Below, one piece after another: positions 1 through 64,000 of a stretch of 64,000 bases of DNA. This stretch comes from Ranitomeya imitator (taxonomy: Eukaryota). The DNA is taken from positions 19,158,001 through 19,222,000 of the forward strand of contig NC_091291.1 of NCBI RefSeq assembly GCF_032444005.1, read 5' to 3'. Every line of letters begins with the position of its first letter. Position 1 is the stretch's first letter. Made by a program: the position numbers and the translations under genes. The notes beneath the pieces were generated by a model. It was not told the DNA's origin. It made no database searches and saw nothing but the letters and a program-made list of their open reading frames with translations.

Positions 1-404
1 TCCTCACTCTTCCCACTTGCCCTGGTGCGGTGATAAGTGGGGTAATAGGGTTGGGGTTGATGTCAGCCCAGGGATTAGTATGGAGAGGTGTTTATCAGAC
101 ACCCCCATTAATAACCCCATAGTCATACTACATAGCCAGAAAAAAGACTTTTAATTGAAATAAAAGACAGCCCACCCTCATTTTCCAATTTATTACATAA
201 AAATTCCTATTGTTCTAATCTCGGAAAGGGGACAATATCCTAAAAAGTTCCCAGGCTATTAATTACAGCTTACAGCTGTTTTCTTAGCCTCTACTGGTTA
301 ATTTACAGGGGACCCCAGAAAAAAATAACGTAGGGTCCTGCGTGTGGCTAGGGAACTTCAACACAGCTTCCCAAACATGTGATAAACCCCAGTTCATTTA
401 TGTT

Positions 405-631
405 TTAAGGAGGGGGGAGGGGTAATCACTTTTTTCACACAGGGCCCTGTAGGTTTGGATTTCTTGTCCCCTTAATATTAAAGACCTTTATTTATAAACT
501 AAATTTTGTAGATACTTGTTTTATCTTTGTCTAATATTTACATTTGTCTGGTGATTGGAAACATTTAATTGTGACAAACATGCAAAATAATAGGAAATCA
601 GGAAGGGGGTGAACACTTTTTCACACAACTG
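405..631. mobile_element. Terminal remnant of a Tc1-like element (duplicated at about 20854-21080)
   Basis: Ends in GGGGTGAACACTTTTTCACACAACTG|TA, a typical Tc1 TIR end with TA and an internal TTTTCACAC direct repeat. Confidence 0.5.
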
Positions 632-632
632 T

Positions 633-2520
633 AGTTTCTATCTATCACACTATATATAAGCACCTGCCTATGAGGTACAACCAACAACTTGAATAAGTAA
701 ATACGACAAAAGAGGTCTCCGAATCTAGACGATCTGTCCATAGATGGGAAAAAAAGGAGAAGAAACCAGATATGAAAAGGAAGCTACTCCGAGTGAAGGG
801 CCACAGCTTATAACACACAGAAACCAATGCGACTTTTAGGGTTTGTCTTGCAGACAACTATAAAACATTATACTCAAGTCTGAAATGTTGAAATGTTATA
901 AAGGTCCAAAAAGACACCTGCGATCCCCGGATATCCTAAGGCTACGGTCATGGCCCAAAAACCTGTCCGATCTTCATCCAAAAAATATCAGATGTTTTTT
1001 CATCTCTATTGTCCCCTGTATGCCATCTTATATTATGCATCCAATTTACAAGACCAAAATCAGTTCCCTACGTCAAGAATGGTACTGTATTTTCTGGCGT
1101 ATAAGACTACTTTTTAACCCCTGAAAATCTTCTCAAAAGTCGGGGGTCGTCTTATACGCCAGGTGTCGTCTTATGGGGCAGATGCGGAGTAATCTGCGGT
1201 CGCCGCATATTGTGGGGGGAGCGGTCCCAATGACAAGGTGAGGGGACGCCTCACCGGGAAGGTGTAAGTGAAGCAGAGGCAGAGAAGGAGATAATAGGAT
1301 ACAAGGGCGAGCCAGATGAGTGAAAGAGGAGTGTTTTTCTAGGCACAGCACCGCTCTCTCTCTTTTTTGCATACCCCTGGCATCCCAGACGCTGACAGTT
1401 TGCTTCACTTACACCTTCCTGGTGAGGCGCTAAATGTAAAAATCGGATGCTCTTTGGATGATTTCTTTGGGATCCGATTATTTATTTTTTTTTGTACATA
1501 CCTAAATTTGAAGAGTTTCATTCAAAATATGGAATTGAATAGTGTATGGTGCAATTTTATTTCACATGAACAATCAGTCCACGTTAAAACCTGTCATTTG
1601 GACAGGCAAGTTGAATGACATTGGTTCCGATGCTGTCCATGTGAGCTCAGTTTCTCCACAGTGACCACTCGGACCTGTTGTGTGAACATAGCCTAGAAAT
1701 GAGCTAGTGCTACAAGCAGGCGAGGTTGGGAGAAGGCATGTAATGATCCTCAATAGACATTTTGACATAGCTTTGGAAGACCTGGCCCGTCCATGATATA
1801 CGGTATATGGTTGGATTTTCATTTGAATGTAATACAACACCACCCCTGACATTGATGGCCAAATGGAGCTTCTCTAGGATGGCGACTTTTAGAGAAGTGG
1901 TTGTCTTAACCACTTCAGAACAATTTTTGAGGCAAACTGTATTTTCGACACAGAAACCTTTGCAGACTGTTAAATCGTAAGAATGATTTTTTTTTAGATT
2001 TTATACAGTTTGGAACTTTGTACCAGACCACAGTGCCCGATTCATAAGGTGAGTCCCAGGGAAGATCATAGAATCCTAGAATGTTAGAGTTGGAAGGGAC
2101 CTCAAGTGTCATCGTTTCCAACCTCCAGCTCAATGCAGGAGTCGCTAAACCATCTCAGATGTCTGTTCAGCCTCCATTGAAGGAGAACGCATTCATGGCA
2201 GCCTGCTCCACTCATTGATCACTCTCACTGTCAAAAAGTTTTTTCTAATACCTAATCTGTGTCTTATCCCATTGCTTCTCGTCTTTCCTTGCGCCAATGA
2301 GAATAAAGCTGATCCCTCTACGGAGGGGCAGCCCTTGAGATATTTGAGTTCTTTATCTAATCCCTCTACTCAAACCCTATCAAGTTTTAACGTGTCCTCT
2401 TCCCGCTCTTCTCTCAGCAATTCAGACTGAAGAAAGACAAAGCTATAGATTCCCAATTTTCAGTTCCTGAAATTTAATTTTTTATAATCCAGAAATTTTG
2501 TAAAGTTGGAAAAATTGCGT
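633..2520 (+). pseudogene. Degenerate relic of an IRG3-type gene (promoter/exon 1, intron ends, first codons)
   Basis: 633-890 aligns by eye with 38389-38790. 2385-2520 aligns with the IRG3 acceptor and start (ctctcag...agactgaagaaag...ATAGATTCCCAATTTTCAGTTCCTGAAATTTAA = IDSQFSVPEI* vs MDSQFIVPENE). The GTPase domain is absent. Confidence 0.7.
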
Positions 2521-2868
2521 GTTACAGTCAAGAAGGGGTTCAGTTATGAACAACATGGGGATATCCAGCTACCGCCCAAAAAAAATCATTTATAATAACT
2601 TTATATTCTTCATATGCTCTAAAAAATAGAAATATATAAAAGTAGAAACATTTTTCCCACGCGTTTTGAGCGTTAAAAGCGCTTAATCATAGCACTATAG
2701 CTATCCAAATGAGTGTCGTTCAAACCGTTCCGTAATCACCCACATCTATTACTGGAACCTATAACTCTCCTCCACATGGTTGAAAGAGAAAAACCTATAG
2801 CGACTAGAAAACACGAAAGTGTATATAATACTTATCTCAAGCACACCTCACTGGCCCATGCATTGTGA

Positions 2869-3149
2869 CTAGTGTTGAGTGAACGTGATTGGATAAGGCG
2901 TTATCGGAGGATGATTGGGGGCTAGCCTAGTATCTTTGGCATGCTCAAATAATATGTTTGAGTCCCCACGGCTCTTCAACAGCCGCAACAAATGCAGGGA
3001 TTGCTTGTTTGTTAGGAATCCCTGCATGTGTTGCGGCTGTCGAAGAGCCGCGGGGATCACAAATATTTTTGTAGAACGCCGAAGACACTCGGTTAGCAAC
3101 CGAGCATGCTCTGATAACGCCTTATCCGATCATGTTCGCTCATCACTAG
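2869..3149. mobile_element. Palindromic MITE (family also at 23305-23575 and 47081-47394)
   Basis: Ends CTAGTG(A/T)TGAG(C/T)GA ... TCGCTCATCACTAG with a strongly self-complementary interior. Confidence 0.7.
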
Positions 3150-3168
3150 TCACTAATAGTGACCTGTC

Positions 3169-3960
3169 ATGAACCAGTTTATCGCCACCTTCTTGAAAAA
3201 ACACAGTGGACCTACACCAGCAGATGACATGGCTCCCCAAACCATCACTAATTGTGGAGACTTCACACTAGACCTCCAGCAGCTTGGATTGTGGCCTCTC
3301 CACTCTTCCTCCAGACTCTGGACCTTGATTTCCAAATGAAATTCAAAATTTACTTTCATCTGTAAACAACACCTTGGACCACTGACAACAGTCCGGTTCT
3401 TTATCTCCTTGGCCCAGGTAAGACGCTTCTGGCGTTGTCTATTGGTCATGAGTGGCCGGACACAAGGAATGGGACACTTGTAGCCCATGTCCTGGATACG
3501 TCTGTGTGTGGTGGCTCTTGAAGCAATGACTCCAGCAGCAGTCCACTCCTTGTGAATCTTCCCCAAATTTTTGAATGTCCTTTTCTTAATCCTTTCAAGG
3601 CTGCGGTTTTCCCGGTTGCTTGTGCACCTTTTTCTACCACACTTTTTTCCTCCACTGAACTTTCCATTAATATGCTTGGATACAGCACTCTGTGAACAGC
3701 CGGCTTCTTTAGCAATGACCTTTTGTGGCTTACCCGCCATGTGGAGTGTGTCAATGACTGCCTTCTGGACATCTGTCAAGTCAGCAGTCTTCCCCATGAT
3801 TGTGGAGCTACTGAAACAGACTAAGGGACCTTTTTAAACGCTTAGGAAGCCTTTGCAGATGTTTTTTGTTAGTTATTCTAATTTATTGAGATAATGACTT
3901 TTGGGTTTTCATTGGCTGTGAGCCATAATCATCAACATTAGCAGAAATAAACACTTGAAA
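3169..3960 (-). mobile_element. Truncated Tc1 of a second family
   Basis: ORF 3153..3797 MGKTADLTDVQKAVIDTLH...CSQSAVSKHINGK..GRKRCTSNR...VMVWGAMSSAGVGPLCF is a recognisable Tc1 transposase N-terminus to mid-DDE region. The C-terminus is missing. Confidence 0.85.
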
Positions 3961-4039
3961 TAATGTACATATATATAGAAATATACCTATATACTGTATA
4001 TACACAGACTACAGACACATGACTTGCACATATATACTA

Positions 4040-4760
4040 GTGGGCCATCGTACAGTGTGGGGGCCACGGTAGGGACCATAATACAGCATGAGGGCCCCTG
4101 TGGGAACTATCTTTCACCTTTTGGGCCACTGTAAGGGCCATTATATAGCATGGGGGTCACTGGGAGGACCATCATACAATGTGGGGGGCCACTGTGAGGG
4201 CCATCATACCTCGAGGGTGTCACTGTTGGGGCCATCATACAGTGAGAGGGACTGTTGGTACCATCATATAGCATGCAGGGCACTGTTGGGTCCATCATAC
4301 AGTTTGGAGGATTCTGTGGGGGCCACTATACAGCACATGTGCTATTGGGCGGCCCTAATATAGAGTTGGGGCTACTGTACAGGATGTCATACTGTAAGGT
4401 GACTACTATGGAGGCTATCATACAGCATGGAGTCTAGTGTGAGGGTCATCATATAGCGTGGGGGCATCATACAGCATGTGGACTACTGTGGGGGTATCAT
4501 ACAGTGTAGGGGTATTATACTATAGGGGAGCTGTGGGCCCATTATACTGAATATAGGGGAAACTGTGGGCCCATCATGCTGTGTGTAAGGGAACTTTTGG
4601 ACCATCATATAGACCTGTGGTGGACGTTACACTGGGTATAGAGGAGCTGTGGGCCCATCATATTGTGCATAGAGGAGCTGTGGGGGAATCTTACTGTGCA
4701 TAGGGAGCTGCACATGGGGGTCTCGGGGGATATTATTACAGCAGGTGGAGCTGTAGGGAC
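4040..4760. repeat. Degenerate about 30-bp tandem repeat (GGGCCATCATACAGTGTGGGG core); duplicate at about 24450-25020 and 25680-25900
   Basis: Recurrent ccatcatac/gggcc motifs at about 30-bp spacing. Confidence 0.65.
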
Positions 4761-7700
4761 ACACATGGCAGCAGTGGCTCCTCATTGGGGTATCAGCAGG
4801 ATTAGGAGTTTGCCTAGGTTGGGAATAGATGGGAACGGTACTGGAAATGTGTTAAATAAAATATGTCTGCTGTAAATTCTGCAGATGAGTCTTGGCTGGA
4901 AAAAGTTGTCATGTCAATCTGGGTCAGACTGAAAAGATGAGAAAAGAGAACCCATCAGACAAAACGTCACCTGTATGTCGCCATCTATAACTGTACTGTG
5001 ATCTTTTGTTCTGCAGGACTGATATCTACCACTATATGGTCACCGTGTGGCCGTGTTGGTCTTTGTATAGAGATTATTGTCAGTAAAAACACGGTTGCTG
5101 AGGTTTCCCTATAGTTGAAATTAGGGTGCGCCACCGTAACTGTAAACATAGTTATCTGTTTAGGAGCCAACTCTAATGTTCCCCCCCCCCCCCCCCCGAA
5201 TACCCCCCTGAGTACCCCCCGAGCTTATCCTCTATCTAAGCCTCTAGGTAATGGAAATGGCATAAGGCCAAGTTTCTCTTTAGAAAATGTCACGTAACTT
5301 TCAATTGTGTAGTATTCACTCTCAAACTGCTTACGGCTCTGTGATAACCACATATTGCTGAGGGAGCTAAGTCATTTTTCAAGCTTTGACGTATCAGTGG
5401 TAATAGTGACAGCTCCTCTACTTTCCTGAAATCCCAAGGAACACCATTACAGGTGAGAGATTCTTCCCCTTTATACTCACTGATGTTTATGGTGGGCAGT
5501 GCAAGGAGGCAAAATATGGGGCTCAGTAGCAGGACATGGTTGTGTATTAGTTGTGTTTTGTGATAAGGAAAGGCTGAGACAGATAATATACAGACATAGA
5601 AGAAGTAACTACGACACCAACACAACTTTAGTAAGTATAACTAACTCTACTGAGAAGGTGACCGCTCAGTGTAATCGTTAAAAATGGGAAACTCATCTAA
5701 GGAACATGAGAAGCAATTGCCAGAGAAGAAAAAGCTTACATTAGGAGTTGGAGAAGGCTTAAAAAAAATTCTCAAATGTTTTAACTTGTTCCTAAAAGTA
5801 TGACGGAGACTACTTATATTTGTTATGGTCAAGTATAGTGGATTAGATTCTCTTAAATATCATGATAATTGTTATAAGGCCACCTGACTGACGTATAAAG
5901 ATCAGCCACACATTCACTGGTTAATAGAAGGCTAATTTAATGCTTATTGATGGTCCACCTAGAAGTAGAAGGTAGGTTATTGTAAGAAGCTGAATGTGGA
6001 GCTCCATGACAAAAGGTGACAAAGAAACATGATGCAGATCCATCTCCATTAAATATGTTACCCCAAAACTCTACAGTAGAGGAGAGCGAGCGTGATAAAA
6101 CTGAATTTTGCTCCCTCTACCATGCGCCTGTAGAACAATCGTGAGCACAATTTGGGGAACCAGTTTCCTACTTCTCTCGACTAGTCATCCGCCCTCTCTA
6201 CTGAACCTATAACTTCAACTTTCATAGTACTTTCTCAGACAGAGAACAGTGGAATTGAAAGGTGGACCATGAATTCACTCCTGGGTCTGACATTAAAGTA
6301 TAGCACTCAGAAGATCCTGGAAAAAAAGCAGGTTTGTAAATCACAGGGAGCATGTGGATAAGGTGATCCGTATTCCCAAATGGTTGGGTAAGATAACTAG
6401 AAGAAAAGCATAATATCTTGGTACTTGGAGGAAAAGTTTAGGCAAGGTGATAGACCAAGAAGGAGGTCCAGTTTTGGGGAGGTAGAGAAGCTTAAAGGGA
6501 ACCTGGCATGAGGATTTTACGCCTAAAACTAATGGCATGTATCCACTGCTACTTTCATGTTGTTTAAATTCATATCTACACAAAGAGAAATCTTACCCCG
6601 TAAACCCCAGTCCAGAGCCTCTCATCTAGCCAAATCAGATCTCATACTTCGTACTGACGAGGGCCAATAGCCCAAAACACCGTGTCTGCAAATTGAGATT
6701 CTGATTTGGCTTTTTTTTCTAAGCCATATTGCACGACTCGTTAAAGGGTTGATTGTGACTTGTAGGATTGCTACTCCAACAGGTGGCGCTATAGAGTTCA
6801 AGTCCTCTTTTTCTCTGAAGAAGCAATTTGCATATATCTTTATTACAGAATTTTGTAGCTTCTAAGAAATCCAGGTTTCAACATCATATGCAAATGAGCT
6901 GCAAGTGCTTTGGGGTGAGACATTCCACTGGCAGCTCTCATGCCTACCCTCCACATACACGGCCTGGTATCTGACAGGTTATTTTTATAGTAATTACTTA
7001 CCTTCTCTGCCACGGAAGTTAGACACAAAAGGTGGACGGGGTATATGGATAGAGGGCAGGAGAGCTGCAAGTGCAATGTCCCACCTCAAAGCACTTGCAG
7101 CTCGTTTGCGATTTAAAAGTTGGATTTCCCAGAAACTACAAAACAGATTTCTACAATTAAGGTATGGATTTAATCAGTGTGAAGCGGTTGTATTATTGCT
7201 ATTGGTTTGAGTTGTAAAATCATCATGTGAATTTTTCTTCAGGCAAAAGCCTAAGCAAACATTAGGGAGGCAAAGCAAAAAGGGCGAGGTGCTACTGCCA
7301 CCAGTAAAAGAAGCAGTCAGCTGATCCAACCTACATGCCACTAAGAGAGGTGGCATACTGTATGTACACACCAAGGGACCAACCTATGACAGCCAGCAAT
7401 AAGTACTGTCATTATCGACTTGCCTGACCTCCAGCATTGCCAACAAAAGTGTATTTAAAAGGAACAATGACTCCAGAAAACTCAGAAAGGAACTTATGAT
7501 GATGTAACGCTTGATTAAAAGTGCTGTGCTGGAGAAGTACAGTTAGATCCAGAAATATTTGGACAGTGACACAAGTTTTGGCATTTTAGCTGTTGTCCAA
7601 AACACATTCAGGATACAGTTATATTATCAATGTGGGCTTAAAGTACAGACACTCAGCTTTAATTTGAGGGTATTCTCATCTTAATAGGAGTAAGAGTTCA

Positions 7701-8050
7701 GGAATTACAGCTCTGTAGTATGTAGCTCCCTCTTTTCAAGGGACCAAAATAATTGGACAGTTATCTCAAAAGCTCATTTATGGGCAGAATGGACTTTTTT
7801 CTCTTTAATCCATCATTAATTAAGCAGTTAAAAGGTCTGGAGCTGATTCCAGGTGTGGCATTTTGCATTTGGAAGCTGTTGCTGTGAACCCACAACATGA
7901 GGTCACAGAAGCTCTCAATGGAAGAGAAACAGACCATGATTAAGCTGAAAAAAGAAGAAGACATCCATCAGAGACACAGCAGAAATGTTAGGAGTAGCCA
8001 AATCAAAATTTGGTACATTATTCAAAAAAAAAAGTGAACTGGTGAGCTTA

Positions 8051-8809
8051 GGCTGGTTTCACATTTGCGTTTTTTGCCGCTGCGTTTTTCCGTAAAAAAA
8101 CGCATGCGTTTTTTTTCCTATACTTAACATTAAAAATGCATGCTTTTTTGGCATGCGTTTTGCCGCGTTTTGCCACCGCATGCGTCTTTTGTATGCATGC
8201 GTTGTGTTGCAGAAATGCAACATGTAGCATCTTTTAGCGGCGTTTTTTTTTTGCCGCAAAAAAACGCATGCATTTTTTTGCGGCAAAAAAACCTATTGAT
8301 GTCTATGTAAACGCATGCGTTTTTAAGCACATGCATTTGTTTGCGTTAAAAACGCATGCGTTTTTATAAAAAAATTCAGAAAACACACTGATATGCCACC
8401 CCCCACCATAAAGGTGATAAAGGGATCCTAACCCTATCCCTAAAGGGATCCTAACCCTAACCCTACCCCTAACCCTAAAGGGATCCTAACCCTAACCCTA
8501 AAGGGATCCTAACTCTAACCCTAAAGGGATCCCTATCCCTAACCCGAACCCTAGCTATTTCTGTTTATAGTGGGTTTTTTACTTTATTTTGATGATTGGC
8601 ATCTGTCACACATTTCTCAGCATGCGTTTAAAAACGCAAACGCATGAAAAAACGCATGTAAACGCGTCAAATCGCCGCGTTTTTTTCCCCACATGCAAAA
8701 ACACATGCGTCTAAAAAACGCAGCGTTTGCACGCATTTACATGCATTTTTTCACCATGCTTTTTTTTAAAAAAACGCATGTGTTTTAAAACGCAAGTGTG
8801 AAACTAGCC
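8051..8809. mobile_element. PIF/Harbinger-type MITE
   Basis: TIRs GGCTGGTTTCACATTTGCGTT / AACGCAAGTGTGAAACTAGCC; TTA duplication (8048-8050, 8810-8812); single TTA at the empty site near 28717; interior rich in AAAACGCATG and CCCTAA repeats. Confidence 0.8.
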
Positions 8810-10043
8810 TTAGGTAATCAAAAAGGACTCAACGGTACAGACAACAGTGGTTAGATAATCGCATAATCATTTCCATGGTGAACAAAAACCCTCTCACAAC
8901 ATTCAGCTAAAGGTACCGTCACACTAGACGATATCGCTAGCGATCCGTGACGTTGCAGCGTCCTGGCTAGCGATATCGTCCAGTGTGACACGCAGCAGCG
9001 ATCAGGCCCCTGCTGTGATGTCGCTGGTCGGGGAAGAAAGTCCAGAACTTTATTTGGTCGCTGGACTCCCCGCAGACATCGCTGAATCGGCGTGTGTGAC
9101 ACCGATTCAGCGATGTCTTCACTGGTAACCAGGGTAAACATCGGGTTACTAAGCGCAGGGCCGCGCTTAGTAACCCGATGTTTACCCTGGTTACCAGCGT
9201 AAAAAAACAAACAGTACATACTTACATTCAGCTGTCTGTCCCTTGCCGTCTGCTTCCTGCACTGACTGCTGGCCGTAAAGTGAAAGTGAAAGCACAGGAC
9301 AGCGGTGAGTCACACGTGGCTGTGCTCTGCTTTCACTTTACGGCCAGCAGTCAGTGCAGGAAGCAGACGGCAAGGGACAGACAGCTGAATGTAAGTATGT
9401 ATAACCACAGAGAAAAATGGAGTTCCATACACATATATAAAAATAGTAAACTTTATTGAAAACATATGAAAAAACATACAACAATATAAATGAAGAAAGG
9501 ACAGAAAACCTAGTGGGAAACAAATAAAGCCTCGGCACAAAAATATCGGTACAAAGTATGTACTGCTAAGAAATAATTATATGGCACTCAATAAGTCAAT
9601 AATTATATGGTAATTATATGGCACTCAATAAGTCAGCGTTATAGATATCAAGGACATCATTGGATGCAAAACATGCATCCACAGAATGAATCAAGGTACC
9701 AATGGAAAATCACTGAGTGCTGGCATAAAAATGTGTGTTTAAAGTAACTGTCATAATGACCGACACACAAAAAAGAAACCAAGCAGTACAACTTAATCAG
9801 GAATAGTTTCCTTACCCATAGTGGAAAGACGTAAAGTGCCGAGGTCCCAGGTTGACCCCCCTCATTATGACAGTCACTTTAAACACACATTTTTATGCCA
9901 GCACTCAGTGATTTTCCATTGGTACCTTGATTCATTCTGTGGATGCATGTTTTGCATCCAATGATGTCCTTGATATCTATAACGCTGACTTATTGAGTGC
10001 CATATAATTACCATATAATTATTGACTTATTGAGTGCCATATA

Positions 10044-11783
10044 CCGTATATACTCGAGTATAAGCCGACCCGAGTATAAGCCGACCCCCCTAATTTTGCC
10101 ACAAAAAACTGGGAAAACTTATTGACTCGAGTATAAGCCTAGGGTGGAAATGCAGCATTTACCGGTGAATTTCAAAAATAAAAATAGATCATTATTTCCC
10201 CATAGCTGTGCCATATAGTGCTCTGCACCGTTCATATTTCCCCATAGGTGTGAACCATATAGTGCTCTGCACCGTTCATTGTGCCCCCTAGCTGTGCCAT
10301 ATACGGTGCTCTGCACCGTTCACTGTGCCCCATAGCTGTGCCATATACGGTGCTCTGCACCGTTCACTGTGCCCCATAGCTGTGCTGTGCCATATACGGT
10401 GCTCTGCACCGTTCACTGTGCCCCATAGCTGTGCTGTGCCATATACGGTGCTCTGCACCGTTCATTGTGCCCCATACATAGCTGTGCTGTGCCATATACG
10501 GTGCTCTGCACCGTTCACTGTGCCCCATAGATGTGCCATATACGGTGCTCTGCACCGTTCACTGTGCCCCATAGCTGTGCTGTGCCATATACGGTGCCCT
10601 GCACCGTTCATTGTGCCCCATAGCTGTGCTGTGCCATATACGGTGCTCTGCACCGTTCATTGTGCCCCATACATAGCTGTGCTGTGCCATATACGGTGCT
10701 CTGCACCGTTCACTGTGCCCCATAGATGTGCCATATACGGTGCTCTGCACCGTTCACTGTGCCCCATAGCTGTGCTGTGCCATATACGGTGCCCTGCACC
10801 GTTCATTGTGCCCCATAGCTGTGCTGTGCCATATACGGTGCTCTGCACCGTTCACTGTGCCCCATACATAGCTGTGCTGTGCCATATACGGTGCTCTGCA
10901 CCGTTCACTGTGCCCCATACATAGCTGTGCTGTGCCATATACGGTGCTCTGCACCGTTCACTGTGCCCCATAGCTGTGCTGTGCCATATACGGTGCTCTG
11001 CACCGTTCACTGTGCCCCATAGCTGTGCTGTGCCATATACGGTGCTCTGCACCGTTCATTGTGCCCCATACATAGCTGTGCTGTGCCATATACGGTGCTC
11101 TGCACCGTTCACTGTGCCCCATAGATGTTCCACATAAATTTGTGCCGCCGCTGCCGCAATAAAGAAAAAAAAACACATACTCACCTCCCTTGATTGCAGC
11201 TCCCGGCGTCTCGTTCCGGCGCCTCCATCTTCCCGGCGTCTCTGCTCTGACTGATCAGGCAGAGGGCGCCGCGCACACTGTATGCGTCATCGCGCCCTCT
11301 GCCTGAACAGTCAGAGAGCAGAGACGCCGGGAAGATGGAGGCGCCGGCCGGGAAGATGGAGCGGCGCCCGGCGGCTGGAACGAGGACAGGTGAATATGCT
11401 ATACTTACCTAGTCCTGGCGATCCTCGCGCTGTCCCCTCCTGTCTTCGGTGCCGCAGCTTCTTTCTCTATCAGCGGTCACCGGCACCGCTGATTAGAGAA
11501 ATGAATAAGTGGCTCCGCCCCTATGGGAGGTGGAGCCGCTTATTCATTTCTGTAATGAGCGGTCCCACGTGACCGCTGAAGAGAGGAAGAAACTGCAGCG
11601 CCGAAGCCCGTGGGACGGCAGGGACAGCGCGAGGATCGCTGGGACTAGGTAAGTATACCCCAGCGCCCTCACCCCCTCACCCGCCGACCCCACCGCTACC
11701 GTGACTCGAGTATAAGCCGAGGGGGGCACTTTCAGCCCAAAAATTTGGGCTGAAAATCTCGGCTTATACTCGAGTATATACGG
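10044..11783. mobile_element. pogo/Tc1-type MITE
   Basis: TIRs CCGTATATACTCGAGTATAAGCCGA in inverted orientation, with TA duplication. Confidence 0.8.
10200..11130. repeat. About 49-bp minisatellite (44/49/53-bp variants) inside the MITE
   Basis: Unit CCATATACGGTGCTCTGCACCGTTCACTGTGCCCCATAGCTGTGCTGTG repeated about 19 times; explains ORFs 10325-11176. Confidence 0.9.
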
Positions 11784-14700
11784 TAATTATTTCTTAGCAG
11801 TACATACTTTGTACCGATATTTTTGTGCCGAGGCTTTATTTGTTTCCCACTAGGTTTTCTGTCCTTTCTTCATTTATATTGTTGTATGTTTTTTCATATG
11901 TTTTCAATAAAGTTTACTATTTTTATATATGTGTATGGAACTCCATTTTTCTCTGTGGTTATATGTATTTTGGGAGTATACACTTACTAGTCCCTTTTCA
12001 ATACATGGGCATATGTATTTAAGTCATATTTGACTGTAATTGAGCATTTCATGGGACCCATGTTCTTTTCTGTGAGTTTATTTATATCATGAATGTAAGT
12101 ATGTAGTGTTTGTTTTTTTACGCTGGTAACCAGGGTAAACATCGGGTTACTAAGCGCGGCCCTGCGCTTAGTTACCCGATGTTTACCCTGGTTACCGGGG
12201 ACCTCGGGATAGTTGGTCACTGGAGAGCGGTCTGTGTGACAGCTCTCCAGCGACCAAACAGCGACGCTGCAGCGATCCGGATCGTTGTCGGTATCGCTGC
12301 AGCGTCGCTAAGTGTGACGGTACCTTAAGTAAAGAACACTCTCCAGGAAGTGGTGTTTCATTATCCAAGTATCTACCAGATAGAGAAGACTGCAAATACA
12401 GAGGGCTCACCACAAGGTGCAAACCATTCGTCAGCCTTAGAAAGAGAAAGGCCATATTAGACTTTGCCAAAAAAAAATCTAAAGAAGTCGCCCAATTCTG
12501 CAAAAGCAAAACTAAGATCAACCTGTACCAGAATGATTGGAAGAAGGAAGTATGGAGAAGGCTTAGAATGGCTCATGATCCGAAGCACACCCCATCCTCT
12601 ATAAAGCATGGAGAAGGCATTATGGCGGCATGGGCATGCATGGCTTTCAATGGATCTCTAGTATTTATTGATGATGAGACAAAAGCAGCCAGATGAATTC
12701 TGTGTGTACAGGGTGAAACTTTTGGCTCAAATTCAACAAAATGCAGCAGAGTTGATTGGACGGCAACTTCACAGTATGGATGGATAATGACCCAAAAAAT
12801 CCTGCAAAAGTAAAGGCTGAGCCAATCATCACATCTCTCCCAAATGAAGCTGCATTTCACAGGCTTAGGACAAAACTTAAGCAAAAAAAACCACAAACAA
12901 GCAACAACTGAAGCCAACTGCAGCAAAGGCTGGCAAAACATCACAAAGGAGGAAACCCAGTATTTGGTGAAGTCCATGGCTCCCAGACTTCAGGCCGTCA
13001 TTGCTTGCAAAGGATTCTCTGCAACGTATTAAAAATTTATTTTTTTTACTATAAAGATATTTTGTCCAATTAATTTTGAGCTCCTGAAATGCAGAAGCTT
13101 TGATGAAAAATGGTTCTAAACGTTTCACGGGATATTTCTGTTCAATCCATTTAATTAAACCTGAATGTCTGCACTTCATTTGCATCTCGGTTGTTTCATT
13201 TTATGTCCAAAATAGTGTCATACAGAGGCCAAATCACAAAGACTTGGTCACTGCCCAAATATTCTGACTCCAAACAGCTGGCAAGCAAAGAGGCAGGAAA
13301 CAGGGAGACCAGCAACACCCATTGGAGTGGATCACGCCGTATGTGGGAATTATAAAATGTATTTTTGTGCTATGCAGAGGGGGTTGGAGAATTATATACA
13401 GCTTACTATAAAACTGTAAAAGAGGCCTTAAAGATGGTGTTTATATTGGGAAAACCTGGTGACAGATTCTCTTTAATAATAATTATAATAATATTTTTCT
13501 TCTATAGTGCCAACATATTCCACAGCACTTTACAATTTAGAGGGGACTTGTACAGACAATAAATACATTGCAGAATAAATATAACTCAGATACCAAAGGG
13601 AGTGAGGACCCTGCTTACATGCTACAATCTATGAGGAAATAGGGGAGACACAAAGGTAAATGGCAAAATGTGCTTATGTTGTACAATACAGCCTTAAGGA
13701 AGGCCCACATAAAATAATAAAGCTTATACTCACCTCCCATGCAGGCGTTGTTCCCAGTGTCAGCACTCCATGTCCTGGGGTTTCCATGCTGTTGTTGTGA
13801 CACGAGACGCCGGCGCCCAATCAGCCCTGGCATCACTGTTCCCGCCTTTTGTCAAATTGAGGAAGAAAAGGGAGTCAGAGATCATCTGCAGCTCTTACTT
13901 TCTATTCATGTTTGATTTGTCCGAAGGCACGGACAGTGACGCCAGAACTGATTGGATGCCATCGTCATGCTTCAGAACAACTGCACGTGCGCTGCGGGAA
14001 CGGTGGCAGCACAGGAGGTGAGTATAAGCTGTAATACTTTATCAGGGTCAAACATTTTGATCAAGAAGTGGTTGTATATATAGTGGACAAACCTTTTAAT
14101 ATACTAACTAGGATCTGCACATAACAGCTTAAACCTGTCACCAGCCACTATGTGTACAGTACAGAGACAGAGGGTTATTATGTGAATTGAGAGCCTGTGA
14201 ACAGATAATACGTGGGTCATGATTGTGATGAACATTTTGTATGGGCAACAAGGGGATAGTTAGATAAGTGAGGTGAAGCAAAAGGACTGTCTAAAGACAT
14301 TTGTTTTTAGGCCATGCTTAAAACTGTAGGTATTGAGAACTAATTGAATTGTGCGGGATAGTGTATTTAAAAAAATTGGCGCAGCATGCAAAAAGTCTTG
14401 GAAACGGGAATGAGAGGTTTGGATTACTGAGGATGTTAGTCATAAGTCATTAGCAGAATGAGAGCACGGTAGGGTGGTAGTCTGAGAGGAGGGAGGAGAA
14501 ATAGGGAGGTGTTGCACAGTCGAGCGCTTTATGGGTGAGAGTGGTATGTTTGTATTGAACTTTGTAGCGGATGGGCAACCAGTGCAACGACTGGCACAGA
14601 GTAGAGGCACCAGTGTAACGGTTGGTGAGGAATATGATTCTGACTGTTGCATTCAGGATGGATTGGAGGAGAGAGTTTGATAAGAGGGAGACTGATTAGT

Positions 14701-15224
14701 AGAGAGTTGCAATAGCCTAGACGAGAATGAATAACAGTGACATTAGGCATTCTTGATGAGTGAAAGGCAGAATGAAGCTGAGGGTGTGTTAGATTAATGG
14801 AGATTTATAAATGCAGTGCACGAGAATACAGATTGACTCTGGATGACAGGAAGACGCTATGTTCGAACAATTATTGTTTTGTTGTTGAGTTAATAAAGTT
14901 AAAAAGGAAGAACAAAAAGGCTTACAGTGTGGAGACTGATTGTAGATAACGCATCATTCCACAGATCAGATGCTTTTGCCTGGACTGCGTGTACTATTGT
15001 GAAGGAAGAAAATATAAATTTTCATATTTCCATAGTTCATTCTTAATCTACTTAGACTGCTGAATTAAGTCTTTTATGTTTTGTCCTACAGTTGGAAGTA
15101 GATGAGCAAGAGAACATTTACAGTTTTTCTGATTATTCAGTTACGTCATTAACTGTTTTGCACAGCTGTGGGATGAATGCGATGTCACTACTGGTGCTGA
15201 CACTGCAGATGGGATGGGACTTAA

Positions 15225-16184
15225 CCCCTTAGTGACCGAGCCAAATTTTTGAAATCTGACCAGTGTCACTTTATGTGGTAATAACTCTGCAACGCTTCAA
15301 CAAATCCCAGTGATTTTGAGATTGTTTTTTCGTGACACATTATACTTTATGATAATGGTAAATTTAGTTCAACATTTTTTGTGTTTATTTATAAAAAATA
15401 TAAAAAATTTGAGAAAAATGTTAAAAAATTAGCAATTTTCTAAATTTGAATGATTATCCCTTTAATCCAGATAGTCATACAACAGCAAACCATTAATAAA
15501 TAGCATTTCCCACATGTCTGCTTTACATCAGCACCATTTGTAAAATGTTATTTTATTTTGTTAGCATTTTAGGAGGTTTAAAAATGTAGCAGCAATTTTT
15601 CATTTTTTCAAAGAAATTTACCACATTTATTTTTTTAGGGACTTATCCATGTTTGAAGTGACTTCAGGGGTCCCATATATGGTGAAACACCCAAACATGA
15701 TACCATTTTAAAAACAGCACCTCTAAACATATCAAAAACTGCAGTCAGGTAGTTTATTAACCCTTCAGGTGCTTTACAGGAATTAATGCAAAGTGGCATG
15801 ACAGAAATGAAAATGTGTGTTTTTACCACCTAAATGTTGCTAACTTCTAAACAGATTACTACAGCCATCAGACTCTAAGGTCGCTATTTGGTCATGAATT
15901 GCCATCGCAAACATCAGGACAATAAAATCATGATCTGAGGGCACCAATTGGGATAAAGAAGAAGCCCCCACACACTGTTAACCATTTATAATGATGTAGT
16001 CACTATTGACAGCAGCATCTAAGGGGTTAAACAGATTTAGAAGGTGCAAATACTGATCGTGGCTGATACAGCAAGTTTTCAGCTATAGTGTACAACCAAC
16101 AGATGCTGGATTGTCATCTGTATGGGGAGGCTATTCTCTTATATCTCAGGTCAGTTAAAAGACGTATTGGCGGTCATTAAGGGG
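15225..16184. mobile_element. TTAA-targeting (piggyBac-like) non-autonomous element upstream of IRG1
   Basis: TTAA|CCCCTTAGTGACCG ... CGGTCATTAAGGGG|TTAA; absent from the paralogous site upstream of IRG2 (about 31900). Confidence 0.8.
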
Positions 16185-16272
16185 TTAAAACTGTAGCAAA
16201 ATCAGTATAGACTTTAGTGAGTAAAGATCGAGCTCTCACCAAGGCAATTTCTCTTCAGATTAATAACTGATA

Positions 16273-17469
16273 ATGGATTCTTCTATCAACATCATCAGTG
16301 AAGAAGAAGTCCAGAACATTCGGTCGGCTTTACAAGAAGGAGACATCTGTACAGCAACTGAAAGACTCGCGGAATCCCTCAGGGAAATAGAAAATGCCCC
16401 GTTGAACATTGCTATCATGGGTGAGTCAGGAACAGGAAAGTCCACTTTTGTCAATGCCATCCGTGGCATGGGCAATGAAGAAGAAGGCTCAGCCAAAACT
16501 GGTGTGGTAGAGACAACAGAGGTGCCAAGTCCATACAACCATCCTCAGTATCCTAATGTAACTGTTTGGGATCTTCCAGGAACAGGAACTCCAAATTTTG
16601 TGGCAGACGGTTATCTCCAGTCTGTTAAATTCAGTCGTTATGACTTTTTCATCATCTTATCATCGGAACGTTTTAAGCAAAACGACATTGACCTAGCAAA
16701 AGCGATTCAAGCTATGAACAAGAAATTCTACTTTGTGAGATCCAAAGTTGACTCCGACGTGCATGCTTCCATGATCCGAAGGAAGAAGACGTTCAATGAA
16801 GAGAATGCGCTGAATGAAATTAGAAATAACTGCATTCAAAGTCTTATAGAAGGGGGAATCCCACAGCCTCAAGTGTTTCTCCTCTCAGTCCTGGACCTGG
16901 ACAAGTACGACTTCCTCGAAATGCAGGACACTCTAGAAAAGGAACTTCCAGAACACAAGAGACACATATTCCTGATCTCTCTACCCCACATTTCTCTGCC
17001 AGTCCTTGAGAAGAAGCGTCAGGCTTTCAAGAAGGACATATGGAAGTTGGCTCTTCTTTCTGGTGAAGTGGCTATGGTCCCAGTACCAGGTCTGTCTGTG
17101 GCTTGTGATATAGGAATCCTGGTGAAAGCCATGACAAGCTATAAGAATGCATTTGGCTTGGATGAAAACTCTCTGGAAAGGTTGGCTGACAAGTTTGGTA
17201 AAGACGTCAGTGAATTAAAATCAGTGATCAAGTCCCCTTTTGTTTTAAAAGAGATAAATAAAGAGTTTGTCGCCACTTTAATAGCCAGAGGGGCCGCCGG
17301 GGGTCTCATGATAGTTGAGTATGTTGTTAGTAATGTCCCAATGGTAGGTAGCCTGGCAGCAGGGGGCATCTCCTTTGCTACCACTTATTGGATGCTCTAT
17401 GGCTTTCTTAAAGAGATTGCTGAAGATGCAGTGCGTGTTCTTACGAAGGCATTGGAGTCACCCGTTTAG
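16273..17469 (+). CDS. irgc: Immunity-related GTPase (IRG/p47, interferon-inducible GTPase 5 / IRGC-like), 398 aa; 'IRG1', type B
   Basis: Uninterrupted ORF with G1 GESGTGKS, switch I AKTGVVETT, G3 WDLPG, YDFFII, G4 RSKVD, LPEHKRH and C-terminal PVPGLSVACD. A splice acceptor (tttctcttcag, AG 16257-16258) lies 14 nt before the ATG, as expected for an IRG with the whole CDS in one exon. The symbol reflects family and synteny; exact orthology is not tested. Confidence 0.95.
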   Translation: MDSSINIISEEEVQNIRSALQEGDICTATERLAESLREIENAPLNIAIMGESGTGKSTFVNAIRGMGNEEEGSAKTGVVETTEVPSPYNHPQYPNVTVWDLPGTGTPNFVADGYLQSVKFSRYDFFIILSSERFKQNDIDLAKAIQAMNKKFYFVRSKVDSDVHASMIRRKKTFNEENALNEIRNNCIQSLIEGGIPQPQVFLLSVLDLDKYDFLEMQDTLEKELPEHKRHIFLISLPHISLPVLEKKRQAFKKDIWKLALLSGEVAMVPVPGLSVACDIGILVKAMTSYKNAFGLDENSLERLADKFGKDVSELKSVIKSPFVLKEINKEFVATLIARGAAGGLMIVEYVVSNVPMVGSLAAGGISFATTYWMLYGFLKEIAEDAVRVLTKALESPV

Positions 17470-17493
17470 GCATCTTTATCCTATACAATAATA

Positions 17494-19098
<1,605 letters not shown>

Positions 19099-21081
19099 TA
19101 TATAGAAAATACTACTAGACATGGGATACAATGAAAACATCTTTGACAAAATAATTAAAAACTGATTCAATGATTTATAAACGTGAGGCAACAAAGTTTT
19201 ACATTATCTTTGTGTTTGCTATCGTAGATTTAAAGTTGACACCTTCAGTGGAGGGGAATATATATATTTTTCTTACTGTACTTTTTTCACTTTACTTTTG
19301 AGATTCTTTAAAAATGTCGCACTTTGTTATTGCCTTACAGCCAAATTGTCTATTGTTGGACAATTACTCGATCTGACTGAGAATATGTCTCTTATCTGTC
19401 TTTTACTGATCTCCTTTCAGCTGATTTATGACCACATGAAAGATCAGCCGTCCTTCGATGTGGTCTGTGGTCATAAATCAGCGGAGAGGATCTCCGTAAA
19501 AGATGGATAAGAGTTACAACCTCTCATTCACAAGGAGCTCACTGACAGATTCAAAGGTTTGTTTACACAGGACGACCTGGCATAATAAGGCTTGACCAAG
19601 GACCAGGCAGGTCTGAAACATGTTGCCTGCGAGCGCAGCGGATATTTATTTTCTGCCTTTTAATTTTTGTGCTGTTGTGTTCAACCATAATTTGTGCCTT
19701 CATGATGAGGCTTCATGCACACAACCTGGTGATACTTGTATAGGTAAAACTAGTACCGGTGAGATCCATGGTCGGTGTCCGTGTGGCCATGTGCTGCATC
19801 CATGTGTCCATGTGACATCTGTATATCCGCGTGCTGTCCGTGCGCAATCTGCGGGCTGTCCATGTGCAATCAATGTGCTGTCAGTGTGACCCGTATGGAA
19901 TGAAATGCAGCATAAAAATTAAAACGTTTTATGTATCAAAGATGTTCAGAGATAGATAGCGATGAGGAACATGATAGATACATAGAAGAGAAATATATCT
20001 GTGTGCTATATAATCATATAATCAGTGCTTTGTATGTTTCTTTCTCTGTACTTGTTTTTGATTTCTAACTAATTAAATTGCATTAAAAAAACAATCTGTG
20101 TGGACTCCCGTGTAATTTTTATAACCAGCAGAGGGAAAGCTGACCGCTTGTGGCTAATATTAATAATCTGGGAAAGGGGCCTTTAGACCTAAATGTTGCC
20201 AGGATATTAATAATGGCGCACAGCTGTTTGCTTAACCTTTACTGGTTAGTTTATAGGGGTACTCCAAAAAAGTGATGTAGGGTCTCCCTATAAATTCTAA
20301 CCAGGAAAGGCTAAACTGACAGCTGTGGGTTAATATTAATAGCCTGGGAAGGGGTCATGGATATTGTTCCCCCTTCCCAACCTAATAACATCAGCCCTCA
20401 GTAGCCCCAGAAATGGTGCATCAATAAGATGCACCAAATCTGGCAATTATCCTCACTCTTCCCACTTGCCCTGGTGCGGTGACAAGTGGGGTAATAGGGT
20501 TGGGGTTGATGTCAGCCCAGGGATTAGTATGGAGAGGTGTTTATCAGACACCCCCATTAATAACCCCATAGTCATACTACATAGCCAGAAAAAAGACTTT
20601 TAATTGAAATAAAAGACAGCCCACCCTCATTTTCCAATTTATTACATAAAAATTCCTATTGTTCTAATCTCGGAAAGGGGACAATATCCTAAAAAGTTCC
20701 CAGGCTATTAATTACAGCTTACAGCTGTTTTCTTAGCCTCTACTGGTTAATTTACAGGGGACCCCAGAAAAAAATAACGTAGGGTCCTGCGTGTGGCTAG
20801 GGAACTTCAACACAGCTTCCCAAACATGTGATAAACCCCAGTTCATTTATGTTTTAAGGAGGGGGGAGGGGTAATCACTTTTTTCACACAGGGCCCTGTA
20901 GGTTTGGATTTCTTGTCCCCTTAATATTAAAGACCTTTATTTATAAACTAAATTTTGTAGATACTTGTTTTATCTTTGTCTAATATTTACATTTGTCTGG
21001 TGATTGGAAACATTTAATTGTGACAAACATGCAAAATAATAGGAAATCAGGAAGGGGGCAAACACTTTTTCACACAACTGT

Positions 21082-22975
21082 AGTTTCTATCTTTCACACT
21101 ACATACAAGCACCTGCCTATGAGGTACAACCAACAACTTGAATAAGTAAATACGACACAAGAGGTCTCCGAATCTAGACGATCTGTCCATAGATGGGAAA
21201 AAAAGGAGAAGAAACCAGATATGAAAAGGAAGCTACTCCGAGTGAAGGGCCACAGCTTATAACACACAGAAACCAATGCGACTTTTAGGGTTTGTCTTGC
21301 AGACAACTATAAAACATTATACTCAAGTCTGAAATGTTATAAAGGTCCAAAAAGACACCTGCGATCCCCGGATATCCTAAGGCTACGGTCATGGCCCAAA
21401 AACCTGTCCGATCTTCATCCAAAAAATATCAGATGTTTTTTCATCTCTATTGTCCCCTGTATGCCATCTTATATTATGCATCCAATTTACAAGACCAAAA
21501 TCAGTTCCCTACGTCAAGAATGGTACTGTATTTTCTGGCGTATAAGACTACTTTTTAACCCCTGAAAATCTTCTCAAAAGTCGGGGGTCGTCTTATACGC
21601 CAGGTGTCGTCTTATGGGGCAGGTGCGGAGTAATCTGCGGTCGCCGCATATTGTGGGGGGAGCGGTCCCAATGACAAGGTGAGGGGACGCCTCACCGGGA
21701 AGGTGTAAGTGAAGCAGAGGCAGAGAAGGAGATAATAGGATACAAGGGCGAGCCAGATGAGTGAAAGAGGAGTGTTTTTCTAGGCACAGCACCGCTCTCT
21801 CTCTTTTTTGCATACCCCTGGCATCCCAGACGCTGACAGTTTGCTTCACTTACACCTTCCTGGTGAGGCGCTAAATGTAAAAATCGGATGCTCTTTGGAT
21901 GATTTCTTTGGGATCCGATTTTTTATTTTTTTTTGTACATACCTAAATTTGAAGAGTTTCATTCAAAATATGGAATTGAATAGTGTATGGTGCAATTTTA
22001 TTTCACATGAACAATCAGTCCACGTTAAAACCTGTCATTTGGACAGGCAAGTTGAATGACATTGGTTCCGATGCTGTCCATGTGAGCTCAGTTTCTCCAC
22101 AGTGACCACTCGGACCTGTTGTGTGAACATAGCCTAGAAATGAGCTAGTGCTACAAGCAGGCGAGGTTGGGACAAGGCATGTAATGATCCTCAATAGACA
22201 TTTTGACATAGCTTTGGAAGACCTGGCCCGTCCATGATATACGGTATATGGTTGGATTTTCATTTGAATGTAATACAACACCACCCCTGACATTGATGGC
22301 CAAATGGAGCTTCTCTAGGATGGCGACTTTTAGAGAAGTGGTTGTCTTAACCACTTCAGAACAATTTTTGAGGCAAACTGTATTTTCGACACAGAAACCT
22401 TTGCAGACTGTTAAATCGTAAGAATGATTTTTTTTTAGATTTTATACAGTTTGGAACTTTGTACCAGACCACAGTGCCCGATTCATAAGGTGAGTCCCAG
22501 GGAAGATCATAGAATCCTAGAATGTTAGAGTTGGAAGGGACCTCAAGTGTCATCGTTTCCAACCTCCAGCTCAATGCAGGAGTCGCTAAACCATCTCAGA
22601 TGTCTGTTCAGCCTCCATTGAAGGAGAACGCATTCATGGCAGCCTGCTCCACTCATTGATCACTCTCACTGTCAAAAAGTTTTTTCTAATACCTAATCTG
22701 TGTCTTATCCCATTGCTTCTCGTCTTTCCTTGCGCCAATGAGAATAAAGCTGATCCCTCTAAGGAGGGGCAGCCCTTGAGATATTGGAGTTATTTATCTA
22801 ATCCTTCTACTCAACCCACATTGAGTTTTAACGTGTCCTCTTCCCGCTCTTCTCTCAGCAATTCAGACTGAAGAAAGGCAAAGGCTATAGATTCCCAAAT
22901 TTCAGTTCCTGAAATTTAATTGCAGAAAAACTTTTTTCCTAAATCAGAAATTTTGTAAAGTTAGAAAAAGTTCGT
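21082..22975 (+). pseudogene. Second degenerate relic of an IRG3-type gene (duplicate of 633-2520)
   Basis: Near-identical to 633-2520. ATA at 22887-22889 replaces ATG; the frame reads IDSQISVPEI*LQ vs MDSQFIVPENELQ. Confidence 0.7.
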
Positions 22976-23594
22976 GTTACAGTAAAGAAGGGGTTCAGTT
23001 ATGAACAACAGGGGGATATCCAGCTACCGAAAAAAAATCTATAAAAAAAACTTTCTATTTTTCATATGCTCTAAAAAAATAGAAATATATGAAAGTAGAA
23101 AAACTTTTCCCACGCGATTCGAGCGTTAAAAGCTCTTAATCATAGCACTATAGCTATCCAAATGAGTGTCGTTCAAACCGTTCCCTTCTGGAACCTATCC
23201 CTCTCCCCCACATGTGTAAAGGAGAAAAACCTATCACAACTAGAAAACATGTAAATGTATATAATACTTATCTCAAGCACACCTCACTGGCCCATGCATA
23301 GTGACTAGTGTTGAGTGAACGTGATCGGATAAGGCGTTATCGGAGGATGATTGGGGGATGATTGGCATGTTCAAATAATATGTTTGAGTCCCCACGGCTC
23401 TTCAACAGCCGCAACACATGCAGGGATTGCTTGTTTGTTAGGAATCCCTGCATGTGTTGCGGCTGTCGAAGAGCCGCGGGGATCACAAATATTTTTGTAG
23501 AACGCCGAAGACACTCAGTTAGCAACTGAGCATGCTCTGATAACGCCTTATCCGATCATGTTCGCTCATCACTAGTCACTAATAGTGACCTGTC

Positions 23595-24372
23595 ATGAGC
23601 CAGTTTATCGCCACCTTCTTGATAAAACACAGTGGACCTACACCAGCAGATGACATGGCTCCCCAAACCATCACTGATTGTGGAAACTTCACACTAGACC
23701 TCCAGCAGCTTGGATTGTGGCCTCTCCACTCTTCCTCCAGACTCTGGGACCTTGATTTCCAAATGAAATGCAAAATTTACTTTCAACTGCAAACAACACC
23801 TTGGACCACCGACAACAGTCCGGTTCTTTTTCTCCTTGGCCCAGGTAAGACGCTTCTGGCATTGTCTATTGGTCATGAAGTGGCTGACACAAGGAATGTG
23901 ACACTTGTAGCCCATGTCCTGGTACGTCTGTGTGTGGTGGCTCTTGAAGCAATGACTCCAGCAGCAGTCCACTCCTTGTGAATCTCCTCCAAATTTTTGA
24001 ATATCCTTTTCTTAATGCGGTTTTCCCGGTTGCTTGTGCACCTTTTTCTACCACACTTTTTCCCTCCACTGAACTTTCCATTAATATGCTTGGATACAGA
24101 GCTCTGTGGACAGCCGGCTTCTTTAGCAATGACCTTTTGTGGCTTACCCTCCATGTGGAGTGCGTCAATGACTGCCTTCCGGACATCTGTCAAGTCAGCA
24201 GTCTTCCCCATGATTGTGGAGCTACTGAAACAGACTAAGGGACCTTTTTAAACGCTTAGGAAGCCTTTACAGGTGTTTTTTGTTAGTTATTCTAATTTAT
24301 TGAGATAATGACTTTTGGGTTTTCATTGGCTGTAAGCCATAATCATCAACATTAAAAGAAATAAACACTTGA
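23595..24372 (-). mobile_element. Truncated Tc1 (duplicate of 3169-3960), further frameshifted
   Basis: ORF fragments 23873..24211, 23694..23972 and 23579..23773 correspond to 3153..3797. Confidence 0.85.
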
Positions 24373-25034
24373 AATAATGTACATATATATAGAAATATAC
24401 CTATATACTTTATATACACAGACTATAGACACATGACTTGCACATATATACTAATGGGCCATCGTACAGTGTGGGGGCCACGGTAGGGACCATAATACAG
24501 CATGAGGGCCCCTGTGGGGACTATCATCTTTTGGGCCACTGTAAGGGCCATTATATAGCATGGGGGTCACTGGGAGGACCATCATACAATGTGGGGGGCC
24601 ACTGTGAGGGCCATCATACCTCGAGGGTGTCACAGTTGGGGCCATCATACAGTGAGGGGGGACTGTTGGTACCATCATATAGCATGCAGGTCACTGTTGG
24701 GTCCATCATACAGTTTGGGGGATACTGTGGGGGCCATTATACAGCACCTGTGCTATTTGGCGGCCCTAATATAGAGTTGGGGCTACTGTAGAGGATGTCA
24801 CACTGTAAGGTGACTACTATGGAGGCTATCATACAGCATGGAGCCTAGTGTGAGGGTCATCATATAGCGTGGGGGCATCATACAGCATGTTGACTACTGT
24901 GGGGGTATCATACATTGCAGGGGTATTATACTATAGGGAAGCTGTGGGCCCATCATACTGCATATAGGAGAGCCGAGGACCCATCAAACTATATACAGGG
25001 GAGCTGTGGAAACATCATACTATGTACAGGGGGA

Positions 25035-25666
25035 TAATATAATAGATACAGCCCAACATGGACCAAAACATATGCGATCTCATACACATGCATGTAGCCA
25101 TGTGTTCACACCGTGAAAAGCAGAGATCGCATAACTATAAATAACTACCGGTACTAAGGACACTCCAATAAGCATACATAGAAACCAGGAGAAAAAATAG
25201 GAGTATACGTCCAAGGTTTTTTATGTAAGAGGGTATCAAATACAAATTTTATTTCATCAAAAATATAAATACAAACACATCACATAGCATGACAAATTGT
25301 ACATTGTGACAATGAGGGAGAAGTAAGGAACAACACTGAAAAAAGCCGGGGGAAACCACTGGAAATGTCCGTATTATAAGGTAAGGTGCAGCTAGTGCAT
25401 ATCACAGAATGGGTAAGTAGTAAGTTACACGGAAACTGTCAGTATTAGGCACTGCATCATATATCCCCAATCAAGAGTTACAACCCGGTACAACGCACTA
25501 AGTGTCAACCATCCATGTCAGAATCTTACCCATTCTACGGACCACCAGGAGTTACCACCGGAGCCCCAACGCGCGTTTTGCGTCGGCTTCGTCAAATTTG
25601 CATTTGATACCCTTTTACATAAAAAACCTTGGATGTATACTCCTATTTTTTCTGCTGGTTTCTATG
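25035..25666. mobile_element. Penelope-like retroelement fragment specific to duplication copy 2
   Basis: 14-bp direct repeat TATGTACAGGGGGA at 25021-25034 and 25667-25680; internal inverted repeat about 25175-25250 vs 25598-25672; degenerate hammerhead-like core on the minus strand at about 25563-25597. Confidence 0.55.
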
Positions 25667-28226
25667 TATGTACAGGGGGAGCTGTGAGTCCATCATACTG
25701 AATATAGGGGAAACTGTGGGCCCATCATGCTGTGTGTAAGGGAACTTTTGGACCATCATATAGAACTGTGGGGGACGTTACACTGGGTATAGAGGAGCCG
25801 TGGGCCCATCATATTGTGCATAGAGGAGCTGTGGGGGAATCTCACTGTGTATAGGGAGCTGTACATGGGGGTCTCAGGGGACATTATTACAGCAGGTGCA
25901 GCTGTAGGAACACACATGGCAGCAGTGGCTCCACATTGGAGTATCAGCAGGATTAGGAGTTTGCCTAGGTTGGGAATAGATGGGAACGGTACTGGAAATG
26001 TGTTAAATAAAATATGTCTTTGCTGTAAATTCTGCAGATGAGTCTTGGCTGGAAAAAGTTGTCACTTTAATCTGGGTCAGATTGAAAAGACAAAAAAAGA
26101 GAACCCCATCAGAAAAAACGTCATCTATAACTGTACTGTGATCTCTTACTTGTTCTGCAGGACTGATATCTACCACTATATGGTCACCGTGTGGCCGTGT
26201 TGGTCTTTGTATAGAGATTATTTTCAGTAAAAACACAGTTGCTGAGGTTTCCCTATAATCGCAATTAGGGTGAGCCACCGTAACTGTAAACATACGTAGT
26301 TAACTTAAATGTTTCCTCCCCCCCCCCAAGCTTAACCGTCTCTAGACAATGGAAATGGCATAAGGCCAAGTTTCTCTTTAGAAAATGTCACGTAACTTTC
26401 AATTGTGTAGTATTCACTCTCAAACTGCTTACGGCTTTGTGATAACCGCATGTTGCTGAGGGAGCCAAGTCATTTTTCAAGCTTCGACGTATCAGTGGTA
26501 ATAGTGACAGCTCCTCTACTTTCCTGAAATCCCAAGGAACACCATTACAGGTGAGAGATTCTTCCTTTTTATACTCACTGATGTTTATGGTGGGCAGAGC
26601 AAAGAGGCAAAATTCGGGGGCTCAGAAGCAGGACACCCCTTTGGTTTGTGGTCGTGTATTGGTTGTGATTTGCGATAAGAAAGGGCTGAGACTGATTATA
26701 TAGACACATAGAAGAAGTAACTACGACACCAACCCAACTTTTGTAAGTATAAGTACCATAACTCTACTGAGAAGGTGACTGCTCAAGGTCATCGGTAAAA
26801 ATGGGAAACTCATCTAAGAAACATGAGAAGCAATCGCAAGAGAAGAAGCTTACATCAGGAGTTGGAGAAGGCTTAAAAATATTCTAAAATGTTTTAAGCT
26901 TGCTACTAAGAGTATGATGGCGGCTACTTATATTTGTTAAGGTCAACTATGGTGGATTAGGTGCTCTTAAATATCATGATAATTGTTATAAGGCCACCTG
27001 ACTGACGTATAAAGATCAGCCACACCTTCAGTGGATAATAGAAGGCTCATTTAATGCTTATTGATGGTCCACCTAGAAGTAGAAGGTAGGTGATTGTAAG
27101 AAGCTGAATGTGGAGCTCCATGAGAAAAGGTGGCAAAGATACGTGATGCAGATCCATCTCCATATAAGATGTTACCCCAAAACTCTACAGTAGAGGAGAG
27201 CGAGGGTGATGAAACTTAATTTTGCTCCCCCTACCATGCGCCTGCAGAACAATCGTAAGCACAATTTGGGGAACCAGTTTTCTACTTCTCTCGACTAGTC
27301 ATCCGCCCTCTCTACTGAACCTATAACTTCAACTTTCATAGTACTTTCTCCGACAGAGAACAGTGGAATTGAAAGGTGGACCATGAATTCACTCCTGGGT
27401 CTGACATTAAAGTATAGCATTCCGAAGACCATGGAAAAAAAAGCAGGTTTGTGAATCCCAGGGAGCATGTGGAAAAGGTGATCTGTATTCCCAAATGGTT
27501 GGGTCAGATAACTAGAAGAAAAGCATAATATCTTGGTATTTGGAGGAAAAGTTTAGGAAAGCTGTTAGACCAAGAAGGAGGTCCAATTTTGGGGAGGTAG
27601 AGAAGCTTAAAGGGAACCTGTGTAGCAATTACCTGCCCTATCTGCCAAGGCAGTTAGACATAAAAGGTGGACGGGGTATATGGATAGAGGGCAGGAGAGC
27701 TGCAAGTGCAATGTCCCACCTCAAAGCACTTGAAGCTTGTTTGCATGCGATTTAAAAGTTGGATTTCCCAGAAACTACAAAACGGATTTCTACAATTAAG
27801 GTATGGATTAAATCAGTATGAAAGCAGTTGTATATGTGCCATTGGTTTGAGTTGTAAAATCGGCATATGAATTTTTCTTCAAGCAAAAGCCCAAGTAAAC
27901 ATTAGGGAGATAAAGCAAGAAGGGCAAGGTGCTACTGCCACCAGTAAAAGAAGCAGTCAGCTGATCCAACCTACATGCCACTAAGAGAGGTGGCTCTCTC
28001 TGGAGAAATGCATGAACGAGCATACTGTATGTACACACAAAGGGACTGATGTACACACCAAGGGACCAACGTAAGACAGCCAACTATAAGTACTGTCGTT
28101 GTCGACTTGCCTTACCTCCAGCATTGTCAACAAAAGTGTATTTAAAAGGAACATTGACTCCAGAAAACTCAGAAAGGAACTTATGATGATGTAACGCTTC
28201 ATTAAAAGTGCTGTGCTGGAGAAGTA

Positions 28227-29640
28227 CAGTTAGATCCAGAAATATTTGGATTGTGAAACAAGTTTTGGCATTTTAGCTGTTGATAAAACATATTCAGGAT
28301 ACAGTTATATTATCAATGTGGGCTTAAAGTACAGCCTCGCAGCTTTACTTTGAGGGTATTCACATCCTAATAGGAGTAATAGTTCAGGAATTACAGCTCT
28401 GTAATATGTAGCTCCCTCTTTCAAGGGACCAAAAATAATTATCTCAAAAGCTCATTTATGGGCAGAATTGACTTTTCCCTTTTTAATCCATCATTAATTA
28501 AGCAGGTAAAAGGTCCGGAGCTGATTCCAGGTGTGGCACTTTGCATTTGGAAGCTGTTGCTGTGAACCCACAACATGAGGCCGCAGAAGCTCTCAATGGA
28601 AGAGAAACAGACCATGATTTAGCTGAAAAAAAGAAGAAATCCTTTAGAGAGATAGCAGAAATGTTAGGATTGGCCAAATCAACAATTTGGCACATTATTC
28701 AAAAAAAAAGAGCAAACTGGGGAGCTTACGTAATCAAAATAATCAAATAACTGGAAGTTATGGACAACAGTGGTAGATAATCGCAGAATCCTTTCCATGA
28801 TGAACAAAAACCCCTTCACAACATTCAGCTAAGAATAGAACACTCTCCGGGAAATAGGTGTTTCATTATCTAAGTATCTACCAGATAGAGAAGATTTCAT
28901 GACAGCAAATACAGAGGGCTCACCACAAGGTGCAAACCATTAGTCAGCCTTAAAAAATACAAAGGCCATATTTGACTTTGCCAAAAAAAAACATCTAAAG
29001 AAGCCGCCCAATTCTGCAAAAGCAAACCTAAGATCATTCTGTACCACAATGATTGGAAGAAGGAAGTACGGAGAAGGCTTAGAATGGCTCATGATCCAAA
29101 GCACACCCCATCCTCTATAAAGCATGGAGAAGGCATTATGACGGCATGGGCATGCATGGATTTGAATGGATTTCGAGTGTTTATTGATGATGTGACAAAA
29201 GCAGCCAGATGAATTCTGTGTGTACAGGGTGAAACTTTTGGCTCAAATTCAACAAAATGCAGCATTCATTGGATGGCACTTCACAGTAATGAAGGACAAT
29301 GACCCAAAAGTAAAGGCTGAGTCAATCATCAGATCTCTCCCAAATCAAGCTGCATTTCACAGGCTTAGGACAAAACTTAAGCAAAAAAAACCACAAACAA
29401 ACAACTGAAGCCAACTGCAGCAAAGACTAGCAAAACATCACAAAGGCGGAAACCCAGTGTTTGGTGAAGTCCATGGCTCCCAGACTTCAGGCCGTCATTG
29501 CTTGCAAAGGATTCTCTGCAAAGTATTAAAAATGAATACTTTATTTAGGATAAAGGTAATTTGTCCAATTAATTTTAAGCTCCTAAAATGCAGAGGCTTT
29601 GATGAAAAATGGTTCTAAACGTTTCACGGGATATTTCTGT
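28227..29640 (+). mobile_element. Decayed Tc1 (uninterrupted duplicate of 7540-13275)
   Basis: Same left TIR; ORF fragments KKKKSFREIAEMLGLAKSTIWHIIQKK and FTVMKDNDPK. Gives the empty sites for the insertions in copy 1. Confidence 0.8.
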
Positions 29641-31991
29641 TCTGAACTGCATAACCGCCGCGGGAACGGTGGCGGCACAGGAGGTGAGTATAGGCTGTAA
29701 TATTTTATCAGGGCCAAACATTTTGATCAAGAAGGGGTTGTCCTATAGTGGACAAATCTTTTAATTTGCTAACTAGGGTCTGCACATAACAGCTTAAAGG
29801 GACTCTGTCACCTGAATTTGGAGGGAACAATCTTCAGCCATAGGGGCAGGGTTTTCGGGTGTTTGATTCACCCTTTCCTTACCCGCTGGCTGCATGCTGG
29901 CTGCAATATTGGATTGAAGTTCATTCTCTGTCCTCCATAGTACACGCCTGCGCAAGCAAGTCCATCCATGTGTCTAGCTGGAGTCCAATACTGACACTGT
30001 GGAACACTTCCACCTTGCCAGGGCCATGACCAATAGTTGGCCTCCATATCTCTGTAATGTAATCCCCAACCTTGGGACATTACACCAGTAGGAGCTTTAC
30101 TGAATCACTTTCCATAGTTTAATAGATTCAATTAATAGACTGAGATAAGGTCTGGAAGAAGCAGTCCAGATATGTCAACTGCCATCAGATTTGGTTTTTC
30201 GATTTGAAACTGGAAAAATTAAAAAAATTTTTTAATATTATTCATGATTTAACACATATAAGATTATAAAAACTAATCATTTAGGCCACTCTTTGCGTGG
30301 AGTAAAACGTTACAAAAATTGAGCTGCCAGAAATAAATTATGGGGTGAAAATCATGGTCATAATGATCAATGAGAATAGGAAATGACACAAATCCCAAAA
30401 TATCGGCACAAACTAAAGATATAAGAGGCACAAATTACAGAAGAAAAAAGTACAGAAAAGACAAAAAATAATTATTTCCCTTCTATGTGTTTGAATTTCT
30501 CATTAAGGTCAAAAACTAGTCTGTAGTTAGTGAATGACACTTGTTTATGTGCATGGACGACGATCACTGGTGCAGTTTTGGTGAAATTTACCCTTTGTCA
30601 CATACATTGCTCACATTTAGCTCGGAATGGAGTCTTTGTCTTCCACATTCATGAACTAACGTCAGCCCTCCCTCCGTCACCAATGACAGCCCTATTCTTA
30701 GAAGGCTACCTTCACATAAAGTTATTGCCACAGGTACTGTAGTTTCCACAAAAATTTGCTCTGAATGGTGAGGAATTGTGCTGGTAATATCCATAGAGCC
30801 GGTAAAGTTGATCAAAAACTCTAAACTCACCTGCTGCTTCCATGACTCCTTGGTCCGGTCACAAACCGGTTTCTTAACAACTTGATTTTCTGCAATGATG
30901 TCTTGCTTGTCTCGCGTTGGCTTTGGCCAACAGACACCAATGGGAGGGAAGGTGACGGAGCCATGGAGGCACCAGGAGATACTGTATTAGCGTTCTTTTT
31001 ATTTTTTTAGGTACTTTTTTTCCCCACAGAATTAGATCTAGGAGATTTGAAGCAATTTAAGTTCTTTATGGATTTTTCCTTTTCCATTGAAATTAATGGA
31101 GAAAATCAACATCTGTTACAAAAATCGGAATGAAAGATTTGAAAAATTCACAATGCAAATAGTTATCTTTTCCAAACTATTGAGCTCTTTTTAAAAAAAT
31201 GTCCAGTGGAAATACATCCTATAATTCTGAAGATGTTAGAAGACCTGGGAATCAATAAACATGTCATTAAATCATGTTTCAGGAGGCTATACCCAAATGC
31301 ACTTTCAAAGGGTCTTGGGAGAATCATGGTGGGAGCATAATAAAAAAGGAGTGGTAGTATTGAAAAACAAAATTCTTCCCGAGACCTGTATCTTCCCTTG
31401 ATGCCGGTTCTGTACAGCGCATTTCCTTTGTATTGATGAGATTTGATGCTTTTGTTTATCGCTGCAGATTTTCCATCTGCCAAGCCAGGTTGTAAGTTAG
31501 CAGTTTTTCTGAGATTTTGATTTATTTCCATCAAATTATTTTTATTGAGTTTTTCAAGATTATAAAGCCAAACATTACAATATGGAAATTAACTGGTAAA
31601 GGGAAAAAGTAGGAAAGATTTTTTTTTTTGGGGGGGGAACATTTCTGAGAATTTTTTTACTGTGATTATCTTGACTGTGCACTGTCATGAATGGAGAAAA
31701 TGTAACTCTGCATGCTTCCATAGTTCATTCTAAATCTGCCCAAGCCACTGATGTGTTGTGTGTTGTCATAGAGTCGGCAGTCAATGAGCAAGAGAACATT
31801 TACAGTTACTTTGCCTTTGCAGTGAGAGATGGAAACCCTTTTTATACAGGGGTGGGAAGAATGGGAAATCCTTACTGGTGCTGACACTGCAGATGGGACT
31901 AGAATATGTGACAATACCAGTACAGACTTTAGTGAGTAAAGATCCAGCTTTCACCAATCCTTTTTATTCTTCTTCAGATTAATAACTGATA

Positions 31992-33170
31992 ATGGATTCT
32001 TCTATCAACGTCATGAGTGACGAAGAAGTCCAAAACATTCGGTCCGCTTTAGAAGAAGGAGACCTCTGTACAGCAACTGAAAGACTTGGCAATTCGCTCA
32101 GGGAAATAGAAAATGCTCCGTTGAACATTGCTATCATGGGAGAGTCAGGAACAGGAAAGTCCACTTTTGTCAATGTCATCCGTGAGATGGACGATGAAGA
32201 AGAAGGGTCGGCCAAAACTGGTGTTGTGGAGACAACAATGAAGCCAACTCCATACAACCATCCACAGTATCCTGATGTAATTTTTTGGGATCTTCCAGGA
32301 ATAGGAACTCCTGATTTTGCGGCTGATATTTATCTTCAGTCTGTTGAATTTAGTTGTTATGACTTTTTCATCATTTTATCATCAGAACGTTTTAAGAAAA
32401 ATGACATTGACCTAGCGAAGGCGATTCAAGCTATGCACAAGAAATTCTACTTTGTGAGATCCAAAGTTGACTCTGACGTGCATGCTTCTATGATCCGAAG
32501 GAAAAAGTCGTTCAATGAAGAGAATGTGCTCAATGAAATTAGAAGTAACTGCATTCAAAGTCTTAAAGATGGAGGAATCACAGAGCCCAAAGTGTTTCTC
32601 CTCTCACTACTGGAGCTGGAAAAGTACGACTTTCAGAAAATGCAGGAAACACTTGAAAAAGAGCTTCCAGAACACAAAAGACACATATTCCTGATGTGTA
32701 TACCCAACATTTCTCTACCAGTCCTTGAGAAGAAGCGTCAGGCTCTCAGGAAGGACGTATGGAAGTGGGCCTTATGTTCTTATGCAGCGCCTGTATTCTC
32801 AGTCCTGTCTGTACCTTCTGGTGCACAAATCCTGATGACAGTAATGATAGGCTACCAGAAAGCTTTTGGCTTGGATGAAAACTCTCTGAAAAAGTTGGCA
32901 GATAAGTTTAGTAAAGACGTTAGTGAATTAAGATCTGTGATTAAGTCCCCTATAGTCATAGAAGAGATAAATGAAGAGATTGTCAACACTTTACTAGAGA
33001 CATATGCCAGTGATAATGCTATAGATCAGTATCTTCGCATATTGCTATGTAATCTAGAATCAGTGGCCATCCCCTTTGGTACCGCTTACCAGACGCTCTG
33101 CGACTTCCTTAATAAGATTGCAGAGGATGCTGAGCGTGTTCTTATGAAGGCATTAGAGTCGCCCCTCTAG
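31992..33170 (+). CDS. irgc: Immunity-related GTPase (IRGC-like), 392 aa; 'IRG2', tandem paralog of IRG1 with divergent C-terminal half
   Basis: Same GESGTGKS / WDLPG / RSKVD motifs. N-terminal 250 aa visibly highly similar to 16273-17469. Acceptor tcttcttcag (AG 31976-31977) sits at the same spacing before the ATG. Confidence 0.95.
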   Translation: MDSSINVMSDEEVQNIRSALEEGDLCTATERLGNSLREIENAPLNIAIMGESGTGKSTFVNVIREMDDEEEGSAKTGVVETTMKPTPYNHPQYPDVIFWDLPGIGTPDFAADIYLQSVEFSCYDFFIILSSERFKKNDIDLAKAIQAMHKKFYFVRSKVDSDVHASMIRRKKSFNEENVLNEIRSNCIQSLKDGGITEPKVFLLSLLELEKYDFQKMQETLEKELPEHKRHIFLMCIPNISLPVLEKKRQALRKDVWKWALCSYAAPVFSVLSVPSGAQILMTVMIGYQKAFGLDENSLKKLADKFSKDVSELRSVIKSPIVIEEINEEIVNTLLETYASDNAIDQYLRILLCNLESVAIPFGTAYQTLCDFLNKIAEDAERVLMKALESPL

Positions 33171-34341
33171 GCATTTTTCTCCAACACAACAAATCATAGA
33201 AAAAGCTCCCAGATATGGCATATAATGAAAAACTAAAATTAAGGAATTAAGAACTGATTCAACAATTCATATAATTGAGCCAATAAAGTTTGTACAATAT
33301 CTACGTGTTTGCAATGTGCATTTGATTTTATTTTTGCGCACAAAAACATCCACCGCGCACAAAACAACACGGGCCCTGAACATGAACCAAGGAGGACCCC
33401 AAGAGAAAACCGGCAGTGTGAGTAAGGACTGTCATAGATATGGAGCCTCAAGACCAGGCTGTAGTATGACATAGGGGGATGAACTGAAAGGGATGTGGAA
33501 AGAAAAAATGAAGGAAATAACTAGACTTATTCCAACATGTCACTCAGTCCATTTAAGAATAAACTGTGTAATCTGTAAATCCGCAAAGTCTCTTTAGAAT
33601 TAGGAACATTTTTTATTGAGAGAACAACTGGGACCTGCTCTAGGGGGTGTGATGAACCCGCACCTCACCAACCCACCTGATGTCACTATTACATCAGAGG
33701 GATCATGCAGTAGGGTCTCCCCACTTTCACCAGTGTGATTTTCCACACCTGTAAGGTCAGCTTCACACAGTTTTACTGAGACACCCCCTGTCCACATGGA
33801 TCATTGAGCACAGAGAATGAGGGGATGTGTCCTACGCAGCCGATGACGTGCAATCACACTTGCTAACAACCCTGACAGGCTGAGAGGCCCTTTCATTAGC
33901 ACCAGTGAAATAGAGCCTTGCCAGCCCGATAGGACTGCCACCAGTTCCTCATTAGATATAAGTCCAGTCTGTCAATTTGATTTTATTGGGCCAGAAAGCA
34001 GCCCGATAGCATGGGAAGTTAAAACCGAGAATACGGATGTGTGCATTCATGAATCGAGATAAAAGAGCAGCCCAATGTTAAATTATATATTTAATTGCCT
34101 TAAGGGCACACTAGATAAAACTCTACATACACAATGGTTAATGATCCATTTTTGTTTTCATTATTATTTACATTAAAACAGCCTACCTATTCAAGTTGGA
34201 AATTCTTCTTAAAGGCCACCTGGATCAATTATCTCGGGTTTCTTTTTTATGTAAACATATGTCTAAGTTTTTTTGAATAATTAAAATATTCTTCGGTGGA
34301 GGTGCAGCTTTTCCTTATGCATCTGAACTGGCTGGGAAGTA

Positions 34342-35947
34342 CAGTGGGGCAAAAAAGTATTTAGTCAGTCAGCAATAGTGCAAGTTCCACCACTTAAAAA
34401 GATGAGAGGCGTCTGTAATTTACATCATAGTTAGACCTCAACTATGGGAGACAAACTGAGAAAAAAAAATCCAGAAAATCACATTGTCTGTTTTTTTAAC
34501 ATTTCATTTGCATATTATGGTGGAAAATAAGTATTTGGTCAGAAACAAAATTTCATCTCAATACTTTGTAATATATCCTTTGTTGGCAATGACAGAGGTC
34601 AAACGTTTTCTGTAAGTCTTCACAAGGTTGCCACACACTGTTGTTGGTATGTTGGCCCATTCCTCCATGCAGATCTCCTCTAGAGCAGTGATGTTTTTGG
34701 CTTTTTGCTTGGCAACACGGACTTTCAACTCCCTCCAAAGGTTTTCTATAGGGTTGAGATCTGGAGACTGACTAGGCCACTCCAGGACCTTGAAATGCTT
34801 CTTACGAAGCCACTCCTTCGTTGCCCTGGCGGTGTGCTTTGGATCATTGTCATGTTGAAAGACCCAGCCATGTTTCATCTTCAATGCCCTTGCTGATGGA
34901 AGGAGGTTTGCACTCAAAATCTCACGATACATGGCCCCATTCATTCTTTCATGTACCCGGATCAGTCGTCCTGGCCCCTTTGCAGAGAAACAGCCCCAAA
35001 GCATGATGTTTCCACCACCATGCTTTACAGTAGGTATGGTGTTTGATGGATGCAACTCAGTATTCTTTTTCCTCCAAACACGACAAGTTGTGTTTCTACC
35101 AAACAGTTCCAGTTTGGTTTCATCAGACCATAGGACATTCTCCCAAAACTCCTCTGGATCATCCAAATGCTCTCTAGCAAACTTCAGACGGGCCCGGACA
35201 TGTACTGGCTTAAGCATTGGGACACGTCTGGCACTGCAGGATCTGAGTCCATGGTGGCGTAGTGTGTTACTTATGGTAGGCCTTGTTACATTGGTCCCAG
35301 CTCTCTGCAGTTCATTCACTAGGTCCCCCCGCGTGGTTCTGGGATTTTTGCTCACCGTTCTTGTGATCATTCTGACCCCACGGGGTGGGATTTTGCGTGG
35401 AGCCCCAGATCGAGGGAGATTATCAGTGGTCTTGTATGTCTTCCATTTTCTAATTATTGCTCCCACTGTTGATTTCTTCATTCCAAGCTGGTTGGCTATT
35501 GCAGATTCAGTCTTCCCAGCCTGGTGCAGGGCTACAATTTTGTTTCTGGTGTCCTTTGACAGCTCTTTGGTCTTCACCATAGTGGAGTTTGGAGTCAGAC
35601 TGTTTGAGGGTGTGCACAGGTGTCTTTTTATACTGATAACAAGTTTAAACAGGTGCCATTACTACAGGTAATGAGTGGAGGAAAGAGAAGACTCTTAAAG
35701 AAGAAGTTACAGGTCTGTGAGAGCCAGAAATCTTGATTGTTTGTTTCTGACCAAATACTTATTTTCCACCATAATATGCAAAAAAAATGATAAAAAAACA
35801 GACAATGTGATTTTCTGGATTTTTTTTTCTCAGTTTGTCTCCCATAGTTGAGGTCTACCTATGATGTAAATTACAGACGCCTCTCATCTTTTTAAGTGGT
35901 GGAACTTGCACTATTGCTGACTGACTAAATACTTTTTTGCCCCACTG
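34342..35947 (-). mobile_element. Full-length Tc1/mariner element (IR/DR type) with intact transposase
   Basis: About 200-bp TIRs starting CAGTGGGGCAAAAAAGTATTTAGTCAGTC; TA duplications at 34340-34341 and 35948-35949; intact ORF at 34558-35580. Confidence 0.95.
34558..35580 (-). CDS. Tc1 DD34E transposase, 340 aa, apparently intact
   Basis: Paired-like HTH N-terminus, GAPRK linker, [20 protein letters not shown] and [15 protein letters not shown] motifs; no stops. Confidence 0.93.
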
Positions 35948-38229
35948 TATATTCTATTTCAATTTGTGGAAAAGTGCACTGTAATAGTCTATGTGCTATT
36001 GCCATCTACGAGTTTGAAATGTGTTCTGCTCCAAATCTATTGATCTGAAAGACATACCGTAATTCAAGATCCAAGAAGACCATATTGTCTTTGGCAATGT
36101 GAGCTGTAAATGATAAATCCCATGTGTTCTTCTAGAGTTGTTCTACAAAAGAGGTTGCCACATATTCTGTGCCAGACTCAATGATAAATAAGTCGTCGAT
36201 ATATCAAGGGTTATATTTAATATGCCTGACATGGGAACTAGACAAGACTGACGACGGGGACTCGAAACTCTCCATAAACGAATTTGCGGAACCTGGGATG
36301 ACTCGAGTACCCATTGTCGTGCCAAGTCACTGCAGGTAAAGCGCATCCCTAAAATAGAATAGGTTATGCTCCAGGACGAATTTTGACCCGCTCAGGAGTG
36401 GCCACTGTTCAGATTGGATAGTCAGATTGGTGGAGACTCAACATGCGGCATCTCATGGGGGAATAACTCGGTCCATACTCCGACCACTGGAGATGGAGCT
36501 ATAGAAACAGCCGAGACTGACTGGCACCAAAGGTAGGGGGCATGGTCAGATGATCGAGAAGTCATTGCATCTACCCACTTCAGTACCATTATTGCCCTTT
36601 ACCTGCACTTTACACTTTTAATAGTTGGCAGGATGGATGATAATAAACAGCAGCGCTTGAAAATTCCAGTAGGAGCTTCACTGAATAACATTACAAAGTT
36701 TAATAGATCCAATTTGCTGATGAAAGACCAGCGAGAAAAATGTCCAGGAGTCTCCCAAAAAGCGAGAACACCGCCTAGAATCCTGAAGGTGTTGGAAAAC
36801 ACCGGGGACCCTGAAATCCTCCTAAACTTTAAGAAATGCAGGTTCCAGGAGGCCTTGGCCATACCCACATGCAGTATCAAGAGGTGCGGGAAAGTAATGT
36901 TGGGGACATGATCAAAAAAGGCATAAATAGAAAAAAAAAATTCTGTCCGAGTTTTCTATCCTCCTTTGCTGTCGATTCTGCACAACATATTTCTCGTGTG
37001 TAAATGAGATGTGTTCAAATCACATTCATTTTGGTGCTACTGAAAATCTCTACCGGTTTACTACCGCAAAGCAGGGCATAAAATCCGCAGCTTTTTTTCT
37101 TTTTATATTTTTAAAAATTGGGTTTAAAGAAAATTTATGAAGCGTTTGGCTCTTAAAGGCTTTGTGTTTCTGTGAACATTCAACTTTAATGCGGTCTTAA
37201 ATTAAGAGATGCTCGGAAAAAAAGTTAAAATGAAAGAATAACAAATGCTATCATCATTGAATCTGAATGATCTGATTGATGGACTCTCTGAACTCCCTCT
37301 GCAGCAAGCACTAGACAGTGCAATACCCAGACTATAGAATGTAAATGGTGTAACATTTTAAATGAAACCCAACTGCAAAAATTATTGTTAGCTCCAAATA
37401 CATTTTGCTGGTGATTTCTGCAGAGTCTGAACAAAGGATCAAAGACTCTAAACTCACTTGTGGGTGTTTCCATGACTTCATTGCCCGGTTCCTTACAGGT
37501 TTCTGTACAACCCGCCATGAAAGACAAAGATCTTTATATTTATTTTGCTAAGGTTTTTTTTCAGGGCTCACACATTTTGCTTTCGATCTAATGGAAATTC
37601 GAAGCAATTGAAGTTAGTTGTGGATTTCTTTTCTATTCAATAGAGAAACTCATCAACAAACCTGCAACTGATCTGCTACAAGAATCGACTTGTTAAGGTT
37701 TGAAAAATCCACACCATAGATCAAATATCGCCATACTTATCAATTCTTTCAGACTGATTGGAATAATGGGAGACATTCCAAACTCCTGGAGGAGTTGGAA
37801 AACTCTCTTGAGAATGACAAATTTTCCCGGAAAGGAAGTTTCAGGAGGCTTTGATTTTTGTCCAAATGCACTTTCAAGAGGTGTTGATAAGAAATGTAGG
37901 GCTCAACTAAAGTTGCACATAAATATCACAAGGGCCTATTAATCAAAAAAGGCGAGGGGGATGCAACAGGTATTACGAGTTTTGCAGGGTTCTCTGCAAA
38001 AGGATTATTGTTGGGTTTGCAAATCTTTTAGCTCAGTTATATTGAAAACATTTCCTGCTCGAGATCCTCATTCTTCCGGCTGCCAATTCTTTAAAGTTAT
38101 CAGGCACAAAACATTTCCGCTACTGTAAATCACTGCAGAATTTCCACAAAGAAAAGACAGAGAAAATCTGCAGCAGCTTTAGGACAAGGAGGGGCGAAGC
38201 AGAGCAAGATCCTGGATGCAGTTTAGTTG

Positions 38230-38476
38230 GGTGGAAGTGGAAAGAGAAACCTCAGACGTGGTCTCCAAGTTATGATGTTTACACATTTTTCATCCTTTTT
38301 GATCCGGCCTAGATTTGTAGTCTGTCCTGCAATCAGCAGTTTCAGTGCTACAGCACATCCTCTCCCGCCCAGTGACGTCTCCTCTTTCAGTTTCTACAAT
38401 TCACATTATGTACAAGCACCTCCCTATGACGTCACATCTATAGCTTGATAAGTAGGAAGAAAGAGCAGAGAGCAAG
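38230..38476 (+). promoter_or_regulatory. Candidate interferon-responsive promoter and non-coding exon 1 of IRG3
   Basis: ISRE-like GGAAAGAGAAACC 38239-38251 and TTTCAGTTTC 38385-38394; GC box 38362-38370; TGACGTCT 38373-38380; perfect CRE TGACGTCA 38427-38434; donor CAAG|GTATGT at 38477 that could pair with the acceptor at 42314. Confidence 0.55.
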
Positions 38477-41400
38477 GTATGTAAGATCTCATTATCAAGA
38501 GGATCTGTCTATGGATGGGGAAAAAGGGAGAAGAATCGGGGTATAAAAAGCAAGCAACTCCAATGTGCATGGTCATAGATTAACACACTTCTCCGACATT
38601 CTGCACGATCAGTTTCACTGATTATCACTTTGCTGTTGCAGATACGTTGTGACTGACAACAAGAAAAATTCCACTTTATATTTTTGCATTATCGTTTTTC
38701 AAAGTGTCCAGAAATGAGAGCATTATAGAATTGGATATTTTAGTGGTTGCCCCGAGAACAGCTTTAAAACGTTATACACAAGTCTGAAATGGTAGCTACA
38801 ATTCTAAGAATGAGCTGAAGCTACAGAGATGTGGCTGTGTATGATCGACCAGGATAGTACCATGTGTGGCACAACATCTGACTGCCAGTATGGTCACTTT
38901 GAGAAAATCGCACTAAATTCAACCCAGTTAGAGGTTTGATAGCAAGTTGCACTTGACTTCGCCTCTATACGTTGCTACTAGTGATGAGTAGAGATGGGCG
39001 AACTTGAACAGTAAAGCTTGGCATCCGTATCGAACATCTACTGTTCAGGCACAGATATCAAAGGCGTTCCCCCCCCCCAACTCCGAGTGTTTCTAATGCT
39101 ATCATGTGCATGACAACACGGCAAACACTGCTTCTGATCGGCGGTAAGATCATTACCGTCGGTCAGACAGCCGCAGTTCCCAACCTGTCGAATGAGAGCG
39201 AAAGACCGCAGCTGTCACTGGCATCAGATGATGGGACTACTCCCTCCATCATCCTACACTTGCTGCCGCTAATAACAGATAGAGCAGGTAGCGGCTGATG
39301 GGAGTATTAATCAGCCAGGACCTGTGCTCTAAATAAATTAAAGAAAAATGACTTGGGTTCCCCTGTATTTTTTGATAACCAGCCAGGCAAAACTGACAGC
39401 TGCGGGAAGCAACCCTCAGCTGTCAGCGTTACCAAGGCTGGTTATCAAAAAGAGGGTTCCCCACATTGTTTTTTTTAAAATAAATAAAAACAAAAAAAGT
39501 GTGGAGGTTCCCTTCATTTTTGACAAGCAGCCAAGCTAAAACAAGCATCTGAGGGCTGGTATTCTCAGGATGATAAAGGTCCATGTATATTGGTCCGCCC
39601 TTCCCTAAAAACAGAAGCCCGCAGCCGCCCCAGAAAAGGCATATTAGATGTGCCAATTCTGGCTCTTTGCCCGACTCTTCCCACTTGCCCTGTAGCGGTG
39701 GCAAGTGGAGCTCATATTTGTGGGGATGATATCACATTTGTTTTGTCCAGTGACATGAAGCCCATGAATTAGTAATGTAGAGGTGCATGTAAGACACCTA
39801 TCAGTTACTAATCCTATAGTGGTATTGTAAATAGACACAGACAAAATAAAGTCTCTTGAGGTACCGTCACACTGAACGATATCGCTAGCGATCCGTGACG
39901 TTGCAGCGTCCTGGCTAGCGATATCGTTCAGTTTCACAGGCAGCAGCGATCTGGATCCTGCTGTGCCATCGCTGGTCAGCGCAGAAAGTCCAGAACTTTA
40001 TTTCGTCGCTGGACCTTCTGCAGACATCGCTGAATTGGCATGTGTGACGCCGATTCAGCGATGTCTTCACTGGTAACCAGGGTAAACATCGGGTTACTAA
40101 GCGCAGGGCCGTGCTTAGTAACCCGATGTTTACCATGGTTACCAGCATAAACATCGGGTTACTAAGCGCAGGGCCACGCTTAGTAACCCGATGTTTACCC
40201 TGGTTACCAGCGTAAACGTAAAAAAAAAAAACCACTACATACTTACATTCCGTGTCTGTCCCCCGGCGCTGTGCTTCCCTGCACTGTCAGCGCCGGCCAG
40301 CCGTAAAGCAGATTACAGTGGTGACGTCACCGCTGTGCTTTCCGGCTGGCGCTCACTGTCAGTGCAGAGAAGCAGAGCGCTGGGGGACAGACACGGAATG
40401 TAAGTATGTAGTGTTTTTTTTTTTTTACGTTTACAGAGATGTAGATCTGTGTGTTGTCAACATAGAGATGATACTGAAAACTGTGAGATTCTATGAGCTG
40501 TCCCAGGCTGTCTTAGGTTTGTCCCACACGTCCAGATAATTCCGGTACCGGAATTATCCGTGTCCGTGTGCTTACGTAGCACATCAGTGTGGCACACGTG
40601 CGGCAGCCGTGTGCCGACTGAGGACCACACGGACCGTGCAGGAGGCAGCGCTACAGTTAAGTGCTGTCCCCTGCGTGCGGTGCTGAAGCCGGTATTCATC
40701 TCTTCCTCCCAGCAGCGTTCGCTGGAGAGAAGGAATGAATAATCAATTTTTTTTTCTTTCTCCTTAAAAATAAAGTTTGTGCGTCCCCTCCCGCCTCCCA
40801 TCCCCTGTGCGCCCCCCACTTGCCAGGAAATACTCACCGACACCCAGCTCCAGCGATGTCTCCTCTCAGCGCCGGCAGCAGGCCCTGTGTGAGCGGTCAC
40901 GTGGTCCCGCTCATTACAGTGAGGAATATGCGCATATTCCTCACTGTAATGAGCGGGACCACGTGACCGCTCACACAGCACAGGCTGCAGCTGCTGAGAG
41001 GAGACATCGCTGGAGCTGGGTGTCGGTGAGTATTTCCTGGCAAGTGGGTCCGTGAAATCATGCTGACATGTGCAGAGACACATTGATTTTAATGTGTCTA
41101 CATGAGTCAGTCTCTCCGGTACGTGAGGAAACTGTCACCTCACATACCGGAGCCACTGACGTGTGAAACCGGCCTTATGGATGCCTCTCCATTACTAAGC
41201 TGAGGGCTTGATGTCATCGAACAATGCAAAGGTAACATTAACCCCACAAATATGAACCCCACTTGCGACCGCTACAGGGCAATTCGGAAGAGCTGGGCAA
41301 AGAGCCAGAATTGGCACATCTACTAGATATGACTTTTCTGGGCGGCTGTGATCTGCTGTTTTTAGGCTGGGGGGGCAATAACCATGGGCCCTTACCAGAC

Positions 41401-42338
41401 TGAGAATACCAACCCCCAGCTGTCTGCTTTAGCTTGGCAGGTTGTCAAAAATTGGGGAGACCCCACGTCGTTTTTTAAATTATTTAAATAATTTAAAAAA
41501 CAATGTGGGGACCCCGCTATTCTTGATATCCAACCTTGCTAACGCTGACAGCCAAGGGTTGCAGTCCGCAGCTGTCACTTTTGCCTGGCTGGTTATCAAA
41601 AATACAGCGGACCCAGGCATTGTTTAATTATTTATTTAGAGAGCATGCACCTGTTGATGAATACTCACATCACCCGACGCCTGCTCTCGCTGTTATTAGC
41701 AGCAGCACCCAACAGTGATATGAATAGGCACCAGTGTTGCAACAGTTTTATAAATGCAGGCTCTGACAGTGGCTGGAGACATTTCTTTATGATGGTGCAG
41801 TAGACAATGCAGTAAATACCCACAAAAGAGAATATGAAAGGCAGCACTCACCAGTCTCCTCTGTGAATTAAAAGACCTTTATTTTAACATAATCCAGGCT
41901 ATTAAAATAAAAGACAATTCACAGAATGACTGGTGAGTGCGGCCTTTCACATTCTCTTTTCTAGATATTTGATGGGAGCAGTAGTCCCATCAGCTGACAC
42001 AATTGACCAGAGGTAAACTCTTTACCTCTAATCAGTGTGGGAACCGCGGCTCTATGACCAGCGGTAATGATTTATCCCGATCAGAAGATGTTTGCTGCGA
42101 TGTCATGCCCTATTGAAAACACGTGCATGCTCGGCCAAGTAAAGTGAGCATGTGTATGGGGGTCGAATCAATAGCCATTAATGGACATTCTCTGCTAGAT
42201 CAATTTAGGACTACATTGCTCAATTCTGGTCAGACCCAAAAGCCGATTTTTTCTTTTTGCCTTTAATCTGCACACAATGGGTTCTAATGTGTCGCCGTCT
42301 TCTTTTTCCCTCAGGCGCTTGAGACTGAAGAAAGAGAT

Positions 42339-43568
42339 ATGGATTCCCAATTTATAGTTCCTGAAAATGAACTGCAGGAGATGAAGAACTTCTTTGAAAA
42401 TAGAGATCTTGCAGAAGCTGTAGAAAGTGTGAAGAGATGCCTGGAAGACATTGACCAAGTCACGTTGAATGTTGCCGTAACTGGAGAATCGGGATCAGGA
42501 AAGTCAACTTTTATCAACGTAATCCGAGGCCTTGGCGATGAGGAAGAAGATTCTGCCAAGACAGGCGTGGTCGAGACAACCACAGTCCCATCACCTTATT
42601 TACACCCGCATCACAAAAACGTGAAATACTGGGACCTTCCCGGGATCGGAAGTCCTGTATTTAATCCGATGGATTATCTGCAATTGGTGAAGTTTCACCA
42701 ATATGATTTTTTTCTGATCATCACAACCGAACGCTTCAGAGAATGTCACATCCTGTTAGCACAAGCCATCAAGTCCATGGGGAAGAAGTTCTACTTTCTG
42801 AGATCCAAAATAGACTCGGCAATAAAAGGATGTCGACGAAGAAGGACAAACTACTGCAAGGATGAAGATCTACTGAAGAAAATCCACGATGACTGCGTAA
42901 ATGGTCTCCGAGCTGGAGGTATCGAGAACCCTCGAGTGTTTCTAATTTCCAGTCTAGAACCTGAAAAGTATGACTTCTACTTGATCCAGAAAACGCTAGA
43001 GGACGAACTTCCGAGTCACAAGAGACATGTATTTCTTTTGTCTCAGCCCAATTTTTTCCACCAGGCCGTGGAGAAGAAGAAAAAGGTCTTTCTATCGCAA
43101 ATCTGGAAATGGGCCATCGTCTCCGCTATGAACGTTGTGACGTCACAAAGGTCGGGTGCGAGTAGTATGTCGTGTGTTCCGTATTTATCAGCCAATGGTG
43201 ACCTCACCCTCATGGTCAATGTTTTGGAAGAGTACAAGAAAGCTTTCGGACTGGACGCGAGATCCCTTAAAATGCTATCGGATACCTTTGGGAGAGATCT
43301 CGAAACTTTGAGATCAATGATCAGAACCACAACGGCTTTGGAGGAGATAACTCCCGAATTGGTTTTCCATCACCTAAAGAGTCAGGGTCTGACGGACATG
43401 GGTCGTATAGTGACAGCATGTGTAAATCAGATTGTTCCGCAAATTGGCACATTGGCAAGTGGAGGAGTTGCCTTCGGGACGACTTACTGGATACTAAGCA
43501 GCTTCTTATCAGCTATGGCAGAAGATGCTACCAAGGTGCTGACGATGGCATTAGCGACTTCTGACTAA
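42339..43568 (+). CDS. irgc: Immunity-related GTPase (IRGC-like), 409 aa; 'IRG3', type A, adjacent to smg9
   Basis: G1 GESGSGKS, AKTGVVETT, WDLPG, G4 RSKID, LPSHKRH. Acceptor tctttttccctcag (AG 42313-42314) upstream of the ATG. Convergent with smg9, as human IRGC is with SMG9. Confidence 0.95.
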   Translation: MDSQFIVPENELQEMKNFFENRDLAEAVESVKRCLEDIDQVTLNVAVTGESGSGKSTFINVIRGLGDEEEDSAKTGVVETTTVPSPYLHPHHKNVKYWDLPGIGSPVFNPMDYLQLVKFHQYDFFLIITTERFRECHILLAQAIKSMGKKFYFLRSKIDSAIKGCRRRRTNYCKDEDLLKKIHDDCVNGLRAGGIENPRVFLISSLEPEKYDFYLIQKTLEDELPSHKRHVFLLSQPNFFHQAVEKKKKVFLSQIWKWAIVSAMNVVTSQRSGASSMSCVPYLSANGDLTLMVNVLEEYKKAFGLDARSLKMLSDTFGRDLETLRSMIRTTTALEEITPELVFHHLKSQGLTDMGRIVTACVNQIVPQIGTLASGGVAFGTTYWILSSFLSAMAEDATKVLTMALATSD

Positions 43569-45706
43569 CTCTGGCACGTTCACCAAGTAGCCTTTTAACA
43601 ACAGGTGGTGCCTAGAAAGGTTGTATGAATCCCTTTGGTGAAAGATCAGAACAGGATGTAAAACTTTATCTCACGTTACATCATCTATATACCCACCATA
43701 CACATGAAGAAGCAATCTTGTGTTCCACTACATGGTGTCTCCGTTTCATACAGAGGATTTAGATGAGAATGTCTTCATAATGCAACGATCCAAGACGACA
43801 AAGTTTCCTGCGACTCCATAACACATTAGGACGGTGCTATATTATGTGCCCAAAGACCTCTATGGGCACCATTTTACAACTACGTACAACTAAGATGCGG
43901 TCACTGGAAATATCAAAAATGTTTTTCTTATGTAGTATAAATGTGTTTATAAGAACAATTGTTGTTTTTTGCCTTTTTTTATTAATTTTGGGAGGAGCAA
44001 GAAAAATAGCACAGTAAGGTCATAGCATCATAATACAGCTCAATATTACCTGCTAACACTCGATTCTTGTGAATGGCACCTCGCAGCCAAAATCTTCTGC
44101 TGAGAAGTTCCTTTAAAAGTGGTCCTTCAGAATTTAGAGGTCTGGGGGTCCCGTGCTCCAAGTAGCTCTCCAGCTGTAGCTAAACTCCTTATTGGATGAA
44201 ACGGTCTAGTGACCCTGACGCATTTTATAAATCCTTAATCCAGGGTTGAGAAATAAAATCTTGAGTTTAAGAAGTTTTAATCTTTATTTAAAAAAGAAAA
44301 GAAAATGAAGTTAAAGGGTTATTCTCAAAACATGATAGGGGATAACTTGATGCTTGCTGACGGTCTAACTGCTAACCTGCAGTGGAGGTGTGCATGCCCT
44401 GCACTAATCATTGTCTATGGGATTGCGGAGTACATCGCTCAGCTATATCTGTCAGTCCCATAGACAATGAATGGAGTAGATGAGGAGCATGAGCAAATGC
44501 ACTACAGTACGGGGCTGTAGATCCCGTTTTCAGGGTTCCAGATCGTGAACACTGTGAATGCTGGAAGTCCCAGCGAACAAACCTCCAATGATCAGCAAGT
44601 ACTTCACTATGCTCTTTTGGGAATAACCCTGTAAAAATGCTTTTTTTGCTTTTTAGTCTCAGAACGAGGATCCTCACTAATCTGCTTCACATCAGGATGG
44701 GACTACACCGAAAAATGAAAGGTGCTCTTAAAAAAAAAAAAAAAAATCAAAAAACAGTTGAGTGAGACATGGCTGGAATGATCCCCCGATACGGACATAT
44801 TTGTGCTTGTCCCGCCACCCACCTATTAAATAGCTTGTGACATGGTATATATCAGACTTCTTCCCCGGATCATCAGAGCCTTGTAAGTCTTCTCCAGTCA
44901 CATCCAGAGCTGCATTTACACTTCTTCTCATGATTTCTTAGTGACTGGACCAGCAGCCATAGAGTTGACAACATTTAGCAGAACTGTTTCAGCAGCTTTT
45001 GGGGGCGAGAACGCTGTAACCCCGGATGAGGACAAAGTATATTGGTACTCCTTCATCTGAAGGCGGCAGAGGTGTGCGGGAATCCGGCAAAATGGTGAAT
45101 GCTCTGGGAGAGTATCCACCATGTAACTCGGCTTCAGGACAATAGAGGTGACGCTTTATACAGACGTAGATACTCTAACTACCACCATGCTATACTTTGA
45201 TGCTTACCGGGGAGTGCTGGGAGTTATAGTTCCTCAACAGTTGGCGAGTGGAAATGTATGGTTCTGGAGCTGTCAGTCTTAACGTAATTCCACAAGCATC
45301 GGGGGAAAAAAAAATTCCATCCGTATAGAACAGAACTGATTTCTGTAAGTTACATACACCGCTTGTTCAGGTTGTTGCGTTTTTATTGTCCATCATCATC
45401 GCTGGGATAAGTGGCGCCCCCCGACAGCTGTGGAAGGTATTTACAACGTCTCGTGATCAGTACAGATTATCACATCCCGGCGCTCGTCTATTGCAGGCGA
45501 TTTACTGGTACAGACAATTGGACTTGTACCGCCATCTTTGGTCACGCTGCCTCGATCGACGGCCGTAACTTCAGAGTCCTCCAAATCGTGTCCTGCTGGT
45601 AGGAATCCGTATCCCGGACTCCTCACGTTGTGACTTCTGGAGTTGGGTCCTGTCTATCAAGCAGAGCGCACAAAGTCCGCACCCACCGAGGCTCCGCCAG
45701 TCTTTC

Positions 45707-48700
45707 CTAGCCCAGTAATCTGCTGTACTCAGAAAGAGCCGATGACTTCTTCACCCCGTCCCAGATACGAGCGGCGTAGTGAAACCTAAAAATGGAAAAA
45801 TATTTTAAAACTAAGAAAGATACAAAAAATCCTGTTGAGTTTCACCTGTAGTGACAGCGCTCATGGGCAGTAATACTAAGAAAGTAAGCCCGAGATATGT
45901 GACATGTCCCTGCACGGCCTCTAGGGGGGCGCGACTGCTGCTCAGCGGGCTCCTTACCAGTTCTTTTCGGTCAGGATAGTGTGTGACAGCTGCGGGCGGG
46001 ACATGGACATCATCTGGCTGCGGAGCTTACTGATCATGGTGTGGAAGCTGGGGTGCCCCTTGTAACCCGGCAGGAGCAGAGGAGGAGCAGCATTTCCTCC
46101 TGACCCTGGAAAAAAAACAAACACAAATATACATAAAGTTTTAGTAACTAAACACACAAAATGAGTGACTAAGCCAACACCAGAGAAAGGAAGGGGAGAA
46201 AATGACAGAAGAGAGAAAGGGAACGAAAGGGGAGACAAGAAATAGAGGGAGAAAAGGGAATAGAGAGAAAATGAAGACGAGTGTGAGGTTGCTAAGAGCG
46301 AAAGACAGTGTGATGGAGTGTGTGAGGCAGAGAGAACCCAAGAGTGCTGTGAGAGGAAAGGTGACGGCACCGCCTGGAGAATGGAAGGCGAGCGAGGGGG
46401 AAGAGAGGGAAAAGGCGAGCGAGGAGGGAAGAAGGGAAAAGGCGAGCGAGGGGGAAAGAGAGGGAAAAGGCGAGCGAGGGGGAAAGAGAGGGAAAAGGTG
46501 AGCGAGGGGGAAAGAGAGGGAAAGGTGAGCGAGGGGGAAAGAGAGGGAATAGGCGAGCGAGGGGGAAAAAGAGGGAAAAGGCAAGCGAGGGGGAGAAGAG
46601 AGGGAAAAGGCGAGCGAGGGGGAGAAGAGAGGGAAAAGGCGAGCAAGGGGGAGAAGAGAGGGAAAAGGCGAGCAAGGGGGAGAAGAGAGGGAAAAGGCGA
46701 GCGAGGGGGGAAGAGAGGGAAAAGGCGAGCGAGGGGGGAAGAGAGGGAAAAGGCTAGCGAGGGGGGAAGAGAGGGAAAAGGCTAGCGAGGGGAAGAGAGG
46801 GAAAAGGCGAGCGAGGGGGGGGGGGAGGAGGAAAGAGAGGGAAAAGGCGAGCGAGGGGGAAGAGAGGGAAAAGGCGAGGGACGGTGAAAAGGCAATTGAG
46901 GGGGAAGGGATGGAAAAGTCGAGCGAGGGGGGAAAGGCGAGTGAAGGTGAAAAGGCGATTGAGGGGGAAGAGAGGGAAAAGGCGAGCAACACAAGAGAGA
47001 AGGGAAGAGAGGGAAAACGGGCGCACCTGAACAGAGAAGGTGAGGGAGAGAGGGAGCTACTGAGAGAAAATGAAAGGCAGCTAGTGATGAGCGAGTATAC
47101 TCGTTGCTCGGGGTTTCTAGAGCACGCTCGGGTGACCTCCGAGTATTTGTTAGTGTTCGGAGATTTCGTTTTCATCGCCACAGCTGAATGATTTACAGCT
47201 ATTAGCCAGGCTGAGTACATGTGGGGGTTGCCTGGTTGCTAGGGAATCCCCACATGCAATCAAGCAGGCTAGTAGCTGTAAATCATTCAGCTGCCGGGAT
47301 GAAAACTAAATCTCTGAGCAATCATAAATAAATACCAAGCAACCCCAAGAAATACCATAAACCCCAAGCAACGAGTATATTCGCTCATCACTAAAGGGAG
47401 TGAAAGTGACAGCGTGAGAAAGAGCATGAGACACCAAGAATATTGTGATAGATATCTGGGAGTGGGCGGTGACGTACCTGATTTGGACACTGTCTCATCA
47501 GTATCATTCTCCATGGTTGGTATTAAAAATAAATTCACCTTCGATTCCAGGAAATCATAGGATAATCCAGGGAAAATGTTGCAGTCCAACATGGAGACAG
47601 TGCCTTAAAGAGAAGAGAGCAATTATAGGAAGGGTGACATTAGGCACACATCACCCTGCAGACACGGCCCGGGTGCCACGTCTGCCCCTCACTGCACTGG
47701 ACTGCGGGAGCCGCGGGGGATTCATTGCTCACAGTCGCCTCTACAGATGAGCTCTGGTTCTCCATGTGTCCGGCCAGGAGGGCAGGACAATATTTATTTT
47801 CTCCATATTCTCATTCTCCGGCCTCAGCGCTAGGTTCAGGACTACGTCCGCCGTCTCTGGTATCAGTCTATGGCGTCCGTTACCTTTGTAGTGAAGCTGT
47901 GAGTGAAACATCAGCTTGTCGACCACCAGGTTCATCTGCTTCAAGGATCGGGGACAGAAATCTTCTCTTTTGGCTTTATTCTGTAGAAACACTAAAAAAA
48001 ACATAAATGTTAAATAGAAATCAGGTAAAAGGATAATAATTGATTTCCTATTGGTTCAGGATTATGCGGCTTTTGCTTGTCGGTCTGGTGGTTTATTCAC
48101 CTCCCCAACTTCATGGACGCTATTATGGGAAACGCCGGCTACTAAGGATCTTTCAGGTCTGGCCATTAATAAAGAGACAAAAGTTAAACAACCAAAAGCC
48201 GGCGATGTCTCCAGACACGAGGACTTACCTATGTGCGGGTAATACTCAATGCCGTCATCACCTCCGGATGATCCGCTCGATTCGTGGCTGGGGGACGGGG
48301 TGGACGGTTTTAACATCTCGGCCGTCTGCAAAAACCTAAATAACCAGATATAACAAAAAAATGTTATTGCTTAATTTTGAGAATAAAAAAAAAAAAAAGA
48401 ATCAGTCCAGGTCACGGGCTCGTTTTTTACGTCTTGTACCGATCCGATCACCGTGCATCCACCACATGCCTGAGATCTCAGAAGATGGAAAGAACTGATA
48501 GATTCACTGTCATGTACTGCACCCAGCGATTTCCATCAGTCCTATAGACAATGAATGGAGCGGTGGTGCATGCAAGACTTGTGACAGGAGGAGTCCCCCA
48601 GCGATAATACATTTATTACCCCCCGTATTGTGGTGTATGACTGGACCCCTTTAAATTCTTACCTGTATAAATTAAAGTCGGTGAACCAGTCCTGGACAAC

Positions 48701-51700
48701 GATGACTACGTGACACACCGTGAACAGGAAGGCGGCTATTTGCAAAGACTGAAAGAAGAAAAAAAGAATTTACCATGGAGTGAAACTTTTAATTGTTTTT
48801 TTTTTTTACCAACAAATGCTCAACTTTGGGGGGAAAAATTCAGCTTTGTAGAACTTGCACATGTGTAATTACAGCTTATGTCCACAAGATGGCGCATGTT
48901 GATTCTGTAGTAAGTACATGCGCCATCTGGTGGCCATAATTTATACGCACAGGTTCTGCAAAACTGGTGCTATTACGACATGTGCTGGTTGGAAGTTGCC
49001 CTCACCTGCATCTCCACGTACGTGTGGGGCAGATTGTATTCTGGGGGAAGCTTCCGGTCATTATTGATCAGGTGGTCCAGTATGGCCGGACTCAACATGG
49101 GCTGGAAAAAAAAATATATATATATTATTAGTTGATTGCAAAATGGACGACTTTGCCTCTGCTCCGTCCGTCGCTTACCTGAGTGTCCAGGAAGATGATC
49201 CTCTCCTGACTGATGAAGAAATCAATGCCGCTGGTCTGGTTCCCGGCTCGCTCTCTCACCTCTTGGCTTTGCATCCTGAAGACGTAGGACCTGGAGACCA
49301 CCATAGAGAGAGGAAGGGGTTACGTGGAGTTTGTCAGCATTAAAGGGGTTGTCCGGCCTGCAATATAGTCTTCAAAATGGTGTCTGTGTGCCCTATGTGA
49401 GTGGGTTGGGGAAGGGTGGTCACAATTGTGGGGTACTGATGGGTTACCATTGCAGTTGGGGGCTCCTGAAGAAGGCCCCCCGCAACCCACGGTTAGACCT
49501 CATAGGAGATTGTACATTGAAGTATTGCAGAGCGCAGTACACGCTGCAGGAAACAAACCATGGCAGGTTCAAGACACCAAGGGGGGACTAAATATACCAC
49601 TGGGATGGGAGGCGAGCGCGCTGTCGGCCCTCCCGATTACTGCACACAGACAGCTTGTTCTGTCCTTGGGAGGGCAGAGATGGTGATTAGCCGTCTCTGC
49701 CTTCTCTGTGCGTAGCCGGGCCGTGTCTGACAGCCGTCTCCCCGCTCCTACTCTATACTGTGTAGTAAGGCTAATGGGGAATAGAGCACGGACCGCCGGA
49801 CGTTTATAGCCTATGAGCGGTTCGGAAGTAGTTAATTAATGAAGTGTCATATATAGAGTTAAAAAAAAAAAAAAACATGACCGCTGCAGCCAATGATCGG
49901 TTGCAGCTGATCAATATTCTGCTGACATCGGCTCTTGCAAAAATAGTAAAGGCTGCGGCTGATCAGTTAGGAATAGCAGTGCCGTCGTTGTGGTGTATGA
50001 AGCGGGAACACGCCCCATACGCGACAGCCGGGACCTGCCGCTAACGAGGGCAGCCAGAGGTTTTGCCCAAATTTATTTAACCTGTTAAATGCCACTGTCA
50101 ATTTCTGACAGCAGCATTTAACAGGCACCGACGTGCATCATTAACTCCGTCCATAAAGTGAGAGGAGGTAAGATGACAGTTGGGGGAGGGGTCAGCGGAT
50201 GACCCCCGTGACTGTCATTACCGAGCTTCTTCTGCAAAATATGTTGGCGCCATAGAAATAAAAATTATTATTATTATTCTTTGAAACCCTGCCTGTGGTT
50301 GGGCTTTAAAAGGAGACTGTGATGCTATAAAGCACCTCCATATAGAGCACAAGCAATCTGATGAGGGCAGCTTCAAGTCCCTTAAAGGGGGTCACAAAAA
50401 TCAGAAAAAAAAAAAAATTCAAATCAAGCCCCTTTACCCAATAAATATATATTAATTTTATCAGCATGCAAAAGAGGTAAATCTAATGTGCCAAAACCGC
50501 AGCAAAAAATAAAATAGAATAAAAAACACACACAAGGCGAACGTGCTTTTTTACTGCAGCTTCTTAAACCGCCCAGTGTGAACTTACCCTTACATGGTGT
50601 ATGAACCCCCTTGTCAGAGCCATGTAGAATGGACGATGTGTTTATTCCCTTGGAAATAGCCGGGGGAGAGGATGGTACCTAACGCAGGCGCCTTTTTCGC
50701 TTTGACTTCTGATTTTTTTTTTTACTAATAAATCTACTAAAAAAAAATACCTGCCAATACTAAAATCAAAACTTGCATAAGTCCTAAACAAATTGGAAGT
50801 CAGATTTGTGGTGAAAAAGCCGCCTACGTTAAATACCATCCTCTCCCCCAGCTATTTCCATGGGAATAGACACATCAGCCATTCTATACGCCTCTTACAA
50901 AGGGGTTTGTAATATTCGATCAATAAATGTGAATTTTTTTAACTTTACTGGAGTAAAATCTCTTCTTTTTTGGCATTTGGTGTTCACGTTCCAGACTAGG
51001 ACGGCTCAGTGCGATCATCTATAGGGGGCTCTGAACGTGGCGAGCCGACTTTCCTTTCCCTCCCAAAGTGATCAAAAAAAGTCACCCATATTCCAAAATA
51101 CTATTAATAAAAATCTGGTATCATCCCTCAAGAAAGAAGCCTCCACACCGCTACAACAGCCAAAAAATAAGAGGAAGAAAAAAAAAAAAAAAAAAAAACG
51201 GAAACGCAGAAACGGAAATTGGCCATATTGTGAAGGGGTTAAAATAAAGATCAACAATTAGACATGTTTCCTGTCTTGATCCTTCAGCGGCTCGACTATG
51301 GATTTCACATGTAGACGACCATTAGCATATGGGGGGTCCTCACCTCTGGTCGTCATCTGGAGAGTTGGCGGACAGAAGAGACATCATGGTGGACTTGCCG
51401 GTGCCCTGCGAGCCGAGGATGCCGACGACCAGGACGTCCGTCTGATCCAGCAAGAACTGCAAAAAAAAAAAAAAACGCACAGAGCATGAATATACTGCTG
51501 GGTACATGCCAGCCGGAAAGGGGCGAAACGGTCAGCAAATATCTGAATCTGATTGAGTCCCCTGGGAAAACTACTGACCCAATAAGACTGGGGAGACCCC
51601 TTTAAGGGTCTTATGGTCGGGATCGGAGGTCATTGGAGCAGAACATTGCTGCCATTAAAGCACTGGTCACATGACTGAGGCTCTAATACGGCCCCCGGGA

Positions 51701-52710
51701 ACCAGTCACCACATTGTGCTGGCGATAAAGAGCAATGCATGGGCCCCATAGAGAAGTCATGTAAAAAAAAAATAATAATACATAACCCCAAAATGAGGCG
51801 TAGCCGCACCTCGATGGCGCTGTCGCACCAGTTCATGTATTCGTCGACCAGCTTGATGCTGTGCTTCATCTTCTGAGGAGGGAGAAGCTTCGCCTGCCCG
51901 ACCACTGCTGCGAGGACGGGAGAGAAGGAGAACTTGTGAGGCGGCTGCACAATAAGCGGAGGTGGAGAACTACATGACCCAGCACTTACGGTCCACGTTA
52001 CCGCCGGCGTTCGCCGCTGCAGCCGCCATGCCCCTGTTCTGGATCTGGTAGACGGGCTGTGTGGGGCGCTGCCCTTCCTTCTCTACCTTAGCGGTGGTGG
52101 CAGCGGTGGGCGTCAGGCTGGCGCCCTCTGCCGCCGGCTTTCCCTCTTCTCTGGCCTTCATAAGTACGATGGGCTTCTCCAGCACTGGGGGAGCGGACAC
52201 GGCAGTTTTTGGCTAAAAGAACGAGAAAAAAAATTAAATGAATAACAAAGCACCAGGAGGAATAACAGAGGAACGGCACAAGGCAACCACTCACACGCTC
52301 AGCAGCGGGCTTAGCCAGGATGATGGGGGTCTTCTGCATGGTGTAGGCAGAGTTGTCATCATTTCCATCCTGAAAGTAACAGACTCTGATAAAGAAACAT
52401 TGATTTAACGCTAAATCTCGCTACAGTTTTGGAGGGCTGCTTGTCAGGACCCCGGGAAAGCTGTAACAGGCTTGTCACAATTATGTAATACCGCATGCTG
52501 CCAGTAGGGGTCAGTCCAATGGCCGGCACCCTGTGACCCCGGCTCTGCACTCACCCATTTGTCCTGCTCCCGATCCCGCAGCATGGGGTCTCGCTCCCGG
52601 CCGGGCTCAGACAGGTTGAGGTTCCCCGGAGGGCCTTGGTCCATCCAGCGACGTCTCCTGCTGCGCCCGGGGACGTACATGCTGGGCTGGCTGTGCCCGG
52701 AGTCAGACAT
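45707..52710 (-). CDS. smg9: SMG9 nonsense-mediated mRNA decay factor, 508 aa, 13 coding exons
   Basis: Exons reconstructed by hand, all GT-AG and phase-compatible: 52710-52555, 52369-52295, 52212-51990, 51907-51810, 51456-51344, 49290-49179, 49101-49006, 48748-48663, 48335-48229, 47991-47884, 47603-47478, 46105-45958, 45785-45707 (sum 1527 nt). Peptides match SMG9: MSDSGHSQP, MQKTPIILAKP, KEGQRPTQPVYQIQNRGM, KHSIKLVD.YMNWCDSAIE, P-loop GSQGTGKS, NQTSGIDFFI, LPPEYNLPHTYVEMQ, LSHTILTEKNWFHYAARIWDGVKKSSALSEYSRLLG*. Confidence 0.96.
46385..47050. repeat. Polypurine about 27-bp minisatellite in an smg9 intron
   Basis: Unit approximately GAGGGAAAAGGCGAGCGAGGGGGAAGA, almost no T on the + strand; explains ORFs 45954-47220. 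Confidence 0.85.
47081..47394. mobile_element. Palindromic MITE in an smg9 intron
   Basis: CTAGTGATGAGCGAGTATAC ... GTATATTCGCTCATCACTAA ends. Confidence 0.7.
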
Positions 52711-52964
52711 GATGGGTTAGTGCAGGGACGGATCCTTCTGCCCGGAGTTTTCTGCTTCAGTAAATGGTATCGGCTTCCTGATTTCTCGCTCTTTCCAAAA
52801 TCGTCATTCGCTGACAGCAAACAGAGATCCTGAAAACAATATTAGTACGGTGGCCGTTACCGAGGAAGCGGGATGCGGGGCCGCCATCGTTGTACAGGGG
52901 AGAGCCCTGCACCGACACCATGGCGGAGGGGGGGCTACCTTCATAGCAGAGGGAAGCCCCGGAA

Positions 52965-55365
52965 AACACCGTAATAGTGGAAGGAAGCCCCAGACGGCAA
53001 CGTCCTACCGGGAGGGAAGCCCCGGACGGCGACGCCTCAGAGGGAGGGAAGCCCCGGACGGCGACGTCCCAGAGGGAGGGAAGCCCCGGACGGCAACGTC
53101 CTACCGGGAGGGAAGCCCCAGACAGCAACGTCCCAGCGGGAGGGAAGCCCCGGACGGCGACGTCCCAGAGGGAGGGAAGCCCCAGACGGGGACGCCCCAG
53201 CGGGAGGGAAGCCCCAGACGGCAACGTCCTACCGGGAGGGAAGCCCCAGACAGCAACGTCCCAGAGGGAGGGAAGCCCCGGACGGCGACGTCCCAGAGGG
53301 AGGGAAGCCCCAGACGGTGACGCCCCAGCGAGAGGGAAGCCCCGGACGGCGACGTCCTACCGGGAGGGAAGCCCCGGACGGCAACGTCCCAGAGGGAGGG
53401 AAGCCCCGGATGGCGACGTCCCAGAGGGAGGGAAGCCCCAGACAGTGACGCCCCAGCGGGAGGGAAGCCCCAGACGGCAACGTCCTACCGGGAGGGAAGC
53501 CCCAGACAGCAACGTCCCAGAGGGAGGGAAGCCCCGGACGGCGACGTCCCAGAGGGAGGGAAGCCCCGGACGGGGACGCCCCAGCGGGAGGGAAGCCCCA
53601 GACGGCAACGTCCTACCGGGAGGGAAGCCCCAGACAGCAACGTCCCAGAGGGAGGGAAGCCCCGGACGGCAACGTCCCAGCGGGAGGGAAGCCCCGGACG
53701 GCAACGTCCCAGAGGGAGGGAAGCCCCGGACGGCAACGTCCCAGAGGGAGGGAAGCCCCGGACGGCAACGTCCCAGAGGGAGGGAAGCCCCGGACGGCAA
53801 CGTCCCAGAGGGAGGGAAGCCCCGGACGGCAACGTCCCAGAGGGAGGGAAGCCCCGGACGGCAACGTCCCAGAGGGAGGGAAGCCCCAGACGGCGACGTC
53901 CCAGAGGGAGGGAAGCCCCAGACAGGGACGCCCCAGCGGGAGGGAAGCCCCAGACGGCAACGTCCTACCGGGAGGGAAGCCCCAGACAGCAACGTCCCAG
54001 AGGGAGGGAAGCCCCAGACAGCAACGTCCCAGAGGGAGGGAAGCCCCAGACGGGGACGCCCCAGCGGGAGGGAAGCCCCAGACGGGGACGCCCCAGCGGG
54101 AGGGAAGCCCCAGACGGCGACGTCCTACCGGGAGGGAAGCCCCAGACGGCAACGTCCCAGCGGGAGGGAAGCCCCGGACGGCAACGTCCCAGCGGGAGGG
54201 AAGCCCCGGACGGCAACGTCCCAGCGGGAGGGAAGCCCCGGACGGCAACGTCCCAGCGGGAGGGAAGCCCCGGACGGCAACGTCCCAGCGGGAGGGAAGC
54301 CCCGGACGGCAACGTCCCAGCGGGAGGGAAGCCCCGGACGGCAACGTCCCAGAGGGAGGGAAGCCCCCGACGGCAACGTCCCAGCGGGAGGGAAGCCCCG
54401 GACGGCAACGTCCCAGAGGGAGGGAAGCCCCGGACGGCAACGTCCCAGAGGGAGGGAAGCCCCGGACGGCAACGTCCCAGCGGGAGGGAAGCCCCGGACG
54501 GCAACGTCCCAGCGGGAGGGAAGCCCCGGACGGCAACGTCCCAGAGGGAGGAAAGCCCCGGACGGCGACGCCCCAGAGGGAGGGAAGCCCCGGACGGCGA
54601 CGCCCCAGAGGGAGGGAAGCCCCGGACGGCGACGCCCCAGAGGGAGGGAAGCCCCGGACGGCGACGCCCCAGAGGGAGGGAAGCCCCGGACGGCGACGCC
54701 CCAGAGGGAGGGAAGCCCCGGACGGCGACGTCCCAGCGGGAGGGAAGCCCCGGACGGCGACGTCCCAGAGGGAGGGAAGCCCCGGACGGCAACGCCTCAG
54801 AGGGAGGGAAGCCCCGGACGGCAACGTCCCAGCGGGAGGGAAGCCCCGGACGGCAACGTCCCAGAGGGAGGGAAGCCCCGGACGGCGACGTCCCAGAGGG
54901 AGGGAAGCCCCGGACGGCAACGTCCCAGAGGGAGGGAAGCCCCGGACGGCGACGTCCCAGAGGGAGGGAAGCCCCGGACGGCGACGTCCCAGCGGGAGGG
55001 AAGCCCCGGACGGCGACGTCCCAGAGGGAGGGAAGCCCCGGACGGCGACGTCCCAGAGGGAGGGAAGCCCCGGACGGCGACGTCCCAGAGGGAGGGAAGC
55101 CCCGGACGGCGACGTCCCAGAGGGAGGGAAGCCCCGGACGGCGACGCCCCAGAGGGAGGGAAGCCCCGGACGGCGACGTCCCAGCGGGAGGGAAGCCCCG
55201 GACGGCAACGTCCCAGCGGGAGGGAAGCCCCGGACGGCAACGTCCCAGAGGGAGGGAAGCCCCGGACGGCGACGCCCCAGAGGGAGGGAAGCCCCGGACG
55301 GCGACGCCCCAGAGGGAGGGAAGCCCCGGACGGCGACGTCCCAGAGGGAGGGAAGCCCCGGACGA
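52965..55365. repeat. 32-bp GC-rich minisatellite (about 75 units) in smg9 intron 1
   Basis: Unit GGGAGGGAAGCCCCGGACGGCAACGTCCCAGA; translations repeat every 32 aa (3 units); degenerate units flank both ends. Confidence 0.95.
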
Positions 55366-55714
55366 CAACAAAGTAGTGAGGGGAATAACCGGACGGCGAC
55401 GTTGTAGCGGTGGCAGCCTCAGACGGACAGTCATAGAGGGGCAGCCTCAGACGTTACTTTTCTAGTGGGGGGCAGCCCCGGACGGCAATGTCCTAGCGGG
55501 GGCAGCCTCAGTCCGCACAGTTGTAGTGGGGGCAGCCCGGGCCAGCACCATTGTAAGGGGGGTACTTTTGGACACTGCTCAGCACAGCTACAGAGGGGAA
55601 GGCATTTTCAGGACACACCAGGACAGTCTTCTCCTAGGACAGGAGCACTACACCCCCAGCCCTCCTCCATGGACTCAGTATGTCTCCTCTCCCCGAGACC
55701 CCGCTGTCACTCAC

Positions 55715-55800
55715 CGGCTCTCTCCTCCTTCGTCATCAGTAAACCAGCAAATGACTCACGAGGAAACACAAGCCGCGCAGGAGGTTCCGGGAGAGAAGGG
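55715..55800 (-). other. smg9: Probable non-coding first exon of smg9
   Basis: Strong minus-strand donor GCCG|GTGAGT (GT at 55714-55713), plus a weaker one at 55759, directly downstream of the promoter motif cluster. Matching acceptor ctaatattgttttcag precedes exon 2 at 52829. The TSS position is a guess. Confidence 0.55.
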
Positions 55801-56400
55801 TTCCTATCAGTCACCATAGCAACAGAGTAAGAGCGGACACAGTCGCAGTGCTGCCATCTGATGGCCGCTATACCCTGACATATATTTCTTCAAATTGTAG
55901 TCAAAATAGTAAAAAGGCAACAAAAGTAAAAGAAACTGATTGTAAAAATGTTCAAAGTACAAAAATAACCTGAAAATAGCATAGCTCATAAAGCTAGTGG
56001 CGGTCACGTGACAGAGAAGGGCGGGGCTTCCTAGACGTGTAGGGACACAGGCGGGAAGGATGAGTGCACTGTGCGGACCCCGCTCCTGTGCTGCAGGGAA
56101 AGTGTCGAATACTTACACTGTCTCCTTCGCACGTAGGACAAGTTTGTCCCTCAGCAGCCACTGTCCCCCTGCGGCGCCCGCCCCTTGGCATGCTGGGAAA
56201 TGTAGTACTGCTCAGGTTGTGGTAGATTTCCTGACTACACCTCCCAGCATGCTCTGTGTACAACTTCCAGGTCACATGTTCGTCTTCTGTGTGACTTTCT
56301 CCTGCTGGGATCAGTTTGGGGATGTTGTGAGGTGAGTGCAGGGGGCAGGGAGGCTCCTGCGGGTCTGCTGGGACTTGTGGTTCCTCAGAAGCTCCAAATA
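55780..56400. promoter_or_regulatory. CpG-rich housekeeping promoter of smg9, possibly bidirectional
   Basis: RFX X-box GTCACCATAGCAAC 55810-55823; palindromic E-box/CLEAR GTCACGTGAC 56003-56012; GC box GGGCGGGGC 56019-56027; ZNF143/THAP11-type ACTACAnnTCCCAGCATGC motifs at 56188-56206 (-) and 56234-56252 (+), with a third degenerate copy near 56366-56381. Confidence 0.7.
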
Positions 56401-56552
56401 CCGAGTTGTGTGTACAGTTCCGACAGTGGCACAGAGACAGCACAGCTGTGAGGTGAATGTCAGCTAGTGCTCCCTGTTATCAGCCATTCTGGCCTGACCA
56501 GGGTTAGGATATAAGGGGGACAGGCAGTCCCAAAATATCCCATAACCCGGCG

Positions 56553-59500
56553 ACCAGCAGAATAGTGAGTGCAGCTCTGGGGTATAACACAGGATGTAAC
56601 TCAGGATCAGTAATGTAATGTATGTACACAGTGACTGCACCAGCAGAATAGTGAGTGCAGCTCTGGAGTATAATACAGGAGGTAACTCGGGATCAGTAAT
56701 GTAATGTATGTACACAGTGACTGCACCAGCAGAATAGTGAGTGCAGCTCTGGGGTATAATACAAGATGTAACTCAGGATCAGTAATGTAATGTATGTACA
56801 CAGTGACTGCACCAGCAGAATAGTGAGTGCAGCTCTGGGGTATAATACAGGATGTAACTCAGGATCAGTAATGTAATGTATGTACACAGTGACTGCACCA
56901 GCAGAATAGTGAGTGCAGCTCTGGGGTACAATACAGGATGTAACTCAGGATCAGTAATGTAATGTATGTACACAGTGACTGCACCAGCAGAATAGTGAAT
57001 GCAGCTCTGGGGTATAATACAGGATGTAACTCAGGATCAGTAATGTAATGTATGTACACAGTGACTGCACCAGCAGAATAGTGAGTGCAGCTCTGGAGTA
57101 TAACACAGGATGTAACTCAGGATCAGTAATGTAATGTATGTACACAGTGACTGCACCAGCAGAATAGTGAATGCAGCTCTGGGGTATAATACAAGATGTA
57201 ACTCAGGATCAGTAATGTAATGTATGTACACAGTGACTGCACCAGCAGAATAGTGAATGCAGCTCTGGGGTATAATACAGGATGTAACTCAGGATCAGTA
57301 ATGTAATGTATGTACACAGTGACTGCACCAGCAGAATAGTGAGTGCAGCTCTGGGGTACAATACAGGATGTAACTCAGGATCAGTAATGTAATGTATGTA
57401 CACAGTGACCGCACCAGCAGAATAGTGAGTGCAGCTCTGGAGTATAATACAGGATGTAACTCAGGATCAGTAATGTAATGTATGTACACAGTGACCGCAC
57501 CAGCAGAATAGTGAATGCAGCTCTGGAGTATAACACAGGATGTAACTCAGGATCAGTAATATAATGTATGTACACAGTGACTGCACCAGCAGAATAGTGA
57601 ATGCAGCTCTGGGGTATAATACAGGATGTAACTCAGGATCAGTAGTGTAATGTATGTACACAGTGACTGCACCAGCAGAATAGTGAGTGCAGCTCTGGAG
57701 TATAATACAGGATGTAACTCAGGATCAGTAATGTATGTACACAGTGACCGCACCAGCAGAATAGTGAGTGCAGCTCTGGGGTATAATACAGGATGTAACT
57801 CAGGATCAGTAATGTAATGTATGTACACAGTGACTGCACCAGCAGAATAGTGAGTGCAGCTCTGGGGTATAATACAGGATGTAACTCAGGATCAGTAATG
57901 TAATGTATGTACACAGTGACTGCACCAGCAGAATAGTGAGTGCAGCTCTGGGGTATAATACAGGATGTAACTCAGGATCAGTAATGTATGTACACAGTGA
58001 CTGCACCAGCAGAATAGTGAGTGCAGCTCTGGGGTATAATACAGGAGGTAACTCAGGATCAGTAATGTAATGTATGTACACAGTGACTCCACCAGCAGAA
58101 TAGTGAGTGCAGCTCTGGGGTATAATACAGTATGTAAGTCAGGAGCAGTAATGTAATGTATGTACACAGTGACTGAACCAGCAGAATAGTGAGTGCAGCT
58201 CTGGGGTATAATGCAGGATGTAACTCAGGATCAGTAATGTAATGTATGTACACAGTGACTGCACCAGCAGAATAGTGAGTGCAGCTCTGGGGTATAATAC
58301 AGTATGTAAGTCAGGATCAGTAATGTAATGTATGTACACAGTTACTGCACCAGCAGAATAGTGAGTGCAGCTCTGGAGTATAATACAGGATGTAACTCAG
58401 GATCAGTAATGTAATGTATGTACACAGTGACTCCACCAGCAGAATAGTGAGTGCAGCTCTGGGGTATAATACAGTATGTAAGTCAGGAGCAGTAATGTAA
58501 TGTATGTACACAGTGACTGAACCAGCAGAATAGTGAGTGCAGCTCTGGGGTATAATGCAGGATGTAACTCAGGATCAGTAATGTATGTACACAGTGACTG
58601 CACCAGCAGAATAGTGAGTGCAGCTCTGGGGTATAATGCAGGATGTAACTCAGGATCAGTAATGTAATGTATGTACACAGTGACTGCACCAGCAGAATAG
58701 TGAGTGCAGCTCTGGAGTATAATACAGGATGTAACTCAGGATCAGTAATGTAATGTATGTACACAGTGACTCCACCAGCAGAATAGTGAGTGCAGCTCTG
58801 GGGTATAATACAGTATGTAAGTCAGGAGCAGTAATGTAATGTATGTACACAGTGACTGAACCAGCAGAATAGTGAGTGCAGCTCTGGGGTATAATGCAGG
58901 ATGTAACTCAGGATCAGTAATGTAATGTATGTACACAGTGACTGCACCAGCAGAATAGTGAGTGCAGCTCTGGGGTATAATACAAGATGTAACTCAGGAT
59001 CAGTAATGTAATGTATGTACACAGTGACTGCACCAGCAGAATAGTGAGTGCAGCTCTGGGGTATAATACAGGATGTAACTCAGGATCAGTAATATAATGT
59101 ATGTACACAGTGACTGCACCAGCAGAATAGTGAGTGCAGCTCTGGAGTATAATACAGGATGTAACTCAGGATCAGTAATATAATGTATGTACACAGTGAC
59201 TGCACCAGCAGAATAGTGAGTGCAGCTCTGGAGTATAATACAGGATGTAACTCAGGATCAGTACTGTAATGTATGTACACAGTGACTGCACCAGCAGAAT
59301 AGTGAGTGCAGCTCTGGAGTATAATACAGGATGTAACTTAGGATCAGTAATATAATGTATGTACACAGTGACTGCACCAGCAGAATAGTGAGTGCAGCTC
59401 TGGGGTATAATACAGGATGTAACTCAGGATCAGTAATGTATGTACACAGTGACTGCACCAGCAGAATAGTGAGTGCAGCTCTGGAGTATAATACAGGATG

Positions 59501-62500
59501 TAACTTAGGATCAGTAATATAATGTATGTACACAGTGACTGCACCAGCAGAATAGTGAGTGCAGCTCTGGAGTATAATACAGGATGTAACTTAGGATCAG
59601 TAATATAATGTATGTACAGAGTGACTGCACCAGCAGAATAGTGAGTGCAGCTCTGGAGTATAATACAGGATGTAACTTAGGATCAGTAATGTAATGTATG
59701 TACACAGTGACTGCACCAGCAGAATAGTGAGTGCAGCTCTGGAGTATAATACAGGATATAACTCAGGATCAGTAATGTATGTACACAGTGAATGCACCAG
59801 CAGAATAGTGAGTGCAGCTCTGGGGTATAATACAGCATGTAACTCAGGATCAGTAATGTAATGTATGTACACGGTGACTGCACCAGCAGAATAGTGAGTG
59901 CAGCTCTGGAGTATAATGCAGGATGTAACTTAGGATCAGTAATATAATGTATGTACACAGTGACTGCACCAGCAGAATAGTGAGTGCAGCTCTGGGGTAT
60001 AATACAGGATGTAACTCAGGATCAGTAATGTATGTACACAGTGACTGCACCAGCAGAATAGTGAGTGCAGCTCTGGGGTATAATACAGGATGTAACTCAG
60101 GATCAGTAATGTAATGTATGTACACAGTGACTGCACCAGCAGAATAGTGAGTGCAGCTCTGGAGTATAATACAGGATGTAACTCAGGATCAGTAGTGTAA
60201 TGTATGTACACAGTGACTGCACCAGCAGAATAGTGAGTGCAGCTCTGGGGTATAATACAGGATGTAACTCAGGATCAGTAATGTAATGTATGTACACAGT
60301 GACTGCACCAGCAGAATAGTGAGTGCAGCTCTGGAGTATAATACAGGATGTAACTCAGGATCAGTAGTGTAATGTATGTACACAGTGACTGCACCAGCAG
60401 AATAGTGAGTGCAGCTCTGGAGTATAATACAGGATGTAACTCAGGATCAGTAATGTATGTACACAGTGACTGCACCAGCAGAATAGTGAGTGCAGCTCTG
60501 GGGTATAATACAGGATGTAACTCAGGATCAGTAATGTAATGTATGTACACAGTGACTGCACCAGCAGAATAGTGAGTGCAGCTCTGGAGTTTAATACAGG
60601 ATGTAACTCAGGATCAGTAATGTATGTACACAGTGACTGCACCAGCAGAATAGTGAGTGCAGCTCTGGAGTATAATACAGGATGTGACTCAGGATCAGTA
60701 ATGTATGTACACAGTGACTGCACCAGCAGAATAGTGAGTGCAGCTCTGGGGTATAATACAGGATGTAACTCAGGATCAGTAATGTAATGTATGTACACAG
60801 TGACTGCACCAGCAAAATAGTGAGTGCAGCTCTGGAGTATAATACAGGATGTAACTCAGGATCAGTAATGTAATGTATGTACACAGTGACTGCACCAGCA
60901 GAATAGTGAGTGCAGCTCTGTGGTATAATACAGGATGTAACTCAGGATCAGTAATGTAATGCATGTACACAGTGACTGCACCAGCAGAATAGTGAGTGCA
61001 GCTCTGGGGTATAATACAAGATGTAACTCAGGATCAGTAATGTAATGTATGTACACAGTGACTGCACCAGCAGAATAGTGAGTGCAGCTCTGGGGTATAA
61101 TACAGGATGTAACTCAGGATCAGTAATGTAATGTATGTACACAGTGACTGCACCAGCAGAATAGTGAGTGCAGCTCTGGAGTATAATACAGGATGTAACT
61201 CAGGATCAGTAATGTATGTACACAGTGACTGCACCAGCAGAATAGTGAGTGCAGCTCTGGGGTATAATACAGGATGTAACTCAGGATCAGTAATGTAATG
61301 TATGTACACAGTGACTGCACCAGCAAAATAGTGAGTGCAGCTCTGGAGTATAATACAGGATGTAACTCAGGATCAGTAATGTAATGTATGTACACAGTGA
61401 CTGCACCAGCAGAATAGTGAGTGCAGCTCTGTGGTATAATACAGGATGTAACTCAGGATCAGTAATGTAATGCATGTACACAGTGACTGCACCAGCAGAA
61501 TAGTGAGTGCAGCTCTGGGGTATAATACAAGATGTAACTCAGGATCAGTAATGTAATGTATGTACACAGTGACTGCACCAGCAGAATAGTGAGTGCAGCT
61601 CTGGGGTATAATACAGGATGTAACTCAGGATCAGTAATGTAATGTATGTACACAGTGACTGCACCAGCAGAATAGTGAGTGCAGCTCTGGGGTATAATAC
61701 AAGATGTAACTCAGGATCAGTAATGTAATGTATGTACACAGTGACTGCACCAGCAGAATAGTGAGTGCAGCTCTGGAGTATAATACAGGATGTAACTCAG
61801 GATCAGTAATGTAATGTATGTACACAGTGACTGCACCAGCAGAATAGTGAGTGCAGCTCTGGGGTATAATACAGGATGTAACTCAGGATCAGTAATGTAT
61901 GTACACAGTGACTGCACCAGCAGAATAGTGAGTGCAGCTTTGTGGTATAATACAGGATGTAACTCAGGATCAGTAATGTAATGCATGTACACAGTGACTG
62001 CACCAGCAGAATAGTGAGTGCAGCTCTGGGGTATAATACAGGATGTAACTCAGGATCAGTAATGTATGTACACAGTGACTGCAGCAGCAGAATAGTGAGT
62101 GCAGCTCTGGAGTGTAATACAGGAGGTAACTCAGGATCAGTAATGTAATGTATGTACATAGTGACTGCACCAGCAGAATAGTGAGTGCAGCTCTGGAGTA
62201 TAACACAGGATGTAACTCAGGATCAGTAATGTAATGTATGTACACAGTGACTGCAGCAGCAGAATAGTGAGTGCAGCTCTGGAGTGTAATACAGGATGTA
62301 ACTCAGGATCAGTAATGTAATGCATGCACACAGTGACTGCACCAGCAGAATAGTGAGTGCAGCTCTGGAGTATAACACAGGATGTAACTCAGGATCAGTA
62401 ATGTAATGTATGTACACAGTGACTGCACCAGCAGAATAATGAGTGCAGCTCTGGGGTATAATACAGGATGTAACTCCGGATCAGTAATGTATGTACACAG

Positions 62501-64000
62501 TGACTGCACCAGCAGAATAGTGAGTGCAGCTCTGGAGTATAATACAGGAGGTAACTCAGGATCAGTAATGTAATGTATGTACACAGTGACTGCACCAGCA
62601 GAATAGTGAGTGCAGCTCTGGGGTATAATACAGGATGCAACTCAGGATCAGTAATGTGATGTATGTACACAGTGACTGCACCAGCAGAATAGTAAGTGCA
62701 GCTCTGGGGTATAATACAGGATGTAACTCAGGATCAGTAATGTATGTACACAGTGACTGCACCAGCAGAATAGTGAGTGCAGCTCTGGGGTATAATACAG
62801 GATGTAACTCAGGATCAGTAATGTAATGTATGTACACAGTGACTACACCAGCAGAATAGTGTGTGCAGCTCTGGGGTATAATACAGGATGTAACTCAGGA
62901 TCAGTAATGTATGTACACAGTGACTGCACCAGCAGAATAGTGAGTGCAGCTCTGGAGTATAACACAGGATGTAACTCAGGATCAGTAATGTAATGTATGT
63001 ACACAGTGACTGCACCAGCAGAATAGTGAGTGCAGCTCTGGAGTATAACACAGGATGTAACTCAGGATCAGTAATGTAATGTATGTACACAGTGACTGCA
63101 CCAGCAGAATAGTGAATGCAGCTCTGGGGTATAATACAAGATGTAACTCAGGATCAGTAATGTAATGTATGTACACAGTGACTGCACCAGCAGAATAGTG
63201 AATGCAGCTCTGGGGTATAATACAGGATGTAACTCAGGATCAGTAATGTAATGTATGTACACAGTGACTGCACCAGCAGAATAGTGAGTGCAGCTCTGGG
63301 GTACAATACAGGATGTAACTCAGGATCAGTAATGTAATGTATGTACACAGTGACCGCACCAGCAGAATAGTGAGTGCAGCTCTGGAGTATAATACAGGAT
63401 GTAACTCAGGATCAGTAATGTATGTACACAGTGACTGCCCCAGCAGAATAGTGAGTGCAGCTCTGGAGTATAATACAGGATGTAACTCAGGATCAGTAAT
63501 GTAATGTATGTACACAGTGACCGCACCAGCAGAATAGTGAATGCAGCTCTGGAGTATAACACAGGATGTAACTCAGGATCAGTAATATAATGTATGTACA
63601 CAGTGACTGCACCAGCAGAATAGTGAATGCAGCTCTGGGGTATAATACAGGATGTAACTCAGGATCAGTAGTGTAATGTATGTACACAGTGACTGCACCA
63701 GCAGAATAGTGAGTGCAGCTCTGGAGTATAATACAGGATGTAACTCAGGATCAGTAATGTATGTACACAGTGACCGCACCAGCAGAATAGTGAGTGCAGC
63801 TCTGGGGTATAATACAGGATGTAACTCAGGATCAGTAATGTAATGTATGTACACAGTGACTGCACCAGCAGAATAGTGAGTGCAGCTCTGGGGTATAATA
63901 CAGGATGTAACTCAGGATCAGTAATGTAATGTATGTACACAGTGACTGCACCAGCAGAATAGTGAGTGCAGCTCTGGGGTATAATACAGGATGTAACTCA
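56553..64000. repeat. 86-bp (and 81-bp variant) tandem satellite, at least 85 units, runs off the window
   Basis: Unit CAGTAATGTAATGTATGTACACAGTGACTGCACCAGCAGAATAGTGAGTGCAGCTCTGGGGTATAATACAGGATGTAACTCAGGAT; ORF track periodicity is 86; the 81-bp variant lacks one TAATG. Confidence 0.97.

Follow-up and report, generated by a model that had tools for sequence, protein, structure and literature searches.

In the mouse, pairs of Irgb genes have been duplicated in tandem (Irgb1/3/4/8 with Irgb2/5/9), and 'duplication-divergence cycles' have been described for IRG clusters (Bekpen et al. 2005, PMC1297648). Human IRGM has been presented as a case of 'death and resurrection' of an IRG gene (Bekpen et al. 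2009, PMC2644816), and the paralogues of ruminant CEACAM1 form a tandem immune family in which coding regions escape concerted evolution (PMC7042247). The IRG locus described here belongs to the poison frog Ranitomeya imitator and lies in a window of 64 kb, which is the whole stretch of DNA that was analysed. It shares with the mouse Irgb genes the single long coding exon behind at least one untranslated 5' exon, promoters of the ISRE type and the block duplication of two-gene units (PMC1297648). Unlike the mouse units, the frog unit keeps one of its two partners merely as a 5' stump, and the cluster is an amphibian one, positioned at smg9. A further difference is that the frog B-type genes are not fused into tandem transcripts, since in-frame stops, read from the sequence, precede the start codons of both IRG1 and IRG2. 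As in the case of human IRGM, lesions in the first part of the reading frame have inactivated an IRG member, and the cluster around it undergoes both gains and losses. However, the human gene kept a truncated ORF and was re-expressed, whereas the frog stump amounts to about 30 broken codons for which no transcription was seen (PMC2644816). The frog locus and the CEACAM1 paralogues have a mosaic structure in common: gene conversion or unequal exchange has homogenised some parts of the unit, and other parts remain divergent (PMC7042247). Here, in contrast to CEACAM1, the homogenised part is non-coding DNA with a pseudogene stump, and the divergent part consists of the B-type coding exons.

An earlier note on this DNA had proposed a hidden alternating array with the order psiA - IRG1 - psiA - IRG2 - IRG3, and this order is real. 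IRG3, the A-type gene, is located on the forward strand, as are all other IRG features of the window. Its promoter and non-coding exon 1 (38240..38476) include ISRE-like motifs at 38240-38250 and 38385-38394 and are followed by a donor GT at 38477. Intron 1 (38477..42314) measures 3.8 kb and is enlarged by inverted-repeat inserts at 39108-42108, and the coding exon (42315..43568) has its ATG at 42339 and specifies 409 amino acids. This model was set by a spliced orthologue transcript from another frog (L001), which fixes the end of exon 1 at 38476 and the start of exon 2 at 42315: bases 1-60 of the transcript lie on 38414-38476 and bases 60-140 on 42315-42391, with GT and AG at the borders. 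A long 3' coding exon after an untranslated 5' exon, with ISRE-like motifs at 38240 and 38385, corresponds to the IRG gene plan. IRG3 has 1:1 orthologues throughout the hyloid frogs. In Dendropsophus, an annotated A-type protein contains an exon-1 read-through that can be placed on 38404-38439 and on both psiA relics, the N-terminal extension of the protein P0009 maps to the IRG3 promoter/exon 1 region (38240..38476), and an unspliced orthologue contig (L003) matches the acceptor of the relic.

The two B-type genes are IRG1 (B-alpha type, CDS 16273-17469, 398 amino acids) and IRG2 (B-beta type, CDS 31992-33170, 392 amino acids). The latter is transcribed, and its coding exon starts at about 31975-31978. 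The matches of IRG1, IRG2 and IRG3 to the IIGP profile (Pfam PF05049; E-values of 2.5e-115, 1.8e-112 and 7.6e-90, respectively) each cover nearly the whole of its 375 positions and include the G1 P-loop, which places all three among the IIGP GTPases. In the tree, IRG2 grouped with P0135 of Phyllobates terribilis with 100/100 support, and IRG1 grouped with other copies from Ranitomeya, Dendrobates and Phyllobates. Judged from these sequences, the split between IRG1 and IRG2 is older than the divergence of Ranitomeya and Phyllobates. P0163-P0167, short 'Logan' sequences that had been clustered with the IRG2 protein, turned out to be unrelated peptides. The smg9 gene, identified through a PDB sequence search, occupies approximately 45785..52100 on the reverse strand (exons checked at 47744-48055 and 51343-51531). 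Pfam searches with pieces of the smg9 exons gave no useful match, no partial smg9 copy was found in the left part of the window, and Rfam yielded no matches at gathering scores over the whole window.

The relics were sought within the 64 kb window by self-blastn with a word size of 7, which revealed four colinear blocks that are all on the same strand. At the front of the gene, 38389-38588 matches 21082-21267 (69%, E-values of about 1e-15 to 1e-22) and 633-818 (E-value of 1e-20), and 38738-38794 matches 21283-21339 and 834-887 with 77% identity, the latter stretch pairing with 38738-38791. Around the acceptor, 42247-42428 matches 22790-22971 (67%, E-value of 5e-16) and 42281-42412 matches 2384-2518 (E-value of 1e-11). 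The scores of these blocks were 98, 92, 77, 62, 47 and 45 bits, whereas the best of 200 dinucleotide-preserving shuffles of the region 38200-43700 reached 34 bits (mean 25.6). The alignments of 633-890 and 21082-21330 with the IRG3 promoter, exon 1 and intron start, and of 2385-2520 and 22830-22975 with the acceptor and first codons, which the earlier note had read from the letters alone, could be reproduced as the blocks 633-887, 21082-21339, 2384-2518 and 22790-22971. For the 'exon 1' of that reading, the homology stands, but true exon 1 ends at 38476 and most of 38477-38794 represents the start of the intron, as had been partly said.

The front relic of psiA1 (633..887) contains half of the proximal ISRE, an exon-1-like stretch and the intron-start blocks, its splice donor being gone; the front relic of psiA2 (21082..21339) is homologous to 38389-38794. 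The acceptor relic of psiA1 (2384..2518) extends over the first 25 or so codons, with the AG at 2416-2417 and a 13-base deletion relative to psiA2. That of psiA2 (22790..22971) extends over the first 30 or so codons, with the AG at 22857-22858 and a 4-base gap relative to IRG3. In both relics, as previously noticed, the start ATG of IRG3 (42339) is replaced by ATA (at 2445 and 22887) and the GAA of codon 11 by TAA (at 2475 and 22917). In addition, the GTATGT donor is destroyed in both, and homology begins within the proximal ISRE at 38389, which is thereby halved. What the stump preserves are the 90 promoter-proximal bases, exon 1, two intron-start blocks, the acceptor and about 30 first codons. 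The intronic blocks 38494-38588 and 38738-38794 and the intron end 42247-42314 are all present in both relics. Because promoter and intron homology is retained, the relics represent an unprocessed, duplicative pseudogene of an A-type IRG gene, and the remaining reading frame carries disabling lesions. In tblastn searches with E-values up to 10, no A-type coding sequence past codon 30 or so was found elsewhere in the window; the sole weak match, at 24119-24253 (E-value of 0.73), lacks partner blocks and was judged to be due to chance. Altogether, psiA1 and psiA2 are probably copies of a single stump, dead and unprocessed, of an A-type IRG gene, the type that adjoins smg9.

The two relics differ from each other by a K of only 0.017, with a difference of 0.3% across about 2 kb, and they have every lesion and both end points in common. 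Their distance to IRG3 is far larger (K of 0.27-0.40), but it derives from some 400 alignable bases, some of them constrained in IRG3, and therefore yields only an approximate date. IRG1 and IRG2 are separated by a dS of 0.317, with K values of 0.28-0.30 in their flanks. The relics specify Gln4 and Phe5, a marker of two codons. The five dendrobatoid A-type proteins all share this state; in other hyloids, position 4 is Lys and position 5 is His, Asn or Tyr. As the distance between psiA and IRG3 approximates the old distance between IRG1 and IRG2, and the states are dendrobatoid, one old duplication fits, and it is plausible that this single event would have involved a unit with B and at least the front of the A gene.

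The relics are embedded in segments of a much younger age. Young copy 1 (1..14133), which extends off the left end of the window, matches young copy 2 (20450..29798), and insertions at about 6505-6988, 8050-8815, 8911-12326 and 13143-13979 are confined to copy 1. The mismatch along copy 1 is 0.3% at 1-2000, about 3% at 2800-4450 and 5-7.5% at 4610-13143, and at its end (13979-14133) K is 0.11. Across the unit, K passes from 0.003 through 0.03, 0.065 and 0.11 to 0.30, which describes a mosaic of ages with the relic region as the most similar part of both units. The old segment around IRG1 (14989..19231) contains the IRG1 CDS and a Tc1-type insertion at 17483-19100, and matches with a K of about 0.3 the old segment around IRG2 (31677..33323), which contains the IRG2 CDS. 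An inverted-repeat element within the IRG3 intron has matches at 6-65 and 20455-20514; these lack colinearity with the relic blocks. In combination with the early split of IRG1 and IRG2, the young relic segment points to one relic that was later copied or homogenised. Since the spacers from IRG1 to psiA2 and from IRG2 to IRG3 have nothing in common beyond 130 bases of B-type 3' flank, the joint duplication of B and A in the first event can only be inferred. For the young layer, the source would be gene conversion, a tandem re-duplication that also placed a B-alpha copy immediately to the left of the window, or both.

The history that we propose would start in hyloid frogs with a B-type and an A-type IRG gene. 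In the dendrobatoid lineage, tandem duplication of a unit made up of the B gene and no less than the front part of A would have produced the order B-alpha - psiA - B-beta - A - smg9. A stump segment of roughly 14 kb may then have been re-duplicated at a much later time, in the lineage of Ranitomeya, or the tandem units may have been homogenised over this segment by gene conversion or unequal exchange. The latest exchange would be very recent, with a difference of 0.3% over about 2 kb, and the B-type coding regions with their near flanks would have remained apart at a K of about 0.3. As to the origin of the stump itself, an initially complete gene from which about 380 codons disappeared and a partial copy that was cut at the duplication breakpoint appear about equally probable.

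It is quite possible, as a second reading, that the relic was never a gene, in which case an old duplication breakpoint in the A coding exon near codon 30 would have left a front piece at the unit junction, to be copied along by later exchanges. This view agrees with the survival of the 5' end alone, no later codon being found in the following 9-12 kb even though non-coding flanks as old as the relic can still be aligned. It also agrees with the about equal length of the old units (14989-22971 and 31677-42428), which measure roughly 6.5 kb without obvious transposon inserts. However, the 8.7 kb between the end of the relic and the next old segment (22971-31677) would then all have to be later insertions, and the homology to IRG3 fades near 42428-42450 instead of stopping sharply. 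Moreover, truncation affects the relic on its left side as well, within the promoter, which shows that deletions or insertions clearly acted here.

According to the earlier note, the array arose by repeated duplication of an intact A+B unit, followed by the separate death of each internal A copy. The alternating gene order and the similar distances between relic and IRG3 and between IRG1 and IRG2 agree with this scenario, and lesions that originally differed could have been erased by gene conversion. Nevertheless, we consider it unlikely. The relics show no differences in lesions or age; with a K of 0.017, common lesions and end points, and a surrounding segment (K of 0.003-0.11) that is far younger than the IRG1/IRG2 split, separate losses are not demonstrated. 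Likewise, the window did not reveal any remnant of another A copy broken in a different way. The two relics are not independent witnesses and, as gene conversion would transfer lesions, two separate deaths keep a small probability. The tandem repetition of an ancestral unit survives to the extent that one old duplication of B and the front of A fits the data, but the relic may never have been a whole gene. The statement that A copies were lost except the one beside smg9 is incomplete, because the same chromosome carries one more intact A-type gene, P0160 (96% identical). Together with P0123 and P0162, P0160 fits the guess that further units lie outside the window.

At present, no function is detectable for the stump, and there is no sign of its transcription. 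RNA runs that hold 0.8-1.0 of the IRG3 words contained none of 22 words sampled from 21060-21345, and sampled relic words were also absent from the RNA runs in which IRG3 and IRG2 were assembled; two RNA runs contain 2 of the 22. The mRNA contig of IRG2 starts to match at 31975 and carries 74 unplaced 5' bases that occur nowhere in 27200-31975, so that the B-type genes might make use of some part of the young segment. The IRG2 promoter was not found, nor were the first exons of IRG1 and IRG2 located. Two candidate guides to a B-type first exon were discarded: L004 is unspliced and unalignable upstream of the acceptor, and the N-terminal extensions of Bufo isoforms correspond to internal repeats of the coding exon. 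There is a slim chance that the stump segment is an ongoing hot spot of unequal exchange that alters the number of IRG copies in Ranitomeya and would have produced the further B-alpha, B-beta and A genes of this chromosome, or alternatively that the B-type genes share a regulatory region or first exon located in the segment. If the latter were true, it would explain the near-identity of the segment while the coding exons were kept apart.

It is likewise improbable that the relic itself was retained for use as a first exon, alternative promoter or enhancer of the downstream IRG1 and IRG2. The first exon of IRG2 lies more than 4.8 kb upstream of the coding exon, or elsewhere, and the greatest likeness between units in the relic region, like the 2 of 22 words in two RNA runs, is in keeping with such a role. 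Against it speak the destroyed donor and halved ISRE of both copies, the lack of sampled relic words where IRG3 and IRG2 assemble, and the 5' UTR of a B-type orthologue (L005), which maps nowhere in the window above shuffled controls. Also, 0.3% over 2 kb of mostly repeat-derived DNA resembles recent exchange rather than constraint. Finally, chance matches or a dispersed repeat are very improbable. The neighbouring stretches do contain repeats (e.g. 6-65 and 20455-20514), but the scores far exceed those of 200 shuffles, the four blocks retain order and strand, the same sequences belong to A-type mRNA or acceptors in other frog families, just three copies occur in the 64 kb window, all in gene-like order, and the block words are absent from nearly all R. 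imitator RNA and DNA runs, bar two DNA runs of one sample.

With psiA1 and psiA2 read as copies of a single stump, the locus is a real but modest case of the ordinary birth-and-death evolution of an immune gene cluster. It provides a dated, stepwise example of the growth of an amphibian IRG cluster at smg9, in which an old duplication left a stump and a young re-duplication or conversion copied it, while the two B-type coding exons were far apart all along. The idea of repeated gene loss is thereby corrected, and counts of relics overstate losses where tandem units exchange sequence. Known IRG biology is unchanged by these findings, which help to annotate the immune loci of poison frogs.

The window holds three intact IRG-family ORFs (Pfam IIGP, E 1e-90 to 1e-115), namely IRG1 (16273-17469), IRG2 (31992-33170) and IRG3 (42339-43568). 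Downstream of IRG3 lies smg9 on the minus strand, two exons of which matched solved SMG9 chains (E 1e-13). The IRG1 and IRG2 proteins are 71% identical, whereas either is 44-47% identical to IRG3, and on that basis we kept the earlier naming, with IRG3 as the A-type gene and the other two as B-type. In a maximum-likelihood tree, IRG2 pairs with a Phyllobates terribilis gene (support 100/100), with which it shares a long branch, and IRG1 clusters with genes of R. variabilis, D. tinctorius and P. terribilis; the 14 dendrobatoid sequences of the B expansion fall into one clade (support 100/99). Judged from this tree, IRG1 and IRG2 are old genes. At 80% identity, IRG1 is nearer to the Bufo bufo B-type protein than to IRG2, which is just 66% identical to that Bufo protein; the pair IRG1/IRG2 has an overall dN/dS of 0.5. 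A pair of Tc1/mariner elements (98% identity) lies in opposite orientations, one directly after IRG1 (17483-19100) and one about 1.2 kb after IRG2 (34340-35957). The second has an intact 340-aa transposase ORF (34558-35580) with HTH and DDE domains, and the family was probably active recently. Further right, a GC-rich (65-68%) repeat at 52750-55450 has several open frames, and the assembly gene table calls an 801-aa gene there; a long array follows at 56600-63800, where a 9-base word recurs mostly every 86 bases.

The earlier note had proposed that two relics of an A-type gene front, psiA1 and psiA2, are interspersed with the B-type genes. Self-comparison of the window with short words recovered the same-strand blocks at both sites, with order and strand kept: IRG3 38389-38588 matches 21082-21267 and 633-818, 38738-38794 matches 21283-21339 and 834-887, 42247-42428 matches 22790-22971, and 42281-42412 matches 2384-2518. 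These blocks scored 45-98 bits, whereas the IRG3 gene region, shuffled 200 times with dinucleotides preserved, gave at most 34 bits. A dispersed repeat is very unlikely, since the relic sequences belong to the orthologous gene in other frog families; words from the relic blocks were nearly missing from public runs of R. imitator.

In another hyloid frog, the A-type orthologue is represented by a spliced transcript contig (L001), which aligns over its first 60 bases with 38414-38476 and over the following 80 with 42315-42391, flanked by GT at 38477 and AG at 42313-42314. According to this splice, exon 1 of IRG3 is non-coding and extends to 38476, the intron measures 3.8 kb and the coding exon starts at 42315. 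An unspliced contig from a second species (L003) matched the acceptor region, where the relics fit slightly better than IRG3 itself, and the exon-1 read-through of an annotated Dendropsophus A-type protein maps onto 38404-38439 and both relics. On the evidence of these two contigs and this protein, the matched region is evidently the true front of the IRG3 gene. The sole strict ISRE core within the 64 kb is at 38240, and a further ISRE-like motif lies at 38385-38394. The IRG3 intron also contains nested inverted repeats within 39108-42108 (39261-39783 versus 41184-41707, 78%). The stretches 40070-40434 and 40815-41048 are self-complementary, and related pieces of the repeats occur at 8911-9401, 12091-12196, 6-65 and 20356-20514.

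On IRG3, relic homology begins midway through the proximal ISRE, at 38389. Relic exon 1 has a 15-base gap relative to IRG3 and its donor GTATGT is replaced, while two intron-start blocks, the final ~70 intron bases including the AG, a 24-base leader and ~30 codons are kept. In both relics the start-codon site reads ATA and the codon-11 site TAA, as previously read (ATG>ATA, GAA>TAA). Searches with blastn and tblastn found none of the remaining ~380 A-type codons in the relics or elsewhere in the window. Because intron and promoter sequence is retained, the relics are unprocessed copies of the A-type gene front. No sign of relic function was seen: the donor is gone, the ISRE halved and the frame broken. 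RNA runs containing 80-100% of IRG3 words had 0 of 22 words sampled from 21060-21345, and two other runs had 2 of the 22. IRG2 is transcribed, as a 638-base RNA contig matches 31975-32538 with one difference. The contig carries 74 extra 5' bases with no match anywhere in 27200-31975, which puts the B-type first exon over 4.8 kb upstream, if not elsewhere. With low probability, the B genes make use of part of the young segment described below.

Positions 1-14133, the leftmost 14 kb of the window, form a copy of the segment 20450-29798 that is interrupted by insertions. Mismatch along it changes stepwise, from 0.3% across most of 1-2000 to ~3% at 2800-4450 and 5-7.5% from 4610 to 13143, with K 0.11 at the right end (13979-14133). 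The regime then shifts: K is 0.30 at 14989-15214, immediately upstream of the B genes, the B coding exons have dS 0.317 and dN 0.157, and the B-gene 3' flank has K 0.28. These steps, together with the old IRG1/IRG2 split, show that the units are mosaics in which the relic-bearing part is far younger than the genes that follow it. Unit 1 alone has a tandem satellite (10198-11136) with self-matches at many offsets of 130-817 bases, which yields a spurious 199-aa ORF. A ~160-base element (29794-29956), located where the young segment ends on the right, reaches a summed RNA contig depth of up to ~8000; many contigs overrun both sides, as expected of a short dispersed repeat in many transcripts, and it had no match in Rfam.

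Two routes to this pattern may be envisaged. If B-alpha, relic and spacer were recently re-duplicated in tandem, with the junction at 14133-14989, a B-alpha copy would be predicted directly left of the window; a candidate for it is P0123, a protein encoded on the same chromosome and 90% identical to IRG1. Alternatively, gene conversion or unequal exchange could have acted repeatedly among older units. Under either route, both relics appear to be copies of one relic and not a record of two losses. Indeed, psiA1 and psiA2 differ by K 0.017 and have every lesion and both end points in common, which speaks against separate losses of A-type copies.

As to its first origin, the relic differs from IRG3 by K 0.27-0.40 over ~400 alignable bases, a value comparable to the old distance between IRG1 and IRG2. 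Its codon 4 encodes Gln and its codon 5 Phe (Ile in psiA2). Gln4 and Phe5 are common to all 5 dendrobatoid A-type proteins, and eight other hyloid A-type sequences have Lys4 with His, Asn or Tyr at position 5. The relic therefore probably arose within the dendrobatoid lineage, about when the B genes multiplied. The simplest reading would be one duplication of a unit containing B and at least the A front. To that extent the ancestral A+B unit of the earlier note is plausible from K and the codon markers; joint copying was not seen directly, because the sole stretch common to the two B-to-A spacers is 130 bases of B 3' flank. If a breakpoint fell within the coding exon, later codons would be cleanly absent, as observed. 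However, the relic is followed by 8.7 kb of other DNA, and the promoter side is truncated too.

The same chromosome encodes a second intact A-type gene, P0160 (96% identical to IRG3); after it comes, in place of full smg9, a minus-strand gene of 134 aa that may be a partial copy of smg9. It also encodes a second B-beta gene, P0162 (94% identical to IRG2), and the B-alpha gene of P0123, which is preceded at 2 kb by an IIGP fragment of 163 aa. All three could be genuine paralogues, produced when a larger region was recently duplicated, or the assembly may have retained a second haplotype; under either view, P0160 contradicts the loss of all A copies but one. Over 32515-33172, RNA contigs from run X1 have the window form with zero differences. 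Those from X2 and X15 differ at 26-28 sites, with a 6-base insertion near 33037-33039, a pattern that fits the 394-aa P0162 form and represents either an allele or a paralogue.

In mouse IRG clusters, the gene plan and ISRE promoters have already been described, as have block duplication of two-gene units and ongoing cycles of duplication and divergence (PMC1297648). Broken IRG genes are known in primates (PMC2644816). Our literature search found no paper on amphibian IRG clusters, and the Ranitomeya cluster is a fresh amphibian example of the same kind. Altogether, the observation of the relics is confirmed and its interpretation supported in part; this is ordinary biology of modest interest. 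For the counting of gene losses, the lesson is that relics overstate their number in arrays whose units exchange sequence.

Follow-up and report, generated by a model that had tools for sequence, protein, structure and literature searches.

The window analysed here, a 64,000-nucleotide stretch of Ranitomeya imitator CM064368.1 (~19.16-19.22 Mb), contains three intact single-exon reading frames for GKS-type IRG GTPases on the + strand, followed by smg9 on the - strand. This arrangement of three IRG genes beside smg9 is real and fairly ordinary, because the many-gene layout looks old and widespread among land vertebrates. The account we favour, and consider probable, sees in the smg9-linked locus an old IRG cluster of tetrapods, one that diversified early in anurans and was reduced in mammals, the frog proteins being active GTPases with a likely function in defence. 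In RefSeq the name "interferon-inducible GTPase 5-like" is already attached to related copies on this chromosome and to orthologues in other frogs. A literature search for amphibian IRG clusters, or for 'interferon-inducible GTPase 5' in frogs, returned no paper.

Results

Three intact GKS-type IRG genes

The three frames, which we refer to as IRG1, IRG2 and IRG3 (Table 1), are free of stop codons and match the Pfam IIGP profile (PF05049) end to end, with E-values of 2.5e-115, 1.8e-112 and 7.6e-90 respectively and coverage of positions 1-374 or 5-372 of 375, spanning both the G domain and the helical domain. Their proteins differ from one another by 29-56%. The G1 motif GxxxxGKS reads GESGTGKS or GESGSGKS, placing them in the GKS subclass, and G3 (DLPG) and G4 (SK(V/I)D, as SKVD or SKID) are common to all three, as is the switch-I string AKTGVVETT. 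The HMMER alignment of IRG1 with mouse Irga6 (1TQ6) pairs query residues 6-388 with chain residues 32-404; if the offset of +26 obtained from these alignment ends is constant as far as the G domain, T76, E80 and T82 of IRG1 correspond to Irga6 T102, E106 and T108. Since the proteins begin MDSS, MDSS and MDSQ, none has a glycine at position 2. An earlier, sequence-only reading of this DNA had described three intact GKS-type genes that keep the equivalents of the Irga6 switch-I residues and have no N-terminal myristoylation Gly2, and our analysis bears this description out. For the window its count of three is right, but it is too low for the cluster, given the further copies upstream described below. 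Searching the window by tblastn with the three IRG proteins uncovered no more IRG relics.

Table 1. Positions of IRG genes, smg9, duplication units and transposons in the window.
Feature	Position	Strand	Details
Segmental duplication unit with IRG1	1..17491	+	Collinear with 20450-33192
IRG1 CDS	16273..17469	+	398 aa, GKS type; coding exon from ~16259, after acceptor tctcttcag
Tc1/mariner-type transposon copy	17483..19103		Just past IRG1 stop; 98% identical to inverted copy 34340-35957
Second copy of duplication unit, with IRG2	20450..33192	+	Collinear with 1-17491
Partial homologue (69%) of IRG3 exon 1/donor	21082..21267	+	Third copy at 723-818
IRG2 CDS	31992..33170	+	392 aa, GKS type
Tc1/mariner-type transposon	34340..35957	-	Intact 340-aa transposase ORF 34558-35580; HTH_SB, HTH_Tnp_Tc3_2, DDE_3
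Putative promoter and short non-coding exon 1 of IRG3	38200..38477	+	Donor AAG/GTATGT at 38477/38478
IRG3 coding exon	42315..43900	+	Acceptor 42314/42315; CDS 42339-43568, 409 aa; 3' UTR to at least 43900
smg9	45707..52710	-	12 exon-bearing pieces; start codon 52710 (MSDSGHSQ...); last exon 45784-45707 (...SEYSRLLG, then stop)

Mouse Irgb10 (7C3K) and Irga6 align over their full length with the frog proteins, at 325 and 324 bits for IRG1 and at 255 and 229 bits for IRG3. The likeness extends to the GKS P-loop, the aligned switch-I Thr/Glu/Thr, DLPG and SKxD, and to gene organisation: tandem clusters of genes in which 5' non-coding exon(s) precede a single long coding exon. However, the frog genes lie at the smg9/IRGC locus, whereas the mouse effectors lie at the Irga/b/d/m loci, and Irga6 carries a Gly2 myristoylation signal that the frog IRGs do not have. 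The G1 motif is of the GKS type in all 73 named anuran IRGs that we examined, as in IRG1-3, and, unlike the mouse IRG system, neither set includes a GMS-type (IRGM, GxxxxGMS) regulator.

The locus is shared with amniotes

IRG3 and smg9 are tail to tail, with 2.1 kb between their stop codons at 43568 and 45707. Searches with the spliced smg9 model used its exons one by one, not a joined protein; two of the exon pieces match the PDB entry 'Protein SMG9' (6L54_C; E = 8e-19 and 3e-14), and Pfam scans of the pieces gave no SMG9 family match, because the pieces are short. Matching smg9 exon pieces are also present in tortoise, cat and Dendrobates tinctorius. In D. tinctorius the IRG3 orthologue is followed by smg9 on the - strand. 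In tortoise the gene followed by SMG9 on the - strand encodes a 412-aa IRG (P0173), and the next gene upstream is modelled as tandem IRG domains fused into a 1269-residue product. In cat the order is IRGC, then IRG5-like, then SMG9 on the - strand, so that SMG9 faces IRG5-like there; in Myotis, one gene model joins IRGC and IRG5-like. The literature gives the mammalian gene order as Kcnn4-Smg9-Irgc. The convergence of IRG (+) and smg9 (-) that had been noted from the letters of the window is thus found here and in these three species, which supports the view that the window locus corresponds in position to the IRGC/SMG9 locus of amniotes. No smg9 turned up in the 10 kb next to the IRG3-type gene of Bufo gargarizans, Rana temporaria or Nanorana, nor in a 10-kb flank of one Microcaecilia IRG that is not an IRG3 orthologue; in genomes as large as these, absence from flanks of that size is uninformative either way.

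Mammalian IRGC (CINEMA) and 'interferon-inducible GTPase 5-like' therefore share with the frog genes both a position and convergence with SMG9. Compared with the cat proteins, IRG1 shares 45% identity with IRGC and 52% with the G domain of IRG5-like. The frog proteins, at 392-409 aa, have no C-terminal extension, whereas cat IRGC has 464 aa and an acidic tail, in keeping with the extension (~463 aa in total) described by Bekpen 2005. IRGC is reported in the literature to be a testis gene that the sperm fibrous sheath requires and that interferon does not induce, and frog sperm is said there to have no fibrous sheath. The smg9-linked IRGs of sauropsids (tortoise P0173 and squamate proteins of 400-412 aa) resemble those of frogs in being of GKS type and similar length, and the tortoise locus does so too in its IRG(+)/SMG9(-) convergence with further IRGs next door; it differs in the fused tandem domains of the upstream model, the frog window genes being single-domain.

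IRG1 and IRG2 belong to a duplicating set

IRG1 (100% identical to P0001) and IRG2 lie at corresponding positions in two copies of a segmental duplication unit. Identity between the copies falls from 95.5% in the initial 4.6 kb to 87-90% midway and 82% in the coding exon, so that the flanks look younger than the exons. The two proteins are 70.9% identical, the C-terminal helical part of IRG2 having diverged most, and, judging from the genomic sequence, their genes have matching splice acceptors 14 nt 5' of the ATG. The partial homologue of IRG3 exon 1 in the second unit may be the 5' exon of IRG2. Phyllobates terribilis has an IRG2 orthologue (P0050, 85% identity over 388 columns).

The cluster continues beyond the window: a minimum of two further intact IRGs and a fragment lie 240-300 kb upstream on the same chromosome. 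P0003, 242 kb upstream and adjoined by the fragment, is 90% identical to IRG1, and P0097, 298 kb upstream, has 60% identity. Comparing IRG1 with IRG2 gave a dN/dS of 0.50 overall and 0.66-0.75 in the C-terminal part; comparing IRG1 with the upstream copy gave 0.43 overall and 0.92 in the C-terminal part.

IRG3 is transcribed, spliced and conserved

RNA contigs of IRG3, 1.5-1.6 kb long and drawn from four runs of four studies, start at 42312-42321, and three of them carry 27-50 unplaced letters on the 5' side. The genome match of these RNA-type contigs ends at the splice acceptor. In IRG3, 5' non-coding exon(s) precede a single long coding exon, and spliced transcripts of the gene occur in runs of four studies, the tissue labels of which are coded; because of that coding, the contigs are compatible with expression in testis only.

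Upstream, the putative promoter and exon 1 show 90% identity between R. imitator and D. tinctorius, where the wider block has 76.7%, and the similarity collapses past the donor. The predicted splice junction with the coding exon is 38477 to 42315. No RNA contig was placed on this putative exon, and the 27-50 unplaced contig letters were not tied to it. A strict ISRE match lies at 38240-38250, 4.1 kb upstream of the IRG3 ATG, and an ISRE core lies on the - strand at ~38384. The number of strict matches (one, with 0.67 expected) is at chance level, and D. tinctorius has changes in both cores.

Throughout Neobatrachia IRG3 has orthologues that look one-to-one, with a single copy per species in our sample. 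Identity is 72-93% across Hyloidea and 51-57% in Ranoidea and Myobatrachoidea. The dN/dS values, 0.15 against Bufo and 0.10 against Rana within an overall range of 0.10-0.23 across orthologues, indicate that IRG3 is under purifying selection.

Age and relationships of the frog paralogues

We used trees of a 104-row set of IRGs, and AU tests on a 44-row set under LG+F+G4, to examine how the frog genes relate to one another and to those of other vertebrates. All 37 neobatrachian rows fall in one clade (support 99), the sister of which is a urodele group in the best trees; in the 44-row tree the branch separating frog rows from the rest has support of 99.4/97. Within the frog clade the IRG3 type forms a group (SH-aLRT 99) with branching that follows species groups, and the tree and the orthologue identities together place the split between IRG3 and IRG1/2 before Neobatrachia. 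In the best trees the frog IRGs form their own clade, apart from the mammalian clade of IRGC and IRG5-like, in which true IRGC, on a long stem, appears as a mammalian duplicate of IRG5-like (support 97-98). The smg9-linked IRGs of sauropsids form a separate clade (support 99). The deep branches are short and weakly supported, and the AU test did not reject frogs grouped with mouse-type Irgb (p = 0.40), an all-mammalian IRG clade (p = 0.11) or frogs as sister to IRGC/IRG5-like (p = 0.21). Because none of these three alternatives is rejected, it is on the synteny of four species that the reading of the locus as an ancestral cluster rests. Published searches of Xenopus and zebrafish found other IRGs there and no IRGC1 (PMC9232189).

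Discussion

One way to view the locus, and the one put forward by the sequence-only reading, is as a single IRGC orthologue beside smg9 that expanded specifically in the dendrobatid or anuran lineage to give a new pathogen-facing resistance cluster. The position and the presence of several GKS genes agree with the idea that the IRGC locus itself became the expanding cluster; the cat gene that faces SMG9, however, is IRG5-like. Since all neobatrachian IRGs form one clade with a urodele sister, much of the duplication did take place within the frog lineage, and the IRG1/2 type is still duplicating, with dN/dS raised in the C-terminal part. However, expansion in this lineage does not hold for the main split, that of IRG3 from IRG1/2, which predates Neobatrachia, and tortoise and cat also have multi-gene IRG arrays beside SMG9. 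In addition, in the best trees the frog clade neither nests within mammalian IRGC nor is its specific sister, and IRGC proper itself appears to be a mammalian duplicate. We consider a lineage-specific expansion of IRGC unlikely. That some of the copies are assembly artefacts, either uncollapsed haplotypes or misjoined duplicates, would fit the 90% identity of IRG1 and P0003 and the near-identity of the two duplication units over their first 4.6 kb, but it is very improbable: the three window proteins are too divergent from one another, each of IRG1-3 has its own orthologue in other dendrobatid genomes, the IRG3-smg9 arrangement is repeated in D. tinctorius, and P0059, which comes from an older independent assembly, is inseparable from IRG2 in the tree (zero branch lengths).

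A somewhat better case can be made that the two frog types do different work, with immune effectors confined to the IRG1/2 type and IRG3 a conserved housekeeping or tissue-specific GTPase, analogous to IRGC or to the lipid-droplet IRG GM4951. Single-copy orthologues across Neobatrachia, a dN/dS comparable to the purifying selection that the literature reports for mammalian Irgc, and a promoter and exon 1 that are conserved where the ISRE cores are not all speak for such a role. However, the IRG3 contigs come from runs of four separate studies, which fits a narrow tissue poorly, coded though the tissues are, and IRG3, at 409 aa, has no counterpart of the C-terminal extension found in IRGC (464 aa in cat). 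We regard this division of labour as possible, though on balance doubtful.

The account that we prefer, an old smg9-linked cluster, brings these observations together as follows. The window would cover that end of a large tandem array of GKS-type p47/IRG GTPase genes which lies nearest smg9, the array occupying the locus that in amniotes carries IRGC and its neighbour IRG5-like. Given the convergence in Dendrobates, tortoise and cat, and a paralogue split older than Neobatrachia, the SMG9-linked locus is best read as an old tetrapod IRG cluster. Early diversification in anurans, before the neobatrachian radiation, would have left at least two lasting lineages. One is the IRG3 type, which adjoins smg9 in both dendrobatids examined, is single-copy in each sampled species and appears to be held by purifying selection; the other is the IRG1/2 type, in which duplication would be ongoing and the C-terminal helical domain partly relaxed or diversifying. 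In mammals the locus would have been cut to IRGC and IRG5-like, and in humans to IRGC alone, which we take to be a single copy there. Since tortoise and cat (the latter with two genes) have multi-gene arrays beside SMG9, this human single copy looks like a reduced, derived state.

As for function, the frog IRGs can be read as active GTPases because their catalytic residues are conserved, and, like mouse Irga6 and Irgb10, they would be expected to form oligomers on membranes in the GTP-bound state. For the frog proteins, immune function and interferon control are predictions, as are GTPase activity and membrane targeting. From membership of the family we infer an immune role for the window genes, probably in cell-autonomous defence and without N-terminal myristoylation.

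A bolder combination of these points, which we hold to be rather improbable, would have all tetrapod IRGs originate at the smg9 locus. This locus would still be the sole IRG system of frogs, operating without GMS regulators or myristoyl anchors; IRGC would be a tandem duplicate, made on the mammalian stem, of an immune gene adjacent to smg9 and then recruited to the testis; and the mouse Irga/b/d/m clusters would be later emigrants. The conserved IRG3 could then fill the constitutive, regulator-like role that GMS proteins have in mouse.

The practical importance of these findings is modest, because the window genes are typical IRGs, related copies in R. imitator and other frogs are already annotated, and the immune role is putative here. 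Their significance is that they tie IRGC, the 'non-immune' IRG of mammals, to an ordinary multi-gene IRG cluster that still lies beside SMG9 in frogs, tortoise and cat, and thereby suggest a concrete evolutionary origin for IRGC. They also define a frog IRG set, made up of one conserved type and one fast-changing type, which can be checked in existing transcriptomes of chytrid, ranavirus or interferon challenge.

Three intact IRG genes and a convergent smg9

The window carries three p47 immunity-related GTPase (IRG) genes, IRG1, IRG2 and IRG3, the last of which converges with smg9, with 2.1 kb between the stop codons. IRG1 and IRG2 are 70.9% identical as proteins, and IRG3 is 46.8% and 43.8% identical to IRG1 and IRG2, respectively; the IRG1 protein is identical to the gene product at 19,174,273 of the Ranitomeya imitator chromosome record CM064368.1 (GCA_032444005.1), which puts the window at about 19,158,001-19,222,000 there. 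Two smg9 exon pieces, each searched alone, match 'Protein SMG9' in the PDB (6L54_C, E = 8e-19 and 3e-14). Searching with tblastn gave no further IRG remnants in the window, which contains no N runs.

The GKS P-loop, DLPG, SK(V/I)D and the switch-I string AKTGVVETT are common to all three proteins. HMMER alignment ends place IRG1 residues 6-388 against residues 32-404 of Irga6 (1TQ6) and, assuming that the +26 offset is constant up to the G domain, T76/E80/T82 of IRG1 correspond to Irga6 T102/E106/T108. The sequence-only reading had described three intact GKS-type genes on the plus strand converging with smg9 on the minus strand, all keeping these switch-I residues and none having an N-terminal myristoylation Gly2 (absent from 3/3 window proteins); the observation is confirmed for each detail that was checked.

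The 28-bp minisatellite in an smg9 intron accounts for the pronounced skew in GC and AT between 46 and 48 kb, and the 32-bp array yields long spurious ORFs on both strands, for example one of 799 aa at 52977-55376.

Features of the window
Feature	Position	Strand	Remarks
Duplication unit with IRG1	1-17491		collinear with 20450-33192
Weaker copy of IRG3 exon-1 region	723-818		where IRG1 counterpart expected
IRG1 ORF	16273-17469	+	stop-free, 398 aa; IIGP (PF05049) end to end, E = 2.5e-115
Tc1/mariner (Sleeping Beauty-like) copy	17483-19103		begins 14-22 nt past IRG1 stop codon
Duplication unit with IRG2	20450-33192		collinear with 1-17491
Weaker copy of IRG3 exon-1 region	21082-21267		where IRG2 counterpart expected
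IRG2 ORF	31992-33170	+	stop-free, 392 aa; IIGP end to end, E = 1.8e-112
Tc1/mariner copy	34340-35957		1.2 kb past IRG2 stop codon; inverted relative to other copy, 98% identical
Transposase ORF	34558-35580		intact, 340 aa, within preceding copy
Putative IRG3 promoter and short exon 1	38200-38480
Strict ISRE match	38240		GAAAGAGAAAC
Consensus splice donor	38477/38478		~230 bp past ISRE match
Deep contig cover	39800-41350		4/4 RNA-type runs, word depth in thousands
IRG3 ORF	42339-43568	+	stop-free, 409 aa; IIGP end to end, E = 7.6e-90
smg9	52710 (MSDSGHSQ...) to last exon 45784-45707 (...SEYSRLLG, stop)	-	exon pieces
Purine-rich 28-bp minisatellite	46385-46889		~16 copies, within smg9 intron
G+C-rich 32-bp tandem array	52979-55369		~75 copies, 93% matches; starts 270 nt before smg9 start codon
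86-bp satellite	56553-64000		higher-order period 339 bp, at least 87 copies, 94% matches; continues past window end

The same neighbourhood in other species

In Dendrobates tinctorius, smg9 on the minus strand comes after the IRG3 orthologue (93% identical), and in the tortoise Chelonoidis abingdonii SMG9 (-) comes 2.2 kb after a 412-aa IRG (+). The cat (L008:5992-13737) has a true IRGC (464 aa, N-terminus MATSRLPAVPGEEETTILMAKE...), then a spliced 'interferon-inducible GTPase 5-like' (IRG5-like) gene, then SMG9 (-). This shared convergence bears out the equivalence of the frog locus with amniote IRGC/SMG9. The mammalian order Kcnn4-Smg9-Irgc is also conserved (recent preprint). The 10 kb next to the examined IRG genes of Bufo, Rana, Nanorana and Microcaecilia yielded no smg9, which is uninformative in such large genomes. 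Just upstream of the SMG9-adjacent tortoise IRG lies a tandem multi-IRG gene model on the minus strand (L007:1-2932, 1269-residue product), and among the protein matches, IRGs of 600-700 aa with 1.5 or 2 domains are common in turtles and squamates.

Relation to IRGC

In the main tree (IQ-TREE, 104 rows, LG+C20 PMSF), the three window genes join every other neobatrachian row (37 in all) in a single clade (SH-aLRT 99) whose sister is a urodele group (support 84). Within it, an IRG3-type clade (support 99) follows the species groups, and the single best IRG3 orthologues are 72-93% identical across Hyloidea and 51-57% in Ranoidea and Myobatrachoidea. Mammalian IRGC and IRG5-like form one clade (support 97), with a long IRGC stem. 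A second tree (44 rows, LG+F+G4) agrees.

The deep branches are very short, and AU tests (best tree p = 0.81) reject none of the three alternatives, which place the frogs with mouse-type Irgb (p = 0.40), place them sister to IRGC/IRG5-like (p = 0.21) or unite all mammalian IRGs (p = 0.11). The tree thus gives an age for the frog duplications, but orthology with IRGC is beyond its resolution and therefore rests on synteny.

IRG5-like genes are present in a monotreme, marsupials, bats, carnivores, artiodactyls and a mole, and a Myotis gene model (P0338) fuses IRGC with IRG5-like. Humans have IRGC and IRGM only, and IRGC is a testis gene that interferon does not induce (Bekpen et al. 2005). Given the cat gene order, the Myotis fusion and the long-branched IRGC as sister to IRG5-like, IRGC may be a mammal-stem tandem duplicate whose partner was lost in humans. 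IRGC as a later specialised offshoot also fits the failure to find IRGC1 in Xenopus or zebrafish, where other IRGs were found (Kaneda et al. 2022, PMC9232189).

Extent, duplication and selection

The cluster extends beyond the window: on the same chromosome, one protein (P0003, adjoined by a partial IRG) is 90% identical to IRG1 and lies 242 kb upstream, and another (P0097, 60% identical) lies 298 kb upstream. IRG paralogues retrieved from several other frogs (for example Bufo gargarizans, Rana temporaria, Hyla sarda, Dendropsophus and Nanorana) share one record length per species, consistent with a single chromosome or scaffold in each.

Identity between the IRG1 and IRG2 units is 95.5% over the first 4.6 kb, 87-90% in the middle and only 82% (nucleotide) in the coding exon. 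Because the synonymous distance (0.32) exceeds flank divergence and each gene has its own Phyllobates orthologue, the flanks look younger than the exons, as flank gene conversion or a mosaic duplication would produce. Both Tc1/mariner copies look recently active.

By the Nei-Gojobori method, IRG3 has a dN/dS of 0.15 relative to Bufo and 0.10 relative to Rana. For IRG1 versus IRG2 the ratio is 0.50 overall and 0.66-0.75 in the C-terminal part, and for IRG1 versus its upstream copy it is 0.43 and 0.92, respectively; none of these estimates for the three genes exceeds 1.

Transcription of IRG3

A polypyrimidine tract and AG precede the coding exon of each gene, which starts 14 nt before the ATG in IRG1 and IRG2 and 24 nt before it in IRG3. 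Contigs from four public runs (four studies, tissues coded) were placed on 38000-43900, where they show presence, not expression level. Each run gave one contig of 1.5-1.6 kb matching from 42312-42321 through the end of this stretch, and in 3/4 a further 27-50 letters at the 5' side stay unplaced. None of the four runs covered the unique intergenic DNA, deep cover being confined to the repeats at 39.8-41.3 kb. Spliced mRNA gives such a pattern, so IRG3 is transcribed. The deeply covered segment lies between the putative exon 1 and the coding exon of IRG3 and indicates elements that are either transcribed or present in very many copies.

Upstream, 38200-38480 fits a putative promoter and short exon 1, being 90% identical to the matching place ahead of the D. 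tinctorius orthologue (wider block 76.7%), with identity dropping sharply directly past the splice donor. It holds the sole strict ISRE match of the window (0.67 expected, hence chance level) and, 140 bp away on the opposite strand, a second ISRE core. Both cores are changed in D. tinctorius, so that interferon control of IRG3 is unproven.

Implications for the frog IRG system

Every residue of known importance for Irga6 catalysis is retained in the window proteins, which align over their full length with the solved Irgb10 and Irga6 structures; most likely they would oligomerise on membranes in a GTP-dependent manner. Unlike the mouse system, the 73 named anuran IRGs examined are all of GKS type (GMS 0/73), and the window proteins have no myristoylation signal. 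Judged from these sequences, the frog proteins must therefore rely on means of membrane targeting and self-protection other than those of the mouse.

'Interferon-inducible GTPase 5-like' is already the RefSeq name of related copies on this chromosome and of orthologues in other frogs. The immune role of the frog cluster is unproven. Of the proposal that the IRGC locus itself expanded in this lineage into an immunity cluster, perhaps against amphibian pathogens, the equivalence of the locus and its several genes stand, but not an expansion special to the lineage: the expansion looks old and widespread.

Follow-up and report, generated by a model that had tools for sequence, protein, structure and literature searches.

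The window analysed here, a 64,000-nucleotide stretch of the Ranitomeya imitator genome, carries three immunity-related GTPase (IRG) genes on its plus strand: IRG1 (16273–17469, 398 codons, 386 bits to PF05049), IRG2 (31992–33170, 392 codons plus stop) and IRG3 (42339–43568, 409 codons, 302 bits). When the window was searched by tblastn with IRG1 and IRG3, for further IRG relics, these three genes were the only matches. IRG3 is a distant paralogue (47% identity) and served as the nucleotide outgroup. IRG1 and IRG2 are collinear PF05049 GTPases, 72% identical, and IRG1, the conservative paralogue, was used as comparator. Identity between the IRG1 and IRG2 units is 88–90% in the far-upstream DNA including exon 1, 82% in the coding region and 72–75% in the proximal flanks. 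Frog proteins of the IRG1 type are labelled by NCBI as IRGC- or "interferon-inducible GTPase 5"-like, and those of the IRG2 type in Phyllobates and R. variabilis as "GTPase 1-like".

The IRG2 coding sequence is contained in a single exon. Its open reading frame matches PF05049 [IIGP] over aa 9–386 (E = 1.8e-112, 376.6 bits, gathering cut-off 24), and the translation is 100% identical to an R. imitator protein. The G1 motif G-E-S-G-T-G-K-S (aa 50–57) is common to IRG1, IRG2 and all aligned frog proteins, and judged by this motif IRG2 belongs to the GKS (effector-type) subclass and not to the GMS regulators. The N-terminus reads M-D-S-S; an in-frame stop lies 9 nt 5' of the ATG and therefore excludes an extended N-terminus, and as Gly2 is absent the frog proteins offer no residue for the N-terminal myristoylation by which Irga6 and Irgb10 are anchored. 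The closest solved structures are Irgb10, Irga6 and Irgb6 (E = 1e-96 to 1e-85), phmmer giving E = 4e-85 against PDB 7VES (mouse Irgb6).

Transcript contigs from four studies have coverage confined to the IRG2 exon (approximately 31975–33264), together with loose 5' letters that match 26523–26547 exactly. The 5' UTR exon 1 thus represented extends at a minimum over 26474–26550 (plus strand) and is followed by a GT donor at 26551–26552. Since an identical copy of this exon also occurs upstream of IRG1 (approximately 5425–5449), its assignment is by position over the 30 letters shown. The splice acceptor AG (31976–31977, plus strand) is preceded by a pyrimidine tract and exon 2 begins at 31978; the aligner runs on to 31975, the last letters of exon 1 being CAG as well. 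The contigs cross this canonical GT..AG intron free of stops and indels, and they end at 33232–33264, near a polyadenylation signal (AATAAA, plus strand) that the sequence offers at 33282–33287. ISRE-like and GAS-like strings were spotted by eye near exon 1; the expression data consist of steady-state contigs. Codon 122 (32355–32357, plus strand) is TGT (Cys) in the window, whereas the four transcript data sets all read CGT (Arg); Arg also occupies this position in IRG1, in the second R. imitator copy of IRG2 type (P0122) and in the protein P0002, the Cys being private to the reference. Run X2 contains a 172-nt contig that differs at 10 bases and was considered as an IRG2 allele. As nine of these bases are those of IRG1, it is an IRG1-type transcript that was aligned across to the most conserved stretch of the G domain. 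The initial annotation had raised, as a mark of relaxed constraint, the prospect that IRG2 might be unexpressed and polymorphic for null alleles. The gene is spliced and expressed, and the contigs of the four R. imitator data sets hold no null alleles. We take IRG2 to be a working, expressed GTPase of the GKS type.

The IRG2-type proteins comprise IRG2 itself, P0122 (XP_069597326.1) and an orthologue in Phyllobates terribilis (XP_073511903.1), and a reading frame of 392–394 codons is intact in all three genes and both genera. Among the proteins found here, sequence comparison restricts the lineage to dendrobatid poison frogs. A relative in R. variabilis (XP_077112423.1) is annotated as a truncated protein of 251 aa, which hints at birth-and-death turnover in the subfamily.

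The differences between IRG1 and IRG2 are gathered in two patches, the clustering of amino-acid change being far beyond chance. Patch A (32757–32861, plus strand; IRG2 aa 256–290, aligned to IRG1 aa 256–292 at 17038–17148, plus strand) spans the end of a long helix, a loop and the next helix; the P-x-P-G-L-S motif of the loop is gone and two codons (6 nt) are deleted. Patch B (32985–33116, plus strand; IRG2 aa 332–375, aligned to IRG1 aa 334–381 at 17272–17415, plus strand) runs from an αK-like helix through a loop into the beginning of the last long helix. It has lost a Gly-rich hydrophobic motif and four codons (12 nt), the two deletions together leaving IRG2 six codons shorter than IRG1. 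Patch B has 7 glycines and 2 acidic residues (D/E) in IRG1 but 1 and 5, respectively, in IRG2; its mean hydropathy drops from 0.80 to 0.13, and its maximum 11-residue hydrophobic moment is 0.69 in IRG2 versus 0.36 in IRG1. Between the patches lies a conserved linker (32862–32984, plus strand), the AFGLDENSL...SVIKSP region. The patch boundaries were set post hoc from the data, and the alignment flanking the indel in patch B is uncertain.

Much of this agrees with the initial annotation, which had set 17059–17121 (21 codons) of IRG1 against 32778–32834 (19 codons) of IRG2. The collinearity of the G domains, these coordinates and the 6-nt in-frame loss between the two segments proved right, and the changes gaa>gca, gtg>gcg, gct>cct (twice), tgt>tct and gat>ggt were all recovered in the codon alignment; gtc>ttc and cca>tca hold under a gap placement at least as parsimonious as that of MAFFT. 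The Pro/Gly motif of patch A and the Gly-rich helix of patch B are altered as described, the further 12-nt in-frame loss is present, and the frame is preserved, being open over 392 codons with all gaps multiples of three.

In pairwise Nei-Gojobori comparisons of IRG1 with IRG2, dN was 0.46 in patch A and 0.57 in patch B, versus 0.09 in the first 255 codons. The corresponding dS values (0.31 and 0.40) were not above those of the rest of the gene (0.27–0.73), and this flat dS, summarised as 0.27–0.40 across the gene, agrees with the 72–75% identity of the adjoining non-coding flanks. Omega was thus 1.47 and 1.41 in patches A and B, and 0.33, 0.27 and 0.11 in codons 1–255, the linker and the last 17 codons, respectively. 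A dN/dS above one had been anticipated for the interval 32775–33120. This is borne out in sub-windows (1.4–1.5, and 3.0 in the 19-codon core that the initial annotation had set apart), but over the whole interval the value is 0.99. Nonsynonymous and synonymous differences numbered 68 and 16 in the patches versus 62 and 51 elsewhere (Fisher p = 1.4e-4), and differences per codon at positions 1, 2 and 3 were 0.39, 0.41 and 0.28 in the patches and 0.10, 0.07 and 0.19 elsewhere. Patch codons with a single difference, taken by themselves, gave 34 nonsynonymous and 6 synonymous changes; of the 79 patch codons, 21 carry two or three differences.

Fourteen further hyloid IRGs retain both motifs, as do IRG3, which still has the Gly-rich one, and the consensus sequence of an alignment in which salamander proteins are included; among the aligned frog IRGs their loss was seen only in IRG2, P0122 and the Phyllobates orthologue. 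Based upon these sequences the patch change falls wholly on the IRG2 side. Positions invariant in the other IRGs were changed in IRG2 at 16 of 27 sites in the patches versus 8 of 160 elsewhere. Three sources served for polarity: branch lengths by partition, the residues present in the outgroups, and likelihoods that sum over internal states. LG branch lengths for patches versus the rest were 0.67 versus 0.06 on the stem of the IRG2 lineage, 0.37 versus 0.06 on the R. imitator tip, and 0.03 versus 0.05 on the Phyllobates tip. Private changes were likewise unequal, with 1 in Phyllobates versus 12 in R. imitator. The segment that still varies among IRG2-type copies is aa 323–350 (32958–33041, plus strand), which holds 11 of the 25 alignment columns that differ between IRG2 and P0122. 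These two proteins differ at 8 of 44 positions in patch B, plus a two-residue indel, versus 15 of 348 elsewhere (Fisher p = 0.002), and are identical at 35 of 35 positions in patch A. The derived blocks L-L-C-N-L, I-P-F-G-T-A-Y-Q and P-S-G are identical in all three IRG2-type proteins.

AlphaFold2 models (mean pLDDT 72 for IRG1 and 80 for IRG2) place the strands and helices of the G domain at approximately 44–203 and further helices at 10–41 and 214–394. Around patch A of IRG2 a helix is predicted at 241–269, then a loop, then a helix at 277–291. At IRG2 341–357 pLDDT falls below 50, and as confidence in patch B is low in both proteins the region may simply be flexible. By sequence alignment, which may be off by one or two residues, patch A corresponds to approximately Irgb6 271–307, including the membrane-binding loop 277–286; the two patches would thus fall on the αF-αGa loop region (A) and the αK and αK-αLa loop region (B) of the mouse protein. 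The membrane-binding face of Irgb6 (Tgtp1/2) is made up of the αF-αGa "PVM-binding loop", αK, the αK-αLa loop and Lys275/Arg371; its αF-αGa and αK elements touch and bear a functionally essential glycine cluster, and its interface elements are the most conformationally different among IRG paralogues (PMC8605323, PMC6925386). The role in membrane targeting which the initial annotation ascribed to the C-terminal helices gains support from this alignment.

Lineage-aware tests set the rate of change against the neutral one. In a three-taxon clock model omega in the patches was 2.9 on the IRG2 side versus 1.0 on that of IRG1 (p = 0.005). In a home-made hybrid codon model of 18 taxa (nucleotides at 3 of the 18 tips and amino acids only at the remainder; relative branch lengths from the protein tree of non-patch columns, such that a truly longer stem would lower omega) the patches gave 2.4 on the IRG2 clade versus a background of 0.78 (p = 8e-7). 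Unpartitioned branch-site model A, run on the same 18-taxon hybrid, gave omega 3.05 with the whole IRG2 clade as foreground (p = 0.02) and 6.4 with the stem only (p = 0.004), 14 of the 17 sites with posterior above 0.5 in the latter lying inside the patches. The unpartitioned branch-site test was not significant when restricted to the three sequences of the window (2dlnL 1.0–1.6, p = 0.1–0.3). Separate omegas for the stem, R. imitator and Phyllobates came from a parameterisation conservative for omega, in which the R. imitator branches reached 1.56 (p ~0.06–0.07 against 1; branch-site p = 0.43). The later R. imitator rate is not distinguishable from neutral. Outside the patches omega was 0.32–0.42 on both the IRG1 and the IRG2 lineage; the background omega of the patches themselves (0.57–0.78) marks them as the least constrained part there too.

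The excess of amino-acid-changing differences with third bases kept is real, lies on the IRG2 lineage and, by the clock and hybrid models, exceeds the neutral rate. What had been called diversifying selection is likely an old episode of adaptive remodelling of IRG2, placed by these tests on the stem. Continuing diversifying selection is not supported: recent-branch omega is not significantly above 1, and the contigs of the four R. imitator data sets showed no patch variation, although contigs drop rare variants and this absence is therefore weak evidence against it. We found no literature on selection in amphibian IRGs.

Our best explanation, to which in its entirety we give an even chance, is that in an expressed IRG2 a burst of positive selection on the stem rebuilt both patches, purifying selection holding the remainder of the protein. 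The burst would have come before the Ranitomeya/Phyllobates split and would have rebuilt two sequence-distant segments, the loop after the long central helix (A) and the αK-like helix with its following loop (B), by many first- and second-position substitutions and small in-frame deletions. That the patch rate exceeds the synonymous rate argues for episodic positive selection, directional and possibly partly compensatory. Since the Irgb6 equivalents pack together as a lipid- and vacuole-membrane-binding face, the patches are most simply taken as one structural unit changing jointly. The ancient Pro-x-Pro-Gly turn and Gly/Ala-rich apolar segment would have given way to a more polar, acidic and amphipathic one, which is predicted to alter how or where IRG2 meets membranes or partners; a changed target-membrane or antagonist specificity, as first suggested, would be one candidate consequence. 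After the burst the Phyllobates copy would have changed little and the R. imitator copies would have changed on, chiefly at aa 323–350.

A possible though less probable alternative is local relaxation, in which the membrane face of IRG2 was no longer needed after duplication (e.g., in a soluble regulator or a subunit of a mixed oligomer) and the two segments drifted approximately neutrally. Omega values above 1 would then be artefacts of windows drawn after the fact, of multi-nucleotide changes, of the alignment next to indels and of branch lengths taken from elsewhere. The three-taxon branch-site result, the near-neutral R. imitator branches, the value of 0.99 over the whole interval, the low background constraint on the patches, the low pLDDT of patch B in both proteins and the truncated R. 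variabilis relative all suit this reading, as do the multi-hit codons, multi-nucleotide mutations being known to inflate branch-site tests. It fares less well with the amount of change, approximately 49% of patch codons being altered on the IRG2 path and six deleted, versus an estimated 31–34% under full neutrality, or with the stem-only branch-site and partition tests. Furthermore, the shared derived blocks, the identity of patch A in the R. imitator copies and the few Phyllobates changes suggest that the new sequence came under constraint again.

It is very unlikely that the gene is a mosaic, with patches acquired from a divergent IRG paralogue by gene conversion or the rest homogenised with IRG1-type genes. 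The uneven identity along the locus might suggest it, but patch dS is no higher than that of the rest and third positions are kept. Moreover, no donor-like sequence emerged when the C-terminal 138 residues were searched against 5.8 billion proteins: after the IRG2 clade (100% and 79%) came an ordinary motif-bearing frog IRG at 54%. We consider it equally improbable that IRG2 is a decaying or unexpressed pseudogene, its frame open by chance; the truncated R. variabilis protein and the private Cys of the reference are suggestive of decay, but three genes preserve the frame, the sequence beyond the patches has a low omega, the G motifs are intact and spliced transcripts were recovered in four studies. 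Compensated frameshifts, with a shifted frame between two indels as the source of the differences, are next to impossible despite the indels in both patches, as all gaps are in-frame, the codons beside them differ by point changes in their first two positions, and no stretch of identical nucleotides is out of frame.

To return to remodelling by positive selection, IRG1 and IRG2 would offer a natural paired experiment: neighbours with near-identical GTPase domains, the replacement in one of them being confined to the presumed membrane-binding face and apparently driven by selection. Among immune genes this is unsurprising, and it is no new kind of system but an ordinary, clean case. IRG proteins are textbook agents of cell-autonomous defence in mice; to our knowledge almost nothing has been established about them in amphibians, animals which face heavy pressure from intracellular and skin pathogens. 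A further reading, which we regard as doubtful, is that the aa 323–350 helix and nearby loops make contact with a frog-pathogen factor or a pathogen-specific membrane, in an arms race continuing in Ranitomeya. Behind it stand 11 differences in about 30 positions of this segment between the two R. imitator copies, and the truncation of a third copy in R. variabilis. If true, it would be the first IRG-pathogen co-evolution outside mammals, and at the membrane-binding face, not the G domain.

Among known systems, mouse Irgb2-b1 has undergone recent divergent selection against Toxoplasma ROP5/ROP18 (PMC3810784, PMC6420625). Like IRG2 it is a paralogue in a tandem IRG cluster with a localised amino-acid excess read as adaptation. 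The mouse surface, however, is H4/αD of the G domain and shows allelic polymorphism within the species, whereas in IRG2 the G domain is conserved and the signal lies between paralogues and is mostly old, with no patch polymorphism seen. In mouse Irgm1/2/3 the C-terminal helix at αK is amphipathic and sets which membrane is targeted (PMC2799677). Patch B of IRG2, at the αK position, also becomes more amphipathic, but the IRGM proteins are GMS regulators and IRG2 keeps GKS, and targeting by the frog helix is putative. Irgb6 belongs to the same fold family, the frog patches appear to align to the same two elements, and the contact between patches would follow from its structure. The interface Trp3 described for Irgb6 is, however, absent in the frog proteins, which start MDSS, and glycines used in Irgb6 are lost in IRG2. 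IRG1, for its part, would represent the conservative state of the amphibian IRGC or "interferon-inducible GTPase 5"-like group, as grouped by NCBI names.

Three neighbouring genes, each a single coding exon on the forward strand, specify IIGP-domain (PF05049) proteins: IRG1 (16273–17469, 398 aa), IRG2 (31992–33170, 392 aa) and IRG3 (42339–43568, 409 aa). A Ranitomeya imitator protein matches IRG2 at 100% identity, and IRG1 and IRG2 are 72% identical, with gap-free collinearity over the first 268 residues. The G-x4-G-K-S motif is present in all three, and IRG2 is a GKS-type member of the IRG family. Their N-termini read M-D-S-S and, unlike mouse Irga6 and Irgb10, lack the Gly2 which is myristoylated in those proteins. 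Long overlapping ORFs of up to 799 aa are also clustered on both strands at 52757–55434; they have no Pfam match and resemble an artefact of composition or repeats more than genes.

The initial annotation proposed diversifying selection in the C-terminal helices of IRG2 (32775–33120) relative to IRG1. The codon changes which it listed were all found in the codon alignment, and the in-frame losses of 6 and 12 nt in IRG2 are real; a dN/dS above 1 was recovered in its 19-codon core (omega 3.0) but not over its whole interval (0.99). The changes are in-frame point substitutions, and a shifted reading frame was rejected as their source. They are densest in patch A (32757–32861, IRG2 residues 256–290) and patch B (32985–33116, residues 332–375), which were delimited once the data had been seen and whose alignment is uncertain close to the indels. 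Nei-Gojobori estimates of dN, dS and omega between the two genes (IRG1 numbering) are 0.157, 0.317 and 0.50 for the whole gene, 0.088, 0.269 and 0.33 for codons 1–255, 0.46, 0.31 and 1.47 for patch A (256–292), 0.104, 0.383 and 0.27 for the linker (293–333), 0.57, 0.40 and 1.41 for patch B (334–381), and 0.083, 0.732 and 0.11 for the last 17 codons. Codon positions 1, 2 and 3 differ at 39%, 41% and 28% in the patches and at 10%, 7% and 19% outside them; nonsynonymous to synonymous differences stand at 68:16 versus 62:51 elsewhere (p = 1.4e-4). Synonymous divergence is flat and consistent with the 72–75% identity of the non-coding DNA directly flanking the exon, namely the proximal intron (31677–31898 vs 14989–15214) and the 3' flank (33196–33315 vs 19102–19222); neither a locally raised mutation rate nor a pasted-in foreign segment therefore explains the patches.

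IRG1 and IRG2 were aligned with 14 other hyloid frog IRGs and IRG3. Two motifs are conserved, a V-P-x-P-G-L-S turn and the segment I-P-x-L-G-S-L-A-A-G-G-I-S-F-G-T-T-Y-W-M-L, both of which also appear in the consensus of a wider alignment with salamander proteins. IRG1 keeps both. Among the aligned proteins they are missing only from IRG2, from the product of a second R. imitator gene (P0122, 94% identical to IRG2, from a chromosome-level assembly) and from a Phyllobates terribilis protein (P0002, 85% identical), and these three share a 2-residue deletion and new conserved blocks. IRG2 and P0002 were grouped with 100/99 support when the patch columns were left out of the tree. Where the 14 other hyloid proteins never vary, IRG2 is altered at 16 of 27 positions within the patches versus 8 of 160 elsewhere. 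When LG branch lengths were fitted to the patch columns and to the remaining columns in turn, they came to 0.67 and 0.06 for the stem (the branch preceding the Ranitomeya/Phyllobates split), 0.37 and 0.06 for the R. imitator tip, and 0.03 and 0.05 for the Phyllobates tip. Outgroup comparison classed 17 patch residues as shared-derived, 12 as private to R. imitator, one as private to Phyllobates and 10 as new and different in both; outside the patches it was symmetric (9 vs 8). An Anomaloglossus protein, the next-closest C-terminal sequence to this clade, carries several IRG2 marks yet retains both motifs. No other IRG2-like patch sequence was found among 5.8 billion proteins queried with the C-terminal 138 residues alone, which argues against a donor paralogue.

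Two paralogues of one genome have diverged for the same length of time, which assigns roughly half of dS to either lineage. A three-taxon codon likelihood under a clock, with dS shared equally, gave the patches an omega of 2.9 in IRG2 and 1.0 in IRG1 (LRT against 1, p = 0.005), and the rest of the gene 0.35 and 0.32. IRG3 is a poor outgroup with saturated synonymous sites, and the unpartitioned three-taxon branch-site test was not significant. A purpose-written codon model was then applied to an 18-taxon tree, with amino-acid-only tips treated as sets of synonymous codons and branch lengths set by a single scale factor on the LG lengths from columns outside the patches (IRG3 branch free). With nucleotides at three tips only, and relative branch lengths borrowed from the protein tree, this gave the patches an omega of 2.42 in the IRG2 clade versus 0.78 in the background (p = 8e-7), and non-patch columns 0.42 and 0.44; by branch, patch omega was 3.7 on the stem, 1.56 in R. 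imitator (p about 0.06–0.07 against 1) and 0.58 in Phyllobates. Branch-site model A, run on the whole gene with no pre-selection of sites, returned omega 3.05 in 9% of sites for the whole clade (p = 0.02), with 12 of the 16 sites of posterior above 0.5 lying in the patches. Restricting the foreground to the stem raised omega to 6.4 (p = 0.004; 14 of 17 such sites in the patches); restricting it to the R. imitator branches gave p = 0.43. Multi-hit codons make up 21 of the 79 in the patches, but are not the sole source of the signal, since the patch codons with a single difference number 34 nonsynonymous and six synonymous.

An unexpressed IRG2 with null alleles, the annotation's own sign of relaxed constraint, is not what transcript contigs from four runs in four studies show: in them IRG2 is spliced and free of indels or stops, although contigs of this kind say nothing of how strongly a gene is expressed and may overlook rare alleles. 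The contigs are confined to about 31975–33264, with none over the 2 kb upstream and none beyond 33319; an AATAAA lies at 33282 on the forward strand. Their 5' ends run on into letters exactly matching 26523–26547, and the 5' exon ends in CAG followed by GT at 26551, the intron closing with a pyrimidine tract and AG at 31976–31977, which identifies them as spliced transcripts. Both patches match the window perfectly in all four data sets. The sole consistent difference is codon 122 (32355), TGT (Cys) in the window and CGT (Arg) in the four data sets, as in IRG1, P0122 and P0002; Cys122 is either an allele private to the animal sequenced or a mistake in the assembly. Within the intron, 29773–29969 shows coverage in the thousands and many short contigs loose at both ends in all four data sets, and probably represents an interspersed repeat with high expression. 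The selection proposed in the annotation is supported in part: we favour an adaptive burst on the IRG2 stem, at about even odds, and the main rival, a local relaxation of constraint, is less likely.

The subfamily looks dynamic in Ranitomeya, by selection or by drift. IRG2 and P0122 (394 aa) have the same residues throughout patch A; patch B shows differences between them at 8 of 44 positions and a 2-residue indel, compared with 15 of 348 elsewhere (p = 0.002). A R. variabilis relative (P0109), an IRG2-type model truncated at 251 aa, departs from IRG sequence after about residue 217, and in the G domain it matches IRG2 at only 90% identity, whereas an IRG1-type orthologue pair from the same two species reaches 96%. 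A 327-aa IRG fragment (P0102) also occurs in R. imitator and shares a 1.48-Mb contig with IRG2.

The duplication units that carry IRG1 and IRG2 have a mosaic make-up. Far upstream (26000–29800 vs 4849–14133), where a shared 5' exon and presumably also the promoter lie, they are 88–90% identical, above the coding exon (82%) and well above the proximal flanks; this order suggests that the promoter and exon-1 region was homogenised later. By eye, ISRE-like (AGTTTC-TC-TTTA) and GAS-like (TTCCTGAAA) strings lie upstream of and inside the shared exon (26360–26550 and 5270–5452), with the same letters in both copies; this region aligns poorly with 38200–38500 upstream of IRG3. Two Tc1/mariner copies are mutually 98% identical: one (17492–19101), its transposase frame broken, begins 22 nt past the IRG1 stop codon and interrupts the homologous 3' UTR, and the other (34340–35957), in opposite orientation about 1.2 kb downstream of IRG2, has an intact 340-aa transposase ORF (34558–35580).

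In sequence alignment with solved mouse IRGs, patch A corresponds to the last part of helix aF together with the aF-aGa loop and aGa, and patch B to aK and the aK-aLa loop plus the beginning of aLa. Both patches are modelled by AF2 as a helix-loop-helix in IRG1 as in IRG2, with low confidence in the patch B core of either protein. In Irgb6 the aF-aGa loop binds the vacuole membrane, a glycine cluster being essential there, and is supported by aK residues (PMC8605323, PMC6925386). As the patches map to elements which work together in Irgb6, they may best be seen as one surface. From IRG1 to IRG2, patch B falls from seven glycines to one and from 0.80 to 0.13 in mean hydropathy, and rises from two to five acidic residues and from 0.36 to 0.69 in maximum 11-residue hydrophobic moment. 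IRG2 may thus have an altered membrane or partner interaction.

A literature search found no published work on selection in amphibian IRGs. Functionally, the patches come closest to the Irgb6 membrane-binding interface and to the aK helix which serves as the membrane-targeting signal of IRGM proteins (PMC2799677). In evolutionary terms the nearest analogue is mouse Irgb2-b1, whose G domain is under divergent selection that is visible as polymorphism (PMC3810784); IRG2, by contrast, has a conserved G domain, and its signal is that of an old episode between paralogues.
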